Positions 1 to 64,000 of a stretch of 64,000 bases of DNA are shown in pieces. Position 1 is the first letter of the stretch; every line of letters begins with the position of its first letter. The position numbers and the translations under genes are program-made. This DNA comes from Anaerolineales bacterium. GTDB lineage: Bacteria; Chloroflexota; Anaerolineae; Anaerolineales; Villigracilaceae. The notes under the pieces are model-generated. The model had not been told where the DNA came from. It was given only the letters and a program-made list of their open reading frames with translations, and made no database searches. The stretch is taken from contig JAUXUL010000036.1 of the NCBI GenBank assembly GCA_030680795.1, positions 16,766 to 80,765 on the forward strand, in the 5' to 3' direction.

Positions 1-61
1 GCTTGCTTCAACGGAGGAACGCCGTCTTGCATTAACATTGTTCATAATGAGAATTGCTGAC

Positions 62-103
62 TTGACAGGGGGATGTTTCTATGTGAGAATTCAGAAACTG
101 AAT
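62..103 (+). promoter_or_regulatory. Candidate promoter plus dyad operator, regulator unit 1
   Basis: TTGACA 62-67, 17-nt spacer, TG-extended GAGAAT 85-90. Perfect dyad ATTCAG(89-94)-AAA-CTGAAT(98-103) overlaps the -10. Same architecture recurs at 1662, 3675 and 5584. Confidence 0.6.
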
Positions 104-112
104 GCTCAACCT

Positions 113-580
113 ATGACAGATATCAAACCAAACGAATACGCACTTCTCAATGAAATTGCCCAAGACTCAATGGTAACCCAGGCAAATTTATCAGACCGAC
201 TGGGTATTGCTGTTGGCAGCGTCAACTGGTATATCAAACGTCTCATTACTCGCGGCTGGGTCAAGGTCTCACACCTCGATCGTACGCGCCTGAAATATGA
301 CCTGACAGCGGAAGGCATGGCTGTTCTTTCACAGCGTGCGCTGCTTTATGCCCGCGACTCGCTCAAAGTGTATGGCCAGTATAGAGTAAAAGCAAAGACC
401 CTTGTAAAAGATTTGAAAGAGCAGGGTATTCGGTCCGTATATATTGACGGTGATGATGAAGCCATGGATATCATGCGCCTGACCTGTATTGAAAACGAGA
501 TCCTGCTAAGCGAGGCCCCACAAGATGTTGCGCTGAAGGCCGTTGGACAGGAATTTCAGGTGATCGTTTCCTCTTCCTGA
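113..580 (+). CDS. Small winged-helix (MarR-like) transcriptional regulator with short Rossmann-like C-terminal module, paralog 1
   Basis: ORF 38-580. Start placed at ATG 113 (MTDIKPNEY), where the paralogs become colinear. wHTH segment QANLSDRLGIAVGSVNWYIKRLITRGWVKV; C-terminal VYIDGDDEAMDIMRLTCIENEI. Confidence 0.75.
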   Translation: MTDIKPNEYALLNEIAQDSMVTQANLSDRLGIAVGSVNWYIKRLITRGWVKVSHLDRTRLKYDLTAEGMAVLSQRALLYARDSLKVYGQYRVKAKTLVKDLKEQGIRSVYIDGDDEAMDIMRLTCIENEILLSEAPQDVALKAVGQEFQVIVSSS

Positions 581-611
581 TCTGTAAATTTTACAAGGAC
601 TAAAGAGTATT

Positions 612-872
612 ATGACTGCAAGCAATAGTGCAATTTTAAAGGACGAATGGGATCTTATTATCCGCCCGCAACGGAATTGGTGGGATCTGCATTTGGATGA
701 CTTGTGGCGCTACCGCGACCTGATTCAGTTGTTGGTCTGGCGCGATTTTGTGGCTTATTACAAGCAGACCATTCTAGGACCGTTGTGGTATATCATCCAG
801 CCGGTACTGACGACCGTTGTCTTTACTGTGATTTTTGGGAACATTGCCAAACTTTCCACCGACGGCCTGCCT
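612..872 (+). pseudogene. 5' remnant (about 87 codons) of an ABC-2 (Wzm-type) permease gene
   Basis: MTASNSAILKDEWDLIIRPQRNWWDLHLDDLWRYRDLIQLLVWRDFVAYYKQTILGPLWYIIQPV... resembles the N-terminus of the intact Wzm at 25863. Colinearity with the second remnant (2399-) stops after STDGLP. The rest of ORF 612-1013 is unrelated read-through. Confidence 0.75.
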
Positions 873-1085
873 GTGCGTACACGCAGACAGGTTGTCTCTT
901 TCGACATTGAGTATAAATGTAGGAAGGGCGGATGCTGGAAAAACAGGGTAGGGCAACTGCAAGGTGATAAAACTTGTAGCCGGGACAATTCGTTTTGGGT
1001 TTTGAATGTATAGTAGAATCACGCTTGTAGACCGGCAGACCCTAATCCAGATGTGTATTGAAAATGTCAGACGCAGGAGGTTCCA

Positions 1086-1337
1086 ATGATTCATGAATAT
1101 ATCGAAACTGCTTTACGCCACGCGCATTATGAGATCATAAAAGACGAGCAACCCTATTATGGTGAAGTGCCAGAGTTACAGGGGGTTTGGGCGACAGGAA
1201 AATCCCTGGAAGAATGCCGTCAGAACCTGACCGAAGTCGTGGATGGTTGGGTGTTAGTAAGACTGGCGCGCGGATTGCCAATTCCTCCTATCGGTAAGAT
1301 GCAAATCAGACTTCCACAGAAGATGGCTGTTGCCTAA
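1086..1337 (+). CDS. hicB: HicB-family antitoxin
   Basis: 83 aa. YYGEVPELQGVWATGKSLEECRQNLTEVVDGWV matches the HicB/UPF0150 fold pattern. Overlaps the downstream HicA-like ORF; GGAGG precedes the ATG. Confidence 0.7.
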   Translation: MIHEYIETALRHAHYEIIKDEQPYYGEVPELQGVWATGKSLEECRQNLTEVVDGWVLVRLARGLPIPPIGKMQIRLPQKMAVA

Positions 1338-1551
1338 ACTTTCTCCTGTCAGTTGGCGGGAATTCGTCAAACGCCTGCGTCAATTGGGCTTTGAGGGACC
1401 CTTTGAAGGTGGTCAGCATCCCTACATGGTGCATGGAGACCTCGTTGTGACGATTCCAAACCCACACCGCAGTGAAATAAGTGTGGATTTACTTCAGCTA
1501 ATACTGCGCCAGGCAGGAATAAGCCGTAAAGAGTGGCTTGGCGAGTCATAA
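1330..1551 (+). CDS. hicA: HicA-family toxin (YcfA-like)
   Basis: 73 aa, TTG start. SWREFVKRLRQLGFEGPFEGGQHPYMVHGDLVVTIPNPHRSEISVDLLQLILRQAGISRKEW is typical HicA. 8-nt overlap with hicB. Confidence 0.7.
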   Translation: MPKLSPVSWREFVKRLRQLGFEGPFEGGQHPYMVHGDLVVTIPNPHRSEISVDLLQLILRQAGISRKEWLGES

Positions 1552-1661
1552 CCGTCTTCACGCGAAGCGTTCATCCTTCCTAATTCATCCTTTCCTCCCC
1601 GTCCTCGGTCTCCGGTCCTCGGTCTTTTTCCCCCTTTGGGCTAACATTATAGAATTTCCAC

Positions 1662-1703
1662 TTGACAGGATGCTGTTTCCATGCGAGAATTCAGAAACTG
1701 AAT
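1662..1703 (+). promoter_or_regulatory. Candidate promoter plus dyad operator, regulator unit 2
   Basis: TTGACA 1662-1667, N17, GAGAAT 1685-1690. ATTCAG 1689-1694 / CTGAAT 1698-1703. Confidence 0.6.
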
Positions 1704-1713
1704 GCTCAAACCG

Positions 1714-2181
1714 ATGACAGATGTTAAACAGCACGAATATGATCTTTTGAACGAGATTGCCCGGGACTCACTCGGCACCCAGGCCAATCTATCCGACCGC
1801 CTGGGGATCGCCGTCGGCAGCGTGAATTGGTACATCAAGCGCCTGATTAACCGCGGCTGGGTCAAGGTCTCGCACCTCGATCGTACCCGCCTGAAATATG
1901 ACCTGACCTCGGAAGGCATGGCTGTTCTTTCACAGCGCGCCCTGCTTTATGCCCGCGACTCGCTCAAAGTGTATGGCCAGTATAGAGTAAAAGCGCAGAC
2001 TCTGGTAAAAGATCTGAAAGAGCAGGGTATTCGGTCCGTTTATATTGACGGAAATGACGAAGCCATGGATATCCTACGCCTGACCTGTATTGAAAACGAG
2101 ATCCTGCTAAGCGATGCCCCACAAGGTGTTGCGCTGAAGGCCGTTGGACAGGAATTTCAAGTGATCGTTTCCTCTTCCTGA
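1714..2181 (+). CDS. wHTH regulator paralog 2 (mosaic of paralog-3-like 5' half and paralog-1-like 3' half)
   Basis: ORF 1702-2181, conserved start ATG 1714. Same wHTH GIAVGSVNWYIKRLINRGWVKV and the same C-terminal module as paralog 1. Confidence 0.75.
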   Translation: MTDVKQHEYDLLNEIARDSLGTQANLSDRLGIAVGSVNWYIKRLINRGWVKVSHLDRTRLKYDLTSEGMAVLSQRALLYARDSLKVYGQYRVKAQTLVKDLKEQGIRSVYIDGNDEAMDILRLTCIENEILLSDAPQGVALKAVGQEFQVIVSSS

Positions 2182-2216
2182 TATGAAATTATGACTATAC
2201 TGCAAAAACATAAAAC

Positions 2217-2348
2217 TTTAACGCAAGGACGCTAGGACGCAAAAAAATAAAAGTTTTGGCGTAAAATGTTGCAACATTTTGCCTCAAGAACGCGCAAAAG
2301 TGAAGTATCTTTTTGAAAATCTTGGCGACTTTGCGCCTTTGCGTTAAA
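2217..2348. repeat. MITE-like hairpin element inserted between regulator 2 and wzm remnant 2
   Basis: Segment about 2184-2376 is absent from the equivalent spacer of unit 1. Imperfect terminal inverted repeats TTTAACGCAAGG (2217-2228) / CCTTTGCGTTAAA (2336-2348). Central 18-bp palindrome AAAATGTTGCAACATTTT. Confidence 0.5.
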
Positions 2349-2398
2349 AATTTGACTTTTTTCAGTGGTCTCAATTATTACAAGGACTAAAGAGTATT

Positions 2399-2725
2399 AT
2401 GACTGCAAGCAATAGCGCAATTTTAAAAGATGAATGGGACCTTATCATCCGCCCGCAGCGTAATTGGTGGGATTTGCATTTGGCTGACTTATGGGCGTTA
2501 CCGTGATCTGATCCAGCTATTGGTCTGGCGCGATTTTGTAGCTTATTACAAACAGACCATTCTGGGGCCGCTCTGGTATATCATCCAACCGGTGCTGACC
2601 ACAGTTGTCTTTACCGTTATTTTTGGGAACATTGCCAAACTTTCCACTGATGGACTGCCTCCATTCTTGTTTTACATGGCGGGAACCACGGTCTGGAGTT
2701 ATTTCAGCGCCTGCCTGGTGAGCAC
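2399..2725 (+). pseudogene. Second 5' remnant of the same Wzm-type permease gene, frameshifted and truncated
   Basis: ATG 2399 reads MTASNSAILKDEWDLIIRPQRNWWDLHLADLWALP then stop. A 1-nt insertion relative to remnant 1 shifts into ORF 2430-2759 (RYRDLIQLLVWRDFVAYYKQTILGPLWY...PPFLFYMAGTTVWSYFSACL). Permease similarity ends near 2725. Confidence 0.75.
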
Positions 2726-2864
2726 CTCCGTCTCCCGTTCTCCGTCCACTACTCCCTGATTACTGTTGCTTCGCTTGCTTCGGTATGGGGGGTGAAGTAT
2801 ACTGGGATGGTAAGGATTGGATAAAAGACAGTGGTGATTGGAATCGCCCGGAGGATCTGAAATA

Positions 2865-3119
2865 TTGACACACACAGTGAAAATCGAGTTGCCTGAGAGT
2901 TTGCTTGACCGCGCCCGTGTTGAGGCCTGGGATGAAGCTCGTGAATTGGTCACGTTCCTGCTTGAAAGGTACGTGCAAGAGTTGGAAAAGGCGCAGCGCT
3001 GGCAGGCTTACGAGGCCTATTATGAGGCGCGCACGCCGCAAGACGAAGCAGAAGAGCGTGAACTGATGGCCGATTTTGCCTTCGCCGATGCAGAATCTAA
3101 CGATGTATTTCCGATATGA
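2865..3119 (+). CDS. Putative antitoxin of the MazF-type toxin (family not recognised)
   Basis: ORF 2838-3119. TTG 2865 lies 9 nt after GGAGGA (2850-2855). Acidic C-terminus; ATGA overlap with the downstream toxin gene. Confidence 0.5.
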   Translation: MTHTVKIELPESLLDRARVEAWDEARELVTFLLERYVQELEKAQRWQAYEAYYEARTPQDEAEERELMADFAFADAESNDVFPI

Positions 3120-3460
3120 ACCAGGTCGTTCAGCGTGGAGACATCTTTTGGGCTAACCTGGATCCGACGATTGGGGTTGAGATCAAGAAGGCCAGGCCTG
3201 TCGTAGTAGTCTCCAATAACGTGATAAACCAGCGCAGCCAACTGGTCATCGTCGTGCCGTTGACGACAAACATTGAACGCCTTTCTCCCAGCCATGTCTT
3301 GATCCCTCGTGGCGAAGGTGGGTTGAGTCAGGATTCCAAAGTTCTCACTGAACAAATCCGGGCAATGGACAAACAACGGTTGACCGGCAAGGCTGGCAGC
3401 CTGTCGGAGCGTTTTCTACGATTGATTGAACAGGCGCTCCACAATTCTCTCGACATGTGA
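3116..3460 (+). CDS. mazF: MazF/PemK-family endoribonuclease toxin
   Basis: 114 aa. RGDIFWANLDPTIGVEIKKARPVVVVSNN...LVIVVPLTTN is the classic PemK/MazF signature. Confidence 0.85.
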   Translation: MNQVVQRGDIFWANLDPTIGVEIKKARPVVVVSNNVINQRSQLVIVVPLTTNIERLSPSHVLIPRGEGGLSQDSKVLTEQIRAMDKQRLTGKAGSLSERFLRLIEQALHNSLDM

Positions 3461-3508
3461 ATTCATTTCGAGCGCATCACCCTCGCGCCTCGCATCGCCC
3501 GCAAGACT

Positions 3509-3647
3509 ATGCTCCAGCCGCCGTCCCTTGCGAAGCATCCTGTGGACGGCGGCGTTTGCAGGGTAAATCTGGCAGATTGAGCCTGTCGAAATCTTGCCCG
3601 AGGCTTGTACTGCCGAAGGTGTCGAAGTGACGGCGCAAGGAGCAACT
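3509..3647. repeat. Structured repeat, family D, long copy
   Basis: Shares ATGCTCCAGCCGCCGTCC, GGCGTTTGCAGGGTAAATCT, CGAGGCTTGTACTG, AGCCTGTCGAA and GTGACGGCGCAAGGAGCAACT with 5453-5546. The ends are complementary (TGCTCC..GCCGTC / GACGGC..GGAGCA). Confidence 0.6.
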
Positions 3648-3674
3648 TGCCGACCCTGGGCTGAATTTTCCCAC

Positions 3675-3716
3675 TTGACAAGGGGGTATTTCCATGTGAG
3701 AATTCAGAAACTGAAT
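3675..3716 (+). promoter_or_regulatory. Candidate promoter plus dyad operator, regulator unit 3
   Basis: TTGACA 3675-3680, N17, GAGAAT 3698-3703. ATTCAG 3702-3707 / CTGAAT 3711-3716. Confidence 0.6.
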
Positions 3717-3726
3717 GCTCAAGCCG

Positions 3727-3990
3727 ATGACAGATGTTAAACAGCACGAATATGATCTTTTGAACGAGATAGCCCGGGACTCGCTCGGCACCCAGGCCCA
3801 TCTATCCGACCGGCTGGGGATCGCCGTCGGCAGCGTGAATTGGTATATCAAACGCCTGATTAATCGCGGCTGGGTCAAGGTCTCGCACCTCGATCGTACC
3901 CGCCTGAAATACGATCTGACCTCGGAAGATTTGCGGGTTATTACCCAACGCATGATGTCCTGCGCTCGGGATTCGTTGAAGGTGTATTGA
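3727..3990 (+). CDS. C-terminally truncated regulator paralog 3 (wHTH only, 87 aa); possibly a pseudogene
   Basis: Colinear with paralog 2 to ...LKYDLTSE, then a divergent 20 aa ending ARDSLKVY. Its stop TGA abuts the wecB-like ATG (TGAATG). Confidence 0.6.
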   Translation: MTDVKQHEYDLLNEIARDSLGTQAHLSDRLGIAVGSVNWYIKRLINRGWVKVSHLDRTRLKYDLTSEDLRVITQRMMSCARDSLKVY

Positions 3991-5061
3991 ATGGGAATTA
4001 AGACCATCGCTTCCATTGTCGGCGCGCGGCCGCAGTTCATAAAAGCCGCGCCTGTTTCGCGCGCGCTGGCTTCTGATTTCAAGGAAGTTTTTATCCATAC
4101 CGGCCAGCATTATGACCATGGGATGTCTGAGGTTTTCTTTACTGAAATGGAAATGCGCCCGCCCGATTTCAATTTGGGAATTGGCGGCGGTTCGCATGGG
4201 GAGCAAACCGGGAAGATGCTGGTTGAATTGGAGAAAATCTTCGACAATGTGAAGCCCGATTGCGTGCTTGTTTATGGCGATACCAATTCCACGCTGGCGG
4301 GCGCGCTTGCGGCGGCCAAGGCGGGGATTCCGCTTGCGCACGTGGAAGCAGGCTTGAGGTCCTATAACAGAGCGATGCCCGAGGAAGTGAATCGTGTGCT
4401 GACCGATCATGTCTCCAGCATGTTGTTTTGTCCCACACATGCGGCGGTCGAAAACCTTGCAAAAGAGGGAATTGTGAACGGCGTTCATCGTGTGGGGGAT
4501 GTGATGTGCGATGCGCTTTTACATAATCTCGCCAATGCGCGTGCGAGATCGAAAATTTTGAGGCGGCTTGATCTGAAGGCGGGTGAGTACTCGCTCGCCA
4601 CGGTTCATCGCGCCGCCAATACAGACGATGCGGAACGGATGCGTTCGATTCTTAGCGGGTTGGGGAGGCTGTCCACCCGGGTTGTTTTTCCTGTGCATCC
4701 GCGCACGCGCAAAGTGATCCAGGAATGGGGCATTTCAGCGGGTTCAAATGTGCTGATGGTTGAACCGGTTGGTTACTTTGATATGTTGATCTTGCAGGAA
4801 AATGCCGATTGTATTTTGACCGATTCAGGCGGCGTGCAAAAGGAAGCCTACCTTGCAGGCGTGCGCTGCATCACGCTGCGCGAAGAGACCGAATGGGTGG
4901 AAACAGTATCTGGTGGCTGGAATAAACTGGTAGGCGCGAACACGAACATGATCGTGGATACCTATAACACATGGCATCCGCAAGGGGAACGCGCTCCCTT
5001 GTATGGGGACGGCCATTCTGCGCCTCAAATCTGTAAGTTAATTTCCTCGACCCTTGGTTGA
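3991..5061 (+). CDS. wecB: UDP-N-acetylglucosamine 2-epimerase family (WecB/WbpI-type, non-hydrolysing)
   Basis: 356 aa. IVGARPQFIKAAPV, HTGQHYD, GDTNSTLAGALAA and HVEAGLRSYNRAMPEEVNR motifs. Confidence 0.85.
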   Translation: MGIKTIASIVGARPQFIKAAPVSRALASDFKEVFIHTGQHYDHGMSEVFFTEMEMRPPDFNLGIGGGSHGEQTGKMLVELEKIFDNVKPDCVLVYGDTNSTLAGALAAAKAGIPLAHVEAGLRSYNRAMPEEVNRVLTDHVSSMLFCPTHAAVENLAKEGIVNGVHRVGDVMCDALLHNLANARARSKILRRLDLKAGEYSLATVHRAANTDDAERMRSILSGLGRLSTRVVFPVHPRTRKVIQEWGISAGSNVLMVEPVGYFDMLILQENADCILTDSGGVQKEAYLAGVRCITLREETEWVETVSGGWNKLVGANTNMIVDTYNTWHPQGERAPLYGDGHSAPQICKLISSTLG

Positions 5062-5114
5062 TTATGGCTTTTGCAAAGTTGCTTGACAAAAGCAAAAGCC
5101 GTACTCTGAAACAT

Positions 5115-5182
5115 GTCACCCTGAGCGGAGCGAAGGGTCTCTGAGATGAAAACAGAGATTCTTCGCTTCGCTACTAAGGAAC
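5115..5182. repeat. Palindromic element family B (right end degenerate)
   Basis: GTCACCCTGAGCGGAGCGAAGGGTCTCTGA... is nearly identical to the start of the copy at 29756. Confidence 0.6.
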
Positions 5183-5195
5183 AAGAATTTGTGGC

Positions 5196-5211
5196 GCGAC
5201 ATTTATGTCGC
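5196..5211. repeat. 16-bp palindrome GCGACATTTATGTCGC (family E)
   Basis: Identical 16-mer recurs at 54230-54245. Confidence 0.6.
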
Positions 5212-5452
5212 TTGACCGTGCAGAGCAACATATTGCATATTAACAATTAAACCGAGCAATCCATAAAACCTATTTTGAACCACCAAAACACGGAGAAAAC
5301 CAATTTAAAAACTCCATGACTCGGTATCTCCGTGGTAAAGGCTTTATCTTTCCTTGAGGATGATTTGCTCGATTAATTTGGAAAGCTTCAAAATGTCGCG
5401 CTACGGATACCGCCCAAGTTCCTTTGGCTTTGAACAACGTCTTTTTTTGCTT

Positions 5453-5546
5453 ATGCTCCAGCCGCCGTCCCCAGCGGCGTTTGCAGGGTAAATCTTGCGC
5501 CGAGGCTTGTACTGAGCCTGTCGAAGTGACGGCGCAAGGAGCAACT
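5453..5546. repeat. Structured repeat, family D, short copy
   Basis: See 3509-3647. Both copies lie about 30-40 nt upstream of a regulator promoter and are followed by ACCCTGGGCTGA. Confidence 0.6.
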
Positions 5547-5583
5547 TGTTAATTTCCTCAACCCTGGGCTGAGATTTCATCAC

Positions 5584-5625
5584 TTGACAGGGGGATGGTT
5601 CTATGTGAGAATTCAGAAACTGAAT
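5584..5625 (+). promoter_or_regulatory. Candidate promoter plus dyad operator, regulator unit 4
   Basis: TTGACA 5584-5589, N17, GAGAAT 5607-5612. ATTCAG 5611-5616 / CTGAAT 5620-5625. Confidence 0.6.
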
Positions 5626-5634
5626 GCTCAACCT

Positions 5635-6114
5635 ATGACCGAAGTCAAACAGCACGAATACGCCCTTCTCAATGAAATTGCCCAGAACTCAATGGTAACC
5701 CAGGCGAATCTATCTGACCGCCTGGGCATTGCGGTTGGCAGCGTCAATTGGTACATTAAACGATTGATCCAGCGCGGCTGGGTCAAGGTCTCTCATCTTG
5801 ACCGTACGCGCTTGAAGTATGATCTCACGCCTGATGGGATGGCAGTATTCACGCAAAGGGCTTTGCTATATGCGCGTGATTCTTTGAAAGTGTATGGAAA
5901 TCTTCGGCAGAAAGCAAAGGCACTGGTCACGGAATTACAGGAACAAGACCTTCAGCAGGTCTATCTCAATGGCGATGATGAGGCCATGGATATACTGCGT
6001 CTCACTTGTATTGAAGCGGGGATTCAAATAAGTGATATTCCAGAAGAGTGTATCCTTGAAGCCGTTGGGCAGGGGTACCAGGTGAAACGCTTGAAAGGAA
6101 AAAACCATGCCTAA
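5635..6114 (+). CDS. wHTH regulator paralog 4
   Basis: ORF 5584-6114, conserved start ATG 5635 (MTEVKQHEY). wHTH GIAVGSVNWYIKRLIQRGWVKV. Divergent C-terminal half VYLNGDDEAMDILRLTCIEAGI. 8-nt overlap with the next gene. Confidence 0.75.
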   Translation: MTEVKQHEYALLNEIAQNSMVTQANLSDRLGIAVGSVNWYIKRLIQRGWVKVSHLDRTRLKYDLTPDGMAVFTQRALLYARDSLKVYGNLRQKAKALVTELQEQDLQQVYLNGDDEAMDILRLTCIEAGIQISDIPEECILEAVGQGYQVKRLKGKNHA

Positions 6115-7054
6115 AAATTTTGCAGTCATCGGCGTTGGCGGTTATATTGCTCCGCGCCATTTACGCGCCATCCGTGATACGGGCAATCAACTCGTCGCCG
6201 CGGTAGACCCGAAGGATTCCGTCGGTCTGCTGGATCAATATTCTTTTGACGTGAAATTCTTTACCGAGATCGAACGCTTTGACCGTCACCTCGAAAAACT
6301 GCGCCGTGGACCCAAAGAGAACCGTGTGCATTATGTGACGGTCTGCTCGCCCAATTATTTACACGATGCGCATTGCCGCCTCGCATTACGCGTAGGCGCG
6401 GATGTGATCTGCGAAAAGCCATTGGTGATCAACCCCTGGAATTTTGACGCGCTCGAAGAATTGGAAGCCGAGACAAAACACCGCATCCATACCATCTTGC
6501 AGTTGCGCGTCCACCCCGAGTTGATCAAACTCCGCGAGTCTTTGCAAAATTCAAGCGGCATGCACGACGTCGAGTTGACCTACATCACCAGCCGCGGACC
6601 CTGGTATCAAGTCTCATGGAAGGGACATGAGGATAAATCAGGCGGTGTGGCTACGAATATTGGCGTACATTTCTTTGATCTTTTATTATGGTTGTTTGGT
6701 TCTGTAAATGGAATCAAGGTATATCATTCCGATGAAAGTTGCATGTCTGGCTTTATTGAGTTGGAGCATGCCCGCGTGCACTGGTTCCTCTCGGTTGACA
6801 AAAATGACCTGCCATTTTCTGCAAAGGCTGGCGGCAAAACGACCTATCGTTCAATCACAGTAGATGGCAAGGAAATTGAATTTTCAGAAGGCTTTACTGA
6901 TTTGCATACCCGTGTCTACGAAGAGACACTGGCAGGGCGTGGATTTGGTATCAAGGATGCGCGTCCATCCATTCAATTAACACATGCCATTCGCACCGCT
7001 GAAATTTCGCCGAAGGATGACATGGCTCACCCGCTGTTGAAGAACGCCAGGTGA
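6107..7054 (+). CDS. wbpB: WbpB/WlbA-type UDP-2-acetamido-2-deoxy-sugar 3-dehydrogenase (Gfo/Idh/MocA)
   Basis: 315 aa. Recalled colinearity with P. aeruginosa WbpB: NFAVIGVGGYIAPRHLRAIRDTGN, CSPNYLH, DVICEKPLV, YITSRGPWYQVSWKG, ATNIGVHFFD, TYRSITVDGKEIEFSEGFTDLHT. Confidence 0.85.
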   Translation: MPKNFAVIGVGGYIAPRHLRAIRDTGNQLVAAVDPKDSVGLLDQYSFDVKFFTEIERFDRHLEKLRRGPKENRVHYVTVCSPNYLHDAHCRLALRVGADVICEKPLVINPWNFDALEELEAETKHRIHTILQLRVHPELIKLRESLQNSSGMHDVELTYITSRGPWYQVSWKGHEDKSGGVATNIGVHFFDLLLWLFGSVNGIKVYHSDESCMSGFIELEHARVHWFLSVDKNDLPFSAKAGGKTTYRSITVDGKEIEFSEGFTDLHTRVYEETLAGRGFGIKDARPSIQLTHAIRTAEISPKDDMAHPLLKNAR

Positions 7055-7081
7055 CAGTCACTTTAAAAGTGACTGTCACCT
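7049..7081. repeat. 33-nt near-perfect palindrome (16-bp arms) overlapping the wbpB stop codon
   Basis: AGGTGACAGTCACTTT-A-AAAGTGACTGTCACCT. No U-tract follows. Confidence 0.7.
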
Positions 7082-7095
7082 GATGATGGAAATCT

Positions 7096-7674
7096 ATGCC
7101 TGATTATTTTGTTCACGAATCCAGTTATGTGGATGATGGCGCGGAGATTGGCGCCGGCACGAAGATATGGCATTTCTGCCACATCATGCCTCGCGCAAAA
7201 ATTGGCGAACGCTGTAATGTTGGTCAGAATGTACTGGTCTCTTCGGATGTGACCATTGGAAATAATGTAAAGATCCAAAACAACGTTTCGCTTTATACAG
7301 GTGTGATTGTTGAGGATGATGTTTTCCTCGGCCCCTCGATGGTATTTACTAATGTTATCAACCCGCGCAGTCATGTCAGCAGAAAAGATGAATATAAGAC
7401 TACGCTGGTTCGAAAAGGTGCCTCCATTGGGGCAAATGCAACGATTGTTTGCGGAACAACTTTGGGCAAATATTGTTTTGTCGGCGCGGGTGCGGTGGTG
7501 ACGAGAGACGTGCCAGACTACGCGCTCGTTTACGGCTCCCCTGCGCGCGTACGCGGTTGGATATGTCAGTGTGGTGAACAATTGAAATTCGAAGATGACC
7601 GCGCAGTCTGCAATGGTTGCGGTGATGCTTATCAAAAACAGGAACAAGTCGTCAGTCCAGAAAGAGGCGTTTGA
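7096..7674 (+). CDS. wbpD: WbpD/WlbB-type 3-amino-sugar N-acetyltransferase (left-handed beta-helix)
   Basis: 192 aa. [19 protein letters not shown], hexapeptide repeats, [45 protein letters not shown]. Confidence 0.85.
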
Positions 7675-8768
7675 TGATTCCATTGGTTGACCTTACAGCG
7701 CAGTATCATTCCATCAAAAAAGAAATTGACGCGGCTGTCCTGTCCACCTTGGAATCGGGTCATTTTATTCTTGGACCACAGGTCACAAAATTTGAGGAAA
7801 GTGTCGCTTCGTACCTAGGCATGGACTTTGCGGTTGGACTGGCTTCGGGGACGGATGCGCTGGTGATCGCATTGCGGGCGTTGAATGTTGGCGCGGACGA
7901 TGAAGTCATCATGCCTGCCTATACGTTTTTTGCGACGGCAGGCACGGTCATGTCTGTCGGCGCGAAACCCCTCTTTGTGGATGTTGACCCGCAGACGTAT
8001 CAAATTGACGTGAGCAAAATTAGGTCTGCAATTACGCCAAAGACGAAAGCGATCATTCCCGTGCATTTGTACGGGCATCCCGCCGAGATGAATCCGATCC
8101 TTGAGATTGCGCGTGAGCATGGTTTGAAAATCATCGAAGATAACGCGCAGGGGTTCGGCGCGGAATATCTTGGCAGGAAAACTGGTTCACTCGGCGATAT
8201 TGGATGCTTGAGTTTTTTTCCCACAAAAAATCTCGGAGCGTTTGGCGATGCGGGCATGGTTGTGACAAATGACCCCGCGCTGGCTGAACGAATGCGAATG
8301 CTGCGGACGCACGGCTGGAAGAAAAAATATTATTCTGAAGAGGTCGGCTACAACAGCCGCATTGATGCTTTGCAAGCCGCCATCCTGCAAGCCAAACTGC
8401 CATACCTAGATTCGTGGAATGAGAAACGCCGCGAACTGGCTCAGCGCTACAGCGAGAAACTTGGTCCAAATCTTGTCACCCCGATCGAACGAGAATGGGG
8501 CAGGCATGTCTATCACCTGTATATTGTCCGCTCTGCAAAACGCGAGGAATTACAGGCATTTTTGAAACAGAAGGGGATTGCTTCTGAGGTATATTATCCC
8601 ATGCCACCGCATCTTTCTGTGCCATGCAGAAAATTTGGCTACAAGGAAGGTGACTTCCCCCATGCTGAGTTGGCATCACATGAGACTTTTGCGCTTCCGC
8701 TTTACCCTGAGTTGACTTTGTCCCAGCAGGATGAGGTGATCGCGGCGGTGCATGAGTTTGTGGGTTGA
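7671..8768 (+). CDS. wbpE: DegT/DnrJ/EryC1-family PLP aminotransferase (WbpE-type)
   Basis: 365 aa. [52 protein letters not shown] overlap with wbpD. Confidence 0.8.
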
Positions 8769-8771
8769 TAA

Positions 8772-10280
8772 ATGGTTAATTTGCCAGTTTCGCCCAACCC
8801 GCAAAACCCTGATAATAAAAAGAAAACCAACTTTTCAGCAGACATATTCAAGTTGGTGTCAGGCACGGCAATTTCGCTGGCACTAGGCGTGTTGATAATG
8901 CCTTTGCTGGCGCGTTTGTATGCGCCAGCCGCTTTTGGCGTGCTGGCTCTTTTTACTTCAATTGCAGGGATCCTCGCGGTCATTATTAGTCTGCGATATG
9001 AAATTACAATCATGCTCCCTGAAAGCGATAAGGAGGCGGCCAATCTTTTGGCAGGCAGTTTGGGCGTTGCAACAGTGAACAGCCTGCTTAGTATTCCACT
9101 GGTTTGGTTTGGCGCGCCATTTATTGGGCGGTGGTTGAAATCTCCAGAACTTGTGCCTTACTTGTGGTTATTAATCCCGGTGGTGTTTTTTGGCGGCGTT
9201 GGCGCCGGTCATCCAGCTTTGAATGCCTGGGCAAGCCGTAAACGAAATTTTACCCAAATCTCCACAACACGCGTGATCGGTAGCTTGACGCTCAATGCGG
9301 CGAAGTTGATTGCTGGGTTTTCCAGTTTTAATTCTGCTGTCGGTTTGATCTATGGCACCCTGATTGGTGCAATATGTTCGCCGTTCTTTCTTGGCTGGCA
9401 GATCTGGAGGCAAGATAAAATCCCGTTTTATGAAAATATTAGCCTTTCGCAAGCTTTGGCGGGATTAAAGAAATACCGAAAGTTTTCCTTATATAACACT
9501 TTGTCTACGCTGCTCAATACGGTCTCCTGGCAGGTGCCGTCTTTCATGCTTTCCGCTTTTTTTTCCACCACTGTGGTAGGGTATTATGCGTTTGGCAGTC
9601 AGTTGCTGCGTGTGCCAATGGATTTAATCGGCAATTCGATCGGGCAGGCTTTTTATTCGCATGCGGCTATAGCCCACCGCGAAGGGACTCTGGCGGTCTT
9701 TGTTGAGAACACATTCCGCCGCCTTGTAGAGTATAGTTTTTTTCCGATTTTAATGCTGACTGTAATTGGCAAAGACTTATTCCAGGTTGTATTCGGTTCA
9801 CAGTGGGCAGAGTCCGGGGTTTATACCCAAATATTGAGCATATGGATGGTTTTCTGGTTTGTTTCATCTCCGATGAGTCAGCTATACAGCGTTCTACAGA
9901 AGAATGAACTATTTCTAGGGCTGAATGTGGTCATTCTGATTACTCGTATTGTGTCCATTTGGCTTGGGGGAGTATTGGAAAGTCCGCGCCTTGCATTGCT
10001 CTTCTTCTCTATTTCAGGCGCAGTGGTATATGGTTTTCTTGGTGCTTCAATTATTTTCTTCTCTGGCGTTCCCTGGCGCAGGATAGTACGAATTATTCTT
10101 GAAAATCTTGCCGTATCCATACTTGCTGCTGGGGCGCTTTTTCTCTTTAATCTAATTCATGCTGCAAGTTGGGTGCAATTGATCGTAGCTGTGGTATTTA
10201 TCGGAATCTATTTTGCGTATCGTCTCAAAGACAACGAACGCGTAAAACATTTTTTTGTAAAGAGAACATCCATCAACTAA
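8772..10280 (+). CDS. wzx: Wzx-type oligosaccharide flippase (MOP superfamily)
   Basis: 502 aa, polytopic (about 12-14 hydrophobic segments). Position and size are typical of polysaccharide-biosynthesis flippases. Confidence 0.7.
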   Translation: MVNLPVSPNPQNPDNKKKTNFSADIFKLVSGTAISLALGVLIMPLLARLYAPAAFGVLALFTSIAGILAVIISLRYEITIMLPESDKEAANLLAGSLGVATVNSLLSIPLVWFGAPFIGRWLKSPELVPYLWLLIPVVFFGGVGAGHPALNAWASRKRNFTQISTTRVIGSLTLNAAKLIAGFSSFNSAVGLIYGTLIGAICSPFFLGWQIWRQDKIPFYENISLSQALAGLKKYRKFSLYNTLSTLLNTVSWQVPSFMLSAFFSTTVVGYYAFGSQLLRVPMDLIGNSIGQAFYSHAAIAHREGTLAVFVENTFRRLVEYSFFPILMLTVIGKDLFQVVFGSQWAESGVYTQILSIWMVFWFVSSPMSQLYSVLQKNELFLGLNVVILITRIVSIWLGGVLESPRLALLFFSISGAVVYGFLGASIIFFSGVPWRRIVRIILENLAVSILAAGALFLFNLIHAASWVQLIVAVVFIGIYFAYRLKDNERVKHFFVKRTSIN

Positions 10281-10376
10281 TGTAAAAGATAAGGACTGCC
10301 CAAAAATAGTTTTATATTTTTGTGTTATGCAGGAAAAGCAGGAAAACCCTAAATAAATTACCCGAAGAGGTTCGCA

Positions 10377-10925
10377 GTGGAAAATAGACAAAAATCCATA
10401 ATTGATTTTTCAAAATTAAAGAAATTTGTAATAGGAATCATGCGTTTGGTTCCTGTGCCTTTGGGGTTATGCTTGTTAAATATAATTGTGCAAAGAATTT
10501 TCCAAATTAATGGGGATGTACGATGGATGGTTCATTATACATCAAGGGTCACAACCCCTAAAAAAATCCGTCTCGGAGAAAAGGTATGGCTTTCATTTGC
10601 AGTTAGCGGAAGTTGTTATATACAGGGATTTAATGGTATTTATATTGACGACTATACAATATTTGCGCCCGGCGTGAAAATAATCTCAGCCAATCATGTT
10701 TTTGGTGAGTCTAATAAATGGGATGATGAAGTCCCCATTCAGATAGGAAAACATTGTTGGTTGGGGGCAAATGCAGTGATCTTGCCGGGAGTTACTCTGG
10801 GAGATAATTGTTTGGTTGGCGCCGGGGCAGTGGTTACTAAAAGTTTTCCTGCTGGGAGCAAGATAGCAGGAGTTCCGGCTAAATTGATCGAACAACCTAC
10901 CATATGCAAAGACAATGCAATTTGA
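10377..10925 (+). CDS. Hexapeptide-repeat O-acetyltransferase (WbbJ/MAT-like) with N-terminal hydrophobic segment
   Basis: C-terminal [47 protein letters not shown]. Start uncertain (GTG 10377 or ATG 10440). Confidence 0.7.
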   Translation: MENRQKSIIDFSKLKKFVIGIMRLVPVPLGLCLLNIIVQRIFQINGDVRWMVHYTSRVTTPKKIRLGEKVWLSFAVSGSCYIQGFNGIYIDDYTIFAPGVKIISANHVFGESNKWDDEVPIQIGKHCWLGANAVILPGVTLGDNCLVGAGAVVTKSFPAGSKIAGVPAKLIEQPTICKDNAI

Positions 10926-10940
10926 AAGGATCATCTTTTT

Positions 10941-12122
10941 ATGAAAAAAATACTAATCATGTGCAACACCGATCCTAACACCAGTCCGCGCCCAAACCGT
11001 ATGGCAAGGTGGTTGAAGGATGAGTACCAAGTTACAGTTGTGGCGCGCCAGGAATTGCGCATTGCAGGGCTTGCGAATTCTTTTGTCATCGCTCCTGAAG
11101 GTTTGTTTGGCACACTGGCAAAAGGGAAAAAATCAATCGTTAAGCTAAAGGAACTTCTTCGACGTTTGGTGATGTTCACAAAAAAGGATTATGAAGGCAT
11201 GATCTGGGCAAGCATCGGGAGTCCATCAGACTTACTTCAGCGCCTTGCCCGTGAGAATTTTGATTTGATCATCACACATGATTGCACTCTGTTGCCCTTG
11301 GCATTTTCCGTTAAAGGTGAAAAACCTGTCAAGGTCATGCTGGATGCCAGAGAGTATTATCCGCGTAATTTTGACGACCAATGGCTATGGCGCGTATTTG
11401 TGAGACCCATTAATGAGTATCTGTGCGAGCATTATCTTTCCCGCTGTAATAAAATTATCACTGTAAGTGACGGGCTTGCCCGCGAATATAATAAGGCATA
11501 TCAAATTGATCCAGAGGTCATTATGAGCATGCCCCCAGCTCAGGAAATGCCTCTCGTGCCCGCACAGCCGGGCAGAATCAGGTTAATCCACCATGGGCAG
11601 GCAAATTCATCCCGCAGACTTGAACTGATGATTGAAATGATGGATTTTCTTGATGAACGATTTTCTCTCGACTTGATGCTTGTGGGAGACGGGCGGTATC
11701 TTGAAAAACTTCGCCGCCTTACATTGCGTGGAAAGAATGTGAAAATCATTCCGCCAGTGCCGATGAAGGATATTGTTCCGTTCATTAATCAGTATGATGT
11801 TGGTTTGTATCTCGTGCAGCCGTCAAATTTTAATATCGAATACATGTTGCCGAATAAATTATTCGAGTTTATTCAAGCCCGCCTGGTGGTGGCAATTGGG
11901 CCAAGCATTGACATGAAAAAGATCGTAGAGAAATATGATTGCGGCATTGTATCGCAGGATTTCTCTCCACAATCGCTGGCGCAGGAACTGAATAAACTCA
12001 CACCCGAGAGAATTATGGATTTAAAGCGGAAGTCTCATCAAGCCGCAATGCAATTAAATGCCGAGGCAAATGGAAAAAGAATCCATGAAATTGTTGAAGA
12101 TTTGGTGGGAAATAATACATAA
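10941..12122 (+). CDS. GT-B fold glycosyltransferase (GT4-like)
   Basis: 393 aa. C-terminal Rossmann half with PNKLFEFIQARLVVAIGP resembling the E-x7-E region. Confidence 0.55.
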   Translation: MKKILIMCNTDPNTSPRPNRMARWLKDEYQVTVVARQELRIAGLANSFVIAPEGLFGTLAKGKKSIVKLKELLRRLVMFTKKDYEGMIWASIGSPSDLLQRLARENFDLIITHDCTLLPLAFSVKGEKPVKVMLDAREYYPRNFDDQWLWRVFVRPINEYLCEHYLSRCNKIITVSDGLAREYNKAYQIDPEVIMSMPPAQEMPLVPAQPGRIRLIHHGQANSSRRLELMIEMMDFLDERFSLDLMLVGDGRYLEKLRRLTLRGKNVKIIPPVPMKDIVPFINQYDVGLYLVQPSNFNIEYMLPNKLFEFIQARLVVAIGPSIDMKKIVEKYDCGIVSQDFSPQSLAQELNKLTPERIMDLKRKSHQAAMQLNAEANGKRIHEIVEDLVGNNT

Positions 12123-12124
12123 CC

Positions 12125-13213
12125 ATGCGTATCGCTTACATCAGCCTTCACTGGCCGCGCACCCGTAACAGCGGCGTTGGAAAAAAAATCCAATCGCAGA
12201 TCGCAGCCTGGAACACAATGGGGCATAAAGCCCGATTGTTCATGCACACTTCACAGCATGAGCCTCAATCCGAATTGATCGAGTCCGACACTTTTTTCTA
12301 TGCAGCGAACGGGAAAATAAAAACAGAAATAAACCGCATCAAAGCCATGAACAGGATGATCGCGGCAATACGCAACTTTCGGCCCGACCTGATCTATCTA
12401 CGCTACGGCATTTACGTTTACCCTGCTCATCTTTTGATGGACATCGCCCCAGTAGTTGAAGAGATCAACACCAATGACTTGACTCAACACGAAGAGCTTG
12501 GAGGCATCTATAGCTTATATAACCGCCTCACACGCGGGATATTTCTTCGCAACATACGCGGACTTATAACTGTCTCACGTGAACTGGCAGTTTCCCCCGC
12601 CTTTGCATCCTATCGAAAGCCAACGCGTATCATTGCAAATGGGGTGGATTTGAAAAGTTTTGCTCAATTACCGCCTGCATCGAATGAGATTCCACGTCTT
12701 GTTTTTATTGGTAACCCCGGCTGCCTCTGGCATGGCGTGGATAAGCTGGTCACACTCGCTAAACTTATCCCCGATGTTCACCTTGATATTGTGGGCTACA
12801 GTGAACTTCCAGAGCACGAACCATTACCTGAAAATATCACCTTGCACGGCTATTTGGCGGTCCAAGAGTATCGAAATGTGCTGGCTTACGCAGATGTTGC
12901 GATCAGTTCCCTTGCGTTGCATCGGGTTCAATTGGAAGAGGCATCTCCGCTCAAGAGCCGCGAATGTCTCGCTTTTGGATTGCCTTTGATTGTCTCATAC
13001 ATTGATACTGATTTGGATCATTTAAATTTCGATTTCCTGTTGAAGATTCCCAACAAAGAAGATAATATTCAGACCCATGCTCGGGCAATCCGTGATTTTG
13101 CCTGGCGGATGCGCGGCTCACGCGTGGATCGGAACCAGGTATTAAGGCTTGATCAGGCAAATAAAGAAATTGATCGGATTCAATTTTTTTCGGAAATATT
13201 AAACCCGGAGTAG
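12125..13213 (+). CDS. GT-B fold glycosyltransferase (GT4-like)
   Basis: 362 aa. LVFIGNPGCLWHGVDKLV...SPLKSRECLAFGLPLIV. Confidence 0.55.
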   Translation: MRIAYISLHWPRTRNSGVGKKIQSQIAAWNTMGHKARLFMHTSQHEPQSELIESDTFFYAANGKIKTEINRIKAMNRMIAAIRNFRPDLIYLRYGIYVYPAHLLMDIAPVVEEINTNDLTQHEELGGIYSLYNRLTRGIFLRNIRGLITVSRELAVSPAFASYRKPTRIIANGVDLKSFAQLPPASNEIPRLVFIGNPGCLWHGVDKLVTLAKLIPDVHLDIVGYSELPEHEPLPENITLHGYLAVQEYRNVLAYADVAISSLALHRVQLEEASPLKSRECLAFGLPLIVSYIDTDLDHLNFDFLLKIPNKEDNIQTHARAIRDFAWRMRGSRVDRNQVLRLDQANKEIDRIQFFSEILNPE

Positions 13214-13217
13214 GTTG

Positions 13218-15293
13218 ATGAAACAAAATATATGCAGATTTTTTCTTTTTGCTCTTATTTCTTATTTAATGATCCAGTCCTCTCAAGGATTCCAAAGGAT
13301 TGCCTGGGGCACGGGCCTATGGTGGGGGGAATATTCCTTGAAATGGGGCATGGTATATATATTGTATGTTCTTTTCTGTGTTTGTGTTATCGTTTTCGCG
13401 GGGAATGCAATATGGCGTCCCAAAAAATTTCAGCCTCTTTTCGATGAAATGATCGTCATTCGTGAACGATTAGGTATCTCGCGCTGGCTCCTGGCTCTGC
13501 TTGTTTTAATTTCACCGGTCTGGTTCTTTCAATATACAGCGTGGGGGCTGGTTTTTAGCGATATTTACATCCGAATATTGATATGGAGTTTGGTCATCTT
13601 TTTGTTCGCTTTCCTTATCAAAAAAGGCAGCACTTTATCAGGTTGGAATGAATATATGGCTGCCGCCCTGCTTACTTCCAGTGAATTCGTGATTGCCATT
13701 CCATTTATGAATGTAACAGGCTATCCGTTTTCACTGGGCTGGTCCGAAGGGAATCGGATGTGGGACTATTCCATCCTTTTTGGCAGGCAATTGTATGATT
13801 ATCCTGCCGACCAGGAGATTCGTGTCCTGCTAGATATTGGCAGGCAATTTGTAGGTGGTTTGCCTTTTATCATTCCCGGCCTTACGATTGAAATGGAAAG
13901 ATTTTGGATCGCGCTGACGGTTCTTATCCCCTACCTGTTGCTTGGTTTGGCAATATTCCGCTTTGCCCGTACCAACCTAAAGGTGTGGCTGCTCGGCACG
14001 TTATGGGTATTGATCTTCCTCAAGCAGGGTCCGATACATCCCCCGCTTGTCTTGTACGCTGTGGCGACCGTTTTGCTTTGGCGAAAGCCGCTTTGGCTTG
14101 CACTTCCACTCATCGCGATAACAGGTTATATCGCCGAGGCAAGCCGCTTCACCTGGGTATTTGCCCCGGGCATATGGCTTGGTATGCTGGAACTGGCTGG
14201 CGCTTCTTTATACAATAAAAAAATTAATATTCATTCATGGGTTCGCGCAATTTCATTAGGACTTGCTGGGATGGCTGGGGGGCAATTTGGGCAAAAAGTC
14301 GCAGGGTTGTTCGCCGGCAATGTACAGGTAAGCCCTGCCACATCTGTTAGCAGCGTGGTCTCTGTGGTTTCCGCTCCTCCAGAACCTCTTTTATGGTACC
14401 GTCTTTTGCCAAATGAAACCTATGGAGTTGGGATTTTGCTTGGCTTGTTGATTGCAATCGTACCGTTAATCATCGTTTTATTTTATCTGGCAAAAACCCG
14501 GAAGTGGCATCTAAATATTTGGCAGGCGCTGGCTGTCATATTGCCCCTGTTGGCGTTTCTCGTCGTAGGATTAATAGTTAGTACAAAAATTGGCGGGGGG
14601 GGTGATTTGCACAACATGGATATGTTTTTGATTGGGCTGGTATTTGCGACGGTAATTGCATGGGAAAAAGGTGGCTGGGAGTGGTTGTCCAACCTGGCCC
14701 TTGCTCCTGTTTGGATCAAACTTGTCCTGCTCCTGTTTTTTTCCCTGCCCGGTCTCACGTCTCTTACTGATCTACGCCCCCATAACTTCGCAAACGACGT
14801 GTCATGGCTGATTACTCTCACAAACTCTCCTGAAAAGAGTTCGTTAGATATGGTTCCGCCTCGCGAGGTTTCTGAACGGGCACTTGCGGTCATTCAAGAA
14901 CAGGTTGATCTGGCCTTGTCAACGGGTGGAGAGGTGCTATTTATGGACCAGCGTCAGCTGCTGACTTTTGGTTATATAAAGAATGTCCCGCTTGTTCCTG
15001 AATATGAAAAGAAAATTCTAATGAATGAAGCTTTAGGTTCGCGGGCAGCTTATTTCCAGCCATTCTATGCCGATCTTGCCGCGCATCGTTTTTCATTGAT
15101 CGTTTCGGAACTCCTGCGTACCCCCATCAAGGATAGCTCCTACCAATTTGGCGAAGAGAACAACGCCTGGGTCAAATGGGTTTCCAATGTGGTGTTGTGT
15201 TACTATGAACCGAAGATCACATTGAAGGAGGTTGGTGTGCAATTGCTCGTGCCAAAAGCGGAGCCGGTGGATTGCTCAGCCCAACTGCCATGA
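13218..15293 (+). CDS. Large polytopic membrane protein with C-terminal soluble domain (possible GT-C glycosyltransferase or polymerase)
   Basis: About 691 aa with more than 12 hydrophobic segments. GGAG lies 7 nt before ATG 13218. No diagnostic motif recognised. Confidence 0.4.
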   Translation: MKQNICRFFLFALISYLMIQSSQGFQRIAWGTGLWWGEYSLKWGMVYILYVLFCVCVIVFAGNAIWRPKKFQPLFDEMIVIRERLGISRWLLALLVLISPVWFFQYTAWGLVFSDIYIRILIWSLVIFLFAFLIKKGSTLSGWNEYMAAALLTSSEFVIAIPFMNVTGYPFSLGWSEGNRMWDYSILFGRQLYDYPADQEIRVLLDIGRQFVGGLPFIIPGLTIEMERFWIALTVLIPYLLLGLAIFRFARTNLKVWLLGTLWVLIFLKQGPIHPPLVLYAVATVLLWRKPLWLALPLIAITGYIAEASRFTWVFAPGIWLGMLELAGASLYNKKINIHSWVRAISLGLAGMAGGQFGQKVAGLFAGNVQVSPATSVSSVVSVVSAPPEPLLWYRLLPNETYGVGILLGLLIAIVPLIIVLFYLAKTRKWHLNIWQALAVILPLLAFLVVGLIVSTKIGGGGDLHNMDMFLIGLVFATVIAWEKGGWEWLSNLALAPVWIKLVLLLFFSLPGLTSLTDLRPHNFANDVSWLITLTNSPEKSSLDMVPPREVSERALAVIQEQVDLALSTGGEVLFMDQRQLLTFGYIKNVPLVPEYEKKILMNEALGSRAAYFQPFYADLAAHRFSLIVSELLRTPIKDSSYQFGEENNAWVKWVSNVVLCYYEPKITLKEVGVQLLVPKAEPVDCSAQLP

Positions 15294-16129
15294 GGAAATT
15301 TCGGGTGAATATCAAGTATCTTATGCTCCGTGTTTTGCGTCACTTCATGCCCGAGGCGCTGGCTCGTTTTCTTTTGAAACACAGGTGGATCATTCGCCCT
15401 GGATTGGAGTCCAGTGATCCCTCTGCCGCTGTGGATCAATATATCAAAACCCTTTCTATTCACGGCGAATCCATTCAGGGCAAGCGCGTGCTGGTTTTTG
15501 GTTACGGCGGGCGTTTTGCGGTTGCTGTAGAATTGCTTCGCCGGGGAGCCGCGCACGTGGCGCTTTGCGATCATTTCGTTTTACTGGATCAGAAGCGCAA
15601 CCTGGAACTATTGCCTGATTATTCCAATTACCTCTTTGTCCAAAATGACAGGGTCATGCCTCATCCCGAATTTATCACTCTGTTTCATGGCGATATTCGC
15701 GCTGACTCGATCCAGAAGCAGATTTCCGAAGTGGACTATGTCCTCAGCACATCGGTATACGAACACCTGGATGATGTGGATGGCATTACGCGCGCCCTCG
15801 CAAAACTGACTGCGCCGACGGGTACGCATTTACATTTTGTGGATCTGCGCGACCACTATTTCAAGTATCCTTTTGAAATGCTTACGTTTTCGGAACGCGT
15901 GTGGAGGAATTTCCTCAACCCCACCAGCAACCTGAACCGCTTCCGCCTGACGGATTACCGGGAAGTGTTCGGCGCGTATTTCCAAAAAGTGAACATCACT
16001 GTTTTGGAGCGGCTCGAGGATGAATTCCGCGCCGCACGCCCGCGCATCCGCCCGGAATTTCTTACGGGTGATGAAGCAGTGGATTCTGTCGCTTTGATCC
16101 ACGTCCTTGCCGAAGTTCCGAAGCGTTAA
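15290..16129 (+). CDS. Class I SAM-dependent methyltransferase
   Basis: ATGA overlap with the upstream gene. Motif-I-like VLVFGYGGRFAVAVELLRRGA. Confidence 0.6.
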   Translation: MRKFRVNIKYLMLRVLRHFMPEALARFLLKHRWIIRPGLESSDPSAAVDQYIKTLSIHGESIQGKRVLVFGYGGRFAVAVELLRRGAAHVALCDHFVLLDQKRNLELLPDYSNYLFVQNDRVMPHPEFITLFHGDIRADSIQKQISEVDYVLSTSVYEHLDDVDGITRALAKLTAPTGTHLHFVDLRDHYFKYPFEMLTFSERVWRNFLNPTSNLNRFRLTDYREVFGAYFQKVNITVLERLEDEFRAARPRIRPEFLTGDEAVDSVALIHVLAEVPKR

Positions 16130-16146
16130 TAACTGATATTACGCAC

Positions 16147-16240
16147 GTCATTGCGAGACGGTGTTCGTCCGTCGAAGCAATCTCCATGCGTAAACGGGGA
16201 TTGCTTCGACGCAAAGAGCAAGGGCGCTCCTCGCTATGAC
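16147..16240. repeat. Palindromic element family A
   Basis: GTCATTGCGAG...GAAGCAATC...GATTGCTTCG...CTCGCTATGAC. Other copies at 24718-24807 and 58781-58869. Confidence 0.75.
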
Positions 16241-16281
16241 ACCTACTGCGTAAGGTAAGTTAATAATTGGAGATACCCAAG

Positions 16282-17925
16282 ATGCAACAGAAATTAACCG
16301 GTTTCATGATTCGAAATGAAGTGCTGCTTCCTGTATTTATCTTCCTGCTCTTTCTGGCCGTCTCTTTGCCCGGTGTAAATTGGGGCGTGCCTGCGCTGTG
16401 GAATCCGGACGAGATGGTCTGGCGTGTGGATATGGCCCTAGGCGGATACATGCAGTTCGATGAGACCGAACCCGACTTCAATTATCCATCCCTGCCCAAA
16501 TACGTGATGCTCGGGATAGGCAAGCTGGTTTATGGAATGGGATATTCACGTTCCATTTTCTATATTGCGGCGCGCTCATTTTCAGCCCTGCTCGGAGCGC
16601 TAAGCGGCGTCCTTATTTATTATTTGGCGCGTACTATTGGCGCGAATGTGTGGACATCAGGGTTGGCTGGTCTGCTTTATATCGCCAGCGGCCTGGCCGC
16701 CGCAAATGGACGCTTTGCGCACAATGACCTGTACTTGCAGTTTTTTACAATTTTTTGTGTGTACTCGGCGATCAAATATCAATATACGAGATCAAGAGGC
16801 TGGTTGTACGGGTCTTTCCTGACTGTGGGGCTGGCGGCATCCAGTAAATTTACGGGCGGGAGCCTGCTGCTCGTGCCTTTGGCCGCCTTTTTCCTGATGA
16901 ATTGGACTGAGGTGCGTCGAGATTGGTTCCGCTCATTTGAAACGCTTTTTATCGGCGGCGCGTTGAGCTATGGCGGGTATGTGATCGGCACGCCCAAGGC
17001 TCTATTCTCGATGGCGGATTATTTCAAACGGGTCATCCCCGCTCTTCTGAACTATCCGAAATACGGGTTTAATTCCGGGACGCCGATCGGCTTATTTGGT
17101 CAGTGGGCGGTGTTTGAGAGTGCGGTCGGCACATTTGTCTATTATCTTTTCATCGTTTGTCTTATCTGGTTCGTGATGCGCTTGCTCCTGTGGCGGCTGG
17201 GACTGACGCACATGGATGAGCGGCAAGCCCAGGCCATCGTGATCCTGATCATGACCGTGCTTATCTTTGACCTGCCGTTCATGATCTCGATCAACTATAT
17301 TCCGCGCTATTTCATTCCGTTTGTGCCGTTCCTGTCCATCTTAGCGGCCTTGTTCATCAAGGAAGGCATTGATCTTGCAAAACATAAGGGCTGGAATTTT
17401 GTCCCGTCCGTTGCGGGCATTTTGCTGCTGGTGGGAATTTCCTATTCCCTTTTGCGTTTGGTGAGCACGGCCTTGCTCTTTATGAACGACGCGCGCATGC
17501 CTGCCAGTGCATACATCGCATCGCTTCGCGGGTATCAGAAAACCATTGAGTACACTTTGTACCCGCCGATCGTAAACAAAAAACAATTTCGCAAGGCCTA
17601 CAATTATCCGATCTATTTTGTGAAGTGGGCTCAGGATGTTGTGCCAACCGGCGGACGCTATGAATACAACCAGGGTGAGCAAGGTTTGCTGGCGCGCGAA
17701 ACCGATTACCTTGTCATTGACACGTTTACTTATTCAAGGCTCTATACCGATTCGATCTGTGTCACAATCCAAGTGGAGTGTGATTTCTTTAAGAGATTGC
17801 TGGCTGGTGAGATTACAACCTTCAGGCTGATCCAGGAATTTACCTACAGCCTGCCGCCTTATTTGCCGCAGGTTTCCATCACTGCAGTTAACCCTGAGAT
17901 ACGGATTTACGAAAGAGTGCGTTGA
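16282..17925 (+). CDS. ArnT/PMT-like GT-C membrane glycosyltransferase (GT39/GT83-like)
   Basis: GGAGA lies 8 nt before ATG 16282. First loop WNPDEMVWRV...FDETEPDFNYPSLPKYV. Polytopic. Confidence 0.7.
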   Translation: MQQKLTGFMIRNEVLLPVFIFLLFLAVSLPGVNWGVPALWNPDEMVWRVDMALGGYMQFDETEPDFNYPSLPKYVMLGIGKLVYGMGYSRSIFYIAARSFSALLGALSGVLIYYLARTIGANVWTSGLAGLLYIASGLAAANGRFAHNDLYLQFFTIFCVYSAIKYQYTRSRGWLYGSFLTVGLAASSKFTGGSLLLVPLAAFFLMNWTEVRRDWFRSFETLFIGGALSYGGYVIGTPKALFSMADYFKRVIPALLNYPKYGFNSGTPIGLFGQWAVFESAVGTFVYYLFIVCLIWFVMRLLLWRLGLTHMDERQAQAIVILIMTVLIFDLPFMISINYIPRYFIPFVPFLSILAALFIKEGIDLAKHKGWNFVPSVAGILLLVGISYSLLRLVSTALLFMNDARMPASAYIASLRGYQKTIEYTLYPPIVNKKQFRKAYNYPIYFVKWAQDVVPTGGRYEYNQGEQGLLARETDYLVIDTFTYSRLYTDSICVTIQVECDFFKRLLAGEITTFRLIQEFTYSLPPYLPQVSITAVNPEIRIYERVR

Positions 17926-17995
17926 TAACTCACCTTACTTACGCGCCAGAGAATGCTCCCGCCGCCGGGAGTCATGAGTGCGTAAGGTGAGTTAT
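17925..17995. terminator. Compound hairpin between convergent genes (candidate bidirectional terminator)
   Basis: 14-bp stem ATAACTCACCTTAC (17925-17938) / GTAAGGTGAGTTAT (17982-17995) overlaps both stop codons. Inner hairpin CTCCCG-CCGC-CGGGAG. T-rich tract follows on the + strand. Confidence 0.55.
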
Positions 17996-18735
17996 TTATT
18001 TTCCAGGATTACCAACAATCTTGTTGCAAATAATGCGGGGAATGGCTGCATTAGTTTTTCCAAAAACTTCACGAATGGATACGCAAAAGCGGGATAGAGT
18101 TGCGGCCCGGAATATCCGCCCGAGGCGGCGTAGGCTAACGCGGGGATTCGTTTAACTTCAACGACCTTCCAAGCCCTTAATTCAGATGCAAAATAATTTT
18201 GCACAAAGATGCGCGCAGCGTTCCCCTGACCTGAATAATAGTCAATCTTCTCCGGCGACCAGCCTTCTGGGGCAGACCATTGAATTTGTTTTGCAGTGCC
18301 AATCGGTTCAGGGTGAAAGAGCCCAAAAACAAGATAGCCTAAAGCGCTGAGACCGGGCTCCATCATGATCACGCGCCCCCCGGGTTTGAGTACACGCTGG
18401 AATTCCTTCAAAGCGGTGCCAGGGTAGCGCAGATGATGGAACACATCCACCATCAAAAGGTCCGAGAGAGATGCGTCTGTAAAAGTCAACTTGTAGGCGT
18501 TTTCCACCTGGTCGATCCACGGGTATGGGAAAAGATCCGTACGGAGACAATCCGGGATGGTTTCGTGGATGTTACCCATACCGGCGCCAAGTTCCACTAT
18601 TTTCCCATCCGGGAGCCTGCTTAAATAGCCTGCCATCAGACAATGAAATTCGACGTAACACCTGTGCAATATCGGCTTGTGGCTCCATAACCGATAGTTC
18701 TTTTTAATTAGATCCTGATGTAAGTTAATCCCCAT
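17992..18735 (-). CDS. Class I SAM-dependent methyltransferase (Methyltransf_11-like)
   Basis: 247 aa. IVELGAGMGNI motif I and LKPGGRVIMMEP. Confidence 0.7.
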   Translation of the reverse strand: MGINLHQDLIKKNYRLWSHKPILHRCYVEFHCLMAGYLSRLPDGKIVELGAGMGNIHETIPDCLRTDLFPYPWIDQVENAYKLTFTDASLSDLLMVDVFHHLRYPGTALKEFQRVLKPGGRVIMMEPGLSALGYLVFGLFHPEPIGTAKQIQWSAPEGWSPEKIDYYSGQGNAARIFVQNYFASELRAWKVVEVKRIPALAYAASGGYSGPQLYPAFAYPFVKFLEKLMQPFPALFATRLLVILENK

Positions 18736-18738
18736 CTC

Positions 18739-19422
18739 TTATTCCCGGGTCTTTATAAAATGCCCAATCTCGTACACTTCGCCCAAAAAAGATGGAAAGG
18801 CTTTCATAGCTTGCACTGAAACCTTTTTCAAAAATCGCCCGGCAGTTTGAGAAATATCTTTTTCTGTGGAAAAGTGATAATTGCGGATATCGTATCCCAG
18901 TATGCGGAACATGAAGACCATGAATGGTCGTTCGACTGGAGCGCCATAAACGACTTGTCCGCCGGGTTTGAGTACGCGTTTGATCTCGCGAAAGGCTTGT
19001 TCCAATTCACGTGTCTTGAGATGCTCCAGAATGCTGATCAATAAGACTGTATCAAATTGATTGTCAGCATAAGGCATTTCGAGTATATCGCCGTTCCTGA
19101 GATCGGGATGGATCCCATGGGCGGCAAATACCCGGCTGACCTGTTCAACATCGCAGGTCAAATCAAGGCCATGAATTTTTTTGTACATTGTATTCAGGTT
19201 GAGGAAGGTCAACCCGCTTCCAAAACCAATTTCCAGAATATTGTCTCCGCCTGTGCATTCAGCCAGACATAACTCGACGCGCTGCCTGTACAGGCAACCA
19301 AAGAAGGGCAGATAGTAGAAAATCACCGAGTATTCTTTGAGAATGCCGCGATATTCTTTGTACGGCAGTAATTGCAGAGTTTGCATCTTGAAATTCCCGG
19401 CCGACCATTTTTTATTAAACAA
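18739..19422 (-). CDS. Class I SAM-dependent methyltransferase
   Basis: 227 aa. ILEIGFGSGLTFL, FDTVLLISILEHL and LKPGGQVVYG. Confidence 0.7.
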   Translation of the reverse strand: MFNKKWSAGNFKMQTLQLLPYKEYRGILKEYSVIFYYLPFFGCLYRQRVELCLAECTGGDNILEIGFGSGLTFLNLNTMYKKIHGLDLTCDVEQVSRVFAAHGIHPDLRNGDILEMPYADNQFDTVLLISILEHLKTRELEQAFREIKRVLKPGGQVVYGAPVERPFMVFMFRILGYDIRNYHFSTEKDISQTAGRFLKKVSVQAMKAFPSFLGEVYEIGHFIKTRE

Positions 19423-20854
19423 ATTTTACCCGCCGCGCCGCAAAGACGACCATTCTAAGCAGTAGCAATCCATGTTTCCAGCGGGCAATGTTGGTGGTGC
19501 CGTAGGTGCGTTCACGGTAGCGGATGGGGAGGTCCACGATCCTGCGGTTGAGTTTTGCCGCGCCAAAGATCAGGTCGAAATCGCCGAAGGGGTCGAAATC
19601 GCCAAAGTAGGAGCGGTTGGCGGCGATCTTTTCATAGTCTTCGCGCCACATGACTTTGGTGCCGCAGAGGGTGTCTTTAATGGGCTGTCCCAGCAGCCAG
19701 GAGAAGGCCATGCTGAATAATTTGTTGCCGATGAAGTTCAGTGTGCGCATGGCTTCTTTTTCCATGGGGTAAATAAGACGCACACCGTTGATGAACTCGC
19801 CTTTGCCTGAAACGATGGCGTCAAAAAAACGCGGCAGGTCTTCTGGCGGGACGGTCAGGTCGGCGTCGAGGATCATGAGGATGTCGCCGGAGGCTTTCTC
19901 GAAGCCGAGTCGAATCGCGTCCGCTTTGCCAATGCCTGTTTGTTGAAAGACCAGGCTGGGGGTCGCAGGGTGAAGCGGAATTTCATCCTGAATGGTTTGG
20001 AAGGTATTGTCACGCGAATGTCCCTCGACGAAGATCAGCTCGGTCTTCGATCCCATTTTTGGCAGGCGTTCGAAAATATTTTTGATGTTGCCTGCTTCAT
20101 TGCGCGCTGCGACAACGACAGAAACACTGGGGGCTTGCGCGTGAGCAGGTTGTGGGCTTGGACGAGCGATGACAAAATTTGAAAGCGCAAAATTATTGAA
20201 TGGCCAAAGATTTACGAGATACCGATTTGCCAGTCCGCCGAGGGGCAGGGGCCATAAAATTTCGCGTGTGGTGCGGATGCTTTCAAAGTCTGCCAGGCGC
20301 AGCATGTTGTCAATATCTTCGGGGGTGAGCCAGTTTTGGCTTCGCATGGGTGCGGCGAGATTTAAGCTTTGCGCGAGGGTGAGCGGCAGTTGCCAAAGAT
20401 GGCTGTAAAAGTTAAGCATCAGACGAGTATGAGGTGTGCAAAATTTCCTGACCTGCTCGAGGGCGCGCTGTACATCCCACAAGTCGTTGACGGTATCTGA
20501 AAAAATGATGACGTCGAATTTTCCTTCGAGGCTGGAGAGATCATGCGCGTCGAGTTGGTTATATTCAATATCGGGATGGCGTTGCTTGGCGCGTGCGATC
20601 ATTTCGGTGGAGAAATCCACGCCGACGCCATGCGAGGGTTGCAGGCTTGCAATCAGCTCGCCCATGCCGCATCCAATTTCCAGCACGCGCTGGTTGGGGC
20701 TGACGAGAAATTTGTAAACATCCATTAATCGCAGATGATACCAACGCCCCAGGCCGCGCCAGGTGTCGCGCTTTTTTGCGACAGTGTCCCAGTGGGTAAT
20801 GCGGGTTTGCTGATACGCTTTGCCTGCTTCGTCAAATGGCGGGTTTATGTTCAT
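19415..20854 (-). CDS. Fusion protein: N-terminal SAM methyltransferase plus C-terminal GT2 (DPM1/ArnC-like polyprenyl-phosphate glycosyltransferase)
   Basis: 479 aa. VLEIGCGMGELIASL...FDVIIFSDTVNDL, then VSVVVAARNEAGNI...LIFVEGHSRDNT...ILDADLTVPPEDL. Confidence 0.75.
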   Translation of the reverse strand: MNINPPFDEAGKAYQQTRITHWDTVAKKRDTWRGLGRWYHLRLMDVYKFLVSPNQRVLEIGCGMGELIASLQPSHGVGVDFSTEMIARAKQRHPDIEYNQLDAHDLSSLEGKFDVIIFSDTVNDLWDVQRALEQVRKFCTPHTRLMLNFYSHLWQLPLTLAQSLNLAAPMRSQNWLTPEDIDNMLRLADFESIRTTREILWPLPLGGLANRYLVNLWPFNNFALSNFVIARPSPQPAHAQAPSVSVVVAARNEAGNIKNIFERLPKMGSKTELIFVEGHSRDNTFQTIQDEIPLHPATPSLVFQQTGIGKADAIRLGFEKASGDILMILDADLTVPPEDLPRFFDAIVSGKGEFINGVRLIYPMEKEAMRTLNFIGNKLFSMAFSWLLGQPIKDTLCGTKVMWREDYEKIAANRSYFGDFDPFGDFDLIFGAAKLNRRIVDLPIRYRERTYGTTNIARWKHGLLLLRMVVFAARRVKFV

Positions 20855-20907
20855 GGCTGGATGATTTTACCTGAATATTCTGTAAGGTGAAAATTCTGGG
20901 GTTTGTC

Positions 20908-20935
20908 TTGACAAAATAAAATGGGGGGGGATAAT
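20908..20935 (+). promoter_or_regulatory. Candidate sigma70-type promoter for the 20986 gene
   Basis: TTGACA 20908-20913, 16-nt spacer, GATAAT 20930-20935. Confidence 0.45.
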
Positions 20936-20985
20936 ATTCAGGTTGTCGTTATAAAATTCAATAAGCCCAAACAGAAGGGATATTC

Positions 20986-22275
20986 ATGCTAAAAGAAGCA
21001 AAATCCATCCAAAAAACCATCAGCTTTATATTTGCAGGATTGTTGCTCATCGTTTTCACCGGGGGAATTATTTTGCCTTCACAGCCAGGGCAAACTGCAT
21101 CTGCCATGAATTTATTACAGGTGGAAGATACAGCCACGCCGACAGCAACTTTGGAAGATACACTTACTCCAACCTTTACATCCACTCCCACTGTCACGCC
21201 GACACCATTAACTGGATTGTCTCTGATCGGTTGGAGAGGCGCTTGCACCACAGGCCCATACATAACCTGTTCGTCGTCATTAACAAGTACCCACACAGAT
21301 CCATACAGATGGGACTTTGACATTACTTATTCGTACAACGACAACAGAACTAATTTTGGCGCTACCTTCAGTTTTATTCTGAGTTTTGCCACTGGCGTGT
21401 TTTACACTGGTGTGCCGATCTATTGGAATATGTACCCGATCACGAATGAGGTTATGCCAAATCAAAGGATCAATGTGATTTATTCGGGCGTAAGCGACTT
21501 GAATCCAATGGGTTACCCCTCTGGAACATGGACAATCCCTTCCCAGCCTTTACCATATCATAAATTTGACCTTATTTTTTCAAGAGGCACAAGCAACCCT
21601 GAGATTCTTGTAAGAACCGATAAGTGGCACCTTACATTGTCTACGTACCCTAATGTTGCAACACCTACAATCACTCCAACGCCGACATTAACACCTACGA
21701 ATACACCGACAAGCACGGCAACTTCTACGGCTACATTCACCCCCACGTTGACTCCCACAAGCACATCAACTTCAACGCCTACTATGACGCCAACCCCATA
21801 TTATTTAGGTTCAGGCTATTTCCCAACAAATAATCTTGATCGATGTCATCAACAAGGTATAGTAGGTATAGGACATGCTGTCGAGGCTCAAAATGCGTCT
21901 GCACGATGGAGTGCGGACACTGATATTAACATGTATTATGATTGCACGGCTCCACACATTACGACAAAGCACGATGATTTTGGAGATACTGGATGGGCTG
22001 GTTACGCTTATATTTGTAGCGCAAATGGTGCGTGTGACAATAGTACTGCATATAATGACACGTACGTAAGTTGTGAAGCAAGGCTAAATGAATACTCATT
22101 TGCTAACAATCCTGCTTTTTACACGGATGCGGAAATGCAGGTAATAGTAATGCATGAACTTGGCCATTGTTATTCTTTATCTCATTCAAGTGATACTACA
22201 AGCATTATGGGAGCTGGCGCTCGCGGTGATGTTCCTAACGCGCGGGATATTGAATTGATAAATGCTAGGTATTAA
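20986..22275 (+). CDS. Secreted or anchored metzincin-type zinc metalloprotease with two Thr/Pro-rich linkers
   Basis: N-terminal hydrophobic segment. TP-rich runs (TATPTATLEDTLTPTFTSTPTVTPTP; TPTITPTPTLTPTNTPTSTATSTATFTPTLTPTSTSTSTPTMTPTP). HELGHCYSLSH plus SIM Met-turn. Confidence 0.7.
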   Translation: MLKEAKSIQKTISFIFAGLLLIVFTGGIILPSQPGQTASAMNLLQVEDTATPTATLEDTLTPTFTSTPTVTPTPLTGLSLIGWRGACTTGPYITCSSSLTSTHTDPYRWDFDITYSYNDNRTNFGATFSFILSFATGVFYTGVPIYWNMYPITNEVMPNQRINVIYSGVSDLNPMGYPSGTWTIPSQPLPYHKFDLIFSRGTSNPEILVRTDKWHLTLSTYPNVATPTITPTPTLTPTNTPTSTATSTATFTPTLTPTSTSTSTPTMTPTPYYLGSGYFPTNNLDRCHQQGIVGIGHAVEAQNASARWSADTDINMYYDCTAPHITTKHDDFGDTGWAGYAYICSANGACDNSTAYNDTYVSCEARLNEYSFANNPAFYTDAEMQVIVMHELGHCYSLSHSSDTTSIMGAGARGDVPNARDIELINARY

Positions 22276-22346
22276 AAACCAGTTATTAATTTTCAAGAAT
22301 TTATCTTGAATTGTTACAAAACTAATCACCTGATTAACAGGAGAAT

Positions 22347-23036
22347 ATGATGAATAAGAAGACAATACTTCGTGTGAGCGCAATACTAATCGTACTAGCC
22401 GCTATGACGGTATATTTTGTAAGGCAGGAGGGGGGCAAGGATTCAAGTGCTTCGCAAACTGAGGTGACAGTAACACCCACCATTTCGAGAATTACTTCGA
22501 GTGCATCTTGGGTTTCTAATGCACAGACAGTAAACGAGCTTATGTTGGAAGCTGATCTGGTTGTGAGAGCGCGAGTTTCAGAAGCGCCCGTTACCCGCGT
22601 ACTTCGCCACGAGCTTTCAGTTTTGGATGAGAATAATAATATAGTTGGCTCGACGATATCTGAAACGCTTTTCTCTGACACGGCCTTTGAAATAATAAAA
22701 ACTTACTGGGGTGAACCGCCATTAAATCTTACCGTCATGCAAACTGGCGGTTTTGACCCCACAATATCAAACAGCGTCGAGGAGATGATAGATGACCCAC
22801 TTTACAAGGTTGGAGAGGAATATATCTTATTCTTGGTAGATATCTCCGGCGATCTAGTACAAGCGCCAGATCGAGAACTTTACCGTATAGTAAACCCATT
22901 TGGCCGCGGCAGGATTGATGGCGAGAATGTCTTTTTATACGGTCAAAATCCGATGATGGATACATTTTCTATAATTCCAAATATCATCGAACTTGAGGCA
23001 CAGATTGAGCAAGCTGCGAAAGGGCTTAATAAATAG
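22347..23036 (+). CDS. Hypothetical membrane-anchored or secreted protein
   Basis: 229 aa. N-terminal hydrophobic helix; AGGAG RBS. No family recognised. Confidence 0.5.
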   Translation: MMNKKTILRVSAILIVLAAMTVYFVRQEGGKDSSASQTEVTVTPTISRITSSASWVSNAQTVNELMLEADLVVRARVSEAPVTRVLRHELSVLDENNNIVGSTISETLFSDTAFEIIKTYWGEPPLNLTVMQTGGFDPTISNSVEEMIDDPLYKVGEEYILFLVDISGDLVQAPDRELYRIVNPFGRGRIDGENVFLYGQNPMMDTFSIIPNIIELEAQIEQAAKGLNK

Positions 23037-23115
23037 AGGGCGGAACTAGCGCAGTTTTTTTAGGCTTTGATCACATATCGAATATAGTGTCATATGCTAT
23101 CTATAAAATTTCCCC

Positions 23116-23143
23116 ACCATGCGACTCAATTGAGTCGCATGGT
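23116..23143. repeat. Perfect 28-bp palindrome
   Basis: ACCATGCGACTCAATTGAGTCGCATGGT lies between the 22347 gene and regulator paralog 5. Confidence 0.8.
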
Positions 23144-23190
23144 TATTATTATGTGCAAACCCCTTTCTCTTTACCCTGCCCCAAATGGGT

Positions 23191-23209
23191 TATAATTCAG
23201 TGACTGAAT
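23191..23209 (+). promoter_or_regulatory. TATAAT -10 with overlapping dyad operator, regulator unit 5
   Basis: TATAAT 23191-23196. ATTCAG 23195-23200, TGA, CTGAAT 23204-23209. Confidence 0.55.
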
Positions 23210-23231
23210 TTTGGATTACGAAGTACTGTAT

Positions 23232-23699
23232 ATGGAATCAACAAACGACGAACTCCGCGAACTTTCCCTGCTTGAGCAGATCGAAAGCGACCCAAATGTG
23301 AATCAATCCGCGCTGGCAGTGCAGCTTGGCGTTGCAGTTGGCACGGTCAATTGGCATTTAAAGCGCCTGATTGCAAAAGGCGCTGTCAAAGTCTCGCGCG
23401 CTGAGCGCAAGAAACTGCGTTATATCATCACGCCCGAAGGCATTGCCCTGCGCGCCCGCCTCGCACTGGATTATGTGGAACGTTCATTTTTAGTTTATCG
23501 CCGCACACGTCAGCGCGTGAAAGATCATGTTTCAATAATTCGCCATGCCGGCTTCGATCGGGTGCGCATCGTTGGTTCTGGTGATGTGGCGGATATTTGC
23601 AAACTTACCTGCCTCGAACAAGGCATTTCAGTTGTGAACGATAAAACTGTACCAGCCTTAATTTTGGATGGATATAAGATCAGATTGGATGGTTTGTAA
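23232..23699 (+). CDS. wHTH regulator paralog 5 (divergent)
   Basis: ORF 23211-23699, ATG 23232 (MESTNDEL). QSALAVQLGVAVGTVNWHLKRLIAKGAVKV; C-terminal RVRIVGSGDVADICKLTCLEQGISVV. Confidence 0.7.
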   Translation: MESTNDELRELSLLEQIESDPNVNQSALAVQLGVAVGTVNWHLKRLIAKGAVKVSRAERKKLRYIITPEGIALRARLALDYVERSFLVYRRTRQRVKDHVSIIRHAGFDRVRIVGSGDVADICKLTCLEQGISVVNDKTVPALILDGYKIRLDGL

Positions 23700-24709
23700 T
23701 GACGGATCGTCATGTGCTCATCACTGGCGGCGCAGGATATATCGGTTCCATCCTGACCTCGGAACTGCTGCGCGCCAATTACAGAGTCAGCGTCCTGGAC
23801 AGTCTCCTGTTCGGCGGCGAAAGTATTGTCCCATTTCTTCATCATCCTAACTTCCACTTTGTCAGAGCCGATGTGACCGAGAATCGCGCAGTACGTGACT
23901 CGGTCAAGCGCGATTGGCAGAAACCTGATTCGATAGTTCACCTTGCGGCGATTGTGGGATTTCCCGCCTGCCAGTCGGTAGGTAAACAGGTATCGTGGAA
24001 ATATAATGTCGAGGCCACGAAAATGGTTTTCGAGCAGGCGGCAGATTTGGGCGTGGAGCGATTCGTGTTCGCATCCACATACAGCAACTACGGCTTATCC
24101 GAAGATGGCAAGCCTGTCACGGAAGAGTCCCCATTAAATCCGCAATCGTTATACGCCGAGACAAAGATCGCAAGCGAAGAGTTTTTGCTTTCACAAAAAG
24201 ATTCAGCCTGCGCGCCGTTGCTGTTCCGCTTTGCAACTTTATATGGACTTTCCCCGCGCACAAGATTTGATTTGATCGTCAATCAATTTGTGCTGGATGC
24301 ATTTACAAAGCGTTCGCTCATCATTTACCAGCGCGGATATTCGCGCTCGTTCGTCCACATCCGTGATGTGGTGCGCGGTGTGATCATGGGGCTGGAAGCA
24401 GATCAATCAAAAGTTCGTGGACAGGTTTTCAATTTGGGAACCGAGAATGGCAACTATTCGAAGGATGATATTGTGCAACTGGTTTTGAAACGTATGCCTG
24501 AAACTGTTGTTGAATACAAGGATATGTCCTTTGGCGGCGACATGCGCGATATTACCGTGTCCTTTGAAAAGATCAAGCGTGTGCTTGGATTTGACACGCT
24601 ATTCGATGTGGATGATGGCGTGCGTGAAGTTTTGTTTGCATTGAAGTCTGGTTTGATAAAAAACCCGACAGATGACAGATATAGGAATGCGCAGTTTATA
24701 GTTCAATAA
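23699..24709 (+). CDS. NAD-dependent epimerase/dehydratase (extended SDR)
   Basis: 336 aa. VLITGGAGYIGS, YAETKIASE (YxxxK). Confidence 0.7.
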   Translation: MTDRHVLITGGAGYIGSILTSELLRANYRVSVLDSLLFGGESIVPFLHHPNFHFVRADVTENRAVRDSVKRDWQKPDSIVHLAAIVGFPACQSVGKQVSWKYNVEATKMVFEQAADLGVERFVFASTYSNYGLSEDGKPVTEESPLNPQSLYAETKIASEEFLLSQKDSACAPLLFRFATLYGLSPRTRFDLIVNQFVLDAFTKRSLIIYQRGYSRSFVHIRDVVRGVIMGLEADQSKVRGQVFNLGTENGNYSKDDIVQLVLKRMPETVVEYKDMSFGGDMRDITVSFEKIKRVLGFDTLFDVDDGVREVLFALKSGLIKNPTDDRYRNAQFIVQ

Positions 24710-24717
24710 TTTTTTTC

Positions 24718-24807
24718 GTCATTGCGAGGAGCGTTTTTGCGACGAAGCAATCCCCAACATTGTCTAGGAGATTGCTTCGGGCGAAAGAACATCGCCCTCG
24801 CAATGAC
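24718..24807. repeat. Palindromic element family A
   Basis: GTCATTGCGAGGAGC...GACGAAGCAATCCCC...GGAGATTGCTTCGGGC...CCCTCGCAATGAC. The ORF 24722 N-terminal extension reads through it. Confidence 0.75.
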
Positions 24808-24826
24808 GGGGTACAAGGAGAAAAAT

Positions 24827-25798
24827 ATGGCAGAAAAATTTTGGCAAAACAAGCGTGTGATTGTCACAGGCGGCGCAGGCTTTCTTGGTTCGTTCGTGAT
24901 CGAAAAGCTCAAACAGCGCGGTGCAACGGATATTTTCATTCCGCGCATTGAGAATTACAACCTCGTTGACGCGAATGATATCCGTCGTTTGTATGCGGAT
25001 ACGCTCAAGGATGTTGACCCAAAGAACGTGGTCATCATCCACCTCGCCGCGAATGTGGGCGGCATCGGCGCGAACCGCGAGCATCCAGCCGATTTCTTTT
25101 ACGATAACCTGATGATGGGTGTTGAGTTAATGCACCAGGCATATAAAAATGGCGTGGGTAAATTCGTGGCGATCGGCACAGTATGCGCTTATCCCAAGTT
25201 CACGCCTGTGCCTTTCAAGGAAGATGACTTGTGGAATGGTTATCCCGAAGAAACGAACGCGCCTTACGGCCTTGCCAAGAAGATGATGCTTGTGCAGGCG
25301 CAGTCCTATCGCCAGCAATATGGTTTCAATGCAATTTTCCTTTTACCTGTAAACTTATATGGTCCGCGTGACAACTTTAATTTGGCGACTTCGCATGTCA
25401 TCCCTGCGTTGATCCGCAAAGCAATAGAGGCTGGTGAGCGTGGTGACAAAGTGTTGCAAGTCTGGGGCGATGGTTCTCCCACGCGTGAATTTCTTTATGT
25501 GGAAGATGCCGCCGACGGTATTGTGACCGCCGCAGAAAAATACAACGGCGACCTGCCTGTTAATCTCGGCTCTGGCTATGAGATTTCGATCAAGGATTTG
25601 ACTGAAATGATCGTGAAGATGACTAGTTTCCAGGGCAAATTAGCCTGGCAGACCGATAAACCAAATGGCCAGCCCCGCCGCGGACTCGATGTTTCCCGCG
25701 CAAAGGAATTATTCGGCTGGGGCGCGCAGGTCTCCTTTGAGGAAGGCATGCAGCGCACGATTGAATGGTTCAAGGAAAATCAAGACAAAATCAAATGA
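24827..25798 (+). CDS. fcl: GDP-L-fucose synthase-like (GDP-4-keto-6-deoxymannose 3,5-epimerase/4-reductase family)
   Basis: AAGGAG precedes ATG 24827. [71 protein letters not shown]. Confidence 0.75.
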
Positions 25799-25806
25799 AT
25801 TGGGCT

Positions 25807-25849
25807 GCGGACTTCAGTCCGCAATTTGCATAAGCGGACTGAAGTCCGC
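25807..25849. repeat. 16-nt unit and its exact reverse complement 11 nt apart (strong hairpin) between fcl and wzm
   Basis: GCGGACTTCAGTCCGC 25807-25822 and GCGGACTGAAGTCCGC 25834-25849. Confidence 0.75.
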
Positions 25850-25862
25850 GATCCGAGAAAAA

Positions 25863-26708
25863 ATGACCGAACTCACAAAACACGAACCCGCCACCATTTA
25901 CATCAAACCATCCAAAGGTCTTGCGGCGTTAAACCTGCGCGACTTGTGGGTCTACCGTGAATTGATCTTTTTCATGGTCTGGCGCGATGTAAAGGTGAAA
26001 TATAAACAAACCCTTTTGGGCATGGCATGGGCTGTGATCCAGCCTGTGATGACCATGCTGGTTTTCACTTTCCTTTTTGACAAAGTGGCCAAACTCCCAA
26101 CTGATGGGATTCCCTATCCAGTCTTTTCATTCACAGCCTTGCTGCCGTGGGGACTCTTCGTCACAGCCCTCAATCAGGGTAGTCGTTCGCTCGTGGCGCA
26201 CAACAACATGGTGACGAAGATCTACTTCCCGCGCCTGATCCTGCCCATGGCCTCGGTCTTTGCAGGGCTGGTGGATTTTGCGATTGCGTTCGTTATTTTG
26301 ATCGGTTTGATGTTCTACTATCAAGTGACGCCCGCGTGGAATATATTTTGGACTCTCCCGCTATTCCTTCTGTTGGCGATCATCACAGCCCTGGGCGTGG
26401 CGCTTTGGCTTTCAGCGGTCAACGTGAAATACCGTGACGTGAATCAAGCCCTCCCGTTTCTGACTCAATTTTGGCTGTTTGCTACGCCTGTGGCATATTC
26501 TTCCTCGGTCATTTCTGAAAAATGGCAGATCTTGTATTCCCTTAACCCAATGGCAGGCGTGGTCAACGGATTCCGTTGGGCTTTGCTCGGCTCCGGTAAT
26601 GGACCAGACATCACTCTGTGGGTTTCAGCCACCATTTCCATTTTGATATTAATTTCCGGTCTTTTCTATTTTAGAAGTATGGAAAAAACCTTTGCGGATA
26701 CTATTTAG
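25863..26708 (+). CDS. wzm: ABC-2 type polysaccharide export permease
   Basis: ORF 25665-26708. ATG 25863 follows the hairpin. YRELIFFMVWRDVKVKYKQTLLGMAWAVIQP; 6 hydrophobic segments. Confidence 0.9.
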   Translation: MTELTKHEPATIYIKPSKGLAALNLRDLWVYRELIFFMVWRDVKVKYKQTLLGMAWAVIQPVMTMLVFTFLFDKVAKLPTDGIPYPVFSFTALLPWGLFVTALNQGSRSLVAHNNMVTKIYFPRLILPMASVFAGLVDFAIAFVILIGLMFYYQVTPAWNIFWTLPLFLLLAIITALGVALWLSAVNVKYRDVNQALPFLTQFWLFATPVAYSSSVISEKWQILYSLNPMAGVVNGFRWALLGSGNGPDITLWVSATISILILISGLFYFRSMEKTFADTI

Positions 26709-26770
26709 AGAGTAGAGAATAGATGATTGGAGAGTAGTTATCCTTCACTGTTCTCTAATCTCTACTCTCT
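26707..26770. repeat. Intercistronic hairpin between wzm and wzt
   Basis: 12-bp perfect inverted repeat AGAGAGTAGAGA (26707-26718) / TCTCTACTCTCT (26759-26770). Confidence 0.7.
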
Positions 26771-26784
26771 TTATGAGAATATAA

Positions 26785-28074
26785 ATGACCATTGCGATAA
26801 ACGTAAAAAACCTCGGCAAGCAATACAAGATCGGCGCGGCGGAAACGAAGTTCCGCTATAACATGCTGCGCGACGTGCTCATGGATACGTTCTACGCGCC
26901 TGTGCGAATCGCAAAGGCTATGATAGGGAAGTCTGACCGCAGAAGCAATCAGAATTTTGTTTGGGCGTTGAAGGATGTTTCCTTTGATCTCGAAGAAGGC
27001 AGAGTCCTCGGCATTGTGGGACGTAATGGCGCGGGCAAAAGCACCCTGCTCAAAATTCTTTCCCGTGTCACCGAGCCGACTGTTGGTACAGTTTCCGTGC
27101 GTGGACGGGTTGGTTCGCTCCTCGAAGTGGGTACAGGTTTTCACCCCGAACTGACAGGTCGCGAAAACATTTACATGAACGGTGCCATCCTCGGCATGAG
27201 GCGCGCCGAGATTGATTCGAAATTTGATGAGATTGTTGATTTCTCTGAAGTCACTCAATTCATTGATACGCCTGTCAAACGTTATTCTTCAGGTATGTAT
27301 CTTCGTCTTGCATTTGCAGTCGCCGCACATCTCGAACCTGAAATCCTTGTCGTGGATGAAGTGCTTGCTGTGGGTGATGCAGAATTTCAACGCAAATGTC
27401 TCGGCAAAATGGGTGACGTGGCGCAGCAAGGCCGCACGATTTTGTTCGTCAGCCATAATATGTCCGCAATTATGCGATTGACCCAGGAAACCATCGTTTT
27501 GAACAAAGGACAATTGCTCATGCGTGGGCCAACGCAGGAAGCCGTTGATTTTTATCTTTCATCAGGGCAGGCGCAGGCAGGCGAGCGGGTTTGGGATGTG
27601 AAAGATGTCCCAGCTTCGAGCGCCCCATTTAGGCCGATCAGTTTGAAGGTCAAGAATGGAAGCGGCAAGGTCGTGGATACAGTCCGCTCCACAGAACCAG
27701 TCACCGTCGAATTTGAATATCAGCTCGATGCGCCTGTCACAGGTCTGCGTGTTGGTTTTTATCTCAGCACCATGCGTGGCGAATATGTGCTTGCTTCTTT
27801 CGATACCGATGAGCCGAACCTCTTTGAAAAATTTGATTCACGCAAGTCGGGTCGCTACATCAGCCGCGCAGAAATTCCCGCCGACATTTTCAACGAAGGC
27901 CGTTACAGCATTGGCGTGAACGCGAGTTCGTTTGGCGTGCGCCGTTATTTTATGGATGAAAACGCAATTGCATTCAACGTGGATATTTCTGGCGCGCCTG
28001 GTACACATTGGCCCGAGCCGCGTGTCGGTCCCGTTCGCCCGCGCTTGAATTGGAAGATCGAGAAATTGGATTAG
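26785..28074 (+). CDS. wzt: ABC polysaccharide export ATPase with about 180-aa C-terminal extension (Wzt_C-like)
   Basis: Walker A GRNGAGKST, signature YSSGM, Walker B ILVVDE. A beta-rich C-terminal domain follows from about residue 250. Confidence 0.9.
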   Translation: MTIAINVKNLGKQYKIGAAETKFRYNMLRDVLMDTFYAPVRIAKAMIGKSDRRSNQNFVWALKDVSFDLEEGRVLGIVGRNGAGKSTLLKILSRVTEPTVGTVSVRGRVGSLLEVGTGFHPELTGRENIYMNGAILGMRRAEIDSKFDEIVDFSEVTQFIDTPVKRYSSGMYLRLAFAVAAHLEPEILVVDEVLAVGDAEFQRKCLGKMGDVAQQGRTILFVSHNMSAIMRLTQETIVLNKGQLLMRGPTQEAVDFYLSSGQAQAGERVWDVKDVPASSAPFRPISLKVKNGSGKVVDTVRSTEPVTVEFEYQLDAPVTGLRVGFYLSTMRGEYVLASFDTDEPNLFEKFDSRKSGRYISRAEIPADIFNEGRYSIGVNASSFGVRRYFMDENAIAFNVDISGAPGTHWPEPRVGPVRPRLNWKIEKLD

Positions 28075-28109
28075 TAGTCACGCTGCAAGCGTGGCCTACG
28101 GGAATATAG

Positions 28110-29750
28110 ATGTCAAACAAAAACACCCTCCGCGATATTCTTGGCGACCTGCCTTTCACAGCTGAAATTGACTGGATGCTTCGGCATGCGGGGCGGAATC
28201 GTCCGCGCAAAGATCATTTCAATTTGGATCGTTTGCAAAAGTCTTTGCCTGCGGCGCGTGCGGTCGTTGAGCCATTTGCAAAGAACGCGAAACACGGCAA
28301 GAATGTTTTATTCTTTGCCACGCTTCATTATTGGATCGAACAATCCGCATTTCTTGGATTGGCACTCGCCGGACTTGGACACAAGGTCACTTTATTGACA
28401 TTGCCCTATTCCGAGTGGCACAAGCAAAAGGATAACTTCACACAACGACAACGCACCCTTCACACAAGGGATGCCCTTTCGACATTATTCCCCTTAATTG
28501 AACACGCATCTCTTCTTGACCCATCGACACGCTTCGCGTCAGGGAGGCGCCTCAAGCCTGCTACTGTTCTCCCGGAGAGAATCCAGGCTGACGTAAAAGA
28601 GATCTCGCTCTGGGATGTACAATACACCCTGATGCGTGAAGAAGTGGACATGAACAATGCCTGTGACCGTGCGCTGTATGACTTGCGAATTCAGCGAAAC
28701 ACATCCGCCGCCAAAGCTGCACTCGAATGGATGCAAACGAAAAACCCCGATGTTGTTTTAGTTCCAAATGGTCTTATTCTTGAAATGGGCATTGTCTTCC
28801 GTGTGGCGCGTTATTTGAAGATTGACGCAGTCACCTACGAATTCAACGACCAGCGCGAACAGATCTGGCTGGCGCAAAATTCATCCATCATGCAGCAGGA
28901 TACGGATTATCTTGTTGAAGCGCGCTGCCATCTCCCAATGACCGATGAAATGTTCGAGCGCGTGGCTGAATTGGAAAATGCCCGCCGTGGCGCTCGCGTG
29001 TGGGGTAAATCAAAACGACTGTGGCAATATGTCTCATCGCAAGGCGCGCAAGAGACTCGTAAAATGCTCAAGTTGGATGACCGGCCCGTGGTCATGCTCG
29101 CCGCGAATGTTCTGGGCGACAGCCTCACCCTCGGGCGTGACATCTTCGCCGCCTCGATGACCGAATGGATCACGAAAACTGTCCGGTTTTTTGCAAACAG
29201 GCCCGATGTCCAAATGGTGATCCGCGTTCATCCTGGCGAAAAACTTGTCCCGCAGGCCAAGTCCATGGGGATGGTTGTGGGCGAAGCCCTACCTGAAATC
29301 CCCAGCCATATTCATGTGATTGGCGCGTTGGATAACATTAACACCTACGACTTGATAGAAATCGCCGATGTTGGTTTGGCTTACACCACCACAGTTGGAC
29401 TCGAAACAGCCATGAACGGCCGTCCCGTCATTTCCTGCGGACAAACCCACTATCGCGGGCGCGGCTTTACCCTCGACCCAAATTCATGGGACGAATACTA
29501 CGAGACACTTGAAAAGGTTTTGGCGGATATCCCTGCTCATAAATTGAACGAGAAACAAACCGAGTTTGCATGGAATTACGCCTATCGTTTCTTCTTCGAA
29601 TACCCGCGTCCCTTCCCGTGGCGCTTGATGAATTTCTGGGATGACTTGGAAACATGGCCTTTGGAGAAAGTTTTGAGCGAAGAAGGCCAAAAATTATTTG
29701 GCGATACGTTTGGCTTTTTGGTGAATGAACCGTTCAAATGGAAAAACTAA
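28110..29750 (+). CDS. KpsC/KpsS-like capsule-biosynthesis (Capsule_synth-type) GT-B protein, paralog 1
   Basis: 546 aa. VIRVHPGE and YTTTVGLETAMNGRPVISCGQTHYRGRGFT resemble the Capsule_synth C-terminal signature. Clear paralog of 58322-60025. Confidence 0.6.
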   Translation: MSNKNTLRDILGDLPFTAEIDWMLRHAGRNRPRKDHFNLDRLQKSLPAARAVVEPFAKNAKHGKNVLFFATLHYWIEQSAFLGLALAGLGHKVTLLTLPYSEWHKQKDNFTQRQRTLHTRDALSTLFPLIEHASLLDPSTRFASGRRLKPATVLPERIQADVKEISLWDVQYTLMREEVDMNNACDRALYDLRIQRNTSAAKAALEWMQTKNPDVVLVPNGLILEMGIVFRVARYLKIDAVTYEFNDQREQIWLAQNSSIMQQDTDYLVEARCHLPMTDEMFERVAELENARRGARVWGKSKRLWQYVSSQGAQETRKMLKLDDRPVVMLAANVLGDSLTLGRDIFAASMTEWITKTVRFFANRPDVQMVIRVHPGEKLVPQAKSMGMVVGEALPEIPSHIHVIGALDNINTYDLIEIADVGLAYTTTVGLETAMNGRPVISCGQTHYRGRGFTLDPNSWDEYYETLEKVLADIPAHKLNEKQTEFAWNYAYRFFFEYPRPFPWRLMNFWDDLETWPLEKVLSEEGQKLFGDTFGFLVNEPFKWKN

Positions 29751-29755
29751 GGAAT

Positions 29756-29829
29756 GTCATCCTGAGCGGAGCGAAGGATCTCTGACACGACGAAAAGACT
29801 CTTCGGCCGCTCTGCTTCCTCAGAGTGAC
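29756..29829. repeat. Palindromic element family B, complete copy
   Basis: GTCATCCTGAGCGGAGCGAAGGATCTCTGA...CCTCAGAGTGAC, with terminal inverted repeats. Confidence 0.7.
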
Positions 29830-29840
29830 ACAAAAACAAT

Positions 29841-30659
29841 ATGACCGACACAAAACAAAAAGTCCGCGAATTTTATGACGAGATCGGCTGGCAGCAGGAA
29901 GATGACGGGTACTATCAAAACGCCCGCTACGAAGACCTGCGCCCTGTTTCGCGCGAATACATCCACAAGACCCGCCTGCGTGTGATGAGTGGACTCATCC
30001 CAACCGGCAGGTTTATTTTGGATGCGGGTTCTGGTCCCGTGCAATATGAGGAATACAAAGTCTATTCGCAGGGATACAAAAAGCGCATTTGTTTGGATAT
30101 TTCCATTCAAGCTTTGCGTGAAGCGCGTGAGAGAATCGGTGAGCATGGATTATTTGTAGTAGGTGACCTTGCAAATCTGCCTTTCAAGCAGGAGTCCTTT
30201 GATGGCGTGGTTTCGATGCACGCCATCCATCACCTCGCGTTGACCGAACATCCGCGCGCGTACAGTGAAATCCACCGTGTGCTGGCAAATGGGCGGACTG
30301 CCGCCATCGTCAACGGCTGGCATGAACCTTTCTTGAGCCGCTTGGCAGAGCCGTTGATCGGTCTCATGCGCAAATTATCGGGTCGTGCTGAGAAGAAGAA
30401 AAAAGAATGGTTAACCGAAGAAGATGCCACAGGCACATTCGTCCAAAAGATGACCCCCGAATGGCTCAAGCGCGAAATTGGCTCGAAGATGAAGATAGAG
30501 ATCAAACCCTGGCGCAGTATGAGCACCCGCATCTTGAGGTGGTTTGTCCGTCCGTTTGGTGGAAAGGTGCTCTTGAAATTTGTATTTTGGCTTGAAGGTA
30601 TATTCCCGAAGTTCTTTGCCGAGAATGGGCAGTATCCTTTAATTGTTATTAAGAAGTAG
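29841..30659 (+). CDS. Class I SAM-dependent methyltransferase (Methyltransf_11-like)
   Basis: 272 aa. ILDAGSGPVQY and FDGVVSMHAIHHL. Confidence 0.7.
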   Translation: MTDTKQKVREFYDEIGWQQEDDGYYQNARYEDLRPVSREYIHKTRLRVMSGLIPTGRFILDAGSGPVQYEEYKVYSQGYKKRICLDISIQALREARERIGEHGLFVVGDLANLPFKQESFDGVVSMHAIHHLALTEHPRAYSEIHRVLANGRTAAIVNGWHEPFLSRLAEPLIGLMRKLSGRAEKKKKEWLTEEDATGTFVQKMTPEWLKREIGSKMKIEIKPWRSMSTRILRWFVRPFGGKVLLKFVFWLEGIFPKFFAENGQYPLIVIKK

Positions 30660-30716
30660 AGACTAGAGACTTGTGACGAATCACTAGTCTCCAATCACTA
30701 GTCACTGGAGAAAACT

Positions 30717-31727
30717 ATGAACTGGAAAAATCAAATCGTACTCGTCACTGGCGGAACGGGATCGTTTGGCAAAAAATTCATCAAAATTTTGCTTGAGGAA
30801 AAACAGCCGAAGAAAGTCATTATCTTCAGCCGTGATGAATTGAAGCAGCACGAAATGCAGGTCGGTGGATACAACCAGGAAAACCTGCGTTATTTCATCG
30901 GCGACATTCGTGACCGTGAGCGCCTCGTGCGCGCCATGCATGGTGTGGATATTGTTGTGCATGCGGCGGCGCTTAAGCAGGTCCCTGCTTGTGAATATAA
31001 TCCGATGGAAGCCATCAAGACCAACATCATGGGCACAGCCAATGTTGTTGAAGCGGCTCTCGATGCGGGCGTCAAAAAAGTGATGACCATCAGCACCGAT
31101 AAAGCCGTCAGCCCCGCGAATCTTTATGGCGCAACCAAACTTGCCGCAGAGAAGTTGACCATTCAAAGCAACGCGTATGCCGGGGGTTCAGCAACCAGAT
31201 TTTCATGCGTCCGATACGGGAACGTCGTCGGCTCGCGCGGTTCGGTGGTTCCGCTTTTTTTGAATCAGCGTACGAACGGAAAGATCACCATCACAGATGA
31301 CCGCATGACCCGCTTCTGGCTTTCGCTTGAGCAGGGTGTCCGTTTTGTAACCACCTGCATCGAACAAATGGAAGGCGGCGAAGTTTTTGTTCCCAAGATC
31401 CCCAGCACAAAAGTTGTTGACCTGGCCAGAGCCATTGCGCCGAAGGCTGAGATAAACATCATCGGGATTCGCCCCGGCGAAAAATTGCATGAGATGCTCA
31501 TCTCGGAAGATGAAGCGCGCCACACAATTGAACTCGATAAAATGTTTGTTGTGCAGCCTGCCGAAGCCACATGGTTTGGTTATTCATGGCAATCCAAAGG
31601 CAAATCTTTAAAAGAAGGTTATTACTATTCCAGCGATAATAATTCAGAGTGGCTCGATGTTGAAGGAATTAAAAAATATATTGCGCCGTTTGATGAAATG
31701 TTCACGCAAGGCCAACTCGAAGGATGA
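30717..31727 (+). CDS. pseB: UDP-N-acetylglucosamine 4,6-dehydratase, PseB/FlaA1 type
   Basis: 336 aa. Recalled colinearity with H. pylori FlaA1: LVTGGTGSFGK, SRDELKQ, HAAALKQVP, TNIMGT, STDKAV.PANLYGATK, RYGNVVGSRGSVVP, MTRFW, GGE.FVPKIPS, GIRPGEKLHE. Confidence 0.8.
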   Translation: MNWKNQIVLVTGGTGSFGKKFIKILLEEKQPKKVIIFSRDELKQHEMQVGGYNQENLRYFIGDIRDRERLVRAMHGVDIVVHAAALKQVPACEYNPMEAIKTNIMGTANVVEAALDAGVKKVMTISTDKAVSPANLYGATKLAAEKLTIQSNAYAGGSATRFSCVRYGNVVGSRGSVVPLFLNQRTNGKITITDDRMTRFWLSLEQGVRFVTTCIEQMEGGEVFVPKIPSTKVVDLARAIAPKAEINIIGIRPGEKLHEMLISEDEARHTIELDKMFVVQPAEATWFGYSWQSKGKSLKEGYYYSSDNNSEWLDVEGIKKYIAPFDEMFTQGQLEG

Positions 31728-31835
31728 GAAGGTCAGCATGTATATAAGTACACATGTACAAAGTTTGACCGCATGTTTTCATGTATACGTGTTTACCTGT
31801 AACCATTTCAGCGCATTTATCCCGTGAGCATAATC

Positions 31836-32753
31836 ATGAAAATACTCGTCACAGGTGTCAGCGGCTTACTTGGCATCAACCTCGCGCAAGAGTCAATGAA
31901 TGCACATGATATTGTCGGCGTGGATCGCGGCACACTGGTCAACGCGCCCTTTAAAATCTTGAAGGCGGATTTGCTGGACTCTGGCGCAGTGGACTCCATT
32001 CTCGACTCTGTCCAGCCTGAATGGCTGATCAACTGCGCGGCTCTCGCGGACCTCGAGGACTGTGAGGACAACCGAGAGCTTGCCCGCCGCCTCAACATTG
32101 ACCTGCCCGCTCAAATGGCAAAGGCTTGCAAAGCGCGGAATATTTCATTCGTCCACATTTCAACCGACGCAGTTTTCGACGGCGAAAAAGATGGTTTCTA
32201 CACAGAAGAAGATACGCCCCATCCGCTTGGAGTGTATTCGCAAACCAAGCTGGCAGGGGAGCAGGCAGTTTTAGCTGAAAACCAAAAAGCAATCGTAGCG
32301 CGTGTCAATTTCTACGGTTGGAGTTTAAGCGGCAAGCGCAGCCTCGCCGAATTTTTCTTAAACAATCTTACCAATCACAAAAGCATAAGTGGTTTCTCAG
32401 ATATTATCTTCTGTCCAATGTTGGTGAACGCCACGGCTCGTACTTTGATTAAAATGCTGCAGCGCGGCTTTAGAGGTCTCTATCATCTCGTGGGACCGCA
32501 AGCCATGAGTAAGTATCAATTTGGCGTGGAGGTCGCCCGTAAATTCAGTTTGCGGGAAGGTGGAATTTTGCCAAAATCCATTCATGCCTCCAGCCTCAGC
32601 GCCCGTCGTTCCAACAATTTATGGCTTTCAACCCACAAGTTATCCACAGACTTGGGTGAGGTTATGCCTCCGTTCTCCACAGGTTTAGACGAGTTTTATA
32701 GACAATACCAGCAGGGTTACCCACAGAAAATCCGCAGTTATCAACAAAAGTAG
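31836..32753 (+). CDS. RmlD-like sugar-nucleotide 4-reductase (dTDP-4-dehydrorhamnose reductase family)
   Basis: ORF 31824-32753. MKILVTGVSGLLG, VHISTDAVFDG, YSQTKLAGE. Confidence 0.65.
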   Translation: MKILVTGVSGLLGINLAQESMNAHDIVGVDRGTLVNAPFKILKADLLDSGAVDSILDSVQPEWLINCAALADLEDCEDNRELARRLNIDLPAQMAKACKARNISFVHISTDAVFDGEKDGFYTEEDTPHPLGVYSQTKLAGEQAVLAENQKAIVARVNFYGWSLSGKRSLAEFFLNNLTNHKSISGFSDIIFCPMLVNATARTLIKMLQRGFRGLYHLVGPQAMSKYQFGVEVARKFSLREGGILPKSIHASSLSARRSNNLWLSTHKLSTDLGEVMPPFSTGLDEFYRQYQQGYPQKIRSYQQK

Positions 32754-32834
32754 GTCAAATTGCCAATTTGCCCTACCAGAGTTGTCCACAGGAAGACCCG
32801 AGTTATCCACAGGTTCCACCCACCTTTATCCACA
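32640..32834 (+). promoter_or_regulatory. Array of seven same-orientation DnaA-box-like 9-mers
   Basis: Perfect TTATCCACA at 32640, 32803 and 32826. One-mismatch boxes at 32673 (TTCTCCACA), 32717 (TTACCCACA), 32738 (TTATCAACA) and 32782 (TTGTCCACA). Six of seven are followed by G. Confidence 0.55.
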
Positions 32835-32848
32835 GAAACGGAGGATTT

Positions 32849-33919
32849 ATGGAAATTAAATTCGGAAAACACACAATTGGATTAAATCACCCTACTTATT
32901 TCATTGCAGATATCGCCGCCAACCACGACGGCAACCTGGATCGTGCCAAAGAACTGATCCGTCTTGCCAAAGAAGCAGGCGCGGACGCAGCCAAGTTTCA
33001 GAATTTCGACGCCCCAAAGATCGTCTCGGATTACGGCTTTAAGGCGATGAATGGCGGACAGGTTTCACATCAAGCCGCTTGGAAGAAATCGGTGTTTGAA
33101 GTTTACAAAGGCGCCTCGATTCCGTTTGACTGGTCGATGACCCTTGTTGAGGAATGTAATGAAGTGGGCATAGACTATTTCTCATCTCCGTATGATTTTG
33201 AAGCCATTGATTTTCTCGATCAATATGTGGAAGTCTACAAGGCTGGCTCCGGCGAAATTGACTGGATCGAAGCCCTGGAACGCATGGCGAGTAAGGGCAA
33301 ACCGTTTTTCGTTGCCACTGGCGCATCAACAATTGGTGAAGTGCAAAAAGCAGTTCATGCCATCTTGAAAATTAACAAACAACTGGTTTTGATGCAGTGC
33401 AATACTAACTACACTGCCCGCCTGAATAATTACGATCATCTCCATGTGAATGTTTTGAAAACCTATGCGACGATGTTTCCCGATGTGATTCTGGGACTGT
33501 CAGACCATACGCATTCGGTTGCGCCTGTCCTCGGCGCGGTGACCTTGGGCGCACGCGTGATCGAACGTCACTTCACGGATAGCAATGACCGCGAAGGTCC
33601 CGATCACAAGTTTGCGATGAACCCTCAGAATTGGGCAAAGATGGTCGAAGAGACTCGTTTGTTGGAGCGTTCGCTTGGAAGCCCCGATAAATTCATCGCA
33701 GAGAATGAACAGGATACACAAATTGTGCAGCGTCGTTGTCTGCGTGCCGCGCGCGATATCAAAGCTGGCGAGACATTTACCCGTGACATGATCGACGTGC
33801 TACGACCCGCCACACCTGGCGCGATCAAGCCTGACCAGATTGAGGATGTCACGGGAACAAAAGCGTTGGCAGATATGCCTCTCGGCAAGGAATTGCGCTG
33901 GACGGATTTAGGAGAGTAA
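32849..33919 (+). CDS. NeuB/PseI/LegI-family nonulosonic acid synthase with C-terminal SAF domain
   Basis: GGAGGA precedes ATG 32849. YFIADIAANHDGNLDRAKELIRLAKEAGADAAKFQ, GLSDHT, ERHFT. SAF-like C-terminus ARDIKAGETFTRDMI. Confidence 0.8.
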   Translation: MEIKFGKHTIGLNHPTYFIADIAANHDGNLDRAKELIRLAKEAGADAAKFQNFDAPKIVSDYGFKAMNGGQVSHQAAWKKSVFEVYKGASIPFDWSMTLVEECNEVGIDYFSSPYDFEAIDFLDQYVEVYKAGSGEIDWIEALERMASKGKPFFVATGASTIGEVQKAVHAILKINKQLVLMQCNTNYTARLNNYDHLHVNVLKTYATMFPDVILGLSDHTHSVAPVLGAVTLGARVIERHFTDSNDREGPDHKFAMNPQNWAKMVEETRLLERSLGSPDKFIAENEQDTQIVQRRCLRAARDIKAGETFTRDMIDVLRPATPGAIKPDQIEDVTGTKALADMPLGKELRWTDLGE

Positions 33920-33973
33920 GTTCCAAGTGCGGTGTTTCAAGTTTCATGTTCAAAAAGCCCAAAGGAGAACGAA

Positions 33974-34378
33974 ATGACAGCAGTGACGAGGTTTGAGGAG
34001 CTGATTGCATGGCAGGAAGCGCGGAAGCTAGTGCAACTGGCTTATCAGGTCACATCGGATGGATCCTTTGCAAAAGATTTTGAGATGAGAGACCAGCTTC
34101 GAGGAGCGGCGTTATCTTCAATGACGAACATTGCGGAAGGCTTCGACAATGAATCATCCATCGAGTTTGCCCGTTTTCTCGGCATGGCTCGTCGTTCTGC
34201 CGTGGAAGTGCAATCCTTGTGTTACGCCGCCCTGGATGTCAAACACATCACTGATGATGTTTTTCAAACTTGTTACGATCAGGCGAAAAAGACCCAAGCC
34301 ATCATCGGCGGATTGAAAAAAGCCGTTCTGAAAAATCCCCGTCGCCCTGCAAAACCTTTAACTGCTTCCAAAACTTGA
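33974..34378 (+). CDS. Four-helix-bundle protein (23S rRNA intervening-sequence protein family)
   Basis: FEELIAWQEARKLV...RDQLRGAALSSMTNIAEGF...EFARFLGMARRSAVEVQS. Confidence 0.75.
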   Translation: MTAVTRFEELIAWQEARKLVQLAYQVTSDGSFAKDFEMRDQLRGAALSSMTNIAEGFDNESSIEFARFLGMARRSAVEVQSLCYAALDVKHITDDVFQTCYDQAKKTQAIIGGLKKAVLKNPRRPAKPLTASKT

Positions 34379-34403
34379 AACCTGAAACCTGGAACGTGGA
34401 ACT

Positions 34404-35522
34404 TTGAAAATCCTCTATTTTTCCCTCGATTACTCCACACACGACTATCGCTTTCTGAAATCCATTTCGGAGGGCGGGCATGAGGTGTTCTTTGTTCAAC
34501 TGGAGGGGAATGCACGCCAGGTGGAGAGTCGCCCTGTGCCGCCGAATGTTCAGCAGGTGATATGGAAGGGAGGACGCGAGCCGTTCCGATGGGGAAGTCT
34601 CCTCAAGTTGACCTTCGACTTTCGACGTTTGACCAACGAGATCAAACCTGACCTCATCCATGCTGGTCCCATTCAAACCTGTGCATTCATAGCTGTGTTA
34701 AGTGGATTTCGTCCCATTCTCACCATGTCCTGGGGATTTGATTTGATGGATGATGTGCATAAAAGCAAGTGGATGGAATGGATTACGCGGTACACATTGA
34801 AACGTTCCACTTTCTTTACCAGTGATGCGAATGTGACGCGCGATATGGCTGTGAAGTATGGAATGAACCCCGAGAAAACTGTTGTCTTCCCATGGGGTGT
34901 TGATCTTGAGCACTTTTCTCCGACGATAGACTATCAACCATCAACCATGGTCAATCGTCCCTCGTCCGCGGTCACGCTCTTCTGCAATCGCTCCTGGGAA
35001 ACCCGTTACGGCGTGGATGTTCTTGCGCGGGCGTTCGTCAAAGTGGCGGGGCAAAATGAAAACATAGATTTGATTCTATTAAGCGGCGGCTCGCAAAATA
35101 CGAACATCCGTAGGATATTGCAAAGCGGGAGCGTGCTGGATAAAGTCACATTTGGCGGGCAGGTTTCACAAACCGATCTGCCGCGCTGGTATCATATGGC
35201 TGACCTGTATATCTCCCCTTCCCACGTGGATGGTTCGTCCGTTTCATTGATGGAAGCACTGGCTTGTGGCTTGCCATGCTTGGTCTCTGATATTCCCGCC
35301 AACAAGGAATGGGTTGTTGAAAATGAAAACGGCTGGTTGTTTCATGATGGCGACGCAGATCATCTCGCTGAAAAGATACTGGCGGCGATCTCTCAAAGGG
35401 AGGAACTGCCCAAGATCGGCCGGGCAAGTCGCAGGTCCGCTGAGATGCGTGCGGATTGGAAAAAGAATGCCGAAGCGCTGATGAATGTCTATCGAAGTCT
35501 CGGAGAAAAAAATGCTCAATAA
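34404..35522 (+). CDS. GT4-family glycosyltransferase (Glycos_transf_1)
   Basis: TTG start. DGSSVSLMEALACGLPCLVSDIPANKEWVVENENGWLF. Confidence 0.75.
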   Translation: MKILYFSLDYSTHDYRFLKSISEGGHEVFFVQLEGNARQVESRPVPPNVQQVIWKGGREPFRWGSLLKLTFDFRRLTNEIKPDLIHAGPIQTCAFIAVLSGFRPILTMSWGFDLMDDVHKSKWMEWITRYTLKRSTFFTSDANVTRDMAVKYGMNPEKTVVFPWGVDLEHFSPTIDYQPSTMVNRPSSAVTLFCNRSWETRYGVDVLARAFVKVAGQNENIDLILLSGGSQNTNIRRILQSGSVLDKVTFGGQVSQTDLPRWYHMADLYISPSHVDGSSVSLMEALACGLPCLVSDIPANKEWVVENENGWLFHDGDADHLAEKILAAISQREELPKIGRASRRSAEMRADWKKNAEALMNVYRSLGEKNAQ

Positions 35523-36270
35523 AAAAGATTTGTTAAATGGTTTTGGAAAAATAAATATCCGAAGTGATACGATTGTTGTACATACGTCATATAAATCATT
35601 GGGCGGTGTGGAGGGCGGCGCGGATACGGTAATTGATGTGATGCGCGAGCTGGTTGGGCCGAGCGGTACGGTAATGTTCCCGGCATTCAATTTTCAATCG
35701 TGGACGGAGACGCATTATTTTGACGTGATCGAGACGCCGTCGAAGATGGGCATGATCACAGAGATGGCGCGTCTCAAACCTGACGCAAAGCGGACTCCGC
35801 ATCCGATTTACAGTTTCTCCGTTTTGGGTGCGCGCGCGGATGAATTTTCTAAGGCTGATGATGTCGAGGCGTACGGTCCGAACTCTGCGTTTGCATTGTT
35901 CCATAAATTGAATGCGACCTTGATCAGCATTGGTCTCGATTTTAATAATACATTTTCGATGCATCATTATATTGAATACAATACAGGCTGTGATTATCGC
36001 CGCGTGAAGGAATTCGCAGGCATTTACATGGGCTATGACCGCAAGCCGCAGATCAAGACCTATTCGATGTTCGTGCGCAATCATGACCGTGTGAAGACTT
36101 ACATCGTGCCAGGCATGAACGATTTGCTTCACGCAGGTGTGATCAAGGAAATTCAAGTGGGCGCAGCAAAAGTCCATTACCTGACCGCGAATGAGTTTTT
36201 TGATAATATGTCTGTTATTGTGCGCGAGCACCCTGAGAAATTGCATTATATTGAAGAGCCGAAGTATTAA
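35512..36270 (+). CDS. AAC(3)-family N-acetyltransferase (Antibiotic_NAT fold)
   Basis: IVVHTSYKSLGGVEGGADTVIDVMRELVGPSGTVMFPAFNF...HPIYSF. 11-nt overlap with the upstream GT. Confidence 0.7.
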   Translation: MLNKKDLLNGFGKINIRSDTIVVHTSYKSLGGVEGGADTVIDVMRELVGPSGTVMFPAFNFQSWTETHYFDVIETPSKMGMITEMARLKPDAKRTPHPIYSFSVLGARADEFSKADDVEAYGPNSAFALFHKLNATLISIGLDFNNTFSMHHYIEYNTGCDYRRVKEFAGIYMGYDRKPQIKTYSMFVRNHDRVKTYIVPGMNDLLHAGVIKEIQVGAAKVHYLTANEFFDNMSVIVREHPEKLHYIEEPKY

Positions 36271-36343
36271 CCCTCACCCTGTCCCTCTCCCGAAGGGAGA
36301 TGGAACTTAAGGGAAAACCTCCGTTTATTAAGGTGAATTAACC

Positions 36344-37669
36344 ATGAAACCCTACACATCCCTCAAATCCATTCTCGCTGAGTTTTATCCGCTTCACCGA
36401 ACCCTGGCTTCCGATGATCAAGACAAGACCCTTGAAATCATCGGCTCCTACATGCCTGATTCATCCAACTACACAATTGAAACTTATAAACCTCTTGTAC
36501 AGGCATGGACATGGAAAGTGCCCGAACGATTTGTCGTCCATGAGGCTTTTCTTGAAATTGAAGGCGGTGAGCGTGTGGTGGATTTCAAGAATAATCCGCT
36601 TCATATTGTTTCGTATTCCTTGCCGGTAGATAAAACACTCACATTTGAAGAACTCCAGCCCCACTTGCATTTCAACGAAAAACGTCCGCACGCAATTCCG
36701 TGGGTGTTCAAGTATTATGACCGTGTGTGGGGATTCTGTTTGGCCAAGACTGTATTTGATAAACTCCCGCGCGACAAAAAATATCGCGTAGTTATCAAGT
36801 CTGAATTTGTCACCGACCCGAAACAAGGCTTCAAGGTGGCTACGGCTGTAGTCCACCCTGATGGAGGACCCAACCCTGAAGCGGGTGAGATCGTTATTCA
36901 GGCGCACACTTGTCATCCCATGCAAGCCAATGACGACGGCGCGGGCGTGGTCAGCGCCATTGATCTGGCGCGGCGGCTTGCTGAAAAGCCCTTGCCCGCT
37001 GGCTCGATGAGTGTCCGCTTTTGGTTTGGGCCTGAGACGATTGGTACGATTGTTTATCTCTCACATAATGAACATCTCATCCAGAATATGCGTGGAAGTA
37101 TTTTTATGGAGATGACGGGCAATAAAAATAAAATCGCCTGGCATCATACCCGCCAACACAATCATGTGTTGGATCGCATTGCAGGCTCCGTTGTAAAAAA
37201 TACCCAGCACGAAGAAAGATTTTTTGCAGATTACCCGCCGAACGACGAGCGCGTGATGAATGGACCCGGAGTTAATATCCCCAGCATTTCCATCAATCGC
37301 TGGCCTTATAATGAATACCACACCAGCGATGACAATCTCGACATTATCCATGACGACATGTTAAGCGGCGCGGCTGAAATCGCGGAGCAGGTTGTGCGCA
37401 TCTTTGCCACAAACTACATTCCGAAGCGAACGTTCCGAGGACCGGTATTTCTCAGCGGCAATGGTCTGTGGGTGGATTGGCATGAAAACTTTGCCCTCAA
37501 TCGTGCCATTGAAAAAATCATGATGCGTTTTGAAGGCGAGCACACTGTCTTCGACATCGCCGAACAGGTTGGACTCGATTACTGGATGGTGCGCGATTAC
37601 GTCGAAAAATTCCGCAAAAAGGGGTTTGTGACTCCCTTGCCGATTCCTTCTGAGGCGCAATCTGCGTAA
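36344..37669 (+). CDS. Aminopeptidase-like (M28-like, DUF2172/DUF4910-type) protein with C-terminal winged-helix domain
   Basis: 441 aa. FYPLHRTLASDDQDKTLEII, IQAHTCHPMQANDDGAGVVSAIDLARRL. C-terminal FDIAEQVGLDYWMVRDYVEKFRKKGFV. Confidence 0.65.
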   Translation: MKPYTSLKSILAEFYPLHRTLASDDQDKTLEIIGSYMPDSSNYTIETYKPLVQAWTWKVPERFVVHEAFLEIEGGERVVDFKNNPLHIVSYSLPVDKTLTFEELQPHLHFNEKRPHAIPWVFKYYDRVWGFCLAKTVFDKLPRDKKYRVVIKSEFVTDPKQGFKVATAVVHPDGGPNPEAGEIVIQAHTCHPMQANDDGAGVVSAIDLARRLAEKPLPAGSMSVRFWFGPETIGTIVYLSHNEHLIQNMRGSIFMEMTGNKNKIAWHHTRQHNHVLDRIAGSVVKNTQHEERFFADYPPNDERVMNGPGVNIPSISINRWPYNEYHTSDDNLDIIHDDMLSGAAEIAEQVVRIFATNYIPKRTFRGPVFLSGNGLWVDWHENFALNRAIEKIMMRFEGEHTVFDIAEQVGLDYWMVRDYVEKFRKKGFVTPLPIPSEAQSA

Positions 37670-37679
37670 GGACATACTA

Positions 37680-37708
37680 GGGACACAGCACCGCTGTGTC
37701 CCTACAAT
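37680..37708 (+). promoter_or_regulatory. 10-bp-stem hairpin followed by TACAAT, 6 nt before the start codon
   Basis: GGGACACAGC-ACC-GCTGTGTCCC (37680-37702), TACAAT 37703-37708, ATG 37715. Parallel arrangement at 55132-55190. Confidence 0.45.
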
Positions 37709-37714
37709 AAAAAT

Positions 37715-38560
37715 ATGAGACCAAAAATCGTTGCCATCATTCAAGGACGCATGAGTTCTTCCCGTTTACCTGGGAAGATTCTCGCAGACATCGCGGGGCA
37801 GCCCATGTTACAGCGCGTCTTCATTCGGACTTCGCGGTCTGCCACAGTTACCGAAACCATTTTCGCCACGACGACTGACTCCACTGACGACCCTGTGGCT
37901 GAGTACTGCGACTTTAGCGGAATCCCATTCACACGCGGCAGTCAATTCGATGTGCTTGACCGTTATTATCAAACCGCGTTACAAGCCAAAGCGGATGTTG
38001 TAGTCCGCATCACGGCTGATTGTCCCGTAATTGACCCTGATTTGATCGATGATGTAGTGAAAACGTTACTCGGTGAATCGGGACGCTTCGCGGGGAATTG
38101 GGAATCGGAATTCGATTTTGTTGCCAATCGTCTTCCTCCACCTTGGAATCGAACCTATCCCATTGGCTTGGATGTGGAAGCCTGCACATTTAAGATATTA
38201 AATAAGGCATGGAAGGAAGCCAATGAACCGCAGCACCGCGAACACGTTATGCCTTACTTTTACGAAGGTGTAAAACTGATTACTGATAACCGATCACTGA
38301 AAACTGGTACCTCCCCACGCGGATTCAAAGTTGCCCTCCTCCATCACACCACCGATTTCGGCGATTACCGCTGGACAGTGGACACTCCTGAAGATCTTGA
38401 ATTTTTGCGCCAGGTCTACGCCCGTTTCTATGGGCGTGATGATTTCACATGGAAAGAAATGCTCGACTTGGTTCATGATGAGCCCAAGTTGATGGAGATC
38501 AACGCAAGCGTGAAACACAAGACATTGAAGGATATTGATAAGAGGGCTTTGAAGCGTTAG
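37715..38560 (+). CDS. Acylneuraminate cytidylyltransferase family, SpsF/PseF-like
   Basis: 281 aa. IVAIIQGRMSSSRLPGKILADIAGQPML. Confidence 0.75.
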   Translation: MRPKIVAIIQGRMSSSRLPGKILADIAGQPMLQRVFIRTSRSATVTETIFATTTDSTDDPVAEYCDFSGIPFTRGSQFDVLDRYYQTALQAKADVVVRITADCPVIDPDLIDDVVKTLLGESGRFAGNWESEFDFVANRLPPPWNRTYPIGLDVEACTFKILNKAWKEANEPQHREHVMPYFYEGVKLITDNRSLKTGTSPRGFKVALLHHTTDFGDYRWTVDTPEDLEFLRQVYARFYGRDDFTWKEMLDLVHDEPKLMEINASVKHKTLKDIDKRALKR

Positions 38561-38603
38561 AAAGTTGGAAAGTTTGAACGTTGAAACGTTAAAACTTGTA
38601 AAC

Positions 38604-39581
38604 ATGCAAACAATGACCATGCCACTGATCACATTATTCTCCGCCCCCAAACCCTTCACCGATCCGCACATCGCGATGATCCAACGCAACGCGATCCGCT
38701 CATGGATTCTGCTCCCTGATGTCGAAGTCATCCTACTCGGCGAAGAAGAAGGACTTGCCCAAGTTGCGAAAGAACTTGGAGTGAAGCATTTACCCAACGT
38801 TGCCTGCAATGACAGCGGCACGCCGTTGATCTCGTCCATGTTTCAACTCGCGCGTGACGCTAGTCAACGCAGCAACAGTGACCTGCTCTGCATCATCAAC
38901 GCGGACATGATCCTCATGCCTGATTTCGTTGAAGCCGCGAAGCAGGTTTTATATCTGGAGTCCGACAGCTTGCTGTCGAAAAAGCAGGAGCAAGCTCCTG
39001 CACTCCAGAAATTCGTTCTCCTCAGCCAACGCTGGGATTATGAAATTGCAACCCAGCTTGATTTCACCGAAGGGTGGGAATCGAGGCTGTGGGAATCTGT
39101 CAGAAAACAAAATCAGCTTCACCGTCCCGCGGGAAGCGATTTTTTCCTTTTTCCAAAATCCTGTTATCAAGATATTCCCGATTTAATAATTGGAAGGGCA
39201 GGCTGGGACAACTGGATGATCTACAAAGCATGCCAGGAAAAATGGCCTGTGATTGACTGCACGCCATCGGTCATGATCGTGCATCAGAACCACGATTACA
39301 GTCATCTACCCGGAGCGAAGCCTCATTATGAACATCCCGAAACCAACGAAAATATTCGTCTCGCGGGCGGACAAGCTAACATCCGCTACACGATTCTGGA
39401 TTCGACGCACCAATTGGTGAATGGTAAACTTTCCCGCCCGAAGATGACATCGGTACGTTTTACACGGAAGTTCGAATTATTTCTTCGCTTGATCTTCTTC
39501 TTCTTGCCAGAAAATATGATTGAAAATATTGCCCGCCCAAAGCGATGGAAAAAGCGAATCGCCAAGCTTTTCAAATCGTAA
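38604..39581 (+). CDS. Hypothetical protein, possibly GT-A-fold glycosyltransferase-like
   Basis: ORF 38565-39581, ATG 38604. ITLFSAPKPF...LCIINADMILMPDF (DxD-like). No family confidently recognised. Confidence 0.35.
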   Translation: MQTMTMPLITLFSAPKPFTDPHIAMIQRNAIRSWILLPDVEVILLGEEEGLAQVAKELGVKHLPNVACNDSGTPLISSMFQLARDASQRSNSDLLCIINADMILMPDFVEAAKQVLYLESDSLLSKKQEQAPALQKFVLLSQRWDYEIATQLDFTEGWESRLWESVRKQNQLHRPAGSDFFLFPKSCYQDIPDLIIGRAGWDNWMIYKACQEKWPVIDCTPSVMIVHQNHDYSHLPGAKPHYEHPETNENIRLAGGQANIRYTILDSTHQLVNGKLSRPKMTSVRFTRKFELFLRLIFFFLPENMIENIARPKRWKKRIAKLFKS

Positions 39582-39610
39582 ATCCAAAATCTGAAATCGG
39601 AAATCGCCAC

Positions 39611-40558
39611 ATGCGTAAAGGCCAAAACCCCGCCAAGTTCGTCAAAGACGTCCCCCGCCCACAGCGGATCACCGTTGCGCTGTTGAATTACATCCCCTTC
39701 CTGAGCGGATTCTTCGCCGAGACTCTCGATGTGCTGAAAGTCTCGCTCGAGTCCATGCGCAAGGATGCGGGTTTGCCGTTCGACCTGATGGTCTTTGACA
39801 ATGGCTCCTGTGCCGAAGTGCGCGAGTTCCTTGTGAAAGAAAAAGACGAAGGGCGAATTCAATATTTGATCTTTTCCGAAAAAAATATGGGTAAAGGTGG
39901 CGCATGGAACGTCATGCTGACAGGCGCGCCTGGTGAGATTATTGCCTACACCGATGCCGATGTTTTGTTTTCCCCAAATTGGCTTTCGCGTTCTGTGGAA
40001 ATTCTTGAAATCTTCCCCAACGTTGGCATGGTGACCGCGCGTCCCTTCCGCACGCCACCTGAATTTTACGAATCGACTCTCAAGTGGGCGCGAGAAAATG
40101 CAAAACTCGAAGATGGACAATTCATTCCATGGGATACATTCCTTGAGTTCAATCTCTCGCTCGGGCAGACTGAGGAAGAGAATAAAAAAGTCTATGCAGA
40201 GACAAAAGACTGGCGCATTCAATACAAAGGTGTGACCGCGCTCGCGGGCGCATCGCATTGGCAGTTTACGGCGTACAAATCCACACTTCAGCAGTTCCTG
40301 CCCTTTGACATGGACAAGCCGATGGGCCAGGTCCGCCAATTGGACAAGCGCATGAACGACGCGGGCTTGCTGCGCCTGATGGTCTCCGACCCGCTGGCGA
40401 TGAATATGTCCAATACGCTGGGGTATTTGCGCGGGGAACTCAAAGGCGGCGAGAAAAAGAAACGTGTTTCGTTTGGCAAGCGCGTGTTGGAGTTGGGTCC
40501 GATCAAGAAGATTTTGTTGGCGATGTATAACAGGATATTTACTTGGTATTATTCGTAA
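39611..40558 (+). CDS. GT2-family glycosyltransferase
   Basis: ORF 39545-40558, ATG 39611. ITVALLNYIP...LMVFDNGSCAEV...IAYTDADVLF. Confidence 0.75.
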   Translation: MRKGQNPAKFVKDVPRPQRITVALLNYIPFLSGFFAETLDVLKVSLESMRKDAGLPFDLMVFDNGSCAEVREFLVKEKDEGRIQYLIFSEKNMGKGGAWNVMLTGAPGEIIAYTDADVLFSPNWLSRSVEILEIFPNVGMVTARPFRTPPEFYESTLKWARENAKLEDGQFIPWDTFLEFNLSLGQTEEENKKVYAETKDWRIQYKGVTALAGASHWQFTAYKSTLQQFLPFDMDKPMGQVRQLDKRMNDAGLLRLMVSDPLAMNMSNTLGYLRGELKGGEKKKRVSFGKRVLELGPIKKILLAMYNRIFTWYYS

Positions 40559-40571
40559 TAGTAGCAACCCC

Positions 40572-40696
40572 GCTGGTTGAGTAGGGCGGGTGTTTTTCCC
40601 GCCCGTATCGAAACCAGCAATGACAAGTAAACTTGAAATTCAGATGTGTGGTTTCGATACGCCCTTCGCAAAGAACGCTCAGGGCTACTCAACCAC
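40572..40696. repeat. Two copies (direct 40572-40616, inverted 40647-40696) of hairpin element family C
   Basis: CTGGTTGAGTAGGGCGGG...CCCGCCCGTATCGAAACCAG, and GTGGTTTCGATACGCCC...GGGCTACTCAACCAC. Confidence 0.7.
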
Positions 40697-40716
40697 CGTA
40701 TGGGACAAGAGTTTTT

Positions 40717-41046
40717 ATGGCATGGATGTATATTCTCGAATGTTGTGACGGCTCATATTACGTCGGCTCAACCAAAGACCTGAAACGACGCATGTCTCAA
40801 CATCAGGATGGGATTGGCTCAAACTACACTTCTAAGCGATTGCCAGTGAAACTGGTTTATTGTGAAGAATATGACCACGTTGCCGACGCATTTTATAGAG
40901 AGAAACAAGTCCAAGGTTGGACTCGGCGCAAGCGCGAAGCCTTGATTAACGGCACTCCAGAACTTTTGCCTGCCCTTGCGAAAAAGGTTTTTGATAGAAG
41001 TAAAATTGAAAAAGATAATTTGATAGATGACGAACTCGGTGGTTGA
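40717..41046 (+). CDS. Stand-alone GIY-YIG nuclease family protein
   Basis: ORF 40633-41046 (the 5' part reads through repeat C). MYILECCDGSYYVGSTKDLKRRMSQHQ...YTSKRLPVKLVY.E......A..REKQVQGWTRRKREALI. Confidence 0.8.
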   Translation: MAWMYILECCDGSYYVGSTKDLKRRMSQHQDGIGSNYTSKRLPVKLVYCEEYDHVADAFYREKQVQGWTRRKREALINGTPELLPALAKKVFDRSKIEKDNLIDDELGG

Positions 41047-41083
41047 GTAGCCCCGTGTTCGTCGGGGCGTATCGAAACCACCA
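41038..41083. repeat. Hairpin element family C, third copy, overlapping the GIY-YIG stop codon
   Basis: GGTGGTTGAGTAGCCCCG...CGGGGCGTATCGAAACCACC. Confidence 0.7.
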
Positions 41084-41088
41084 GTAAC

Positions 41089-41143
41089 CAAGAAGATTTT
41101 GTTAGCGGTGTATAACAAGATTTTCAGTTGGTATTATTCTTAA
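41089..41143 (+). other. Orphan diverged duplicate of the last 55 nt (including stop) of the GT2 gene at 39611-40558
   Basis: Compare 40504-40558. Encodes KKILLAVYNKIFSWYYS-stop versus KKILLAMYNRIFTWYYS-stop. About 47 of 55 nt identical by eye. Confidence 0.75.
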
Positions 41144-41189
41144 GCAATCTCGTTTAACTGTGACGGTTTGCTAATAAAGCGAGATCAAA

Positions 41190-42029
41190 ATGGTAAAACG
41201 AAAACGGTCACACTCTATAAAAGACCAATCAACAAAATCATTTCGGGTTAAGCCTGCCAATAAACCCGAAGTAATAGATTATTATCTTACAAGCCCTGAT
41301 GGAAAAGACTGGACAAGACATCCTGGAAATGTAATTGCGATGATACAGGGTCGGAAATTGGAGGATTCTGATCAAGAAATTGACTCAGTAATCGACCCAA
41401 TTGCCGAACTTGCAAAAGAGAAGGAAAATAAACGCTTATCGGAGAAATTGATTGATTGTCGTCACAAGCTTTACGCCGTCAAATATCACCTGTTGTCTAT
41501 AAAAAACGAAATCAAAGAACGCGTTGGAGAGTTTGAAAAGAACTATTCAGCAGGAGCAGGTATAGCGTTTGAAACAGAGAACCCCAGGTTAGTCTATGAG
41601 GCCGAAGCATTTTTGTTTCAAGTAAAAAGTAGTCTTGATATATTAGTGCAAGGGTTGGGGGGCGTTATTCCTCCTCTGAAATCAATGCATTCTTTCAAAA
41701 GTAAAAATATTGATGGAGTTGAACATTCTGGGGGATCCGTTATTACTGCTCTAAAGACAAATGGTTTTGAATCTTTAGGGGAACTTTTTGAGACTCATAG
41801 AGCAGAATGGATTCAAGATTTAGTCGATATGCGCGACACGATTACCCATTACAGTCGCTTGCGCCATTTTCATTGCTTTATAGAAGAGCCCTATATGGGT
41901 GGGAATGAAGTAATTATTCATTATCCTACAATGCCGACAGGCGTGAGAGTTGATGTGTATTGCGAAACTAACTACGAGAAATTATTGCAATTGTATAAAT
42001 CAGTTCTCGCAGCAATAAAAATAGAGTAG
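41190..42029 (+). CDS. Orphan protein with HEPN-like R-x4-H motif
   Basis: 279 aa in a visibly AT-richer segment. Helical; LVDMRDTITHYSRL contains R-D-x3-H. No family recognised with certainty. Confidence 0.4.
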   Translation: MVKRKRSHSIKDQSTKSFRVKPANKPEVIDYYLTSPDGKDWTRHPGNVIAMIQGRKLEDSDQEIDSVIDPIAELAKEKENKRLSEKLIDCRHKLYAVKYHLLSIKNEIKERVGEFEKNYSAGAGIAFETENPRLVYEAEAFLFQVKSSLDILVQGLGGVIPPLKSMHSFKSKNIDGVEHSGGSVITALKTNGFESLGELFETHRAEWIQDLVDMRDTITHYSRLRHFHCFIEEPYMGGNEVIIHYPTMPTGVRVDVYCETNYEKLLQLYKSVLAAIKIE

Positions 42030-42082
42030 TGTCCGTTAAAGTAGAACCAACCCAAAGTTAAGAAAGAAGCGAAATCATTTCA

Positions 42083-43546
42083 GTGACCAAACGTATCTTC
42101 ATCTCCGCCGACCACGGCATGGCAATCATCTACTTCCTGCAAAGCGACGTCGTTCTGACCCTGCTTGCCGCGGGCGTTGAGATCATCGTCCTCACCGACG
42201 ATGACACCAAAGAAAAAATCGCCCAACGTTTTGCAAGACCTGGGCTGGCATTCGAAGGTCTGCGCCTCAAACAGGCGAACGACTACGCCCGCAAAGTCAG
42301 CCCGCGCTGGCAGTGGCTACTCGCCTACCTGCGCCGCGTCGGCGGCTCGCGCCGCATCAACACCGAAGCCATGGACAGCCACATCTGGGAAGTCTGGGCG
42401 GAGAACGGCTGGAAATTCCGTTTGGGCATTTGGATTCCGTCCGCGCTGGCGATTCTGCTCCTGCGGAATTTTTCCTTCGCCCGCAGATTTTTGATTCGAA
42501 TGCAGAACCGCTTCACGCCTGACCCTGGGCTGTATACCGACCTATTTGACAAATACAACCCTGACATGGTCATCGCTTCGACTCCAGGCTGGCGCATGGA
42601 CCGTTACCTCCTGCGCGAATCTGCCCGACGCGGCATCCCGAACATGACCGTCATCGTCGGCTGGGACAATTCATCGTCGTACAACATCTCAGGCGCGGAC
42701 GTGCAGTGGGCGACCTGCTGGTCTGAGTTGCAAAAAGAGGAACTCGTCAAAGGTTCGGATTGGAATCCCGAGCATGTGCATGTGGGCGGCATCCCCTCGT
42801 ATGACGGATATTTTCGCAAGCAATGGCTCATGCCGCGCGACGAATATTTCAAACTACACGGTCTCGACCCCAAGCACAAGTTGATCTCGTACGCTAGCAG
42901 TTTTGTCCATTTTGCGCCGAACTATCCCAACATTGAAGCGCTGGCGAAACTGGTTTCATCTGATTCACTGGCAGAGCCTTCGCAGTTGTTGATCCGTCTG
43001 CATCCGAGTCACTTTCAAGACAAGCCGAAAATCTTTGCCGAAGAACGTCAGCGCGTGTTTGAGTTGGAGAAGAAATATCCGCACGTGCACGTTGTCCAGC
43101 CTGTGGCATTGGGCGGCTCACTCGGCTACTACGGCGGCGAAGACATGGACGAGAAATCGTCCATGATGGCGTATTCGGATGTGGTAGTGACAGTTTATTC
43201 GACCATGCTAGTTGAGACCGCCGTCCACGATACGCCGATGATTGCCGCGACCATTGATGTCCCCAGCGGGTGGAACAAAAAAGGGAAATTCTCTTTATCT
43301 CTGAAAGAGATTGGCGATTGGCCTACGCATCAAAGATTTCGCGAAGCGAAGGCAGGACGTGTTGTTACTACAGAGAATGAGTTGCGCGCTACGTTGAATG
43401 CATATTTGAAGAATCCAGCTCTTGACTATGCCGAACGCAGGAAGTTCGTTGAAGATGAAATCACTTTCACCGATGGAACGTCTGGCAAACGGACTGCTGA
43501 GTTTATTTTGAAAGTACTAGAGAAAATTAACCGCGAAGAGCGCTAA
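42083..43546 (+). CDS. GT-B-fold surface-polysaccharide biosynthesis protein, distant relative of the Capsule_synth-like paralogs
   Basis: GTG start, 487 aa. LLIRLHPSH and DVVVTVYSTMLVETAVHDTPMIA parallel RVHPGE / TTVGLETA in the 28110 protein. Confidence 0.4.
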   Translation: MTKRIFISADHGMAIIYFLQSDVVLTLLAAGVEIIVLTDDDTKEKIAQRFARPGLAFEGLRLKQANDYARKVSPRWQWLLAYLRRVGGSRRINTEAMDSHIWEVWAENGWKFRLGIWIPSALAILLLRNFSFARRFLIRMQNRFTPDPGLYTDLFDKYNPDMVIASTPGWRMDRYLLRESARRGIPNMTVIVGWDNSSSYNISGADVQWATCWSELQKEELVKGSDWNPEHVHVGGIPSYDGYFRKQWLMPRDEYFKLHGLDPKHKLISYASSFVHFAPNYPNIEALAKLVSSDSLAEPSQLLIRLHPSHFQDKPKIFAEERQRVFELEKKYPHVHVVQPVALGGSLGYYGGEDMDEKSSMMAYSDVVVTVYSTMLVETAVHDTPMIAATIDVPSGWNKKGKFSLSLKEIGDWPTHQRFREAKAGRVVTTENELRATLNAYLKNPALDYAERRKFVEDEITFTDGTSGKRTAEFILKVLEKINREER

Positions 43547-43647
43547 GGTCGCGAAGATTTAAGGGCTTTTTCTTGGCGTGCTTAGCGCTTAAAAACATTC
43601 GTGCCTCTTTGTGTTCTTTGTGGTAAAAATGGGTTCTTGGAGAACAA

Positions 43648-44238
43648 ATGAAAATAAAATTCCTATATATCCTATCAATATTAATCATCACTACCCTGGC
43701 TGCCTGCGGCACTGCTCAGCCGGCATTGAGCTCCGAAGATATTGCGAATACGGCTGTCGCAGACGCATGGATCGCCATCACTCAAACGCAAGCCGCAATG
43801 CCCACTGCAACTCTTGCACCGCCTACAGCGACGTCTGAACCCACGTTGACTCCCTTTCCAACCTTGCCGCCGCTCCCTGTGCTTCCAACTGCGACGGTAG
43901 CAGCTCCTGCAACGGATCCTTGCAACCAGGTCCCGCCTCAGGAACCCCAAGGTGTCTTGGTAAATGTTGAGTTTATTAATCAATCAGATGGACAGGTTAA
44001 TCTTTCAATCGGTATGAGCACGCCAAATGATAAAAGCGAGTGCGTTACTTATTCATTTGCTTTCGGCAAAGTCGGCGTGCCCACAACCAAAGTGTTGGCA
44101 GGTTGTTATTGGGGCTATGCCTGGATCACAGGCGACGAACCCTCCGTTGCCAGAACTGGGAATACCATTTTATGTATGACCGACACGAGCGGAATTTATC
44201 ATATCGAAATCACCAAGGAACGCATTGAATTCAAATAA
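43648..44238 (+). CDS. Lipoprotein with Thr/Pro-rich linker
   Basis: Signal plus lipobox ITTLAAC. Linker PTATLAPPTATSEPTLTPFPTLPPLPVLPTATVAAPATDP. Confidence 0.7.
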   Translation: MKIKFLYILSILIITTLAACGTAQPALSSEDIANTAVADAWIAITQTQAAMPTATLAPPTATSEPTLTPFPTLPPLPVLPTATVAAPATDPCNQVPPQEPQGVLVNVEFINQSDGQVNLSIGMSTPNDKSECVTYSFAFGKVGVPTTKVLAGCYWGYAWITGDEPSVARTGNTILCMTDTSGIYHIEITKERIEFK

Positions 44239-44247
44239 CCGTGGTTT

Positions 44248-44696
44248 ATGAATGAAAAGCGCCCCAAGTTCCTCTTCTACTTCTCCATCACCTTAGTGAT
44301 TTGCTCAAGCGCGCTCTATCACTTTGCAGCAAAGAGCATGCCGTCGAATGTGAACTTCATCGTATCCCTTTTGGTGACGTACATTGTTGCGGTTGTGGTT
44401 GTTTTATTGACCATCTTTTTCTTCCCTATTCAAAACGGACTTGTCTTCGAGTTGAAACAAATCAACTCGGCAAGTATCGGATTGGCCATTGCCATCGTCG
44501 GAATCGAGTTTGGCTTTCTGCGTATCTATCGCTCAGCTGGCCTCTCGGCCTTGCCGCGGTGTTGGTCAATGTAGTGGCTTCGCTGATTTTAGTGTCTGTG
44601 GCGATTTTTGTGTTCAAGGATAAATTGAACTGGGTCAATATCGCTGGGATTTTGGTCTGCCTGGCCGGGCTGATCATGTTGAATTGGAAAAGATAA
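44248..44696 (+). pseudogene. Small DMT/EamA-type (ArnE/ArnF-like) membrane protein split by a frameshift
   Basis: ORF 44248-44574 carries helices 1-3. The last helix (LILVSVAIFVFKDKLNWVNIAGILVCLAGLIMLNW) is in another frame (ORF 44301-44696). The switch is near 44540-44560. Confidence 0.55.
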
Positions 44697-44714
44697 ACAG
44701 GAGTTTTTATAAAA

Positions 44715-45743
44715 ATGCTTTCTCGCATCAAATCCGCTGCTCGCATCCTGCTCAAAGGCGACTCCAAAAAGAAAAACCGCAACCCCATCCCTGCCATCAC
44801 CACCGAGGAGGTGGCGGAGATCAAGCAGTTCTTCCCGCGCGAGAAGTTCTTCATCATGGGCCACGCCCGCTCAGGGACGACTCTCCTGATGCGCCTGGCG
44901 CGCCTGCATCCCGAAGTGCACTGCAACTATCAGGCGCACTTCTTCACGCGCCAGCCTTTGCTCAAGTCACTGGTGAATACGCCCGAAGCGGAAGAGTGGC
45001 TTACGCGCAAGTCCAACCGCTGGAATCAGGGACGCGACCTTTCGCCGCTTGTCCTGCGCTCCGCCGCCGATTTCATCATGGAACGCGATGCGGCTCGCGA
45101 AGGAAAGATGATCGTAGGCGACAAAAGTCCCTCGTCCACCATTCATGGACAGGCTGTGCGCGACATGTATATGGTCTACCCCGATGCGAAACTGATCTAC
45201 ATTATCCGCGATGGACGCGATGTGTTGATCTCGGAACGTTTTCGGAATTTTGTGGAAGAATCCAAATTCTTAAGCACGGAAGACAAACGCATCATTGCTG
45301 ACCTGCAAGTTGATTCTGCTCCATTTACAGATGGACGCCGTTCGATCTTCACCGAGACCTTCATCCGCCGCGTGGCGAAAGACTGGGTGGAAGATTTGCA
45401 GGAGACCGAAGATGAAGGTAAAAGATTATTTGGCGAGAATTATATTGGGATGCGCTATGAAGACCTGCTGAACAACTCGTTTGAAGAAATGTCGCGCTTG
45501 TGGAAATTTTTAGGCGTGAAAAATATCAATGTGTCACTTGTGGACGAGATCAAAACCGAGATGGGATCAAACCCCGATGAGGAGTGGCAGGCCAAACGGA
45601 ATGAAGGCATCGCATCCTTCCTTCCAAAAGGGCAGGCTGGGAATTGGTCGAAATTGTTTACGGCGCGAGACAGGATGATTTTCAAGGAGGCAGCCGGTGA
45701 AATGTTGAAAAAATGGAAATATGAAAAGGATTCCGATTGGTGA
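44715..45743 (+). CDS. Sulfotransferase (PAPS-dependent)
   Basis: 5'-PSB motif FFIMGHARSGTTLL. 3'-PB motif IYIIRDGRDVLIS. Confidence 0.75.
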   Translation: MLSRIKSAARILLKGDSKKKNRNPIPAITTEEVAEIKQFFPREKFFIMGHARSGTTLLMRLARLHPEVHCNYQAHFFTRQPLLKSLVNTPEAEEWLTRKSNRWNQGRDLSPLVLRSAADFIMERDAAREGKMIVGDKSPSSTIHGQAVRDMYMVYPDAKLIYIIRDGRDVLISERFRNFVEESKFLSTEDKRIIADLQVDSAPFTDGRRSIFTETFIRRVAKDWVEDLQETEDEGKRLFGENYIGMRYEDLLNNSFEEMSRLWKFLGVKNINVSLVDEIKTEMGSNPDEEWQAKRNEGIASFLPKGQAGNWSKLFTARDRMIFKEAAGEMLKKWKYEKDSDW

Positions 45744-45849
45744 GTTGTAAACTACAGAGGTGCAAAGGAAAAAATAAATTCAGCACTTTGTGATTTGATA
45801 TACTGCTAAAGCAGGAGTACCTATGTCTCTTTTGATAAATGTTTTTCAA

Positions 45850-47538
45850 ATGAAGAAAAAGCAGATCGCCTCACTTTTCATTGGTATGAGTGCTGTCTTG
45901 GGGGCTATTTTATTCACCATGTTCATTATTCCCAAGTCGGAGCCAGGCAACCAGTTGATTATGGGATTATCGGTAATCAGGGTTTTTATCGGCATCTTTT
46001 TCTTGGGGCTTTTACTGATTAATGTTGGGGCAATATTATTTATCACCGTGAATTTGGGTTCTTGGCAAAAAGAATTTGAAAGAAAGGTGATTGGATATTT
46101 TTTAGACCATCAAGCAGTAGTAATGATAGGTTTGTATGGCGTCTTTATTTTGACGGGTGCGTTTTTATTGCTGATCATACCGCCTATTATCCGCCCTCTT
46201 ACTTTTTTACAGCCGGTTAGCACTCGTTTAGGTGGTTTCTTAGGATGGATCTTTTTGGCCAGCTTACTTCTTATTGTATTGTTGCGTCTTCTTGCTGCAG
46301 AAATGAAAATTAATGAGCCGGTTGTAGCCCGATTGGATGAAATTCTAATTCTTGTGGGGTTATTCCTGGTGGTCTTTGTCCTATATGCACATTTCGCCGC
46401 CCTGATAGGTTGGATCAACAAAACCAAATATTCTTTTTGGGATCTACTTGCCGGGCAATTCTTACAAGGGAAGCTTTATTTGACGAATCCGCCCTATACT
46501 CACGACCTGACCCTGTATGAAGGAAACTGGTATGTTCCCATGCCGCCCCTGCCCGCTATTTTGATGATGCCTCTGGCCTACTTGATCGGGGCGGAGAATA
46601 TCAGCACAAGCTACCTGTCCATGGTTTTTAGTGCCATCAATGGGGTTCTCGTTTTTTTGATTTTGAGACAGATTAATGATCGTCAATGGATCCAAATTTC
46701 CAAGAGGGGAATTTTCTTGCTTGTCATTATATTCTTGTTTGGCACCCCGCACCTTTGGGTTGGTATTAGCGGGCGGGGATGGTATGTCAGCCAGATTTTG
46801 ACAGTACTGTTTTTGGCCCTGGCAACTTATTCGGCCTTGCGGTCATGGCCGGCGTGGTTGATCGGAACTTTTATCGCCATTGCAATGATTGCACGGCCTA
46901 ACAGTTTGATGACTTGGCCGTTCGTTTTCGCAATTTCGATGCAGATACTGAAAGAAAACCAGGGAAAAATTGACCTGAAGCATGTCTTTCATTGGAGTAT
47001 AGAGACGGTACCTCCAATTGTCATAGCTGTTATCGGGTTACTCACTTATAACTACTTAAGATTCGAAAATGTCCTTGATTTTGGATACACTACTGTTAAT
47101 GCTGGTCCAGATATAGTGAAAAATGTACAAACCTGGGGCGTATTTTCTCCTCACTTCATACTTAATAATCTTAAGGTTATGTTTTTCAGGATGCCCCGGA
47201 TAAATTTAAGCAGCCAATGGCCGCTTGAACCATCAACTACCGGCATGAGCGTCTTCCTGACCACGCCTCCCTTGATTTATCTGTTCCATCGTTATCCAAA
47301 GCAGTGGTGGATCATTGGTGCCTGGGTTGCAGTCCTTTTTAATATAACTTTGCTTAGCTTTTACCATAACACCGGCGCTCATCAGTTTGGTTACCGCTAT
47401 ATCCTTGATATGCTGGTGCCCCTGATAACCATGCTGGCTGTAGGGTTGGGCAGGAAAATCCCCTGGCATTTTATAGTTCTTGTTTTGGCCAGTATAATTA
47501 TCAACATGTATGGGGCAGACTGGTTTATGAATGGATGA
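45850..47538 (+). CDS. Polytopic membrane protein, probable GT-C glycosyltransferase
   Basis: ORF 45823-47538. More than 12 hydrophobic segments. Loop LYLTNPPYTHDLTLYEGNWYVPMPP. AT-richer by eye. Confidence 0.45.
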   Translation: MKKKQIASLFIGMSAVLGAILFTMFIIPKSEPGNQLIMGLSVIRVFIGIFFLGLLLINVGAILFITVNLGSWQKEFERKVIGYFLDHQAVVMIGLYGVFILTGAFLLLIIPPIIRPLTFLQPVSTRLGGFLGWIFLASLLLIVLLRLLAAEMKINEPVVARLDEILILVGLFLVVFVLYAHFAALIGWINKTKYSFWDLLAGQFLQGKLYLTNPPYTHDLTLYEGNWYVPMPPLPAILMMPLAYLIGAENISTSYLSMVFSAINGVLVFLILRQINDRQWIQISKRGIFLLVIIFLFGTPHLWVGISGRGWYVSQILTVLFLALATYSALRSWPAWLIGTFIAIAMIARPNSLMTWPFVFAISMQILKENQGKIDLKHVFHWSIETVPPIVIAVIGLLTYNYLRFENVLDFGYTTVNAGPDIVKNVQTWGVFSPHFILNNLKVMFFRMPRINLSSQWPLEPSTTGMSVFLTTPPLIYLFHRYPKQWWIIGAWVAVLFNITLLSFYHNTGAHQFGYRYILDMLVPLITMLAVGLGRKIPWHFIVLVLASIIINMYGADWFMNG

Positions 47539-47556
47539 TGTCTTTTTAAGGTAAAT

Positions 47557-48594
47557 ATGAAATTTTTAATTGCTGGGTTGGGTTCCATAGGACGCAGGCA
47601 TTTTCGTAATTTGATTTCACTTGGCGAAAAGGATATTGTTCTACTTCGCACACACAAAGCCACTTTACCTGATGATGAATTGGCGGGTTACCCTGTTGAG
47701 ATAGATATAAAGGAAGCACTTATAAAACACAAACCAGACGCTGTGATTGTATCAAATCCCACTTCCATGCATTTGGATGTTGCCATCCCTGCGGCAGAAG
47801 CGGGGTGTGCAATTTTGCTTGAAAAACCGATCTCTCATTCCACGGAGAGATTGGATATGTTACAAGCTGCCGCGAAAAATAACAATTCGAAAATTCTGGT
47901 CGCATTTCAGTTTCGCTTTCATCCTGGATTAATGCGTGCAAAACAATTGATCTCAAATGGCGAAATTGGGCGGGTCATTTCGGCGCACGTCCATTTTGGT
48001 GAATACCTGCCAGCCTGGCATCCATGGGAGGATTACAGAAAAGGATATGCGGCTCGCGCGGATATGGGCGGCGGTGTGGTATTGACCCAATGTCACTCGC
48101 TGGATTATCTTCCGTGGCTGGTTGGAAAGGTTGTGTCCGCATGGGGATTTACGGCAAAGTTAAGCGACCTTGAGGTGGATGTAGAAGACACAGCAAAGAT
48201 TGGTTTGCGTTTTGAAGGCGGGGCGTTGGCCAGTCTGCATTTGGATTTCAATCAGCAACCGCCTGCGCATCACTTTGAAGTAATTGGCACAAAAGGTACT
48301 GTGAAGTGGGATCTTTCTGATGGCGCAACACGCATATATCGGGCTTCGCCTGAGTCTCTTGCAATCTCCACAGGAATGGGGATCAAGGCTGGCGGCGAGT
48401 GGGAAACGTATCCACTTCCTGACGGCTGGGAGCGCAATCTCATGTTCCTGGAACAGATGAAACATTTTGTTGCAGTAGTGCATGCTGAAGCAGACCCGAT
48501 CTGTACGCTGGATGATGGTGTGCGGGTGCAATATCTTGTCGGCGCTCTTCACAGGTCCAGTGTTACGGGCAGTGCAGTCGATTTTATAATTTGA
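47557..48594 (+). CDS. Gfo/Idh/MocA-family oxidoreductase
   Basis: MKFLIAGLGSIGRRH...ILLEKPIS. Confidence 0.75.
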   Translation: MKFLIAGLGSIGRRHFRNLISLGEKDIVLLRTHKATLPDDELAGYPVEIDIKEALIKHKPDAVIVSNPTSMHLDVAIPAAEAGCAILLEKPISHSTERLDMLQAAAKNNNSKILVAFQFRFHPGLMRAKQLISNGEIGRVISAHVHFGEYLPAWHPWEDYRKGYAARADMGGGVVLTQCHSLDYLPWLVGKVVSAWGFTAKLSDLEVDVEDTAKIGLRFEGGALASLHLDFNQQPPAHHFEVIGTKGTVKWDLSDGATRIYRASPESLAISTGMGIKAGGEWETYPLPDGWERNLMFLEQMKHFVAVVHAEADPICTLDDGVRVQYLVGALHRSSVTGSAVDFII

Positions 48595-48622
48595 ATTTTG
48601 GGTTGTCTATTTAGTGATGTAA

Positions 48623-50638
48623 ATGCAAAAAATTAAATCGATTCTCCGCTTTAAATATTTTGTTGAATGTCTTTTAATGATTCTGATTTCAGGCCTTGCT
48701 TACTTGCTGTTTATTCCAAAATTCGGTTATTTCAACGACGACTGGTATCTGATGTATGCGGCGGGGGCGAAGGGGCCGGCTGTATTTTGGGATATTTTCA
48801 GCATTGACCGTCCCTTGCGCGCGCTGGTGATGATACCGGCGTATACCTTCTTTGGCGCGGATCCGCTTTATTACAACCTGAGCGCGTTCCTGTTTCGGCT
48901 GCTCGGTGGATTATCTTTTCTATGGATTCTTCGTATGGTCTGGCCAGGAAAGAACCGTATGACTCTTTGGATGGCCATTTTATTTTTACTGTATCCGGGC
49001 TTTTTGTCCCAGCCAAATGCGATTGATTATCTTAGTCATCTTGCCGGGCTGGCGGCGGGGATGCTTTCCATCGGTTTGACGCTCCAAGCAGTTCAATCCA
49101 ATACGTGGAAGCGCAAGGCCTTGTTTTATCTCGCCTCGATTTTGCTGGGCTGGTTTTATCTCGGCCAGATCGAGTGGTATATCGGACTTGAATTCTTCAG
49201 GTTCGCTTGTATTTTTCTTTTGGCGTTTCGCTTGAACGAAACGATATGGGTGAGGGCGGCCAGGTTCTTTCAGTATTCGCTTCCCGTGTTTTTGATCCCT
49301 GGCGTGTTTTTGGCATGGAGACTCTTTTATTTCAAGAGCGAGAGAGGTGCAACAGATGTGGATTTGCAATTAACCGACATGCGAGCGGAACCGTTGAAAT
49401 TCCTTTTCAATTACTCATCCGCACTCTTAAATGACTTTTTTGATGTACTGCTCCACGCCTGGTGGCTGCCGCTCCGCCGCCTTAGCGCTGGAATGACCAC
49501 TCAGGAATGGATGCCGGGATTTGGAATTGCTTTTTTGGTGTTGCTTTTGGTGTGGATATTTTCCGGCGTAGCTCAAGGGCCCGGGGACGTTGAATCAGGC
49601 CAAAGGTCCGTTTGGAGGCGGGAGCTAATTTGGGTTGGCCTTGGGGCGCTTGTATTCGGATTATTCCCCGTTATTTTGGTCGGTCGTACAGTTGATTTTA
49701 AGAATTTTTCACGATATACATTGATTGCATCTATAGGAGCGGTACTATTATGGCAGGTTGTGTTAAGCTATATTTCCAGCTTGCGGTTACGGAATGCTCT
49801 TTTTGGAATCCTGATCGTTTCCGCATCGCTGACTCACTATGCCAATGGATTTGTAAAAGCTCGCGAAACAGAAGCCACTCGTAATTTCTGGTGGCAGGTC
49901 AGCTGGCGTATTCCTCAGATAAATCCTGGCGCGACTTTGGTCACACATTACACTGTAGTAGCCGAGGAGGATTATTTTACGTGGGGCCCCGCCAATCTTC
50001 TTTATCACCCTGAATCCGATCACGAAAAATATGTTCAACCGGCTGTTTATGCCGTGGTTCTGAATGAGAAGACTGTTGCCAAAGTTCTTGCTCACGAACC
50101 TCAGGATTATTCCAATCGTCGCAGCATCCGCACTTATCCAAATTACCGCAATATTCTAATCTTTACTCAGCCAACCCCCGCCTCTTGCGTTCAAGTAATA
50201 GATTTACATCAGGTGGAATTATCTTCTGCTGAAGATTTGCGTGTGACCGACATTGCGCCGTATTCAGAGGCAGACCAGATCGCATTGAATGAGTCGTTCC
50301 ATGTTCCACCTGCAATCCCCTTTGGTCTTGAACCGCCTAATGAGTGGTGTTATTACTACGAGAAAGCTTCATATGCCCGCCAGTTGGGGGATTGGGATGA
50401 AGTTCTTCGTTTGGGAGAGGAGGCCATATCCCGTGGTTTTATTGCAAAAGACCAGATCGAGTGGATGCCATTCCTGCAGGCCTATGCGTATTCTGATTAT
50501 ACTGTCCGCCTGAACGAACTCGCTTCTTTCATGACCTCGGACCTGCCAGCCTTGCAACAGGCCTGTCACACGCTGACAGCCATGCCGCTTGCCCCGAACA
50601 CTCTCAACGAGATCAGCCACCTATTTTGCATCGAATAA
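48623..50638 (+). CDS. Polytopic membrane protein with C-terminal soluble domain, possible GT-C glycosyltransferase
   Basis: 671 aa. Early loop FGYFNDDWYLMYAA; many hydrophobic segments. Confidence 0.45.
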   Translation: MQKIKSILRFKYFVECLLMILISGLAYLLFIPKFGYFNDDWYLMYAAGAKGPAVFWDIFSIDRPLRALVMIPAYTFFGADPLYYNLSAFLFRLLGGLSFLWILRMVWPGKNRMTLWMAILFLLYPGFLSQPNAIDYLSHLAGLAAGMLSIGLTLQAVQSNTWKRKALFYLASILLGWFYLGQIEWYIGLEFFRFACIFLLAFRLNETIWVRAARFFQYSLPVFLIPGVFLAWRLFYFKSERGATDVDLQLTDMRAEPLKFLFNYSSALLNDFFDVLLHAWWLPLRRLSAGMTTQEWMPGFGIAFLVLLLVWIFSGVAQGPGDVESGQRSVWRRELIWVGLGALVFGLFPVILVGRTVDFKNFSRYTLIASIGAVLLWQVVLSYISSLRLRNALFGILIVSASLTHYANGFVKARETEATRNFWWQVSWRIPQINPGATLVTHYTVVAEEDYFTWGPANLLYHPESDHEKYVQPAVYAVVLNEKTVAKVLAHEPQDYSNRRSIRTYPNYRNILIFTQPTPASCVQVIDLHQVELSSAEDLRVTDIAPYSEADQIALNESFHVPPAIPFGLEPPNEWCYYYEKASYARQLGDWDEVLRLGEEAISRGFIAKDQIEWMPFLQAYAYSDYTVRLNELASFMTSDLPALQQACHTLTAMPLAPNTLNEISHLFCIE

Positions 50639-50666
50639 TGGGGATGGGTAGCCGAAAAAATCCAAA

Positions 50667-50694
50667 ATTCACCGCCTGAATTTTGGAGTATAAT
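50667..50694 (+). promoter_or_regulatory. Operator-like dyad plus TATAAT upstream of the PAPS-synthase gene
   Basis: ATTCAC 50667-50672, CGC, CTGAAT 50676-50681, inside the 10-bp inverted repeat CCAAAATTCA/TGAATTTTGG. TATAAT 50689-50694. Confidence 0.45.
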
Positions 50695-50803
50695 TTGCGC
50701 TTGTGTTTGACAAATAATAAAACTTCGGAAGTCTCTCTACATGTTTTTTAATTGAAAGACTCCGAAAAGGCTTCCGAAGTTTACACTTTTCATGGAGTAA
50801 AAA

Positions 50804-52531
50804 ATGGCAAAAGCAAAACTCATCCCGCCTTATGGCGGCAAACTGGTCAACCTGATGGTCGAAGGCAAGGAGCGTGAAGAACTTCTCGCCCGCGCCGGGC
50901 AACTTCCTTCCATCAAGATCACCATGCGTAATATGTGCGACCTCGAATTGATCGCCACGGGCGGATTTTCTCCACTGGCCACATTCATGGGCAAAGCCGA
51001 TTATGACCGAGTGCTCAAGGAAATGCGCCTTGCGGATGGAACGCTCTTCCCGCTTCCCATCACCCTGACAGCTGATCCTAAAGAACTAGCGACCATTGGC
51101 GAAGAACTGGCATTGCGAAGCGCAAACTTCGATCTGATCGCGGTGATGACTCTTGATGAGGTCTATCACTGGGATGCAGAGACCGAAGCGACATTGGCTT
51201 ATGGTTCAACTGACTCCAAGCACCCGATGGTCTCTGAGATGGAGCGGTGGGACAAGGTCTGCATCTCTGGACCAATGAAAGTTGTTAACCTCCCCAAGTA
51301 TTATGACTTTGTGAATTTGAGACACACGCCCGTTCAGATACGTGACATGCTCGAAAAGATGGGACATGATAATGTGGTCGCATTTCAGACCCGCAATCCT
51401 TTGCACCGCATTCATGAAGAACTCACCAAACGCGCCGCGGCTGAGGTCAAAGGCTCGTTGATCGTTCACCCCGTCGTCGGTATGACCAAGCCCGGTGATG
51501 TGGATCATTACACCCGCGTCCGAACATACAAGGCGTTGGTGGATAATTACTACGACAAGAAAGACACCATGCTCAGCCTGCTTCCGCTGGCAATGCGTAT
51601 GGCGGGTCCAAAGGAAGCGTTACTGCATGCCATCATTCGTCGTAACCACGGTGCGAATCATTTTGTTGTCGGCCGCGATCACGCAGGGCCGGGAAACGAT
51701 TCTTCGGGCAAACCATTCTACGGTCCGTATGAGGCGCAGGAAGTCATGAAGAAATACGAAGCCGAGCTAGGCGTCAAGATGATCCCGTTCGAAATGCTCG
51801 TCTATCTGCCTGATGAAGATCGTTATGTCGAAGAGAAGGAAGTGCCCAGGGGCATGAAGACAGCCAATATTTCCGGCACACAAGTCCGCGATGAATATCT
51901 GATCAAGGGTAAGTTGTTACCTGAATGGTTCACACGACCCGAGACCGCTGAGATCTTGCGCGAGATGTATCCGCCGCGCCACAAGCAGGGCTTTTGTATT
52001 TGGTTTACCGGCTTAAGCGGTTCAGGCAAGAGCGCCACATCAGAGGTGCTCACCACGTTGCTCCTCGAACGCGGACGTGAGATAGCCATTCTCGATGGTG
52101 ATGTGGTTCGCACGCATCTTTCCAAGGGACTTGGTTTCAGCAAGGAAGATCGCGACACCAATATCATTCGCATCGGATTCGTAGCCGGCGAAATTGTCCA
52201 CGCAAGCGGTGCTGTGATTTGTGCAGCAATTAGTCCATACCGCGCTACCCGCGCAGAAGCCCGCAAGATGGTGGGTGAGAACTTCATCGAAGTGTACATG
52301 GATACCCCCGTTGAAGTCTGCGAACAACGCGATGTAAAAGGTTTATATGCCAAAGCGCGCCAGGCTATGGCGGACGGTAAGCCGATGGGCTTCACCGGCG
52401 TGGACGATCCCTACGAACCGCCGATCGAACCTTCGATCACGCTCCAGGGCTTCGGCGCAACACCGGAAGACAATGCCCGCATTATCATCAAGTACCTTGA
52501 AGACCAGGGCTATATTCTGCCTGCAAAATAG
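50804..52531 (+). CDS. Bifunctional sulfate adenylyltransferase / adenylylsulfate kinase (PAPS synthase)
   Basis: 575 aa. QTRNPLHRIHEEL and VGRDHAGPG (ATP sulfurylase). C-terminal FTGLSGSGKS P-loop (APS kinase). Confidence 0.9.
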   Translation: MAKAKLIPPYGGKLVNLMVEGKEREELLARAGQLPSIKITMRNMCDLELIATGGFSPLATFMGKADYDRVLKEMRLADGTLFPLPITLTADPKELATIGEELALRSANFDLIAVMTLDEVYHWDAETEATLAYGSTDSKHPMVSEMERWDKVCISGPMKVVNLPKYYDFVNLRHTPVQIRDMLEKMGHDNVVAFQTRNPLHRIHEELTKRAAAEVKGSLIVHPVVGMTKPGDVDHYTRVRTYKALVDNYYDKKDTMLSLLPLAMRMAGPKEALLHAIIRRNHGANHFVVGRDHAGPGNDSSGKPFYGPYEAQEVMKKYEAELGVKMIPFEMLVYLPDEDRYVEEKEVPRGMKTANISGTQVRDEYLIKGKLLPEWFTRPETAEILREMYPPRHKQGFCIWFTGLSGSGKSATSEVLTTLLLERGREIAILDGDVVRTHLSKGLGFSKEDRDTNIIRIGFVAGEIVHASGAVICAAISPYRATRAEARKMVGENFIEVYMDTPVEVCEQRDVKGLYAKARQAMADGKPMGFTGVDDPYEPPIEPSITLQGFGATPEDNARIIIKYLEDQGYILPAK

Positions 52532-52605
52532 TTTAATATTGATAAGGTATCCGTCACCTTTACCCCCAGGGAGCTCCGCGAAGATGACCGTCACCTATTT
52601 TCTCT

Positions 52606-54219
52606 ATGACAAATGTCCGTGCCGCCTCTTTCTTAACCCTTCGACACGCTCAGGGCATCGCCCTTGGCTTGCTCGCCGCACTAGCCACATTTCTCGTCCT
52701 TTATGCGACTCCGCAGGGGCTGAGCCTCTCGGATGATTCGATTGCATACATTGCAGGCGCGCGCAGTATCTTAAGTGGTAATGGTTATCGTGAAGCCTGG
52801 CTTGCATCCAACCAGCCTGGGACACATTTACCACCAGGTTTTTCATCCATGCTTGCGCTGATCGGCTTGAGCGGGTTGGACCCATTACGCGGCACGCGCT
52901 TTATCAACTCACTGCTCTTCGGCGCAAATACGTTCCTGCTCGGCCTGGTCGGCTGGCGCATGACCAGATCGCAAATCGCAGGCGTCCTACTGGCTTTGTT
53001 ATTTGTGTTCAACGCTTCCATGTTTCGAGTCCATACAGCCGCAATGAGCGAACCGCTTTATATCTTTTTCTGCCTTGCTGCGTTCTTAACTTTTTCAAAT
53101 TACTTTGGAATGCAGGAGCTTGCTCCTGCATCAGACAGCAAGCTGTCTGACTCCAGAATATTGCTTATCCTCACGGGCATTCTCACCGCATTCGCTTATC
53201 TCACACGCTATGCAGGACTTGCGCTTCTCGCGACCTTTCTTGCCACGCTCATCCTGCTTCATGATACATGGAAGAAGAGAATAACAAGTGCAGCCATCTT
53301 CCTCGCCGGTTTTATCCCCTTTGCTCTAGCCTGGAGTATCCGCAACAAACTGGTTGCAGATAGCGCCACCAACCGCGCGCTGATCTATCATCCGCTCACT
53401 ACCGAAAATATCGAGACGGGAATTCGCAATTTCTCACTCTTCCTTGTTCCGCTGGAAACATGGCGGCGCGCTCTGATCAAGATCCCAAATCTGTTTGTTA
53501 TTATTCTTGTCATGATCGCATTGGTCCTGCTCGTCTGGATCATGTCCAAAGGACTGAAGAAACTTATCCAGCCATCCACACAAAGACCTGAAATTCTATC
53601 GTTCACGAACGCGTTGTATATCTTCGCCTATCTGGCATCCATTATTTCATCCATGTTATTGTTTGACGCCAGCACAAAGTTCAAACTGCGGATCGTCTCG
53701 CCGATCTACGTTGGACTGCTGATCATGCTGGTTTTATTTGGATATTGGTTATGGCAAAAACGCGCCATCTACTGGTGGGCGCTCACTGCTGTTATTGCAA
53801 TATTCATCCTGACACTTTCAGTTTATGATATGTCCGATGTTGTCAAGCAGCTTCGCAAAGGCGGGCAGGGATACGCCTCCTTCCAGTGGTTTGATTCGCA
53901 AGCTATGCAATTCTTGAGAGAACTTCCCGAAGGCATACGCATCTATAGCAATCAGGTCGCTCCCGTTTATCTTTACACCGGCCGCCCGGGCTATGTCCTG
54001 CCCGACCTCGTCGACCCTGTCACAAGCCTGCCGCGTGGAAATTATGAAGAAGGTGTTGCTGCCGTGCAAAGCGATGTACTATTGGGCAATGCGGTGCTCG
54101 CCTTATTCAAGTTTGGCTCCGAATCGGAAGACGTGCAATCCATTTACATCAATCTCTCCGACGGTTTATATCTCGCGCACGATACCCGCGGAGATAAAAT
54201 CTATACGGCTTATCCATAA
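52606..54219 (+). CDS. ArnT/PMT_2-like GT-C membrane glycosyltransferase
   Basis: 537 aa. LSLSDDSIAYIAGARSILSGNGY first-loop motif. Polytopic. Confidence 0.65.
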   Translation: MTNVRAASFLTLRHAQGIALGLLAALATFLVLYATPQGLSLSDDSIAYIAGARSILSGNGYREAWLASNQPGTHLPPGFSSMLALIGLSGLDPLRGTRFINSLLFGANTFLLGLVGWRMTRSQIAGVLLALLFVFNASMFRVHTAAMSEPLYIFFCLAAFLTFSNYFGMQELAPASDSKLSDSRILLILTGILTAFAYLTRYAGLALLATFLATLILLHDTWKKRITSAAIFLAGFIPFALAWSIRNKLVADSATNRALIYHPLTTENIETGIRNFSLFLVPLETWRRALIKIPNLFVIILVMIALVLLVWIMSKGLKKLIQPSTQRPEILSFTNALYIFAYLASIISSMLLFDASTKFKLRIVSPIYVGLLIMLVLFGYWLWQKRAIYWWALTAVIAIFILTLSVYDMSDVVKQLRKGGQGYASFQWFDSQAMQFLRELPEGIRIYSNQVAPVYLYTGRPGYVLPDLVDPVTSLPRGNYEEGVAAVQSDVLLGNAVLALFKFGSESEDVQSIYINLSDGLYLAHDTRGDKIYTAYP

Positions 54220-54229
54220 AAATCGTACT

Positions 54230-54274
54230 GCGACATTTATGTCGCTTACCATAAAAGACTACATAAATGTCGCG
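54230..54274. repeat. Family E palindrome plus a third arm
   Basis: GCGACATTTATGTCGC 54230-54245. CATAAATGTCGCG 54262-54274. Confidence 0.6.
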
Positions 54275-54294
54275 TTACATATCAAGGAACGAAC

Positions 54295-55122
54295 ATGACC
54301 ATTCTCGATAAATTCAATTTGAAAGACAACGTTGCGGTGGTTACAGGCGGCGGTGGACAATTAGGCTTTGAATTCTGCAAGACCCTGGCCGAAGCAGGCG
54401 CGGCTCTTGTCGCCGCAGACTTGAATATGGAATTTGCAGCGAAGACAGCTGCCCGCCTGACAGACTTAGGCTTCTCTGCCATCGCTTTTCCGCTTGATGT
54501 GACCCGCCTCGAATCAACCCGTGAACTGGTCGCTGAAACCGTCAAGCAATTCGGCCGCCTCGACATTCTCGTCAATTCCGCCGCCCTCGATCCAAAATTT
54601 GACCCCGATGCCGCCTCCAAGGGTATCGCCCCCGGCGCCTTCGAAGACTATCCGCTTGACCAGTGGAACGCGGCCTTGAACGTCAACCTGACAGGCATGT
54701 TCCTTGTTACGCAGGCTTGTGTTAAACAAATGATCGCGCAAGGCAAAAAAGGCAGTATTATCAATATCTGCTCCACGTATGGGCTGAATGGGCCTGACCA
54801 AAGAATTTATATCAAAGATGGGGTGCGAGTGGCGTATAAACCTGTCTATTACACAGTGACCAAAGCCGGCGTGCTGGGTTTTACCAAGTACCTCGCCGCA
54901 TACTATGCCGGGACCGAGATCCGCGTGAATGCACTCACCCCCGGCGGCGTGTTCAACGATCATGAAGATTATTTCGTAAAAAATTATTCCGCCAAAACCA
55001 TTCTCGGACGCATGGCCAAGAAGGACGAAATGAACGGCGCCCTATTATTCCTCGCATCTGAAGCCTCCTCATATATGACAGGCAACAACGTCATCGTGGA
55101 TGGCGGCTGGACATCATGGTAA
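54295..55122 (+). CDS. Short-chain dehydrogenase/reductase (classical SDR)
   Basis: VAVVTGGGGQLG and YTVTKAG (YxxxK). Confidence 0.8.
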   Translation: MTILDKFNLKDNVAVVTGGGGQLGFEFCKTLAEAGAALVAADLNMEFAAKTAARLTDLGFSAIAFPLDVTRLESTRELVAETVKQFGRLDILVNSAALDPKFDPDAASKGIAPGAFEDYPLDQWNAALNVNLTGMFLVTQACVKQMIAQGKKGSIINICSTYGLNGPDQRIYIKDGVRVAYKPVYYTVTKAGVLGFTKYLAAYYAGTEIRVNALTPGGVFNDHEDYFVKNYSAKTILGRMAKKDEMNGALLFLASEASSYMTGNNVIVDGGWTSW

Positions 55123-55131
55123 TTACGGTCA

Positions 55132-55190
55132 GGGCACAGCGGGATGGTCAATCGTCAAAATCCTTGAACTATTCGCTGTGCCCCTACAAT
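55132..55190 (+). promoter_or_regulatory. 10-bp-stem hairpin followed by TACAAT, 8 nt before the start codon
   Basis: GGGCACAGCG (55132-55141) / CGCTGTGCCC (55174-55183). TACAAT 55185-55190. ATG 55199. Confidence 0.45.
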
Positions 55191-55198
55191 AAACAATA

Positions 55199-56419
55199 AT
55201 GACCGAAATCCTCGCTCTCATCCCCGCACGCGGCGGCTCGAAAGGAATTCCGCGCAAGAATATTCGATCCTTTGCAGGTTTTCCTTTGATCGCGTGGAGT
55301 ATTGCCGCGGCTAAACAATCGGATTTGGTCACGCGTGTCATCGTCTCCACAGATGATGAAGAGATCGCCTCAGTTGCCCGCGAGTGGGGGGCTGAGACTC
55401 CCTTCCTGCGTCCCACTGAACTCGCGAAGGATAAAACCACCGACCTGCCAGTCTTTGAACATGCGCTCAAATGGCTTGAAGGCGTGGAAGGCTATCGCCC
55501 GGATATTCTCGTGCAATTGCGCCCCACATCGCCGATCCGCCCGAAAACCATGGTGGATGATTCCATCCGTATCCTGCTGGATCATAAAGATGCAGATTGT
55601 GTGCGTGGCGTTGTGCCTGCCGCGCAAAATCCATTTAAGATGTGGCGGTTTGATGGAGAAAATAAACCGTTGAATCCATTGCTTGAAGTGGATGGAATTC
55701 CCGAACCGTATAATGCTCCGCGCCAAATGTTGCCTCCTGTCTACTGGCAAACAGGTCACATTGATGCGATCAGCATATCAACGATTTTGCAGAAGAAATC
55801 ATTGACGGGCGATGTCATCTATCCATTATTGATTGATCCGAAATATACTGTGGATATTGATACGCTTGTAGATTGGGCCAAGTATGAAGCGCTTGTATAT
55901 GGCGGCTTGAACATGGTCACACCTGGCAGGACTCATCGTTCCATGCCTGAACACATAAAATTGATCATCTGCGATTTCGACGGAGTGGTGACGGACAATC
56001 TCGTGCTGACGGATGAAAATGGGAAAGAGACCGTCTCCGCCTCGCGCAGCGACAGTATGCACATTAATAAATTGCGTGAAATGGGCATTGAGACCATGAT
56101 TCTGTCCTCCGAGCCGAACCCTGTGGTTAAGGCGCGTGCGAAAAAAATGGGGGTGGAGGCAATTCACAATGTGGGCTTGCAGGACAAAGGTCGCGCGATG
56201 CGGGAAATCCTCGAGCAGAAAAATATCAAGGCGGAGAATGTCATCTATATTGGCAATGATTTGAACGATCTTCCATGTTTTGAGATCGCGGGTTGGTCTG
56301 TGGCGGTTGCGGATGCATATCCCGAAGTGATCCGCGCGGCGGATCATGTGTTGACGAAGAGCGGTGGACATGGCGCGGTCCGCGAACTTTGCGAAATAAT
56401 TTTATCGCGCATGAAATAA
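55199..56419 (+). CDS. Fusion: CMP-N-acylneuraminate synthetase (NeuA-type) plus HAD-IIIA (KdsC/YrbI-type) sugar-acid phosphate phosphatase
   Basis: N-terminal IPARGGSKGIPRKN...VQLRPTSPIR. C-terminal LIICDFDGVVTDN...GNDLNDLPCF...GGHGAVRE. Confidence 0.8.
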   Translation: MTEILALIPARGGSKGIPRKNIRSFAGFPLIAWSIAAAKQSDLVTRVIVSTDDEEIASVAREWGAETPFLRPTELAKDKTTDLPVFEHALKWLEGVEGYRPDILVQLRPTSPIRPKTMVDDSIRILLDHKDADCVRGVVPAAQNPFKMWRFDGENKPLNPLLEVDGIPEPYNAPRQMLPPVYWQTGHIDAISISTILQKKSLTGDVIYPLLIDPKYTVDIDTLVDWAKYEALVYGGLNMVTPGRTHRSMPEHIKLIICDFDGVVTDNLVLTDENGKETVSASRSDSMHINKLREMGIETMILSSEPNPVVKARAKKMGVEAIHNVGLQDKGRAMREILEQKNIKAENVIYIGNDLNDLPCFEIAGWSVAVADAYPEVIRAADHVLTKSGGHGAVRELCEIILSRMK

Positions 56420-56437
56420 AATTACGCATTACGTATC

Positions 56438-56455
56438 ACGTATTACGTAATACGT
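56438..56455. repeat. 18-bp perfect palindrome in the neuA-neuB spacer
   Basis: ACGTATTACGTAATACGT. Confidence 0.7.
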
Positions 56456-56473
56456 AAAACTTGAGGAGATACT

Positions 56474-57355
56474 ATGGATCGTGAAATTAAATTTGGTAAT
56501 CGAATGATGGGGGATGGTCATCCTGCCTATATCATCGCGGAAGTGGGCATCAACCATAATGGCGACCTCGACAACGCAAAGAAAATTATTGCTGCCGCCG
56601 CTCACGCGGGCGCGGATGCGGTCAAGTTCCAGAAGCGCACCCCGGAAGTGTCCACGCCGCCTGAGCAACAAAAGCAAATGCGTGAGACGCCCTGGGGTTA
56701 CATCACGTATTTGGATTATCGTCATAAGGTTGAATTCAACGAAGAGCAATATCGTGAGATTGACCGCTATTGCAAGGAAAAGAAAATTGACTGGATGGTC
56801 TCCGTGTGGGACGAGCCTTCGGTTGATTTCATGGAGAAGTTCGATATTCCTGCTTATAAAGTTCCCTCTGCTTCATTAACCGATCATAATCTTTTGAAAT
56901 ATGTTCGCAAGACGGGCAGGCCTGTTATTATTTCAACGGGCATGTCCACTATGGAACAGATCCATAAAGGCGTGAATGCTGTCGGTGAAGATAATCTTGT
57001 CATCATGCACTGCACCAGCACCTATCCATGCGAGCCTGAAGAATTGAATCTCAAGATGATCGAAACACTCCGCAAGGAATTCCCCAATAACCCCATTGGA
57101 TATTCGGGTCACGAAGTTGGGCTTGTGCCTTCTGCGGTTGCCATTGCCCTGGGCGCTACTTCGATTGAACGTCATATCACATTGGATCGCGCCATGTGGG
57201 GCAGTGACCAGGCTGCCTCTGTCGAACCTGGCGGTTTTGAGAGACTTGTGAAGTACATCCGTGTGACAGAGTCCGCGCTCGGTGATGGCATGAAGAAAGT
57301 TTACGAATCCGAAAAGGGTTCGATGAAGAAACTTCGCCGCGTAACTAACGATTAA
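56474..57355 (+). CDS. NeuB-family synthase lacking the C-terminal SAF domain
   Basis: 293 aa. YIIAEVGINHNGDLDNAKKIIAAAAHAGADAVKFQ, GYSGHE, ERHITLD. Ends shortly after the TIM-barrel part. Confidence 0.8.
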   Translation: MDREIKFGNRMMGDGHPAYIIAEVGINHNGDLDNAKKIIAAAAHAGADAVKFQKRTPEVSTPPEQQKQMRETPWGYITYLDYRHKVEFNEEQYREIDRYCKEKKIDWMVSVWDEPSVDFMEKFDIPAYKVPSASLTDHNLLKYVRKTGRPVIISTGMSTMEQIHKGVNAVGEDNLVIMHCTSTYPCEPEELNLKMIETLRKEFPNNPIGYSGHEVGLVPSAVAIALGATSIERHITLDRAMWGSDQAASVEPGGFERLVKYIRVTESALGDGMKKVYESEKGSMKKLRRVTND

Positions 57356-57406
57356 GATTTTACCAATTACTATATCAAGTAAAAGGTAATCGGTAATTGT
57401 ATTTCA

Positions 57407-58261
57407 ATGAGATTGATCCAACAACTTCGTCGTATTCTCCGCCCTGCAGGCAAAACCGCTCAAGCCATTTTGCGATGGAAGCGGTTTTCTTTTAATGATG
57501 CGCCGCCCATCTTTGGCAACTCCAAACCGAAGAGCGGATCGCATTTGCTGTTGCAAATTCTCAATGGCTTTACACAGATCATGCCGTATCGTTACGTAGA
57601 TGCTGATCCGATCCGGACGATAAAGAAAGACGGCGGACGACGGACGACGGACGATGTTCTGATGGATTTGCGTGCTGTGCCAGAAGGGGTAATTGGCTGG
57701 GGATATTTGGAAGCGACCAAAGAGAACGCCTCTTTCTTAACCGAGGCTGGGCGCGTCAACTATTTCATTTATCGTGACCCGAGGGACATGCTCGTCTCAC
57801 AAGTGTTCTTCGCGACCGATATGCACGAAGAGCATGGGATGCACGCCTACTATAATTCCCTGTCTGATTTCGGCGCGAGATTGAATGTTGCCATCTCAGG
57901 CATTGACCAGGACGGCATGAAAATGGTCAGTGTGAAGCAGAGGTATGAAGGCGTCTTCCAGTGGCTGGAACAAAAGAATGTGATGTGCCTGCGCTTTGAG
58001 GATTTGATCAATAACCGTGATGTGACTCTCAACGCCATGCTCGATGAAGTGGAAAAGACAGGCTACAAGATCCCAACTCCGCGCGGGAAAGCATTGTCCA
58101 TTTTGGTGGATGCGATCCAGCCGAAGAAGAGTCACACCTTCCGCTCGGGAAAGACAGGTAGCTGGCGTCAGCATTTCACCGAGGAACACAAGCAGTTATT
58201 CAAGGATATGGCGGGAAATTTGCTGGTGAAGCTGGGGTATGAGAAGGATAATAGTTGGTAA
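57407..58261 (+). CDS. Sulfotransferase (PAPS-dependent)
   Basis: 5'-PSB-like GNSKPKSGSHLL. 3'-PB-like IYRDPRDMLVS. Confidence 0.65.
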   Translation: MRLIQQLRRILRPAGKTAQAILRWKRFSFNDAPPIFGNSKPKSGSHLLLQILNGFTQIMPYRYVDADPIRTIKKDGGRRTTDDVLMDLRAVPEGVIGWGYLEATKENASFLTEAGRVNYFIYRDPRDMLVSQVFFATDMHEEHGMHAYYNSLSDFGARLNVAISGIDQDGMKMVSVKQRYEGVFQWLEQKNVMCLRFEDLINNRDVTLNAMLDEVEKTGYKIPTPRGKALSILVDAIQPKKSHTFRSGKTGSWRQHFTEEHKQLFKDMAGNLLVKLGYEKDNSW

Positions 58262-58321
58262 ATTGGGAAACGGTAGATTGGTGATTATGCCAATATGCTG
58301 CGCCCAGGCTACCAATAACTA

Positions 58322-60025
58322 ATGGCCATGAAAGATTTTTTCACCCAACGCATCAAACGCGGACTTGTCCGCAGGCTCAATAATCTAAAGATCACGGCGA
58401 TGGCGAAGCGTGTGGCTCGTCAGGAGCCGCAACCTTCGGGCGCGCCTGTCCTCTTTTTCAAAGCGTCCACAGGGATTGATGATCTCTCGTGGAACAGCGG
58501 ATTTCATCTGCTGGCATCGTGGGCGTTTCGCTTGCTGGGAATCCCTGTTATTTATTTTGCATGTAACTCTGGCATGAGTCATTGTGTGCTTGGGACGAAT
58601 CGCGATCATGTGCAGAAAAAGCCTCCGTGTAAGTCATGTGTGTATCAATCGAAGACGTTATACACGGGTACAAATCCACATTGGTTTACTTTTGAGCGTG
58701 ATAAAGAACTTGAAAAAACTCTGGAAAATCTTAATGTCGGAGAATTATCCAAATTTCAATGGAAATTAATAAACTATGATGTCATTGCGAGAAGCCGCGA
58801 AGCGGCGACGAAGCAATCTCCTCGTGAGTCGGAGATTGCTTCGTCGCAAAGTGCGCTCCTCGCAATGACATTGCCTTTGGGGGCGTTGTGTCTGCCTGGA
58901 CTGAGATGGGTCCTGAGAGTTCACCATCTGAAAGACGATGAAGCGACGCGTTATCTTTTCAGGGAATATATTTTATCGGCGTGGAATGTCGCGCAAAAAT
59001 TTGAAGCGCTACTCGATCAGACTCAGCCGCGGGCTGTTCTGGTTTTCAATGGACAGTTCTTCCCCGAAGCGACCGCGCGTTACATGGCGTTGAAGCGCGG
59101 CATTCGTGTGATCACGCATGAGGTGGGCTTGCAGCCTGCGACGGCGTACTTTACCGCAGGCGAAGCGACGGCCTACCCGATTGCGATCCCTGAGACGTTC
59201 GAGATGAACGCCGAACAAAATGCAAAACTGGATGCGTATCTTGCGAAGCGCTTTCAAGGGGACTTCACGATGGCGGGCATCAAGTTTTGGGCGGACATGC
59301 AGAGACTCGATGAATCGTTTTTGAAGAAAGCCGCGGGCTTCAAACAGATCGTGCCTGTGTTTACGAATGTGATTTTCGATACCAGCCAACCGCACGCCAA
59401 CACGGTCTTTGAAGATATGTTCGATTGGCTGGATTTGGTGTTGGAGGAAATTCGCTCACACCCTGAAACCTTGTTCGTGATCCGCGCGCACCCCGATGAA
59501 ACCCGAGTACGCAAAGCCAGCCGCGAGACGGTGGCGGGCTGGGTTGAAGCGCGCCGTGTAACGGACTTGCCGAATGTGGTTTTCGTATCGCCACAGGAAA
59601 CGCTCAGTTCGTATGAGTTGATCCTGAAGTCGAAGTTCGTGATGGTTTATAACTCGACCATCGGCTTGGAGGCTGCGATCATGGGCGCTGCGGTGTTGTG
59701 CGCGGGCAAGGCGAGATTTACACAATACCCGACTGTGTTCTTCCCGCAGACAGTGGATGAGGTAAGAGGAAAGATGAAAGAATTTTTAGCGGCTGATGCG
59801 ATTGTTGTTCCGCTTGAATTCAAACGCAATGCGCGCAGGTTCTTGTATTATCAGTTGTTCAGAACATCATTGCCGTTTGGGGAATTTCTTGAGCCATCTG
59901 TCCGCACTACGCAGACGAGATTGAAGTCGTTTGGGTTGGAAGAGGTGGTGAGTTCGGAGTCGGTGAAGGTAATTATGGAGGGAGTGTTGGAGGGTGGAGA
60001 TTTTTTGTTGAAAGCGAATCAGTGA
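58322..60025 (+). CDS. KpsC/KpsS-like capsule-biosynthesis (Capsule_synth-type) GT-B protein, paralog 2, carrying an in-frame repeat insertion
   Basis: 567 aa. FVIRAHPDE and VYNSTIGLEAAIMGAAVLCAG. Colinear by eye with the 28110 protein. Confidence 0.6.
   Translation: MAMKDFFTQRIKRGLVRRLNNLKITAMAKRVARQEPQPSGAPVLFFKASTGIDDLSWNSGFHLLASWAFRLLGIPVIYFACNSGMSHCVLGTNRDHVQKKPPCKSCVYQSKTLYTGTNPHWFTFERDKELEKTLENLNVGELSKFQWKLINYDVIARSREAATKQSPRESEIASSQSALLAMTLPLGALCLPGLRWVLRVHHLKDDEATRYLFREYILSAWNVAQKFEALLDQTQPRAVLVFNGQFFPEATARYMALKRGIRVITHEVGLQPATAYFTAGEATAYPIAIPETFEMNAEQNAKLDAYLAKRFQGDFTMAGIKFWADMQRLDESFLKKAAGFKQIVPVFTNVIFDTSQPHANTVFEDMFDWLDLVLEEIRSHPETLFVIRAHPDETRVRKASRETVAGWVEARRVTDLPNVVFVSPQETLSSYELILKSKFVMVYNSTIGLEAAIMGAAVLCAGKARFTQYPTVFFPQTVDEVRGKMKEFLAADAIVVPLEFKRNARRFLYYQLFRTSLPFGEFLEPSVRTTQTRLKSFGLEEVVSSESVKVIMEGVLEGGDFLLKANQ
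58781..58869. repeat. Palindromic element family A copy inside the CDS, read in frame
   Basis: GTCATTGCGAGAAGC...GACGAAGCAATCTCC...GGAGATTGCTTCGTCGC...CTCGCAATGAC, translated as VIARSREAATKQSPRESEIASSQSALLAMT. Confidence 0.8.
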
Positions 60026-60236
60026 TATTCGGAAAATAAGCCAGACATGTCTCAACTCTCCGAGTCATGTCTGATCTTTGACCTATTCAATATAAATTTT
60101 TATTGAGAGTGTGACTGCGGCAACAAACCGAGTTGTGACATCAATGCAAATGGTCTACCACACTCCTTTATTCAATCATCCAGCCATCTTTCGTGCGTGT
60201 CCCAACCTATTGTAGACATTCAAAACTGACTGGATT

Positions 60237-61343
60237 TCAAAACGAGTGTCCGTTATGGGCGATTTGCCCGCTGATATAAGCCGCATCTGCGCCCACGCCG
60301 CCAAGCAGCGATGAACTTAACGCCGTCTGAAACATGAGGCCAATAAAATACAGTCCAGGCGCGTCCTGAACAATGCCTCGCGAGTGGCGGGGATACCCAT
60401 GTTCATCGAAGATGGGTAGGTTGATCCAGTTGTAGTCCGAGTGGAAACCGGTTGCCCATATCACGCTGTCCACTGGTAAGGCACGTCCATCTTCAAGTTG
60501 TGGTTTGCCGGATTGGATTCCAGAAACGCGCGGTACTAGTTTAACGCCGGCATCTGCAATTTCCTGTCGTGTGGCGCGTCCCAAAGGCGTTCCATGATGA
60601 CCCTCGCCTGCCTTCACTTTCCGCCCGATAGGTGTATTCACAGTTAGGACGTGGTTCATAAACCACCAGATTGGCCGACCACCAAGGAACTTGCCCAGCG
60701 GTCCATTGGCAGGGATACGACCCACGTCCCGCCCCGCCAACCAGACCTGTTTGCCTGTTTTGACAAGATCAAGCGCAATCTCTGCCCCGGAATTTCCTGC
60801 CCCAACTACCAGCACATTCTGGACCCGGATTTGCTGTGGGTTGCAATACGCGCTTGAGTGCAATTGCAGAATTGATGGGTTAAGCTCACCGGCAAAGCCA
60901 GGGATATGGGGCACCTGAAAAGGTCCGGTGGCAATAATCACGTTTCTGGCAGAGTAGCCAGAACCTTTAGTGGATATGTGATACCCTTGGCTATTGCGAC
61001 TGAGACTCTCGACTTTTACACCATGCCGCACTGGTAAGTTGAATTGTTGGACATATGCTTCCAGGTATTCGGCAACTTCGTTTTTTGTTGGAAGATAATC
61101 ACTGGGCTTTGGGAACGGCGCCCCCGGCAAGCCATTAAACTTGCTTGGAGTGAATAATTTCAAACTTTCCCAGCGTTTTCGCCACGAATCACCGGTATGT
61201 GGATTGTCATCGAGGATGACAAATTTCTCGCCCTGACGAGAGAGAAAGTAACCTGCAGCCAATCCTGCCTGCCCGCCGCCAATCACAACTGTGTGAAACG
61301 ATTCGTCTATGTTGGTAGTACCTTTAATATTTTCTGTGGACAT
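60237..61343 (-). CDS. FAD/NAD(P)-dependent flavoprotein monooxygenase-like oxidoreductase
   Basis: ORF to 61394. ATG at 61343 is preceded by GGAG. VVIGGGQAGLAAGYFL and a second VLVVGAGNSGAEIA dinucleotide motif. Confidence 0.7.
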   Translation of the reverse strand: MSTENIKGTTNIDESFHTVVIGGGQAGLAAGYFLSRQGEKFVILDDNPHTGDSWRKRWESLKLFTPSKFNGLPGAPFPKPSDYLPTKNEVAEYLEAYVQQFNLPVRHGVKVESLSRNSQGYHISTKGSGYSARNVIIATGPFQVPHIPGFAGELNPSILQLHSSAYCNPQQIRVQNVLVVGAGNSGAEIALDLVKTGKQVWLAGRDVGRIPANGPLGKFLGGRPIWWFMNHVLTVNTPIGRKVKAGEGHHGTPLGRATRQEIADAGVKLVPRVSGIQSGKPQLEDGRALPVDSVIWATGFHSDYNWINLPIFDEHGYPRHSRGIVQDAPGLYFIGLMFQTALSSSLLGGVGADAAYISGQIAHNGHSF

Positions 61344-61448
61344 TTTTACTCCTTCAATGTAACCAATAAAATGTTTAGGTTTTAAATAAAGCATTACTGT
61401 ATTTAATATATATATGATATAATGGAATTATGAAAGAGTCAAGAGGCA

Positions 61449-62096
61449 ATGGCAAAGCAAACTCCCCCAAAACGCAAATATGATTCGTCCCGCCGCAAGG
61501 AGCAGGCGCTTCATACTCAACGTCAAATTGTGGAGGCCGCCCGCAGCCTGTTCATCAGCCGAGGCTATGCAGGTGCGACCATTGAAGCCATTGCCCAGGA
61601 AGCTGGTGTGGCTGTAGAGACCGTCTATGCATCCTTTGGAAGCAAACGGGCAATCCTTTCAAAGTTAATTGATGTGTCTATTGTTGGAGATGACCAGCCA
61701 ATTCCACTTTTACAACGGCAAGGTCCGCAGATGGTGCAGCTTGAAACGAATCAGCACCGCCAGATCAAACTTTTCGTAAATGACATTTACGAGATCATGG
61801 GACGTGTAGCCCCGATCTTTGATATTATGCGCGTGGCTGCAAAAACCGAACCAGATATTTCCGAGATGTTCCAAATAATACTCAATGCTCGCGTTCAGGG
61901 GATGATGACGTTTGTCAATGCTCTGATGAAGAACGGACCTTTGCGAGAAGGTCTTATACCTGAAGAAGCGGCAGAGACAGTGTGGGCGCTTACAAGCGGC
62001 GAAGTTTATATTTTGTTTATCACGAATCGCGGTTGGACTGAGAACAAATATAAGCAGTGGATGGTGAATGCGCTTGAAAAGCTTCTTCTGCCTTGA
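61449..62096 (+). CDS. TetR-family transcriptional regulator
   Basis: IVEAARSLFISRGYAGATIEAIAQEAGVAVETVYASFGSKRAIL. Divergent from the flavoprotein gene. Confidence 0.8.
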   Translation: MAKQTPPKRKYDSSRRKEQALHTQRQIVEAARSLFISRGYAGATIEAIAQEAGVAVETVYASFGSKRAILSKLIDVSIVGDDQPIPLLQRQGPQMVQLETNQHRQIKLFVNDIYEIMGRVAPIFDIMRVAAKTEPDISEMFQIILNARVQGMMTFVNALMKNGPLREGLIPEEAAETVWALTSGEVYILFITNRGWTENKYKQWMVNALEKLLLP

Positions 62097-62206
62097 GTAA
62101 TATTTGTCAGGAAGTATGTATAAAACACGATGATGCTCGCTGGCATATCACCCAGCTTTCCCGCAAATATCTTCCTCGAAATCAACAACGTGTCCGCTCA
62201 AAAATG

Positions 62207-62279
62207 GTGGTTTCGATAGGGCGGCAGAGGTGGGAGGTTTTGAAAAGATGGGACGAGTCCCGCCGCCTACTCAACCATC
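62207..62279. repeat. Family C-like hairpin element (inverted orientation)
   Basis: GTGGTTTCGATAGGGCGGC...CCCGCCGCCTACTCAACCA. Confidence 0.5.
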
Positions 62280-62291
62280 ACTAACCCCACT

Positions 62292-62720
62292 TCACTTATG
62301 TGGAATTGAGATTCTCACTACAAACTCTTTTGGAGTCAAAATGGGGATGTCTTTGTAAGTTTTCAAATCCAAAAGATGCGGGTCGCCTGAGACAATGCAA
62401 TCCGCTGATTCATTCAGGGCACAAGCCAGAACGAAATCATCGTCACGGTCACGGCTAACAGGATTTGTTTCAGGGATGCCTGACGTGAGGATGGAAAATG
62501 CGCGCAGAAAGTCGAGCAAGGCTTCGGCTTCTTGGGCAGCTTCGGGATATTTTTTCGCAATGTGACGGCGTGAAATCACATCACTAAATTCTTCGAGCAG
62601 ATGGGCAGATGTAACCAGTTTGATCTCTTCACGGCGGGCGGCGTCCAAAATGGATGCGGAATATCCCGACGCAATCACCCCGCTGACGAGTATATTGGTA
62701 TCAAGAACGACTTTTTGCAT
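62292..62720 (-). CDS. PIN-domain toxin
   Basis: ORF to 62759. ATG 62720 (MQKVVLDTNILVSG...DDDFVLACAL...IVSGDPHLL). Confidence 0.75.
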   Translation of the reverse strand: MQKVVLDTNILVSGVIASGYSASILDAARREEIKLVTSAHLLEEFSDVISRRHIAKKYPEAAQEAEALLDFLRAFSILTSGIPETNPVSRDRDDDFVLACALNESADCIVSGDPHLLDLKTYKDIPILTPKEFVVRISIPHK

Positions 62721-62958
62721 GACGAGATTTACGAACCTGTCGGGTGGCTTTGACCGCATCTTTCATCACTTCGTCTTCGCTGATGTGGGCATAAGCCTTG
62801 CGAATAGAATTGACAGATAATGTGAATTGACGCGCGATGGCTGGGCGGTCAAGGTCTTTGTCCAGCAAACGCCAGAGTGCGATCTTTTCCTGCGCGGGGA
62901 GTTGGCGCACAGCCCTCCTAATTTGGTCAAGCGATAAATCTACACTGACTGTATTCAT
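62701..62958 (-). CDS. Putative antitoxin of the PIN toxin
   Basis: ORF to 63060. ATG 62958 is preceded by AGGAG. 85 aa; 20-nt overlap with the toxin gene. Confidence 0.55.
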   Translation of the reverse strand: MNTVSVDLSLDQIRRAVRQLPAQEKIALWRLLDKDLDRPAIARQFTLSVNSIRKAYAHISEDEVMKDAVKATRQVRKSRHAKSRS

Positions 62959-63127
62959 GACAATCTCCTGTCCATATTTTACCCCGATTTGATGTCTCCC
63001 CGAAATCAAGGACGAGTCCCGCCGCCTTGTTTCGACAGGCTCAACATAAGCCTCAACCACCGCTCAACATGATTATTTATGTGGAATTGAGAATCACAAA
63101 TATTTATTATAAACCCGACATAAGTAT

Positions 63128-64000
63128 TTAATTATTAACATCCTTTCGCTTGTTCAGTATGACATTGCGTATTTTCCCCAATCCCAGCAAATTCAAGACA
63201 GCAGAGACAAAAATGTTCATCCGCGCCAGAGCCGTGGACGGGTGGATGAATAACGCGCGCATCCACGCGGAGAGCGCTTTGGCAGGCTGGCCGCCATCGA
63301 GCAGGTAGCGCGAGTCTACGCGGTGAGCTGAAGCGTAGGCGCGGCGAGTCACTTTTGCAAGAATGGGCGCGAGATGAAAATCCCGCGCTACGGTTTCCAA
63401 AATGCGGAAGGCTTCGCGTCCAAATTCGGCGGCTCTGGCGCGGTTCTTGGCTTCGGCATGGTAACGCGCGGCAGACCAGGTTTGGTGTGCGTGTAAAATT
63501 TTTCCCTGTTGCGCAATTTGAATCCAGAGCAAATGATCGAGCAGAAAGTGGAAAGTAGCATCAAGTCCGTTTGTCTTTTGCAGCGCAAAACGGCGCATGA
63601 ACACGCCGGGTTGTCCGATGATCTGGAAGCACAACAAATCTTCGATGGTCAATTGTTTGTAATTCAAAGTATTGAAGGTCCTGCCCTCTTCGTCCACGGC
63701 GAGCATGTTTCCGTACACCAGCACAACATCGGGATGCTCTTCAAAGACCTTTACCGCCGCGCTGACTGCGCCTTGTAAATAATAATCATCCGAGTTGAGC
63801 CAGGCAACGATATCCCCCGTTGCGCGGGCAAAGCCTTTGTTGATCGCATCCGCCTGCCCGCGATCTTTTTCTGAAACCCACCAGGCGAATCTGCTTTCGT
63901 ATTTCCTGATGATCTCCACGCTTCCATCTGTGGAGGCGCCGTCCACGACGATGTATTCAATGCGCGCATAATCCTGATCCAAAACAGACAAGATCGTCTG
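63128..64000 (-). CDS. GT2-family glycosyltransferase, N-terminus beyond the window edge
   Basis: ILSVLDQDYARIEYIVVDGASTDGS...VAWLNSDDYY. The reading frame is open to position 64000. Confidence 0.75.
   Translation of the reverse strand, partial: QTILSVLDQDYARIEYIVVDGASTDGSVEIIRKYESRFAWWVSEKDRGQADAINKGFARATGDIVAWLNSDDYYLQGAVSAAVKVFEEHPDVVLVYGNMLAVDEEGRTFNTLNYKQLTIEDLLCFQIIGQPGVFMRRFALQKTNGLDATFHFLLDHLLWIQIAQQGKILHAHQTWSAARYHAEAKNRARAAEFGREAFRILETVARDFHLAPILAKVTRRAYASAHRVDSRYLLDGGQPAKALSAWMRALFIHPSTALARMNIFVSAVLNLLGLGKIRNVILNKRKDVNN

Follow-up and report, generated by a model that had tools for sequence, protein, structure and literature searches.

The first 6 kb of the 64,000-nt stretch of DNA analysed here (the window) carry four copies of a short promoter block, each followed by a small winged-helix (wHTH) regulator gene. 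The arrangement is best read, with a probability of roughly 60%, as an autorepressor regulon of a surface-glycan locus combined with the scars of recombinational cassette turnover. The original prediction of four promoter/operator and wHTH gene pairs in 6 kb is borne out by repeat finder, open reading frames and Pfam: a ~58-nt family has four copies that are 83-100% identical to the reference copy, a 300-nt coding family starts at 108, 1709, 3722 and 5630, and the 25-mer GAGAATTCAGAAACTGAATGCTCAA occurs exactly four times, against 0.00 expected. The unit starts given in that prediction (62, 1662, 3675 and 5584) are TTGACA -35 hexamers. Units 1-4 all lie head-to-tail on one strand; block 1 is preceded by 51 nt of window sequence, and further units may lie upstream, outside the window. 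The features of the region are as follows, with regulators designated u1 to u5 and promoters and operators as predicted (blocks 2-4 from repeat finder, 25-mer and promoter scan):

52-109, + strand: promoter-operator block 1 (-35 TTGACA 62-67, TG-extended -10 GAGAAT 85-90, 23-bp palindrome 85-107)
113-580, + strand: regulator u1, 155 aa, intact wHTH, wzm-head subtype
591-872, + strand: spacer and wzm (ABC-2 permease) 5' stub 1, codons 1-87 of about 288, its frame staying open through unrelated sequence to 1013
1086-1551, + strand: HicB antitoxin (1086-1337) and HicA toxin (1330-1551)
1652-1709, + strand: promoter-operator block 2
1714-2181, + strand: regulator u2, 155 aa, intact, 5' part L088-like
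2190-2372, + strand: 183-nt MITE-like insertion (small non-autonomous mobile element) that separates u2 from the wzm spacer and has imperfect 45-nt inverted-repeat arms
2378-2729, + strand: spacer and wzm 5' stub 2, a pseudogene of about 110 codons with a frameshift near 2470
2838-3460, + strand: putative antitoxin ORF without family match (2838-3119) and PemK/MazF toxin (3116-3460)
3508-3664, + strand: segment homologous to that upstream of unit 4 (5452-5573), 83-100% in windows
3665-3722, + strand: promoter-operator block 3
3727-3990, + strand: regulator u3, mosaic and truncated, 87 aa; 3700-3925 is 92-97% like u2, 3926-3990 without match in the other copies
3991-5061, + strand: wecB-type UDP-GlcNAc 2-epimerase (wecB equivalog)
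5574-5631, + strand: promoter-operator block 4, canonical
5635-6114, + strand: regulator u4, canonical ortholog, 159 aa, 8-nt overlap with the next gene
6107-10280, + strand: WbpB-like oxidoreductase, WbpD-like acetyltransferase, WbpE-like aminotransferase and MOP flippase, probably cotranscribed with u4

Each block reads as a strong promoter of the sigma-70 type, with the dyad as the putative operator of the wHTH protein encoded downstream, an assignment that we make because of the invariant adjacency of the two and the symmetry of the dyad. The promoter scan finds TTGACA, 17 nt and GAGAAT with a TG extension at all four units. This -10 is the left arm of the 23-bp palindrome GAGAATTCAG-AAA-CTGAAT(G/T)CTC, and both the -10 hexamer and the predicted transcription start lie inside the dyad. 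Across 79 species-level sites the consensus is CTTGACa..g......tt.t.TGtgAGAATTCA.AAacTGAAtgCTCa, with information near its maximum at the -35, the TG, the -10 and the dyad arms, whilst in 195 sites complementarity reaches 99-100% for the inner dyad pairs 6/18, 7/17, 8/16 and 9/15 and 92-98% for pairs 2/22 and 3/21. The AATTCA-N5-TGAAT core is found at six places in the window (0.12 expected). The position of the putative operator suggests repression, though some MarR-like proteins activate.

The ORFs of u1-u4 all match HTH_24 (E = 1.6e-11 to 3.9e-10) and MarR_2, with u1 (30.4 bits) and u4 (29.1 bits) above the MarR_2 cut-off of 27 and u2 and u3 slightly under it; PF01047 (MarR) scores under its cut-off. 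Foldseek also places the wHTH with the MarR family, the best matches of the regulator model being MarR-family repressors at TM-scores of only ~0.45 and over the wHTH part only. The AF2 model (pLDDT 88.7) comprises the wHTH (residues 6-64), one 38-residue helix (66-103) and a beta-alpha-beta-beta-beta domain (108-152). With the wHTH beginning at residue 6, an N-terminal dimerisation helix is lacking, and the MarR-type dimerisation domain, in which N- and C-terminal helices surround the wHTH (about 140-150 aa, helical throughout except for the wing), is not seen in the model. The C-terminal alpha/beta domain has no Pfam match, and a search by sequence for a solved relative returned at best eS25 at E = 0.004, which is chance level. 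The best NCBIfam match, over regulator residues 5-102, is TIGR04176 ('MarR family EPS-associated transcriptional regulator'), at 56.7 bits for u4 and 45.1 for u1, short of the curated cut-off of 88 bits. The corresponding glycan-locus setting is found in related loci as well as in the window, with the regulator as the first gene of wbpB/D/E-like or wzm-wzt operons. The recognition-helix region is GSVNWYIKRLI in all of u1-u4 and GTVNWHLKRLI in u5.

Units 1 and 2 appear, by comparison with other loci, to be the heads of regulator-wzm-wzt operons whose cargo has been lost here. Behind both lie, as had been claimed, an identical spacer (TTACAAGGACTAAAGAGTATTATG, at 591-614 and 2378-2401) and a wzm 5' remnant, the unit 2 spacer being parted from the u2 stop by the 183-nt insertion, which is missing from the colinear locus L088 of another genome. 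The stubs match ABC2_membrane, with homology stopping at 872 and 2729, and compared with the 288-aa L088 protein neither amounts to a full-length Wzm (about 260-290 aa); their breakpoints differ, falling at codon 87 in unit 1 and at codon ~110, with a frameshift, in unit 2. As far as base 872, unit 1 aligns colinearly with L088 at 86%, and regulators of the u1/u2 type lead intact wzm-wzt operons in other genomes. The remnants had also been said to end where toxin-antitoxin cassettes begin: such cassettes do come next, but their genes start 213 nt (unit 1) and 108 nt (unit 2) past the wzm breakpoints. The unit 1 cassette encodes HicB (UPF0150/HicB-like, E = 4.4e-31) and HicA (HicA_toxin, E = 6.4e-11) in genes that overlap over 1330-1337, and in that of unit 2 the toxin gene (PemK_toxin, E = 5.7e-32) is overlapped by 4 nt by an upstream 93-aa ORF without family match.

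The predictions for the remaining units also held. Truncated unit 3 abuts the wecB-like gene, the u3 stop adjoining the ATG of the wecB equivalog; u3 itself, a mosaic of three parts, breaks off at codon 87 and lacks both the long helix and the C-terminal alpha/beta domain. Unit 4 heads wbpB-wbpD-wbpE-wzx, overlapping the oxidoreductase gene that starts this run (GFO/IDH oxidoreductase, hexapeptide acetyltransferase, DegT aminotransferase, MOP flippase), and is the canonical ortholog, with the layout wecB / regulator-wbpB-wbpD-wbpE. A fifth, divergent unit (23191-23699) heads the epimerase-fcl-wzm-wzt block; the palindrome ATTCAGTGACTGAAT lies upstream of u5 at 23195, and the class-2 operator of u5 has half-sites in common with the operators of units 1-4. 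A candidate sixth operator lies further along the window:

23191-23213, + strand: predicted class-2 operator/promoter TATAATTCAGTGACTGAATTTTG
23232-23699, + strand: regulator u5, divergent, 36-37% identical, at the head of the epimerase-fcl-wzm-wzt block
50663-50685, + strand: candidate sixth operator CCAAAATTCA-CCGCC-TGAATTTTGG, in the intergenic region preceding an ATP-sulfurylase/APS-kinase gene

The regulator-block pair is conserved order-wide in Anaerolineales. Among ~150 related loci (80 genome loci plus metagenome loci), nearly all have the block ~24 nt upstream of the regulator ATG, and the 23-bp dyad, over the -10 and start site, adjoins the regulator gene in about 150 loci. Exactly one regulator is present in every one of the 76 long loci (at least 10 kb), against five in the window, and in about 20 of the 76 a second block without a regulator gene is found ahead of wzm-wzt or other sub-operons. 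These regulator-less blocks head wzm (L013, L041, L076, L026, L082), a CTP-transferase gene (L001, L015, L016) or wbpB (L082, L161), and a class-2 TATAAT variant with the same dyad stands ahead of gmd in 12 loci; the complete genome CP129480.1 (L001) has three operator-headed promoters, before genes at 1765, 10001 and 13162. Because the block is conserved near the regulator, recurs without it and has a variant at gmd, one regulator with several operator-bearing promoters appears to be the lineage norm. The usual layout has one regulator and one to three operator-promoters before successive sub-operons (gmd...; regulator-wbpB-wbpD-wbpE; wzm-wzt or alternatives). Canonical synteny across related loci is wecB - regulator - wbpB-D-E, and the cargo types found in the window (wzm, wecB, wbpB) each match arrangements seen separately in other genomes. 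The earlier idea of modular sub-operon control holds at the lineage level, where the block heads the regulator operon and also regulator-less sub-operons, but the iterated part is the block and not the regulator gene.

In the autorepressor reading that we favour, the wHTH protein would bind the dyad as a dimer and occlude RNA polymerase, repressing its own operon together with the remaining operator-bearing promoters in the surface-glycan locus, and repression would be relieved by a putative ligand sensed via the uncharacterised C-terminal alpha/beta domain. Units 1 and 2 would have lost their wzm-wzt cargo by cuts at different wzm codons, with HicBA and MazEF-like cassettes now behind them, and unit 3 would be a recombinant truncated copy set before wecB. 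The stack would then be what repeated recombination, whether cassette replacement or gene conversion, has left behind at a highly conserved module rather than a purpose-built four-regulator circuit. We infer the order and mechanism of these rearrangements, and since no other locus with stacked operon heads was found among the 76 related loci of at least 10 kb, the case for repeated cassette turnover is drawn from a single stacked locus. A more speculative extension, which we put forward as a minority possibility, is that the promoter-operator-regulator module also serves as a recombination docking site for glycan-cassette swaps among Anaerolineales strains and species. The stack (u1, u2, u3, mosaic alleles and toxin-antitoxin genes) would be the fossil record of successive replacements, and the stranded intact regulators would still be active, raising or re-tuning repression of the whole regulon. 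If this is so, surface-glycan cassettes would be exchangeable between Anaerolineales strains and species.

The stack might instead have arisen in situ, a single regulator-headed unit having undergone serial tandem (segmental) duplication and then decay, with no inter-genome exchange or cassette replacement. The head-to-tail order of all units on one strand within 6 kb fits this, as do the 92-97% identity of the 5' part of u3 to u2 and the fact that u1 and u2 are each other's best database match (91% at the amino acid level). We nevertheless think it unlikely: the wzm stubs end at different codons, which argues against simple copying of one truncated stub; over 119-238, u2 is 93-95% identical to the L088 regulator and only 70-80% to u1; synonymous divergence between u2 and L088 (0.335) equals that between u1 and u2 (0.337); u4 is 88-90% identical in amino acids to orthologs in other species, against 73% to u1/u2; and the cargo differs from unit to unit. 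The proposed scar of serial segmental duplications thus comes closer for units 1-3, but not as simple tandem duplication, given the different wzm breakpoints, mosaic u2 and u3, and a u4 that is nearer to foreign orthologs. Units 1-4 are not fresh duplications, because paralog dN/dS is about 0.1 and their relationships are mosaic. Differences between paralogs are, as anticipated, mostly synonymous (37.5 synonymous and 16.5 non-synonymous for u1-u2, dN/dS 0.107), and at comparable dS the dN/dS range is 0.09-0.19 for paralogs and 0.08-0.12 for orthologs, supporting 'maintained, not freshly duplicated' as a statement of sequence history.

Purifying selection of this kind could also point to a selected multi-regulator circuit, in which u1, u2, u5 and the 87-aa u3 tune shared operators (by dosage, heterodimers or a wHTH-only competitor) and the toxin-antitoxin genes are driven by or stabilise the array. 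In its favour u1 and u2 are full-length, with dN/dS of about 0.1 and intact consensus promoters, cross-binding is plausible given that the recognition helices are identical, and u5 and the class-2 operator share half-sites. We regard such a circuit as distinctly doubtful, however, with more than one regulator in none of the 76 comparable loci, pseudogene stubs behind u1 and u2, and a mosaic u3 that has lost two of its structural elements; moreover, paralog dN/dS is unable to separate pre-stranding from post-stranding history and mostly reflects the time before the copies were stranded here. Terminal branches carry no non-synonymous excess, on small numbers (u1 11.5 synonymous and 6.5 non-synonymous, u2 7 and 6). 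Because u1 and u2 are intact, with perfect promoters and no such excess, they may still be functional and selected, beyond what the scar reading needs. We give very little weight to a chimeric contig stringing together strain variants of one unit. The sequence does come from a metagenome-assembled genome, and exact shared stretches of at least 25-47 nt offer graph assemblers possible path switches, but Logan contigs of SRR13727517 are 100% identical to the window across stub 1-HicBA-block 2 (599-1740), stub 2-MazEF (2386-3537) and u3-wecB-upstream of u4 (3882-5527) and therefore span three inter-unit junctions. The units are also only 73-93% identical to one another, with unique junction sequences, and the usual assembler error is to collapse repeats, not to expand them. 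It is equally improbable that the palindrome acts not as a DNA operator but as an RNA hairpin that affects the processing or stability of read-through transcripts. The strand can fold into a 10-bp hairpin (-11.1 kcal/mol, with a weak z-score of -2.07) and internal copies lie between co-oriented operons, but the -35, 17-nt spacing and TG-extended -10 are conserved as much as the dyad, a transcript from the block promoter would start within the hairpin, without its left arm, no U-tract is present, and Rfam 15 covariance models gave no match at the blocks (E <= 1, scan of 1-30000).

The closest known systems are the MarR-family autorepressors (MarR, MepR, FabT, ZitR/AdcR), with which the Anaerolineales regulators have the winged-helix domain in common (MarR_2/HTH_24, Foldseek). 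In that family a palindrome of ~20-24 bp lies over the promoter of the repressor's own operon, as does the predicted operator here, and repression is relieved by ligand, as we presume by analogy for the present case. The Anaerolineales model differs in lacking the N-terminal dimerisation helix and in having one long helix and an alpha/beta domain after the wHTH. The family name of TIGR04176 also points to exopolysaccharide loci, but its profile covers 105 residues, against 155-159 aa here with the extra C-terminal domain.

In enterobacteria, JUMPStart/ops, which acts with RfaH, is a short conserved non-coding block that recurs at the heads of polysaccharide operons; ops is part of the transcribed leader, where it brings in an antiterminator. 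The likeness lies in such a block at operon heads, the difference in the Anaerolineales block appearing to be the promoter itself plus a dyad; the ops octamer GGCGGTAG has no match in the window. O-antigen and capsule loci turn over by recombination at conserved flanks, and the window resembles them in its conserved locus edge, mosaic alleles, truncated transporter remnants and nearby small selfish genes. Here, however, the anchor would be the regulator-promoter module, and stacked decapitated heads occur in 0/76 of the related long loci.

The original statement that no polysaccharide locus is known to be so organised was too strong, since in Bacteroides each capsular polysaccharide operon starts with paralogous UpxY/UpxZ regulators, albeit with a different mechanism, and paralogs can cross-regulate other loci (PMC11685472). 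UpxY, which resembles NusG, is an elongation factor that works on transcribed DNA/RNA, UpxZ inhibits it, and the loci are dispersed and phase-variable (PMC11685472). NusG/KOW-type domains are absent from u1-u5, for which Pfam returns wHTH families only. The likeness is one of layout, with regulators as the first genes of polysaccharide operons; unlike UpxY, the proteins described here are wHTH regulators predicted to act at a promoter-embedded dyad, normally as one regulator with several operators.

The five-prime end of the window carries a true four-fold repeat, as the original prediction had claimed. A repeat finder run on the window returned a 58-nt family with four members (52-109, 1652-1709, 3665-3722 and 5574-5631) and, directly 3' of these blocks, a four-member family of 300-nt coding repeats; exact copies of the 25-mer GAGAATTCAGAAACTGAATGCTCAA number four in the whole 64 kb, where none is expected. 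The coding repeats belong to genes for winged helix-turn-helix (wHTH) regulators (u1 to u4), all of which match HTH_24/MarR_2, with u2, u3 and u4 being 91%, 78% and 73% identical to u1. The divergent fifth unit that had been proposed is also present, headed by u5. Units 1 and 2 are followed by stubs, 5' remnants of the permease gene wzm that match ABC2_membrane.

Regulator genes and toxin-antitoxin cassettes (positions in the window)
113-580: u1, 155 aa, intact
1086-1551: HicB/HicA, behind stub 1
1714-2181: u2, 155 aa, intact
2838-3460: PemK/MazF toxin and upstream small ORF, behind stub 2
3727-3990: u3, 87 aa, truncated
5635-6114: u4, 159 aa, intact
23232-23699: u5, 36-37% identical, with ATTCAGTGACTGAAT upstream at 23195

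Every block contains TTGACA and GAGAAT, separated by 17 nt that end in TG, and the latter, the -10 hexamer, doubles as left arm of a 23-bp dyad, GAGAATTCAG-AAA-CTGAAT(G/T)CTC, that ends 3-6 nt ahead of the regulator ATG. Judging from this geometry, a transcript from the block promoter would start inside the dyad and have a leader of ~15 nt without a Shine-Dalgarno sequence. The consensus of 79 sites, CTTGACa..g......tt.t.TGtgAGAATTCA.AAacTGAAtgCTCa, has near-maximal information at the -35, the TG, the -10 and both dyad arms, with nothing conserved farther upstream. Across 195 sites, complementarity holds in 99-100% for the inner dyad pairs 6/18, 7/17, 8/16 and 9/15, and in 92-98% for pairs 2/22 and 3/21. 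Applied to the window, a weight matrix derived from the sites placed nothing above shuffled controls (maximum 5.6) except the four blocks (42.5 bits) and a site at 23191 (18.4 bits), and the core AATTCA-N5-TGAAT is found in six places, including 50666, against 0.12 expected. We also considered that the palindrome might form an RNA hairpin: its fold has an energy of -11.1 kcal/mol (z = -2.07), and an Rfam scan of 1-30000 at E <= 1 returned nothing at the blocks.

Two sets of matches were set aside. An operator match near 58892/58915 has three mismatches and lies inside an ORF; the scan's only two Rfam matches, at 7002-7095 (the wbpB/wbpD junction, in or beside coding sequence) to 5.8S rRNA (28.4 bits, gathering score 42) and mir-743, fall below gathering scores and were attributed to chance. 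At 50663-50685 there is a perfect intergenic palindrome with 10-bp arms, CCAAAATTCA-CCGCC-TGAATTTTGG, that carries the operator core half-sites. AGTATAAT follows it, a TATAAT adjoins it, and downstream lies a bifunctional ATP-sulfurylase/APS-kinase gene (PAPS synthesis; 50804-52531). This candidate may be a sixth operator, in which case glycan sulfation would join the regulon.

The AlphaFold2 model of the regulator (pLDDT 88.7) has a wHTH at residues 6-64, a 38-residue helix at 66-103 and a beta-alpha-beta-beta-beta domain at 108-152. The top PDB matches in Foldseek are the MarR-family repressors FabT, ZitR, BpsR and MepR, at a TM-score of ~0.45 and with no more than the wHTH part aligned. Among PDB sequences, profile searching turned up only weak wHTH or eS25 matches (best E = 0.004), and the best NCBIfam match, TIGR04176 ('MarR family EPS-associated transcriptional regulator'), reaches 56.7 bits against a cut-off of 88. 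On the strength of the fold, the Foldseek matches and the profile scores, the regulator is MarR-like in its DNA-binding domain only, being neither a canonical MarR nor a TIGR04176 member. The recognition-helix region does not vary among u1-u4 and differs little in u5; all copies are predicted to recognise the same half-sites.

The C-terminal domain (u4 residues 104-159, with equivalents in u1, u2 and u5) has invariant G113, D119, C125 and E127. It matches no Pfam family in u1 or u4, and neither Foldseek nor the PDB profile search found a solved relative; a below-threshold match of u5 to Fe-ADH_2 was treated as chance. The domain is a candidate for ligand sensing or oligomerisation.

Roughly 2,000 database proteins match the regulator, the best 120 of them at least 75% identical, and 271 representatives are found at E <= 1e-10 in a library clustered at 50% identity; it belongs to a large, tightly conserved Anaerolineales family. 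For comparison we fetched 80 species-level genome loci and 80 metagenome loci (handles beginning with L), and in almost all of them the block lies ~24 nt ahead of the regulator ATG. The block is also found without a regulator: ahead of wzm (L013, L041, L076, L026, L082), ahead of a CTP-transferase gene behind wbpE (L001, L015, L016, L018) and ahead of wbpB (L082, L161). In the complete genome CP129480.1 (L001), three operator-headed promoters are spread along the locus, before genes at 1765, 10001 and 13162, and a second full block with the GAGAAT -10 (class 1) is present in about 20 of the 76 non-redundant loci that are 10 kb or longer. Counted by recognition-helix motif, these 76 loci each encode exactly one regulator, and none has several copies, versus five in the window.

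A second promoter class, gtTATAATTCAG-N3-CTGAATTTTGgAtTAGGAGA, stands immediately before gmd in 12 loci, and the same type is found before u5 in the window. In this class (TATAATTCAG-N3-CTGAATTTTGgAtTAGGAGA), the operator's dyad core is kept, but the -10 is TATAAT and a Shine-Dalgarno sequence is present; the gmd product begins MPTALITGITGQDGSYLAELLL. A further site of this type, at L120 1911, is present but has no ORF start within 90 nt.

Promoter sites of the gmd type (locus and position)
L001: 1728
L041: 711
L073: 908
L105: 2941
L107: 562
L109: 1489
L114: 1073
L141: 3001
L153: 3643
L162: 4390
L166: 111

The L089 contig begins inside a wbpE-like gene and has a u1-type regulator and block directly behind it (1-768), so that this genome may have a u4-type unit and then a u1-type unit in series, each headed by its own regulator. 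Small accessory genes insert into the operon head elsewhere too, since in L089 a '23S rRNA intervening sequence protein' gene (1708-2067) lies between wzm and wzt of a regulator-headed operon. In L153, one full block (9793) precedes the single regulator gene, and a second, 525 nt farther on (10318), comes immediately after that gene and heads wzm.

Dozens of loci share a canonical synteny: wecB, then block-regulator-wbpB-wbpD-wbpE, then wzm-wzt with or without a block. Unit 4 heads a wbpB-wbpD-wbpE-wzx operon, as had been suggested, with an 8-nt overlap between u4 and the first gene of a WbpB-like, WbpD-like, WbpE-like and MOP-flippase run. Together with the wecB upstream it fits the canonical arrangement and is the canonical copy; u4 is 88-90% identical to orthologues from other species versus 73% to u1.

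Units 1 and 2 look like decapitated wzm-operon heads. Elsewhere, regulators of their subtype (85-88% identical) stand at the start of intact wzm-wzt-methyltransferase-glycosyltransferase operons. L088 runs colinear with unit 1 (60-872) at 86% from the promoter across the regulator and spacer into wzm, and with unit 2 as well once a 183-nt insertion is removed. The units had been described as each followed by an identical spacer; the 24-nt spacer is indeed identical (591-614 and 2378-2401), but in unit 2 the insertion (2190-2372) precedes it. Similarly, toxin-antitoxin cassettes do stand behind the stubs, but begin 213 and 108 nt past the homology breakpoints rather than at the ends of the remnants. 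The resident wzm (~25.7-26.7 kb) was rejected as the source of the stubs, with 66.7% nucleotide identity over 168 nt versus 86-89% to L088.

The insertion, between u2 and the wzm spacer, has imperfect 45-nt inverted-repeat arms and a strong fold (-51.6 kcal/mol), is missing from L088 and resembles a MITE (a small non-autonomous mobile element). No DNA similar to the insertion, the post-stub sequences or either toxin-antitoxin cassette was found in any fetched locus, and no mobile-element boundaries could be defined around them. An intergenic ~55-nt dispersed repeat (gtcaccctgagcggagcgaagggtctc...) resembling REP elements (short intergenic palindromic repeats) is present at 5113-5165 and 29754-29805, and also between genes in other Anaerolineales (L065 3396-3456, L049 2153-2213, L165 5921-5981).

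Unit 3 is truncated and adjoins the wecB-like gene, as had been noted, the u3 stop codon abutting the ATG of the wecB equivalog. It is a mosaic: 3500-3680 is similar to the sequence ahead of unit 4 (83-100% in windows), 3700-3925 is closest to u2 (92-97%), and 3926-3990 is unlike every other copy (52-63%) yet still encodes ARDSLKVY. The u1/u2 pair is mosaic also, both mutually and against L088. Over 119-238, u2 is 93-95% identical to L088 and 70-80% to u1, while over 299-418 the two regulators agree at 92-93% and L088 stands farther off.

How did such a stack arise? The window comes from an Anaerolineales metagenome-assembled genome (database protein P0001, from a 94-kb contig, is u4 at 100%), and false joining of repeats by the assembler was considered. 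In a separately made assembly of run SRR13727517, three contigs match the window at 100% over 599-1740, 2386-3537 and 3882-5527, linking stub 1-HicBA-block 2, stub 2-MazEF, and u3-wecB-region upstream of unit 4; they end where units share exact stretches. The units, moreover, are mutually only 73-93% identical, and an assembly artefact is unlikely. Simple duplication in situ was weighed against the stubs and the divergence of the copies. Stub 1 ends after wzm codon 87 (base 872) and stub 2 after about codon 110 (base 2729), with a frameshift near 2470; because they end at different wzm positions, an already truncated stub was not simply copied. Synonymous divergence between u2 and L088 (0.335) equals that between u1 and u2 (0.337).

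A selected multi-regulator circuit was another possibility considered. Pairwise dN/dS among the paralogues is 0.09-0.19 (dS 0.45 for u1-u2 and 0.41 for u2-u3, saturated against u4), like the 0.08-0.12 of orthologues at comparable divergence, so the claim that the copies are maintained rather than freshly duplicated holds, but for sequence history only. Most of this history of purifying selection probably predates the present arrangement and does not establish a continuing need for the stranded copies. Most likely, the four-fold stack is debris of recombination at a highly conserved module, not a new regulatory design. It would comprise the decapitated heads of two wzm operons, with a toxin-antitoxin cassette behind each, and, before wecB, a single head that is both recombinant and truncated.

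The observation is confirmed, whilst the interpretation first placed on it is partly supported. Modular control of sub-operons finds support for the lineage, where regulator-less blocks point to the operator-promoter as the module, but the iterated regulators here look like scars. Best supported is a model in which a wHTH repressor controls its own expression from a predicted operator set within a strong promoter, the same predicted operator being reused ahead of consecutive glycan sub-operons.

Filamentous and mostly uncultured, the Anaerolineales abound in sludge, sediments and soils, and to our knowledge almost nothing is known of the way these bacteria regulate the glycans of their cell surface. 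The analysis offers an order-wide conserved, testable pair, a DNA site (the 23-bp dyad in a strong promoter) and a ~157-aa wHTH protein, with a predicted regulon of gmd, wbpB/D/E-type diacetamido-sugar genes, wzm-wzt export and possibly PAPS synthesis. For hundreds of metagenome-assembled genomes, the motif offers a means of marking where glycan operons begin and end. The mosaic heads stacked in the window suggest that the conserved module may also be a recombination hotspot which, if true, has a bearing on the origin of surface-glycan diversity in the Chloroflexota.

A literature search for an Anaerolineae glycan regulator or Anaerolineales module found no description, weak evidence of absence given the search's incomplete coverage, and the regulator-operator system appears to be an undescribed variant of a familiar kind. 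The enterobacterial ops element was not found in the window. MarR-type autorepressors are the closest mechanistic relatives of the predicted regulator-operator pair and TIGR04176 is the closest annotated family. In layout, the closest analogue is found in Bacteroides, where each capsule operon begins with paralogous UpxY/UpxZ regulators that act on elongation (PMC11685472); the regulators of the window differ in that they are predicted to act at a promoter dyad and not on elongation.

Follow-up and report, generated by a model that had tools for sequence, protein, structure and literature searches.

Promoter dyads as probable operators of two paralogous MarR-like regulators in an Anaerolineales cell-surface glycan island

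Five paralogous regulator genes (P1 to P5) are found in a 64,000-nt stretch of Anaerolineales DNA (hereafter, the window), and a short inverted repeat overlaps the promoter of each of them, with a further copy in front of a sat/cysC fusion gene. What does this dyad do, and do all five regulators share it? The original prediction was that the regulators bind it, control themselves and each other, and are possibly linked to sulfation, an interpretation that was partly supported by our comparison with other Anaerolineales. The dyads probably serve as operators for a pair of paralogous winged-helix (MarR-like) regulators in a cell-surface glycan island, RegA (P1-P4 type) and RegB (P5 type), which would repress their own and neighboring operons.

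Dyads and promoters in the window

All six predicted sites were recovered at exactly the positions claimed. ATTCAGAAACTGAAT occurs without mismatch at 89-103, 1689-1703, 3702-3716 and 5611-5625, ATTCAGTGACTGAAT at 23195-23209 (the P5 site), and ATTCACCGCCTGAAT, with one mismatch, at 50667-50681 (site 6). By chance, 0.15 matches would be expected in the window, and none of 100 shuffles reached six; scanning the window for weaker extra sites found none. The promoter contexts were also as described, since 4/4 of the P1-P4 sites overlap a GAGAAT that follows TTGACA by 17 nt (each with a TG one base 5' of the -10), the P5 site overlaps a perfect TATAAT (23191-23196), and site 6 lies just 5' of the TATAAT (50689-50694) that precedes sat/cysC, with one base between it and the end of the dyad. 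Similarly, the string CTGAATTTTGGA is common to site 6 and the P5 site, and the recognition helix VGSVNWYIKRLI is identical in P1-P4, as claimed. The full palindrome at P1-P4 (class A) is GAGAATTCA-GAAAC-TGAATGCTC, with 9-bp arms and one mismatch, whereas site 6 (class B, like the P5 site) is a perfect inverted repeat with 11-bp arms, TCCAAAATTCA-CCGCC-TGAATTTTGGA, at 50661-50687. The features are as follows.

62..107 (+): class-A cassette 1; -35 TTGACA 62-67, TG 82-83, -10 GAGAAT 85-90; dyad 85-107 (GAGAATTCA 85-93, GAAAC 94-98, TGAATGCTC 99-107); inferred transcription start ~96-98, within the dyad spacer
113..580 (+): regA1 (P1), 155 aa; Pfam HTH_24 and MarR_2 matches; TIGR04176 at 45 bits vs a cut-off of 88
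612 to ~880: truncated wzm fragment downstream of regA1
1662..1707 (+): class-A cassette 2; -35 1662-1667, -10 1685-1690, dyad 1685-1707
1714..2181 (+): regA2 (P2), 155 aa, 91% identity to P1; possible alternative start at an in-frame ATG, 1702; a MITE-like insertion and then a frameshifted wzm fragment lie 3' of it
3675..3720 (+): class-A cassette 3; -35 3675-3680, -10 3698-3703, dyad 3698-3720
3727..3990 (+): regA3 (P3), cut down to 87 aa; winged helix retained, long helix mostly lost, C-terminal domain lost entirely
3991-5061: wecB; its start directly abuts the regA3 stop codon
5584..5629 (+): class-A cassette 4; -35 5584-5589, -10 5607-5612, dyad 5607-5629
5635..6114 (+): regA4 (P4), 159 aa; stop codon overlapping the next gene's start
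6107-7054: Gfo/Idh/MocA gene, followed by hexapeptide acetyltransferase, DegT aminotransferase and Wzx genes
23189..23215 (+): putative class-B operator at the regB promoter; GTTATAATTCA 23189-23199 (containing the -10 TATAAT, 23191-23196), GTGAC 23200-23204, TGAATTTTGGA 23205-23215
23232..23699 (+): regB (P5), 155 aa; stop codon overlapping the next gene's start
23699-24709: NAD-dependent epimerase gene downstream of regB; further genes of the operon encode a second epimerase, wzm, wzt, Capsule_synth, a methyltransferase, PseB-like and RmlD-like proteins, and NeuB
50661..50694 (+): putative class-B operator at the sat/cysC promoter; TCCAAAATTCA 50661-50671, CCGCC, TGAATTTTGGA 50677-50687, G, TATAAT 50689-50694; the dyad covers the -35 region and is centered ~27 nt 5' of the inferred start
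50804..52531 (+): sat/cysC fusion (ATP sulfurylase + APS kinase), first gene of its operon; the rest encodes a PMT-like glycosyltransferase, an SDR, a CMP-sugar synthetase/HAD fusion, NeuB, a sulfotransferase and Capsule_synth
57407-58261: sulfotransferase gene of the sat/cysC operon

The four class-A copies sit inside duplicated 58-nt blocks beside duplicated coding sequence, so their identity is not independent evidence. Around a 25-nt run that is unchanged in all four (GAGAATTCAGAAACTGAATGCTCAA), the copies differ in the -35/-10 spacer and in their coding sequence (70-85% identity). Since these copies are paralogous duplicates, the decisive test is comparison across species.

Two dyad classes across species

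For class A, we compared 80 loci of P1-P4-type regulators from other Anaerolineales assemblies, 79 of which had upstream sequence. The element TTGACA-N17-(TGn)GAGAATTCA-N5-TGAAYGCTC precedes these genes and, in the form TTGACA-N17-[G/C]AGAATTCA-N5-TGAAYGCTC, lies immediately 5' of the regulator start in 78/79; in the exception (L044), the cassette is 277 nt upstream. Neither the sequence 5' of the -35 nor the -35/-10 spacer is conserved. The original prediction took perfect 6-bp arms with a 3-nt spacer as the conserved unit, a description that did not hold, since ATTCAG-N3-CTGAAT is found in only 20/78 orthologous sites, ATTCA-N5-TGAAT in 57/78 and TTCA-N5-TGAA in 78/78. The conserved core is (A)ATTCA-N5-TGAAT, within a dyad of 23-27 bp. 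Some over-long database ORFs translate through the dyad, as 'RIQKLNA' or 'CENSETE'. Conservation also reaches past the symmetric arms (TG, an RAAAC spacer, and GCTC(A) after the right arm), which exceeds the needs of a simple operator contacted at its arms and may reflect other selection, e.g., on the initial transcribed sequence or on a short leader without a Shine-Dalgarno (SD) sequence; the regA leader is ~17-25 nt and has none. The most common order elsewhere is that of regA4, i.e., regulator and then Gfo/Idh/MocA gene (47/78 other loci). In other species, full class-A cassettes also occur 5' of wzm, CTP_transf_3 (cytidylyltransferase) and Gfo/Idh/MocA oxidoreductase genes, 3-8 kb from regA.

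In class B, TATAATTCA-N5-TGAATTTTG lies 5' of the P5-type gene in 80/80 metagenome loci, with invariant arms and 18 different spacers, the pattern expected of a dimer that touches the arms only, and the same epimerase gene comes next in 73/75 loci. Class-B sites were also found 5' of gmd in 39 species (gmd Pfam E = 1e-134); some class-B sites are accompanied by an SD (gmd), and their distance to the start codon varies. At sat/cysC, the dyad was present in 8/8 distinct orthologous upstream regions examined (11 loci), with a variable spacer and a distance to TATAAT fixed at one base. In site 6, which no -10 hexamer constrains, both arms have the sequence of the right arm at regB sites. Site 6 as a degenerate P1-P4 copy was rejected, since both of its arms are P5-class half-sites. 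The predicted sulfation link is thus conserved and, because site 6 is a class-B dyad that is perfect over 11 bp, it appears to run through P5 rather than P1-P4.

Together, these patterns define two putative operator classes that differ in their flanks and are each linked to a single regulator family; protein identity between the families is 37-42%. The two classes and the half-sites of site 6 do not suggest a single regulon for paralogs 1-5. Autoregulation itself gained support, since the dyad lies on the regulator's own promoter in about 160 independent orthologous loci as well as in the window. Cross-regulation among P1-P4 is plausible given their identical operators and helices, but only 87 aa of P3 are left, and the modules headed by P1 and P2 are decayed. 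RegA and RegB carry nearly identical recognition helices and a common AATTCA core, and we infer the assignment of each to its class, and any cross-talk, from the flanks, and its action at a given putative operator from co-localization. As predicted, the motif far exceeds its frequency in shuffled sequence: ATTCA-N5-TGAAT occurs 198 times in 1.97 Mb vs 0-4 times in shuffles, and all but 3 occurrences are at promoters of regulator genes or glycan operons. Such recurrence before other glycan operons would be expected of an autoregulated regulator that has a regulon.

The regulators and a repression model

All five paralogs matched Pfam HTH_24 (40-44 bits vs a cut-off of 21.9), P1, P3 and P4 matched MarR_2 at or above 27, and P5 matched MarR (PF01047; 25.6 vs 24.6), identifying a winged helix-turn-helix by profile (PF01047, PF12802, PF13412). 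The top-scoring curated family for all five was TIGR04176 (MarR_EPS), at 38.8-61.9 bits, below its 88-bit cut-off. In overall architecture, the winged helix-turn-helix of a regulator such as P1 leads into a long helix, and an alpha/beta domain forms the C-terminus. The AlphaFold2 model (pLDDT 92.8) has the long helix at residues 68-105, and Foldseek matched it to DNA-bound MarR-family repressors (70-105 columns aligned, TM 0.40-0.47). It does not show the canonical MarR fold, in which N- and C-terminal helices form the dimer interface of a ~140-150-aa protein with no extra domain; the predicted fold is thus not that of a canonical MarR dimer. For the C-terminal domain of ~50 aa, we found no sequence relative in Pfam and no structural match (best E, 0.14). 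The neighbors of the regulator genes (wzm/wzt, wzx, DegT, NeuB, Capsule_synth, sulfotransferase) place them in an exopolysaccharide locus.

In the mechanism we propose, a RegA dimer would bind GAGAATTCA-N5-TGAATGCTC, a dyad that takes in both the -10 hexamer and the inferred start of transcription at the TTGACA-N17-(TGn)GAGAAT promoter. RegB would bind (tcc)AAAATTCA-N5-TGAATTTTG(g/a)a, whose left arm coincides with TATAAT at its own promoter and at gmd; at sat/cysC, it would occupy the dyad one base 5' of TATAAT, over the -35 region. The half-site centers are separated by 11 bp, roughly one turn of the helix, and, because of this geometry over the promoter, the bound dimer would exclude RNA polymerase. 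Repression is the likely mode of action, since the dyads lie over the -10 and start or, at sat/cysC, over the -35 region. Because each regulator heads its own operon, this would amount to negative autoregulation, with co-repression of export (wzm/wzt), amino-sugar, GDP-sugar and PAPS/sulfation operons. Derepression would presumably follow some signal, perhaps sensed by the family-specific C-terminal domain.

A dual role for RegB, repressing its own promoter and gmd and activating sat/cysC, is conceivable but unlikely. The dyad covers the -10 and start at regB and gmd, whereas at sat/cysC it lies just 5' of TATAAT and a promoter scan found no sigma-70-like -35; moreover, its spacing from TATAAT is strictly fixed in all orthologues, as for a contact that depends on the face of the helix, and MarR-type activators of polysaccharide genes exist, e.g., ExpG of S. 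meliloti (PMC1403797). However, a dyad near -27 covers -40 to -14 and overlaps the contacts of sigma region 4 and the spacer, which is no known activator position, and the same protein in the same orientation is proposed to repress by occlusion at its other sites.

We consider it improbable that the conserved block serves something other than the adjacent regulator, be it a different binding factor or an intrinsic signal of the promoter or the initial transcribed sequence (recognition by a special sigma factor, a discriminator, or a mark of the start site in short leaders without an SD). The class-A conservation past the arms (TG, RAAAC, GCTCA) and the short regA leader would fit such an element, but the block is symmetric, and site 6 is an inverted repeat matching at 11/11 positions outside the -10 and start, with arms kept and spacer varying. 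Furthermore, class-B sites occur with an SD and at differing distances from the start codon, and, without exception, a given motif class accompanies the promoter of a single regulator family.

That the palindrome acts as an RNA hairpin, whether as a 5'-UTR element for translation or stability or as an intrinsic terminator of the gene upstream of site 6, is very improbable and was largely refuted. Folding is possible (-8.2 kcal/mol for class A, -11.8 kcal/mol for site 6), and a terminator scan flagged site 6, 22 nt past the preceding gene's stop. However, given the conserved -35/-10, the inferred start is inside the class-A dyads and the class-B dyads of regB promoters, leaving the left arm untranscribed, and 4/10 pairs are unpaired in 11-19 of 30 distinct class-A variants without compensation (paired cells, 80.7% vs 80.9% in shuffles; covariation score, 0.031 vs 0.028). 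Given no compensatory changes and no Rfam family (no relevant match at E <= 1), a structured RNA element such as a 5'-UTR hairpin or riboswitch was rejected. The terminator was also rejected, since a G+C-rich stem and U-tract are lacking: the stem is AU-rich (3 G-C pairs of 11) and the + strand tail, GUAUAAUUUG, has no U-tract. The dyad is also kept in L161-L165 although the upstream gene there is divergent. Finally, the location of the class-A sites within duplicated blocks might make the window repeats a mere by-product of recent tandem duplication, a reading with next to no probability that is refuted by cross-species conservation, since the same 23 bp recur in 78 other assemblies with proteins 66-88% identical and diverged flanking non-coding sequence, and, within the window, the dyad is invariant and the -35/-10 spacer is not.

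Comparison with known systems

The RegA/RegB prediction, drawn from comparative sequence data, is of a well-supported regulon with an ordinary type of mechanism. Autoregulated repressors of the MarR/SlyA group (E. coli MarR at marO, MepR, HcaR, FabT, BpsR) bind a palindromic operator over their own -35/-10, and the regulator gene is first in, or beside, the regulated operon; BpsR reportedly also controls a polysaccharide locus. RegA and RegB resemble them in the winged helix-turn-helix and the palindrome on their own promoter, and these repressors were Foldseek's best matches; however, the canonical MarR/SlyA dimer is all-helical, while here the model has a winged helix, one ~38-residue helix and an extra ~50-aa alpha/beta domain. 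TIGR04176 (NCBIfam, MarR family EPS-associated transcriptional regulator) shares the polysaccharide-locus setting, but its model has 105 positions and no C-terminal domain, and RegA and RegB score far under its 88-bit cut-off; our literature search found no description of an operator for this family. In Sso10a-type proteins, a winged helix is also followed by a long helix (Foldseek TMt 0.72 for Sso10a-2, 4hw0; 0.71 for AspA, 5k5q), but these are small archaeal proteins of chromatin or centromeres that lack the C-terminal domain, and the resemblance is one of fold only.

ExpG (WggR) of Sinorhizobium meliloti is a MarR-type protein encoded in an exopolysaccharide cluster that binds short conserved palindromes 5' of several cluster operons, including its own; it is an activator whose sites overlap PHO boxes (PMC1403797). 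The likeness lies in a MarR-type regulator gene inside the cluster and palindromes before several operons. The sequences are unrelated, however, and the geometry of the RegA and RegB sites (-10/start or -35) points to repression rather than activation. Lastly, JUMPStart/ops is a short, highly conserved non-coding element that heads many enterobacterial surface-polysaccharide operons; the ops element is not a palindrome, forms part of the transcribed leader, and acts by recruiting RfaH to the elongating polymerase. In both cases, a conserved non-coding element stands at the head of diverse surface-polysaccharide operons across a clade, but in Anaerolineales it is a dyad located directly on the promoter, and it travels with a winged-helix regulator gene.

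Palindromic promoters in the window

With one mismatch allowed, ATTCAG-N3-CTGAAT matched the window six times, compared with 0.15 matches expected, a count reached in 0/100 shuffles, and all six dyads lie where the original prediction had placed them. At their full extent, they are:

85-107, class A, promoter of regA1 (RegA-type regulator paralog P1)
1685-1707, class A, promoter of regA2 (P2)
3698-3720, class A, promoter of regA3 (P3)
5607-5629, class A, promoter of regA4 (P4)
23189-23215, class B, promoter of regB (RegB-type paralog P5)
50661-50687, class B (site 6), before the sat/cysC fusion gene (ATP sulfurylase and APS kinase, i.e., PAPS synthase; 50804-52531)

As predicted, all four class-A sites have TTGACA, a 17-nt spacer and GAGAAT, to which a promoter scan added a TG one base 5' of the -10. 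The overlap of the P5 site with TATAAT (23191-23196) also held, and at site 6 TATAAT (50689-50694) begins one base beyond the end of the dyad. The arms, however, had been drawn too short for P1-P4 and site 6. The P1-P4 dyad is GAGAATTCA-GAAAC-TGAATGCTC, its 9-bp arms pairing with a single mismatch, and site 6 is a perfect 11-bp inverted repeat, TCCAAAATTCA-CCGCC-TGAATTTTGGA, whose right arm is identical to that of the P5 site (23205-23215). The class-A 23-mer occurs at only four places in the window (0.09 expected), and a 23-mer scan found no weaker class-A sites there beyond these. A search of the window for the class-B core with up to three mismatches gave 14 matches versus 8.2 expected, only the known six being real.

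Since all four P1-P4 sites are housed in duplicated 58-nt blocks, their identity alone proves little. Within the blocks, an invariant 25-nt run contrasts with a varying -35/-10 spacer and coding sequence (70-85% identity), and conservation across species rules out a duplication artefact as the source of the repeats. Upstream of the -35, regA3 and regA4 have another block of ~170 nt in common, interrupted by indels (3508-3660 and 5452-5570); it holds a GC-rich inverted repeat, CCGCCGTCC...GGACGGCGG, which may be a terminator or REP-like element.

Conservation of the two site classes

For class A, 80 loci (each ±10 kb of sequence) in 78 other genome assemblies were compared; their regulators share 66-88% identity with P4. 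Upstream sequence was available for 79 loci, and in 78 of them TTGACA-N17-[G/C]AGAATTCA-N5-TGAA[T/C]GCTC lies no more than 90 nt from the start codon; in locus L044, the cassette lies 277 nt upstream of the start. In the alignment, the TG, -10 and dyad are at least 90% conserved; the columns 5' of the -35 and the greater part of the spacer are unconserved. Independent support came from protein-database ORFs called too long, which translate through the dyad as 'RIQKLNA' or 'CENSETE'. ATTCAG-N3-CTGAAT itself did not survive as the conserved unit: it matches only 20/78 orthologous sites, compared with 57/78 for ATTCA-N5-TGAAT and 78/78 for TTCA-N5-TGAA, and the innermost G and C therefore fall outside that unit. 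A Villigracilis-like subgroup has TGAAC where others have TGAAT; no change matching TGAAC was seen by eye in the recognition helix of P0115, the sole subgroup protein compared. Also conserved in many Villigracilis-like loci (L015, L020-L023, L036, L043, L047, L053, L059, L063, L067) is a GGGGAATCGTAGGGATTCTC block ~40-70 nt 5' of the -35 of the regA promoter.

For class B, GTTATAATTCA-N4-C-TGAATTTTG(G/A)A was present in 80/80 metagenome loci, 8-25 nt 5' of the start codon. The arms are invariant and the spacer occurs in 18 different versions, the classic signature of a dimer touching the arms only. A full-length class-B PWM was discarded as a detector since it misses site 6, its training sites having TATAAT in the left arm; half-sites were compared instead.

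The sat/cysC set comprised 11 loci with six orthologues and 8 distinct upstream sequences, the Sat/CysC protein being 88-96% conserved within the clade. All 8 upstream sequences contain (T/C)(C/T)(C/T)AAAATTCA-N4-C-TGAATTTTGGAG-TATAAT, with variable dyad spacers (CCGCC, TTGAC, CCCGC, CCGGC, TCGTC, CTCGC) and a dyad-to-TATAAT gap fixed at one base. The link to sulfation that had been suggested as possible is thus real and conserved, although by its flanks the site is a RegB-class operator and not a degenerate RegA site. The ~100-nt sat/cysC leader also contains a 12-bp inverted repeat, AAACTTCGGAAG / CTTCCGAAGTTT (50719-50782). Orthologous leaders (L161-L171) have hairpins of other sequences in the same place (e.g., GACCTCCGAGGTC...GACCTCGGAGGTC and GGACTTCCAAAGTC...GCTTCGGAAGTC), and the leader element may be conserved in structure; it had no Rfam match.

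Regulator proteins and a proposed mechanism

P1, P2, P4 and P5 are 155-159 aa long, and P3, which is truncated, has 87 aa. Each of the five matches Pfam HTH_24, MarR_2 or MarR and belongs to the winged-helix superfamily. Their best NCBIfam model is TIGR04176 (MarR family EPS-associated regulator) at 39-62 bits, none reaching its 88-bit cut-off. An AlphaFold2 model of P5 (pLDDT 92.8) consists of a winged helix-turn-helix, a long helix (68-105) and a small C-terminal alpha/beta domain, and is not a canonical MarR fold: in Foldseek, MarR-family repressors aligned to the winged helix only (TM 0.40-0.47), while the match to Sso10a-2 took in the long helix as well (TMt 0.72). The C-terminal domain matched no Pfam family and, modelled separately (AlphaFold2, pLDDT 87), no PDB structure (best E = 0.14), with only weak resemblance to PRTase and Rossmann fragments. 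Identity between the two types is 37-42%. Each forms a large family that, among the matches listed, is confined to Anaerolineales-like Chloroflexota, with 2,059 relatives for the P4 type (75-90% identity in the best 120) and at least 8,000 for the P5 type (86-97% in the best 120).

We propose that RegA and RegB would each bind their own operator class as a dimer, with half-site centers 11 bp apart. At the class-A, regB and gmd (GDP-mannose 4,6-dehydratase) promoters, the left arm would be the -10 region and transcription would start 6-8 nt past the -10, inside the dyad spacer; at sat/cysC, the dyad would cover about -40 to -14. Either geometry would occlude RNA polymerase, resulting in negative autoregulation and co-repression. 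Since regA4 and regB overlap the start of the next gene (6107/6114 and 23699), each would be co-transcribed with the operon under its putative control. For sensing a signal, the orphan C-terminal domain would be the obvious candidate.

It is possible that sat/cysC is activated rather than repressed by the regulator, as the promoter there has no recognizable -35. That the dyads are bound by some other factor, or are part of the promoter itself, is improbable: site 6 is perfectly symmetric although it lies outside the -10, and each class is strictly associated with one regulator family. A pattern scan flagged site 6 as a terminator, but its tail is weak, and the variable upstream neighbor of sat/cysC lies on the opposite strand in L161-L165, where the dyad is nevertheless retained, which rules this role out. 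An RNA hairpin or riboswitch was likewise rejected: although the putative stem is foldable (-8.2 and -11.8 kcal/mol), a pair count of 30 distinct class-A variants showed no covariation, 4/10 pairs being broken without compensation in many of them (11-19/30), pairing did not exceed that of shuffles (80.7% vs. 80.9%), and the left arm would fall outside the transcript. In an Rfam E-value scan covering the entire window, the only matches were two chance ones, at 7002-7095. Repression through two operator classes by two regulator families remains our preferred reading; the original interpretation is supported in part and has been sharpened.

Predicted regulon and glycan modules

An exact scan of 1.97 Mb (160 loci and the window) yielded 198 matches to ATTCA-N5-TGAAT versus 0-4 in shuffled controls, and all but three were class A or class B. 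They included 39 additional class-B sites in class-A loci, ~8 kb upstream of regA, each overlapping a TATAAT followed by AGGAG and a gene starting MPTALITGITGQDGSYL, which is gmd (Pfam, E = 1e-134). In at least 11 species, non-regulator genes 2-8 kb from regA are likewise preceded by a complete class-A cassette (-35, 17-nt spacer, TG, -10, dyad); they encode wzm ABC-2 permeases, CTP_transf_3 cytidylyltransferase and Gfo/Idh/MocA oxidoreductases.

Gene following the regulator gene in the comparison loci
RegA, Gfo/Idh/MocA: 47 loci
RegA, hexapeptide acetyltransferase: 15 loci
RegA, wzm: 8 loci
RegA, wecB: 3 loci
RegB, one NAD-dependent epimerase, the same throughout: 73/75 loci

Behind site 6, the operon encodes PAPS synthase, a PMT-like transferase, an SDR, CMP-sugar synthetase, NeuB, a sulfotransferase and Capsule_synth. 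The surrounding island (23232-60025) has genes for Wzm, Wzt (with a Wzt_C domain), two Capsule_synth proteins (KpsS/KpsC-like), two NeuB proteins, a PseB-like and an RmlD-like protein, a CMP-sugar synthetase/HAD fusion, PAPS synthase and a sulfotransferase; judged from its gene content, it looks like a locus for a sulfated polysaccharide that contains nonulosonic acid and leaves the cell through an ABC transporter. A conserved regulon of GDP-sugar, amino-sugar, export and sulfation operons is predicted.

Viral contigs gave 27 class-B and 14 class-A pattern matches, mostly by chance within coding regions of AT-rich phages (GC 0.20-0.38), and encoded no RegA or RegB relatives. One contig, L198 (IMGVR_UViG_3300002220_000492; GC 0.48), has class-B-like sites at 1570-1592 and 7755-7777, TATAATTCA-N5-TGAATTTTG with T replacing C before TGAAT, each overlapping a TATAAT ahead of ORFs. 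Its ORF layout and what we take to be a terminase-small-subunit-like N-terminus suggest a phage, and its 14 kb contain no RegB homologue; the sites could reflect an Anaerolineales phage using the host operator, or chance.

Three decayed regA module heads stand in tandem ahead of the intact one (window 1-5100; regA-wzm twice, regA-wecB once):

Module 1: regA1 and a wzm fragment (612 to ~880), then a HicB/HicA-like pair (1086-1551)
Module 2: regA2 and a frameshifted wzm fragment (2399 to ~2750), then an ORF with no assigned family and a PemK/MazF toxin gene (2838-3460)
Module 3: truncated regA3 abutting wecB (3991-5061)

Other species have a single regA in each 20-kb locus, and P1 and P2 are 75% identical to P4, as distant as orthologues of other species. 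The decayed heads look like remains of events in which a glycan cassette was replaced at a conserved head. A MITE-like insertion (2199-2366) with 45-nt imperfect inverted repeats (2199-2243 and 2322-2366; 73% complementary) separates regA2 from its wzm fragment and is absent from the equivalent regA1-wzm junction.

It is conceivable, though we consider it rather unlikely, that the regulator gene, its ultra-conserved promoter and the operator form a portable 'cassette head' of Anaerolineales surface-glycan modules, combining feedback circuit and recombination anchor. RegA and RegB, with a common core half-site and different flanks, could form a two-tier circuit in which intermediates of the pathway, for instance a nucleotide sugar or PAPS, are sensed by the orphan C-terminal domains; if so, glycan synthesis, export and sulfation would be coupled by feedback. 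The head could also double as a homologous-recombination anchor for glycan-cassette swaps, in which case the three decayed modules, interleaved with toxin-antitoxin pairs, would be swap scars.

Filamentous Anaerolineales, Ca. Villigracilis among them, abound in activated sludge and anaerobic granules. Since they are almost entirely uncultured, nothing is, to our knowledge, known of their surface-polymer regulation, and our literature search found no description of TIGR04176 operators, these motifs or this regulator family. The analysis provides two precise, very conserved putative operator motifs, two candidate regulators and a first predicted regulon (gmd, wzm/wzt, the amino-sugar operon, and PAPS synthase with sulfotransferase and nonulosonic-acid genes), directly testable with purified proteins and synthetic DNA and without culturing. 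The motifs could serve, too, in searching metagenomes for glycan operons. Sulfated and nonulosonic-acid-containing glycoconjugates have been chemically detected in granular-sludge EPS, the organisms and pathways behind them being described as poorly known (PMC10483923).

As a mechanism, an autoregulated winged-helix repressor is conventional, and the proposed action of RegA and RegB is like that of MarR-family autoregulated repressors. There is also a resemblance to the S. meliloti protein ExpG, which is of the MarR type and binds palindromes in front of several operons in the EPS cluster it belongs to (PMC1403797).

Follow-up and report, generated by a model that had tools for sequence, protein, structure and literature searches.

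A conserved gene block for a predicted methylated, sulfated surface glycan with sialic-acid-like sugars in uncultured filamentous Chloroflexota

Introduction

In ABC-transporter-dependent pathways of surface-polymer synthesis neither Wzy nor Wzz is required; how long the polymer grows is determined by a terminator acting with the Wzt carbohydrate-binding domain, and priming transferases, wecA and tagO being examples, are commonly encoded outside such clusters. Here we describe a block of about 55 kb within a 64 000-nucleotide stretch of DNA (the window), which is a real supercluster for a cell-surface sugar polymer in uncultured filamentous Chloroflexota of the order Anaerolineales. Near-identical gene order of the block is kept among dozens of Anaerolineales species, and its predicted product is a methylated, sulfated surface glycan with sialic-acid-like sugars. 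The ABC-transporter-dependent pathway type is already known; the supercluster is undescribed so far, and our literature search found no described cluster with such a gene combination, in keeping with the original prediction, which could match it to no described system.

Results and discussion

Gene content and layout

About 60 ORFs of the window were annotated by Pfam and NCBIfam scans, and the region was partitioned by comparison with > 100 related genomes (Table 1). The sequence comparisons identify the source as an Anaerolineales bacterium (Chloroflexota) of Villigracilaceae type, near Candidatus Villigracilis; its Wzt is 82–93% identical to those of Anaerolineales and Ca. Villigracilis MAGs, and the best solved relative of this protein is full-length Aquifex WzmWzt (8dku, E 5.5e-66). 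Three kinds of DNA make up the region: a lineage-specific Wzx cassette, a conserved backbone and small insertions. Within the backbone, a GT4, an orphan GT-C-like membrane protein, methyltransferases and PMT-type GT-Cs precede an array of about 37 kb (23211–60025), whose approximately 35 same-strand genes are separated by gaps of ≤ 165 bp. The array opens with a MarR-like regulator and contains Wzm/Wzt, a KpsC/KpsS-like transferase, a PseB-started and a Kdn-like nonulosonic-acid (NulO) route, a PAPS synthase and two sulfotransferases.

The original prediction treated 6107–60025 as one locus. This stands as a glycan region, but the region extends further, with WecB and regulator cassettes at 38–5061 and a GT2–PMT pair past the 3′ end, and it is interrupted by non-glycan insertions at 20986–23036 and 40633–42029. 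Most of the predicted inventory was recovered: a Wzx flippase beside a Wzm/Wzt exporter, a fucose-synthase-like enzyme (albeit under cutoff), two NulO pathways, each with a NeuB and a cytidylyltransferase, PAPS synthesis with two sulfotransferases, and a GFO/hexapeptide/DegT trio compatible with the predicted 2,3-diamino-sugar route. At least six methyltransferase domains had been claimed, whereas we found five, one of them under threshold; eight of the approximately 10 cytoplasmic glycosyltransferase-like genes are clear, the rest amounting to one further candidate; and all five large polytopic membrane proteins are present, two being PMT enzymes by sequence, two GT-C-like by predicted fold only and one, at 48623–50638, unassigned.

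Table 1. Features of the window, with the family evidence where a score was recorded.
Feature	Position	Strand	Evidence or remark
Upstream scar zone	38–5061	+	repeat families D1 and D3; Pfam
HTH gene	38–580	+	
Truncated Wzm′ fragment	612–1013	+	
HicB/HicA	1086–1551	+	Pfam
HTH gene	1702–2181	+	
Truncated Wzm′ fragment	2430–2759	+	
Antitoxin and MazF	2838–3460	+	Pfam
HTH gene, truncated copy	3715–3990	+	
WecB, non-hydrolysing UDP-GlcNAc 2-epimerase	3991–5061	+	TIGR00236 309 bits, cutoff 210
Fourth promoter cassette with MarR/HTH_24 regulator HTH_c	5574–6114	+	first in Wzx cassette
Lineage-specific Wzx cassette	5584–12122	+	no close relatives elsewhere
GFO/IDH/MocA oxidoreductase	6107–7054	+	Pfam
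Hexapeptide N-acetyltransferase	7096–7674	+	Pfam
DegT aminotransferase	7671–8768	+	Pfam
Wzx-type MOP flippase	8772–10280	+	PF13440 85.5 bits; ~10 TM segments
Second hexapeptide acyltransferase	10377–10925	+	GC3 0.33
GT4	10941–12122	+	last gene of Wzx cassette
Conserved backbone	12125–60025		
Conserved GT4	12125–13213	+	partner of Mem692
Mem692, orphan polytopic membrane protein	13215–15293	+	weakly GT-C-like; C-terminal soluble domain
Weak methyltransferase-like protein	15272–16129	+	PF13489 E 3e-4, under cutoff
PMT-family GT-C	16267–17925	+	PF02366 53 bits
Methyltransferase	17992–18735	−	divergent unit 17992–20854; Pfam
Methyltransferase	18739–19422	−	divergent unit; Pfam
Methyltransferase–GT2 fusion	19415–20854	−	divergent unit; Pfam
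Insertion: secreted Thr/Pro-rich HExxH protein	20986–22275	+	low GC3
Insertion: secreted 229-aa protein	22347–23036	+	low GC3
HTH_d, MarR_EPS-like regulator	23211–23699	+	first gene of array; TIGR04176 61.8 bits, cutoff 88
GalE/dehydratase-like extended SDR	23699–24709	+	
GDP-L-fucose-synthase-like extended SDR	24722–25798	+	294 bits, under 500-bit cutoff
Wzm permease	25863–26708	+	PF01061
Wzt ATPase, C-terminal carbohydrate-binding domain	26785–28074	+	PF00005, PF14524 (Wzt_C)
KpsC/KpsS-like (Capsule_synth) putative ulosonic-acid transferase	28110–29750	+	PF05159 32.2 bits, cutoff 20
SAM methyltransferase	29841–30659	+	conserved 3′ of KpsC-like gene
PseB	30717–31727	+	TIGR03589 495 bits, cutoff 408
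RmlD-like 4-reductase	31824–32753	+	
NeuB1, NeuB+SAF synthase	32768–33919	+	under both NeuB and PseI cutoffs
23S_rRNA_IVP four-helix-bundle gene	33932–34378	+	place differs among relatives
GT4	34404–35522	+	
AAC(3)-like N-acetyltransferase	35485–36270	+	
DUF4910/M28-like protein	36344–37669	+	
KdsB-like cytidylyltransferase	37715–38560	+	
Conserved gene	38565–39581	+	no assigned family
GT2	39545–40558	+	
Insertion: GIY-YIG nuclease	40633–41046	+	GC3 0.41
Insertion: HEPN-like protein	41190–42029	+	GC3 0.33
TagB/TagF-like (Glyphos_transf) and BFO_1060-like transferase	42083–43546	+	
Lipoprotein, Pro/Thr-rich linker	43648–44238	+	
Small EamA-like putative lipid-linked-sugar flippase	44248–44696	+	4 TM
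Sulfotransferase 1, soluble	44715–45743	+	
Mem571, accessory GT-C by predicted fold	45823–47538	+	GC 0.427
Second GFO/IDH/MocA oxidoreductase	47557–48594	+	
Mem671, orphan membrane protein	48623–50638	+	extracytoplasmic Cys-rich C-terminal domain
Bifunctional ATP sulfurylase/APS kinase (PAPS synthase)	50804–52531	+	NF004040 821.6 bits, cutoff 669
Second PMT-family GT-C	52606–54219	+	PF02366 29.9 bits
SDR, second NulO route	54295–55122	+	
Cytidylyltransferase–HAD phosphatase fusion	55199–56419	+	
NeuB2	56474–57355	+	no SAF domain
Sulfotransferase 2	57407–58261	+	
Second KpsC/KpsS-like transferase	58322–60025	+	last gene of array; PF05159 26.6 bits
GT2	63128–64000	−	truncated by window edge (308 aa in L083)

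The conserved backbone

The order HTH–SDR–Fcl–Wzm–Wzt–KpsC-like–MT–PseB–RmlD–NeuB recurs in 22 to 30 of 32 related loci, the gaps falling mostly at contig ends; HTH_d is at the equivalent position in 26 of the 32. Further along, the gene order at 34404–40558 is the same in relatives, with the cytidylyltransferase, the unassigned gene and GT2 together in 40 of 57 loci with upstream sequence. The second half also has a recurrent order in species representatives (NeuB1...cytidylyltransferase–unknown–GT2–TagB-like–flippase–sulfotransferase–GFO–(Mem671)–PAPS synthase–PMT–SDR–cytidylyltransferase/HAD–NeuB2–sulfotransferase).

The SDR pair at 23699–25798 is a putative 6-deoxyhexose route. PseB, the RmlD-like reductase and NeuB1 form the first NulO route, for which a recognizable aminotransferase and UDP-sugar hydrolase were not found, and the second, at 54295–57355, is of the Kdn/9-phosphate type. 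The family profile of the first KpsC-like transferase matches KpsC structures at E 3.6e-4, and the HP motif aligns; the protein itself has a weak BFO_1060 match. Its best 120 homologues are 81–92% identical, and the second KpsC-like transferase has the HP motif too (alignment A5). Across 80 species representatives the TagB-like transferase is 83–93% identical. The score of the PAPS synthase exceeds the equivalog cutoff, and neither a TM segment nor a signal peptide was found in either sulfotransferase.

Mem692 has no Pfam match even at E 5. Of its 1873 homologues the best 120 are 55–88% identical, and all named ones among these are from Anaerolineales/Chloroflexi; loop residues E178 and D184 are invariant. 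Its AF2 model (pLDDT 81, pTM 0.83) finds AftA, AglB and ArnT as best PDB folds, weakly (E ≥ 0.017, TM ∼0.3), which makes it weakly GT-C-like. Mem571, likewise without a Pfam match and missing from L087 and L088, gave an AF2 model of pLDDT 93, whose top 11 PDB matches are all GT-C or GT-C-like (ArnT, ALG9, PimE, PIG-M-type, PIGU, ALG12, ALG3, STT3; prob 0.72–1.0, E 0.045–0.5), and these fold matches point to a GT-C. Both assignments are to be read at Foldseek E-values of 0.02–0.5 and TM-scores of 0.3–0.4. Mem671, with 875 homologues, invariant D39 and D40 after TM1 and no sequence match in Pfam or PDB, may be a GT-C enzyme.

The PMT gene at 16267–17925 is conserved in six relatives (L003, L006, L012, L014, L030, L085), and the weak methyltransferase-like gene adjoins Mem692 in L014 and L030 too. 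The methyltransferase–GT2 fusion is 69–82% identical in about 10 relatives; its GT2 half is similar to enzymes that make polyprenyl-phosphate sugars (AglJ, ArnC, DPM1-like), with NCBIfam scores of 95.6 bits for AglJ and 40.8 bits for ArnC, both under cutoff. The putative lipid-linked-sugar flippase gene has a frameshift at ∼44538 in the window, and its orthologues in relatives are EamA-like. The insertion at 20986–23036 (GC3 0.37–0.42) has no same-site homologue in any relative and is followed on its 3′ side by a 12-bp hairpin at 23116–23143. The 23S_rRNA_IVP gene is probably a passenger.

The Wzx cassette and the upstream zone

The trio at 6107–8768 is a putative 3-amino- or 2,3-diacetamido-sugar route, every NCBIfam match being under its equivalog cutoff. 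No close relative of Wzx was found among GTDB species representatives. In L086, L091 and L092 other cassettes lie upstream of the conserved GT4–Mem692 pair, whose GT4 is 70–71% identical to that directly 5′ of the Mem692 orthologue in these loci. Because the Wzx cassette is lineage-specific and relatives carry other cassettes in its place, we conclude from these comparisons that it is a separate, swappable, variable add-on module. It would make a lipid-linked oligosaccharide that is passed to the conserved GT4 and Mem692.

Three of four promoter–HTH cassettes lie in the upstream scar zone, whose paralogues share 75–90% mutual identity; the promoter of the fourth reads TTGACA-17-TGnGAGAAT (5584–5612). 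Each module is headed by a MarR_EPS-like regulator gene of its own.

The seemingly missing parts

In agreement with the absences originally noted, Pfam detected no PF00953/PF02397 phosphoglycosyltransferase, Wzy/Wzy_C, Wzz or outer-membrane exporter in the window, and tblastn with E. coli WecA, WcaJ, WzzE and WbbH gave no match there; as positive controls, WecA and WcaJ did match loci of other phyla. Primer, Wzy and Wzz were found in no Anaerolineales locus examined. These absences have ordinary reasons and are not anomalies. Wzy and Wzz are dispensable for a polymer that would be exported by an ABC transporter. An outer-membrane exporter is not expected because BAM, LPS and a true outer membrane are all considered missing from Chloroflexota (PMC13319060). 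As no relative examined has a priming transferase in the locus, this enzyme is probably encoded elsewhere.

One pathway or two

The original prediction left a choice between several glycans and one hybrid pathway. On balance we are inclined to regard the backbone as a single co-inherited pathway of the ABC-transporter type in which the GT-C steps are extracytoplasmic, because the genes for the ABC exporter, both NulO routes, sulfation and the GT-C enzymes lie collinearly on one strand and are syntenic across many species; the Wzx cassette falls outside this reading as a swappable add-on. The backbone could instead specify two separate products rather than one polymer. There are two KpsC-like genes and two NulO routes, and the structured intergenic regions at 23116–23143 and 50661–50781 could be internal terminators or promoters. 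Sulfation genes are present in 29 of 55 loci having ≥ 9 kb of downstream sequence; about half of those related loci whose sequence reaches far enough downstream do not carry this half, and the two halves are therefore able to exist apart. Against two products, both halves occur in the window's order in 21 of the 43 species representatives for which sequence on both sides was available. The Wzt core and the sulfation half share a contig in five genomes (JAEURJ01, L091/L005/L094; JAXLVS01, L085/L109; JACPVF01, L004/L110; JASGIA01, L086/L115; JACRBI01, L087/L107), ties that were built from overlapping or adjacent loci, and in JAEURJ01, JAXLVS01 and JASGIA01 that contig also carries a Mem692 orthologue. 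The proposed comparison with similar loci thus found the backbone, though not the Wzx cassette, conserved.

In the single-pathway reading, a priming enzyme from outside the locus would start the chain on a lipid carrier, and cytoplasmic GT4, GT2 and TagB-like enzymes would extend it with 6-deoxyhexose, a PseB-derived 9-deoxy NulO and a Kdn-like NulO made via a 9-phosphate, units for which genes are present and the chemistry is presumed. Sulfation, by the soluble sulfotransferases using PAPS from the locus's own synthase, and O-methylation would both precede export, since the cytoplasm is where PAPS, SAM and CMP-sugars occur and the sulfotransferases have no signal peptides. A non-reducing-end cap would then stop the chain and be read by the Wzt carbohydrate-binding domain, and Wzm/Wzt would export the lipid-linked polymer; this step is modelled on E. 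coli O9a and Klebsiella O12, and candidate caps are the product of the Wzt-adjoining KpsC/KpsS-like transferase and/or a methyl group. Outside the membrane, PMT-type and orphan GT-Cs would attach side residues or join the glycan to its acceptor, presumably with polyprenyl-phosphate sugars as donors, which the AglJ/ArnC-like GT2 would make and the small EamA-like protein would flip. The backbone glycan is a candidate source of the sulfated, sialylated polymers in sludge.

Beyond the array, L087 has a DinB-family gene 3′ of the second KpsC-like transferase. In L083, the GT2 that the window edge truncates is followed by a 510-aa PMT GT-C, and the pair resembles ArnC/ArnT.

Gene content and absent functions

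We translated about 60 non-overlapping open reading frames of the window and scanned them against Pfam and NCBIfam. The original prediction had described one locus that joins two export routes to rare-sugar, sulfation and methylation genes, and its gene list was essentially correct (see Table). Its counts needed some adjustment, as five methyltransferase domains, one of them sub-threshold, were found where six or more had been claimed, and eight rather than about ten cytoplasmic glycosyltransferase-like genes were clear. All five large polytopic membrane proteins are present, and a sequence match to the PMT (GT-C) type was obtained for only two of them. The locus encodes two NeuB synthases, each accompanied by its own cytidylyltransferase. 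MAGs labelled Anaerolineales, Anaerolinea or Candidatus Villigracilis have proteins with 82-93% identity to its Wzt, which places the window in Chloroflexota, Anaerolineae, Anaerolineales. Its PAPS synthase is identical in GCA_030690595.1 and in a Logan assembly of SRR13727517. A faint HTH_HVO_0163 match hinted at an archaeal origin, which we rejected because all close relatives are Chloroflexota.

Table. Features of the locus and its flanks in order of position (bits are model scores; cutoffs are those of the models)
Feature	Position	Evidence or remarks
Promoter and MarR/HTH_24 regulator cassette, four direct copies	52-407, 1652-2008, 3665-4021, 5574-5929	TTGACA-17-TGnGAGAAT
Truncated Wzm fragments	612-1013, 2430-2759	
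HicB/HicA pair	1086-1551	
93-aa ORF and MazF/PemK	2838-3460	
Wzx cassette	5584-12122	lineage-specific
GFO, hexapeptide and DegT trio (predicted sugar route)	6107-8768	
Wzx-type MOP flippase	8772-10280	PF13440, 85.5 bits; PF01943, 41.9 bits
Conserved backbone	12125-60025	
GT4	12125-13213	
Mem692	13215-15293	orphan polytopic membrane protein
First PMT-family gene	16267-17925	PF02366, 53.1 bits, cutoff 22.7
Insertion of two secreted low-GC3 proteins	20986-23036	
Thr/Pro-rich secreted protein	20986-22275	
Hairpin after the insertion	23116-23143	12-bp stem
Core	23211-43546	MarR_EPS-like regulator, two SDRs, Wzm, Wzt, KpsC-like, methyltransferase, PseB, RmlD-like, NeuB, GT4, AAC(3)-like, DUF4910, cytidylyltransferase, conserved unknown, GT2, TagB-like
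GDP-fucose-synthase-like SDR (predicted sugar route)	24722-25798	
Wzm, ABC-2 permease	25863-26708	PF01061, 70.5 bits, cutoff 26.9
Wzt ATPase with C-terminal carbohydrate-binding domain	26785-28074	PF00005, 80.2 bits; PF14524, 35.2 bits, cutoff 30.4
First KpsC-like transferase (546 aa)	28110-29750	PF05159, 32.2 bits, cutoff 20
Methyltransferase	29841-30659	
23S_rRNA_IVP gene	33932-34378	four-helix bundle
GIY-YIG nuclease and HEPN-like protein	40633-42029	GC3 0.41, 0.33
TagB-like gene	42083-43546	
Second half	43648-60025	lipoprotein, small EamA-like membrane protein, sulfotransferase, GFO, Mem671, PAPS synthase, PMT, SDR, cytidylyltransferase-HAD, NeuB2, sulfotransferase, second KpsC-like
Lipoprotein	43648-44238	lipobox LAAC
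Small EamA-like 4-TM gene	44248-44696	frameshifted near 44538
Mem571	45823-47538	orphan polytopic membrane protein; GC 0.427
Mem671	48623-50638	orphan polytopic membrane protein
Longest gap in the array (165 bp)	50639-50803	11-bp-stem hairpin, 50661-50687; imperfect inverted repeat, about 50724-50781
Second PMT-family gene	52606-54219	PF02366, 29.9 bits, cutoff 22.7
Near-perfect palindrome (36 nt)	56422-56457	TACGTAA-like units
Second KpsC-like transferase (567 aa)	58322-60025	PF05159, 26.6 bits, cutoff 20
PIN and 85-aa HTH protein	62292-62958	
GT2 (308 aa) and PMT-family GT-C (510 aa)	63128-64000 (-)	continued in L083 2488-4948

An initiating transferase, a polymerase, a chain-length regulator and an outer-membrane exporter had all been reported missing, and this was borne out. 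Within the window, Pfam gave no PF00953 or PF02397 match, no Wzy or Wzy_C, no Wzz and no outer-membrane exporter, and the annotated neighbourhoods of relatives are likewise free of PF00953 and PF02397 primers. E. coli WecA, WcaJ, WzzE and WbbH used as tblastn queries matched neither the window nor the Anaerolineales loci, whereas WecA and WcaJ, serving as a positive control, did match loci of other phyla in the same database. A WbaP-type gene elsewhere in the same genomes was sought with the WbaP homolog of another Chloroflexota lineage; in this search, which reaches close relatives only, it matched that other lineage alone. Failed matches do not prove that a Wzy is absent, given the high diversity of Wzy proteins. 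The window has neither a periplasm-spanning KpsD/KpsE exporter nor a KpsT that lacks the binding domain, its ATPase carrying Wzt_C, and no RNA family reached its Rfam gathering score there. In ABC-transporter glycan clusters the primer is commonly encoded elsewhere, as are wecA and tagO, and to our knowledge Wzy and Wzz play no part in ABC-transporter-dependent pathways. Chloroflexota are regarded as having no BAM, no LPS synthesis and no true outer membrane (PMC13319060), and it is therefore expected that an outer-membrane exporter is missing; the nature of their outer envelope layers is still open (PMC13319060).

A conserved backbone and an exchangeable Wzx cassette

Gene order was compared by running all proteins of the window in tblastn searches of 32 related Wzt loci, of a second set of 80 loci anchored on the TagB-like gene, and of six annotated neighbourhoods reached through homologs. 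The Wzx cassette has no close relative in species-representative genomes, and in three loci (L086, L091 and L092) its position is occupied by other sets of sugar-synthesis and glycosyltransferase genes, that of L086 carrying its own Wzx and sulfotransferase. Conservation begins with the next gene, a GT4. Three genomes show the corresponding context, and in each of them a GT4 with 70-71% identity to this one lies immediately upstream of the Mem692 ortholog. Mem692, a weak methyltransferase, the first PMT gene and a divergent methyltransferase/methyltransferase-GT2 unit recur in L014, L030, L085 and L092.

Single genes of the core are present in 22-30 of the 32 loci, the gaps falling mostly at contig ends. 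The gene order of the second half is kept in L087 (59-94% identity), in L088 and in many of the 80 TagB-anchored loci; the sulfotransferase, GFO and PAPS synthase genes occur together in 29 of 55 loci that have at least 9 kb of downstream sequence, and both halves are found in 21 of the 43 with both flanks. The Wzt core and the second half lie on one contig in five assemblies, as overlapping or adjacent loci, and in three of these (JAEURJ01, JAXLVS01 and JASGIA01) the contig also bears a Mem692 ortholog. Mem571 (GC 0.427) and the GIY-YIG/HEPN pair, with its low GC3, are accessory insertions.

Two predicted nonulosonic acid routes and probable sulfation before export

The first nonulosonic acid route opens with a PseB that scores above its equivalog cutoff (TIGR03589, 495.3 bits; cutoff 407.75). 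The gene that follows encodes an RmlD-like reductase rather than an aminotransferase, and the sole DegT gene, in the variable cassette, reaches 268 bits against a PseC-type cutoff of 423.5. The first synthase, NeuB1, and its cytidylyltransferase both fall below the Pse/Neu equivalog cutoffs, NeuB1 reaching 243 bits against a PseI cutoff of 340, and neither PseG nor PseH was found in the window. We therefore rejected the canonical route to pseudaminic acid (PseB, C, H, G, I and F), of which PseB alone was recovered, because an RmlD-like protein replaces the aminotransferase and the synthase and cytidylyltransferase are below cutoff. The product is therefore probably not Pse5Ac7Ac; it would more likely be a nonulosonic acid of the 9-deoxy, 7-hydroxy type, predicted to be 5-acetamido-3,5,9-trideoxy instead of 5,7-diacetamido.

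In the second route, NeuB2 (PF03102, 271 bits) is without a SAF domain, and its cytidylyltransferase is fused to a phosphatase of the KdsC / Kdn-9-P type. The HAD half of the fusion passes TIGR01670 (113.3 bits; cutoff 107) and reaches only 96.5 on the Kdn-9-P phosphatase model (cutoff 180), and the cytidylyltransferase half is PseF-like at 153.8 bits, below the cutoff of 205.7. The SAF-less synthase and the cytidylyltransferase-phosphatase fusion together point to a Kdn-like route, that is, one that would proceed through a 9-phosphate intermediate, as for Kdn.

Sulfation is represented by a bifunctional PAPS synthase above its equivalog cutoff (NF004040, 821.6 bits; cutoff 669) and by two sulfotransferases (PF13469, 85.5 bits; PF00685, 63.5 and 37.9 bits). 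None of these proteins has a signal peptide or a transmembrane segment, which indicates that sulfation takes place before export.

The exporter and its neighbouring transferases

The best solved relative of Wzt is full-length Aquifex WzmWzt (8dku, E 5.5e-66), aligned over residues 57-378. Directly beside Wzt lie the first KpsC-like gene and a methyltransferase gene, which are candidates for the cap enzymes and are placed in the same way in relatives. The profile of the KpsC-like family aligns to KpsC (6mgd, E 3.6e-4) with the HP motif included, H374-P375 being invariant in the family alignment, although the similarity is limited to about 50-100 residues. Both KpsC-like proteins and the TagB-like protein also match the BFO_1060 family weakly, at 30-48 bits against a cutoff of 200; this family includes the Tannerella pseudaminic/legionaminic acid transferases, which have a TagB-like domain and the HP motif (PMC5420450). 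Because of the PF05159 matches, the KpsC-aligned HP motif and these weak BFO_1060 matches, it is plausible that the KpsC-like and TagB-like proteins are nonulosonic acid transferases.

Orphan membrane proteins with features of GT-C enzymes

The two PMT genes carry the PMT/ArnT-type signature PF02366. Profile-profile and PDB sequence searches tied none of the three orphan proteins Mem692, Mem571 and Mem671 to a solved protein, and remote homology of their families to the PMT genes was rejected (hhalign probabilities at most 6%). Mem692 has no Pfam match even at E 5; it has 1873 homologs, of which the best 120 are 55-88% identical, and the named members among these 120 are all Anaerolineales or Chloroflexi. 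Its model (pLDDT 81, pTM 0.83) weakly matches AftA (E 0.017, prob 0.98), AglB (prob 0.90) and ArnT (prob 0.23), with TM values of ~0.3. For Mem571, with 1910 representative homologs, the model is better (pLDDT 93) and PDB matches 1-11 are all GT-C or GT-C-like folds, including ArnT, ALG9, PimE, a GPI mannosyltransferase, PIGU, ALG12, ALG3 and STT3, with modest scores (prob 0.72-1.0, E 0.045-0.5, TM 0.26-0.48). The modelled Mem571 is thus predicted to have a GT-C fold and not to be a Wzy. Mem671 (875 homologs) gave no sequence match; its invariant D39-D40 pair after TM1 and its Cys-rich C-terminal domain would, as we infer, fit a GT-C topology.

We had considered Mem571 or Mem692 as the missing Wzy. 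This was rejected because their predicted folds resemble GT-C enzymes of the ArnT, PimE, ALG and AftA types, and not SEDS or WaaL-like proteins.

Assembly, export and alternative readings of the locus

An ABC-transporter-dependent pathway is the best-supported reading of the backbone. In such a pathway the glycan would be assembled in the cytoplasm on a lipid carrier, where methylation and sulfation would also occur, and a nonulosonic acid and/or a methyl group at the non-reducing end would form a cap that is read by the binding domain of Wzt. The capped glycan would then be exported by Wzm/Wzt and would undergo extracytoplasmic GT-C steps, whose donors would be polyprenyl-phosphate sugars made by the AglJ/ArnC-like GT2 and flipped by the small EamA-like protein. 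The Wzx cassette would supply a separate, variable lipid-linked oligosaccharide, probably for the conserved GT4-Mem692 pair.

The genes could instead specify several independent glycoconjugates, their adjacency reflecting a shared envelope island rather than one pathway. One product would be an oligosaccharide flipped by Wzx, and another a methylated polymer that leaves through the ABC exporter and has the first nonulosonic acid as its cap; the third would be a separate sulfated glycoconjugate with a Kdn-like sugar, either a glycolipid or a protein O-glycan. Each nonulosonic acid route does have its own cytidylyltransferase and its own KpsC-like transferase, and the Wzx cassette is clearly modular; moreover, 26 of 55 loci with downstream sequence are without the sulfotransferase (Sulfo342), GFO (GFO2) and PAPS synthase genes after the TagB-like gene, L088 has an aminotransferase and another sulfotransferase in place of the second KpsC-like gene, and hairpins and AT-rich structured DNA (50661-50781) precede the PAPS synthase gene. 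We nevertheless regard such a division as somewhat unlikely. A product sulfated in the cytoplasm must still be exported, and apart from Wzm/Wzt the locus has no complete ABC exporter, the sole alternative route being the Wzx of the lineage-specific cassette. In addition, the second half contains no further exporter or regulator gene, the array runs on a single strand with short gaps throughout, and dozens of species retain the junction order GT2, TagB-like, flippase, sulfotransferase, with identities of 70-90%. It is also unlikely, and a little more so, that the backbone serves chiefly protein O-glycosylation of an S-layer, sheath or lipoprotein, with a Wzm/Wzt-exported lipid-linked glycan moved to Thr/Pro-rich proteins by a GT-C enzyme, in the manner of Geobacillus S-layer glycans and PMT-type O-mannosylation. 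Enzymes of the PMT type move single sugars and not polymers, an S-layer gene and an O-antigen-ligase-type oligosaccharyltransferase (Wzy_C) are absent, and the acceptor cannot be read from sequence. The presence of PMT-family GT-C genes would accord with O-glycosylation, as would the lipoprotein with a Pro/Thr linker that is embedded in the array and kept in 36 of 80 loci, and the weak match of the three KpsC/TagB-like genes to the Tannerella S-layer nonulosonic acid transferase family (PMC5420450); the Thr/Pro-rich secreted protein would do so too, but it is a window-specific insertion.

The start of synthesis allows a further reading. In group 2 capsules, KpsS and KpsC place Kdo on lyso-phosphatidylglycerol, and the KpsC/KpsS-like enzymes might similarly add ulosonic acid residues to a glycerophospholipid, with no polyprenyl primer, which would account for the lack of a phosphoglycosyltransferase linked to the locus. 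We find no primer gene in any related neighbourhood examined; two PF05159 proteins exceed the gathering cutoff, the family profile aligns to KpsC structures across the HP motif, one KpsC-like gene directly follows the exporter genes in nearly every relative, and CMP-ulosonic acid synthesis is encoded in the same array. Such a capsule-like start is nonetheless improbable, since the ATPase has a carbohydrate-binding domain of the Wzt type, which is typical of cap-reading O-polysaccharide exporters and not of KpsT, since the sugars are NeuB products rather than Kdo, and since the KpsC similarity covers only some 50-100 residues at E 3.6e-4; the acceptor, too, is not inferable from sequence. Equally doubtful is a more far-reaching proposal, that the backbone specifies a previously unrecognised class of envelope polymer forming the unexplained outer layer or layers of filamentous Anaerolineales. 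This would require jointly that an ABC-exported sulfated, methylated, nonulosonic acid-rich glycan is joined outside the cell to a Wzx-delivered oligosaccharide or to the wall, that new GT-C families (Mem692 and Mem671) do the joining as ligases or oligosaccharyltransferases, and that initiation is non-canonical, either KpsS-like on a phospholipid or AglJ-like on a polyprenyl monophosphate. Non-canonical initiation, if true, would account for the lack of a linked phosphoglycosyltransferase in every related locus examined.

Relationship to known systems

The ABC-dependent pathway follows the logic of capped O-polysaccharide export (E. coli O9a, Klebsiella O12), to which it adds extracytoplasmic GT-C decoration of the mycobacterial or Gram-positive style. 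The capped systems compared were E. coli O8/O9a, with WbdD and the Wzt carbohydrate-binding domain (CBD), Aquifex WzmWzt, and Klebsiella O12 / Raoultella terrigena, with the WbbB beta-Kdo cap and Wzt-CBD. The locus shares with them a Wzm and a CBD-bearing Wzt (best PDB match 8dku), the lack of Wzy and Wzz, methyltransferases and an ulosonic acid transferase-like gene next to the exporter, and probably a primer gene outside the cluster, as with wecA. It differs in that its host has no outer membrane, LPS or WaaL, that its candidate cap enzyme is KpsC/KpsS-like (PF05159) and not GT99, that its sugars are nonulosonic acids of the NeuB type, and that the array itself includes PAPS-dependent sulfation and several GT-C genes.

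With mycobacterial arabinogalactan/lipoarabinomannan and the decoration of Gram-positive wall polymers (GtrB/CsbB-type GT2, small flippase and GT-C), the locus would have in common a cytoplasmic lipid-linked stage and a Wzm/Wzt-type exporter followed by extracytoplasmic GT-C enzymes acting on polyprenyl-phosphate sugars. The top folds matched by the orphan proteins are AftA, PimE and ArnT, and the window contains a polyprenyl-P-sugar-synthase-like GT2 and a small EamA-like flippase. Nevertheless, there is no sequence-level kinship to the Emb, Aft or Pim families, and the range of sugars is wholly different. The E. coli group 2 capsule (KpsMT, KpsC, KpsS, KpsU/F, KpsDE) similarly has an ABC-2 exporter, two PF05159 transferases and CMP-ulosonic acid synthesis in the locus; in the window, however, the ATPase bears Wzt_C, neither KpsD nor KpsE is present, the synthases belong to the NeuB and not to the KdsA type, and the similarity to KpsC is short.

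Sulfotransferases inside a surface-polysaccharide locus, with PAPS as donor, are also a feature of sulfated exopolysaccharide clusters such as the xss genes for synechan in Synechocystis, which form a Wzx/Wzy-type cluster, and those for sulfated LPS/K-antigen in Sinorhizobium. We know of no sulfated-polysaccharide system that joins sulfation to two nonulosonic acid routes, a CBD-bearing Wzt and GT-C enzymes. The general O-glycosylation system of Tannerella forsythia ends in a pseudaminic or legionaminic acid derivative added by the Tanf_01245 / BFO_1060 transferases (PMC5420450). There, as in the window, TagB-like, HP-motif transferase candidates adjoin a CMP-nonulosonic acid locus and a methyltransferase, although the window proteins score far below the cutoff of the BFO_1060 model and the export route and host envelope differ. 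The suggestion that the combination matches no described system also holds, in that the literature searched describes no host lacking an outer membrane that joins this logic of export and decoration to two nonulosonic acid routes, built-in PAPS synthesis and sulfotransferases.

Ca. Villigracilis and similar Anaerolineales are abundant filaments of activated sludge (PMC10746286), and anammox and methanogenic reactors harbour other Chloroflexi in abundance, which are believed to provide a scaffold for flocs and granules (PMC9942424). Groundwater and lake MAGs are also among the relatives identified in this comparison. Papers on Chloroflexi MAGs mention exopolysaccharide genes only generically (PMC9942424). 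The extracellular polymers of sludge are rich in Pse/Leg-type and Kdn nonulosonic acids and contain sulfated glycoconjugates, whose producers and sulfotransferases are still to be named (PMC10483923). With two nonulosonic acid routes, PAPS synthesis and two sulfotransferases tied to a single exporter, the conserved locus is a concrete genetic candidate for such polymers and for envelope layers. Its three large families of orphan membrane proteins, with 1873, 875 and 1910 homologs under the thresholds applied, are worth characterising.

Apparent recombination scars, insertions and boundaries

The four direct copies of the promoter and regulator cassette are 70-85% identical in DNA over the promoter and the 5' part of the regulator gene. 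Copies 1 and 2 lead into the truncated Wzm fragments, which are identical to each other over 55 residues and share 65-74% identity with Wzm from another exporter lineage of Chloroflexota (closest intact: L076, L063 and L082), and HicAB and MazF-type toxin-antitoxin genes come after them. Copy 3 is a truncated regulator abutting wecB, and copy 4 heads the Wzx cassette. The stretch 38-5061 looks like a series of recombination scars left by glycan-cassette exchange at a shared regulator head. In L091 (JAEURJ010000023.1), a second intact Wzm/Wzt pair (15076-17687; Wzt of 592 aa) lies just downstream of the Mem692 ortholog, about 40 kb from the core exporter genes, and the truncated fragments in the window likewise point to a second exporter that has since been lost, although the intact proteins closest to them belong to other lineages. 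Two toxin-antitoxin-like pairs, HicB/HicA and the 93-aa ORF with MazF/PemK, flank the glycan region upstream, and a third, PIN with an 85-aa HTH protein, flanks it downstream.

Promoter and terminator scan counts were at chance level in the window, and only the repeated regulator cassette, a promoter-like site at 20908 and three long hairpins stood out. The two secreted low-GC3 proteins lie between the divergent methyltransferase-GT2 gene and the regulator, where every relative lacks them; the Thr/Pro-rich one has a C-terminal HExxH metalloprotease motif. The GIY-YIG and HEPN-like genes separate GT2 from the TagB-like gene, a GIY-YIG gene lies beside the TagB-like gene, on either side, in seven of 80 loci, and L088 has SLATT_5 and a reverse transcriptase (3117-5009) at the same junction; this could be a hotspot of mobile or defence genes within a conserved operon. 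The 23S_rRNA_IVP gene embedded in the array behaves like a mobile passenger; in relatives, the family is found between the two SDR genes (L003, L086) or after NeuB (L010, L085).

The EamA-like frameshift could be an assembly error or mark a pseudogene, intact orthologs of 143-159 aa being present in L087 and L088. The neighbouring lipoprotein, with its Pro/Thr-rich linker and small Cys-containing domain, may accept a glycan or take part in glycan handling. The longest gap, ahead of the PAPS synthase gene, holds a TTGACA hexamer besides its two inverted repeats and may be an internal regulatory site, and the palindrome occupies a 54-bp gap between the cytidylyltransferase-HAD and NeuB2 genes. 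Glycan genes run past the 3' end of the window, where the GT2 and PMT-family pair, which is ArnC/ArnT-like, comes after an FAD oxidoreductase, a TetR gene and the PIN module.
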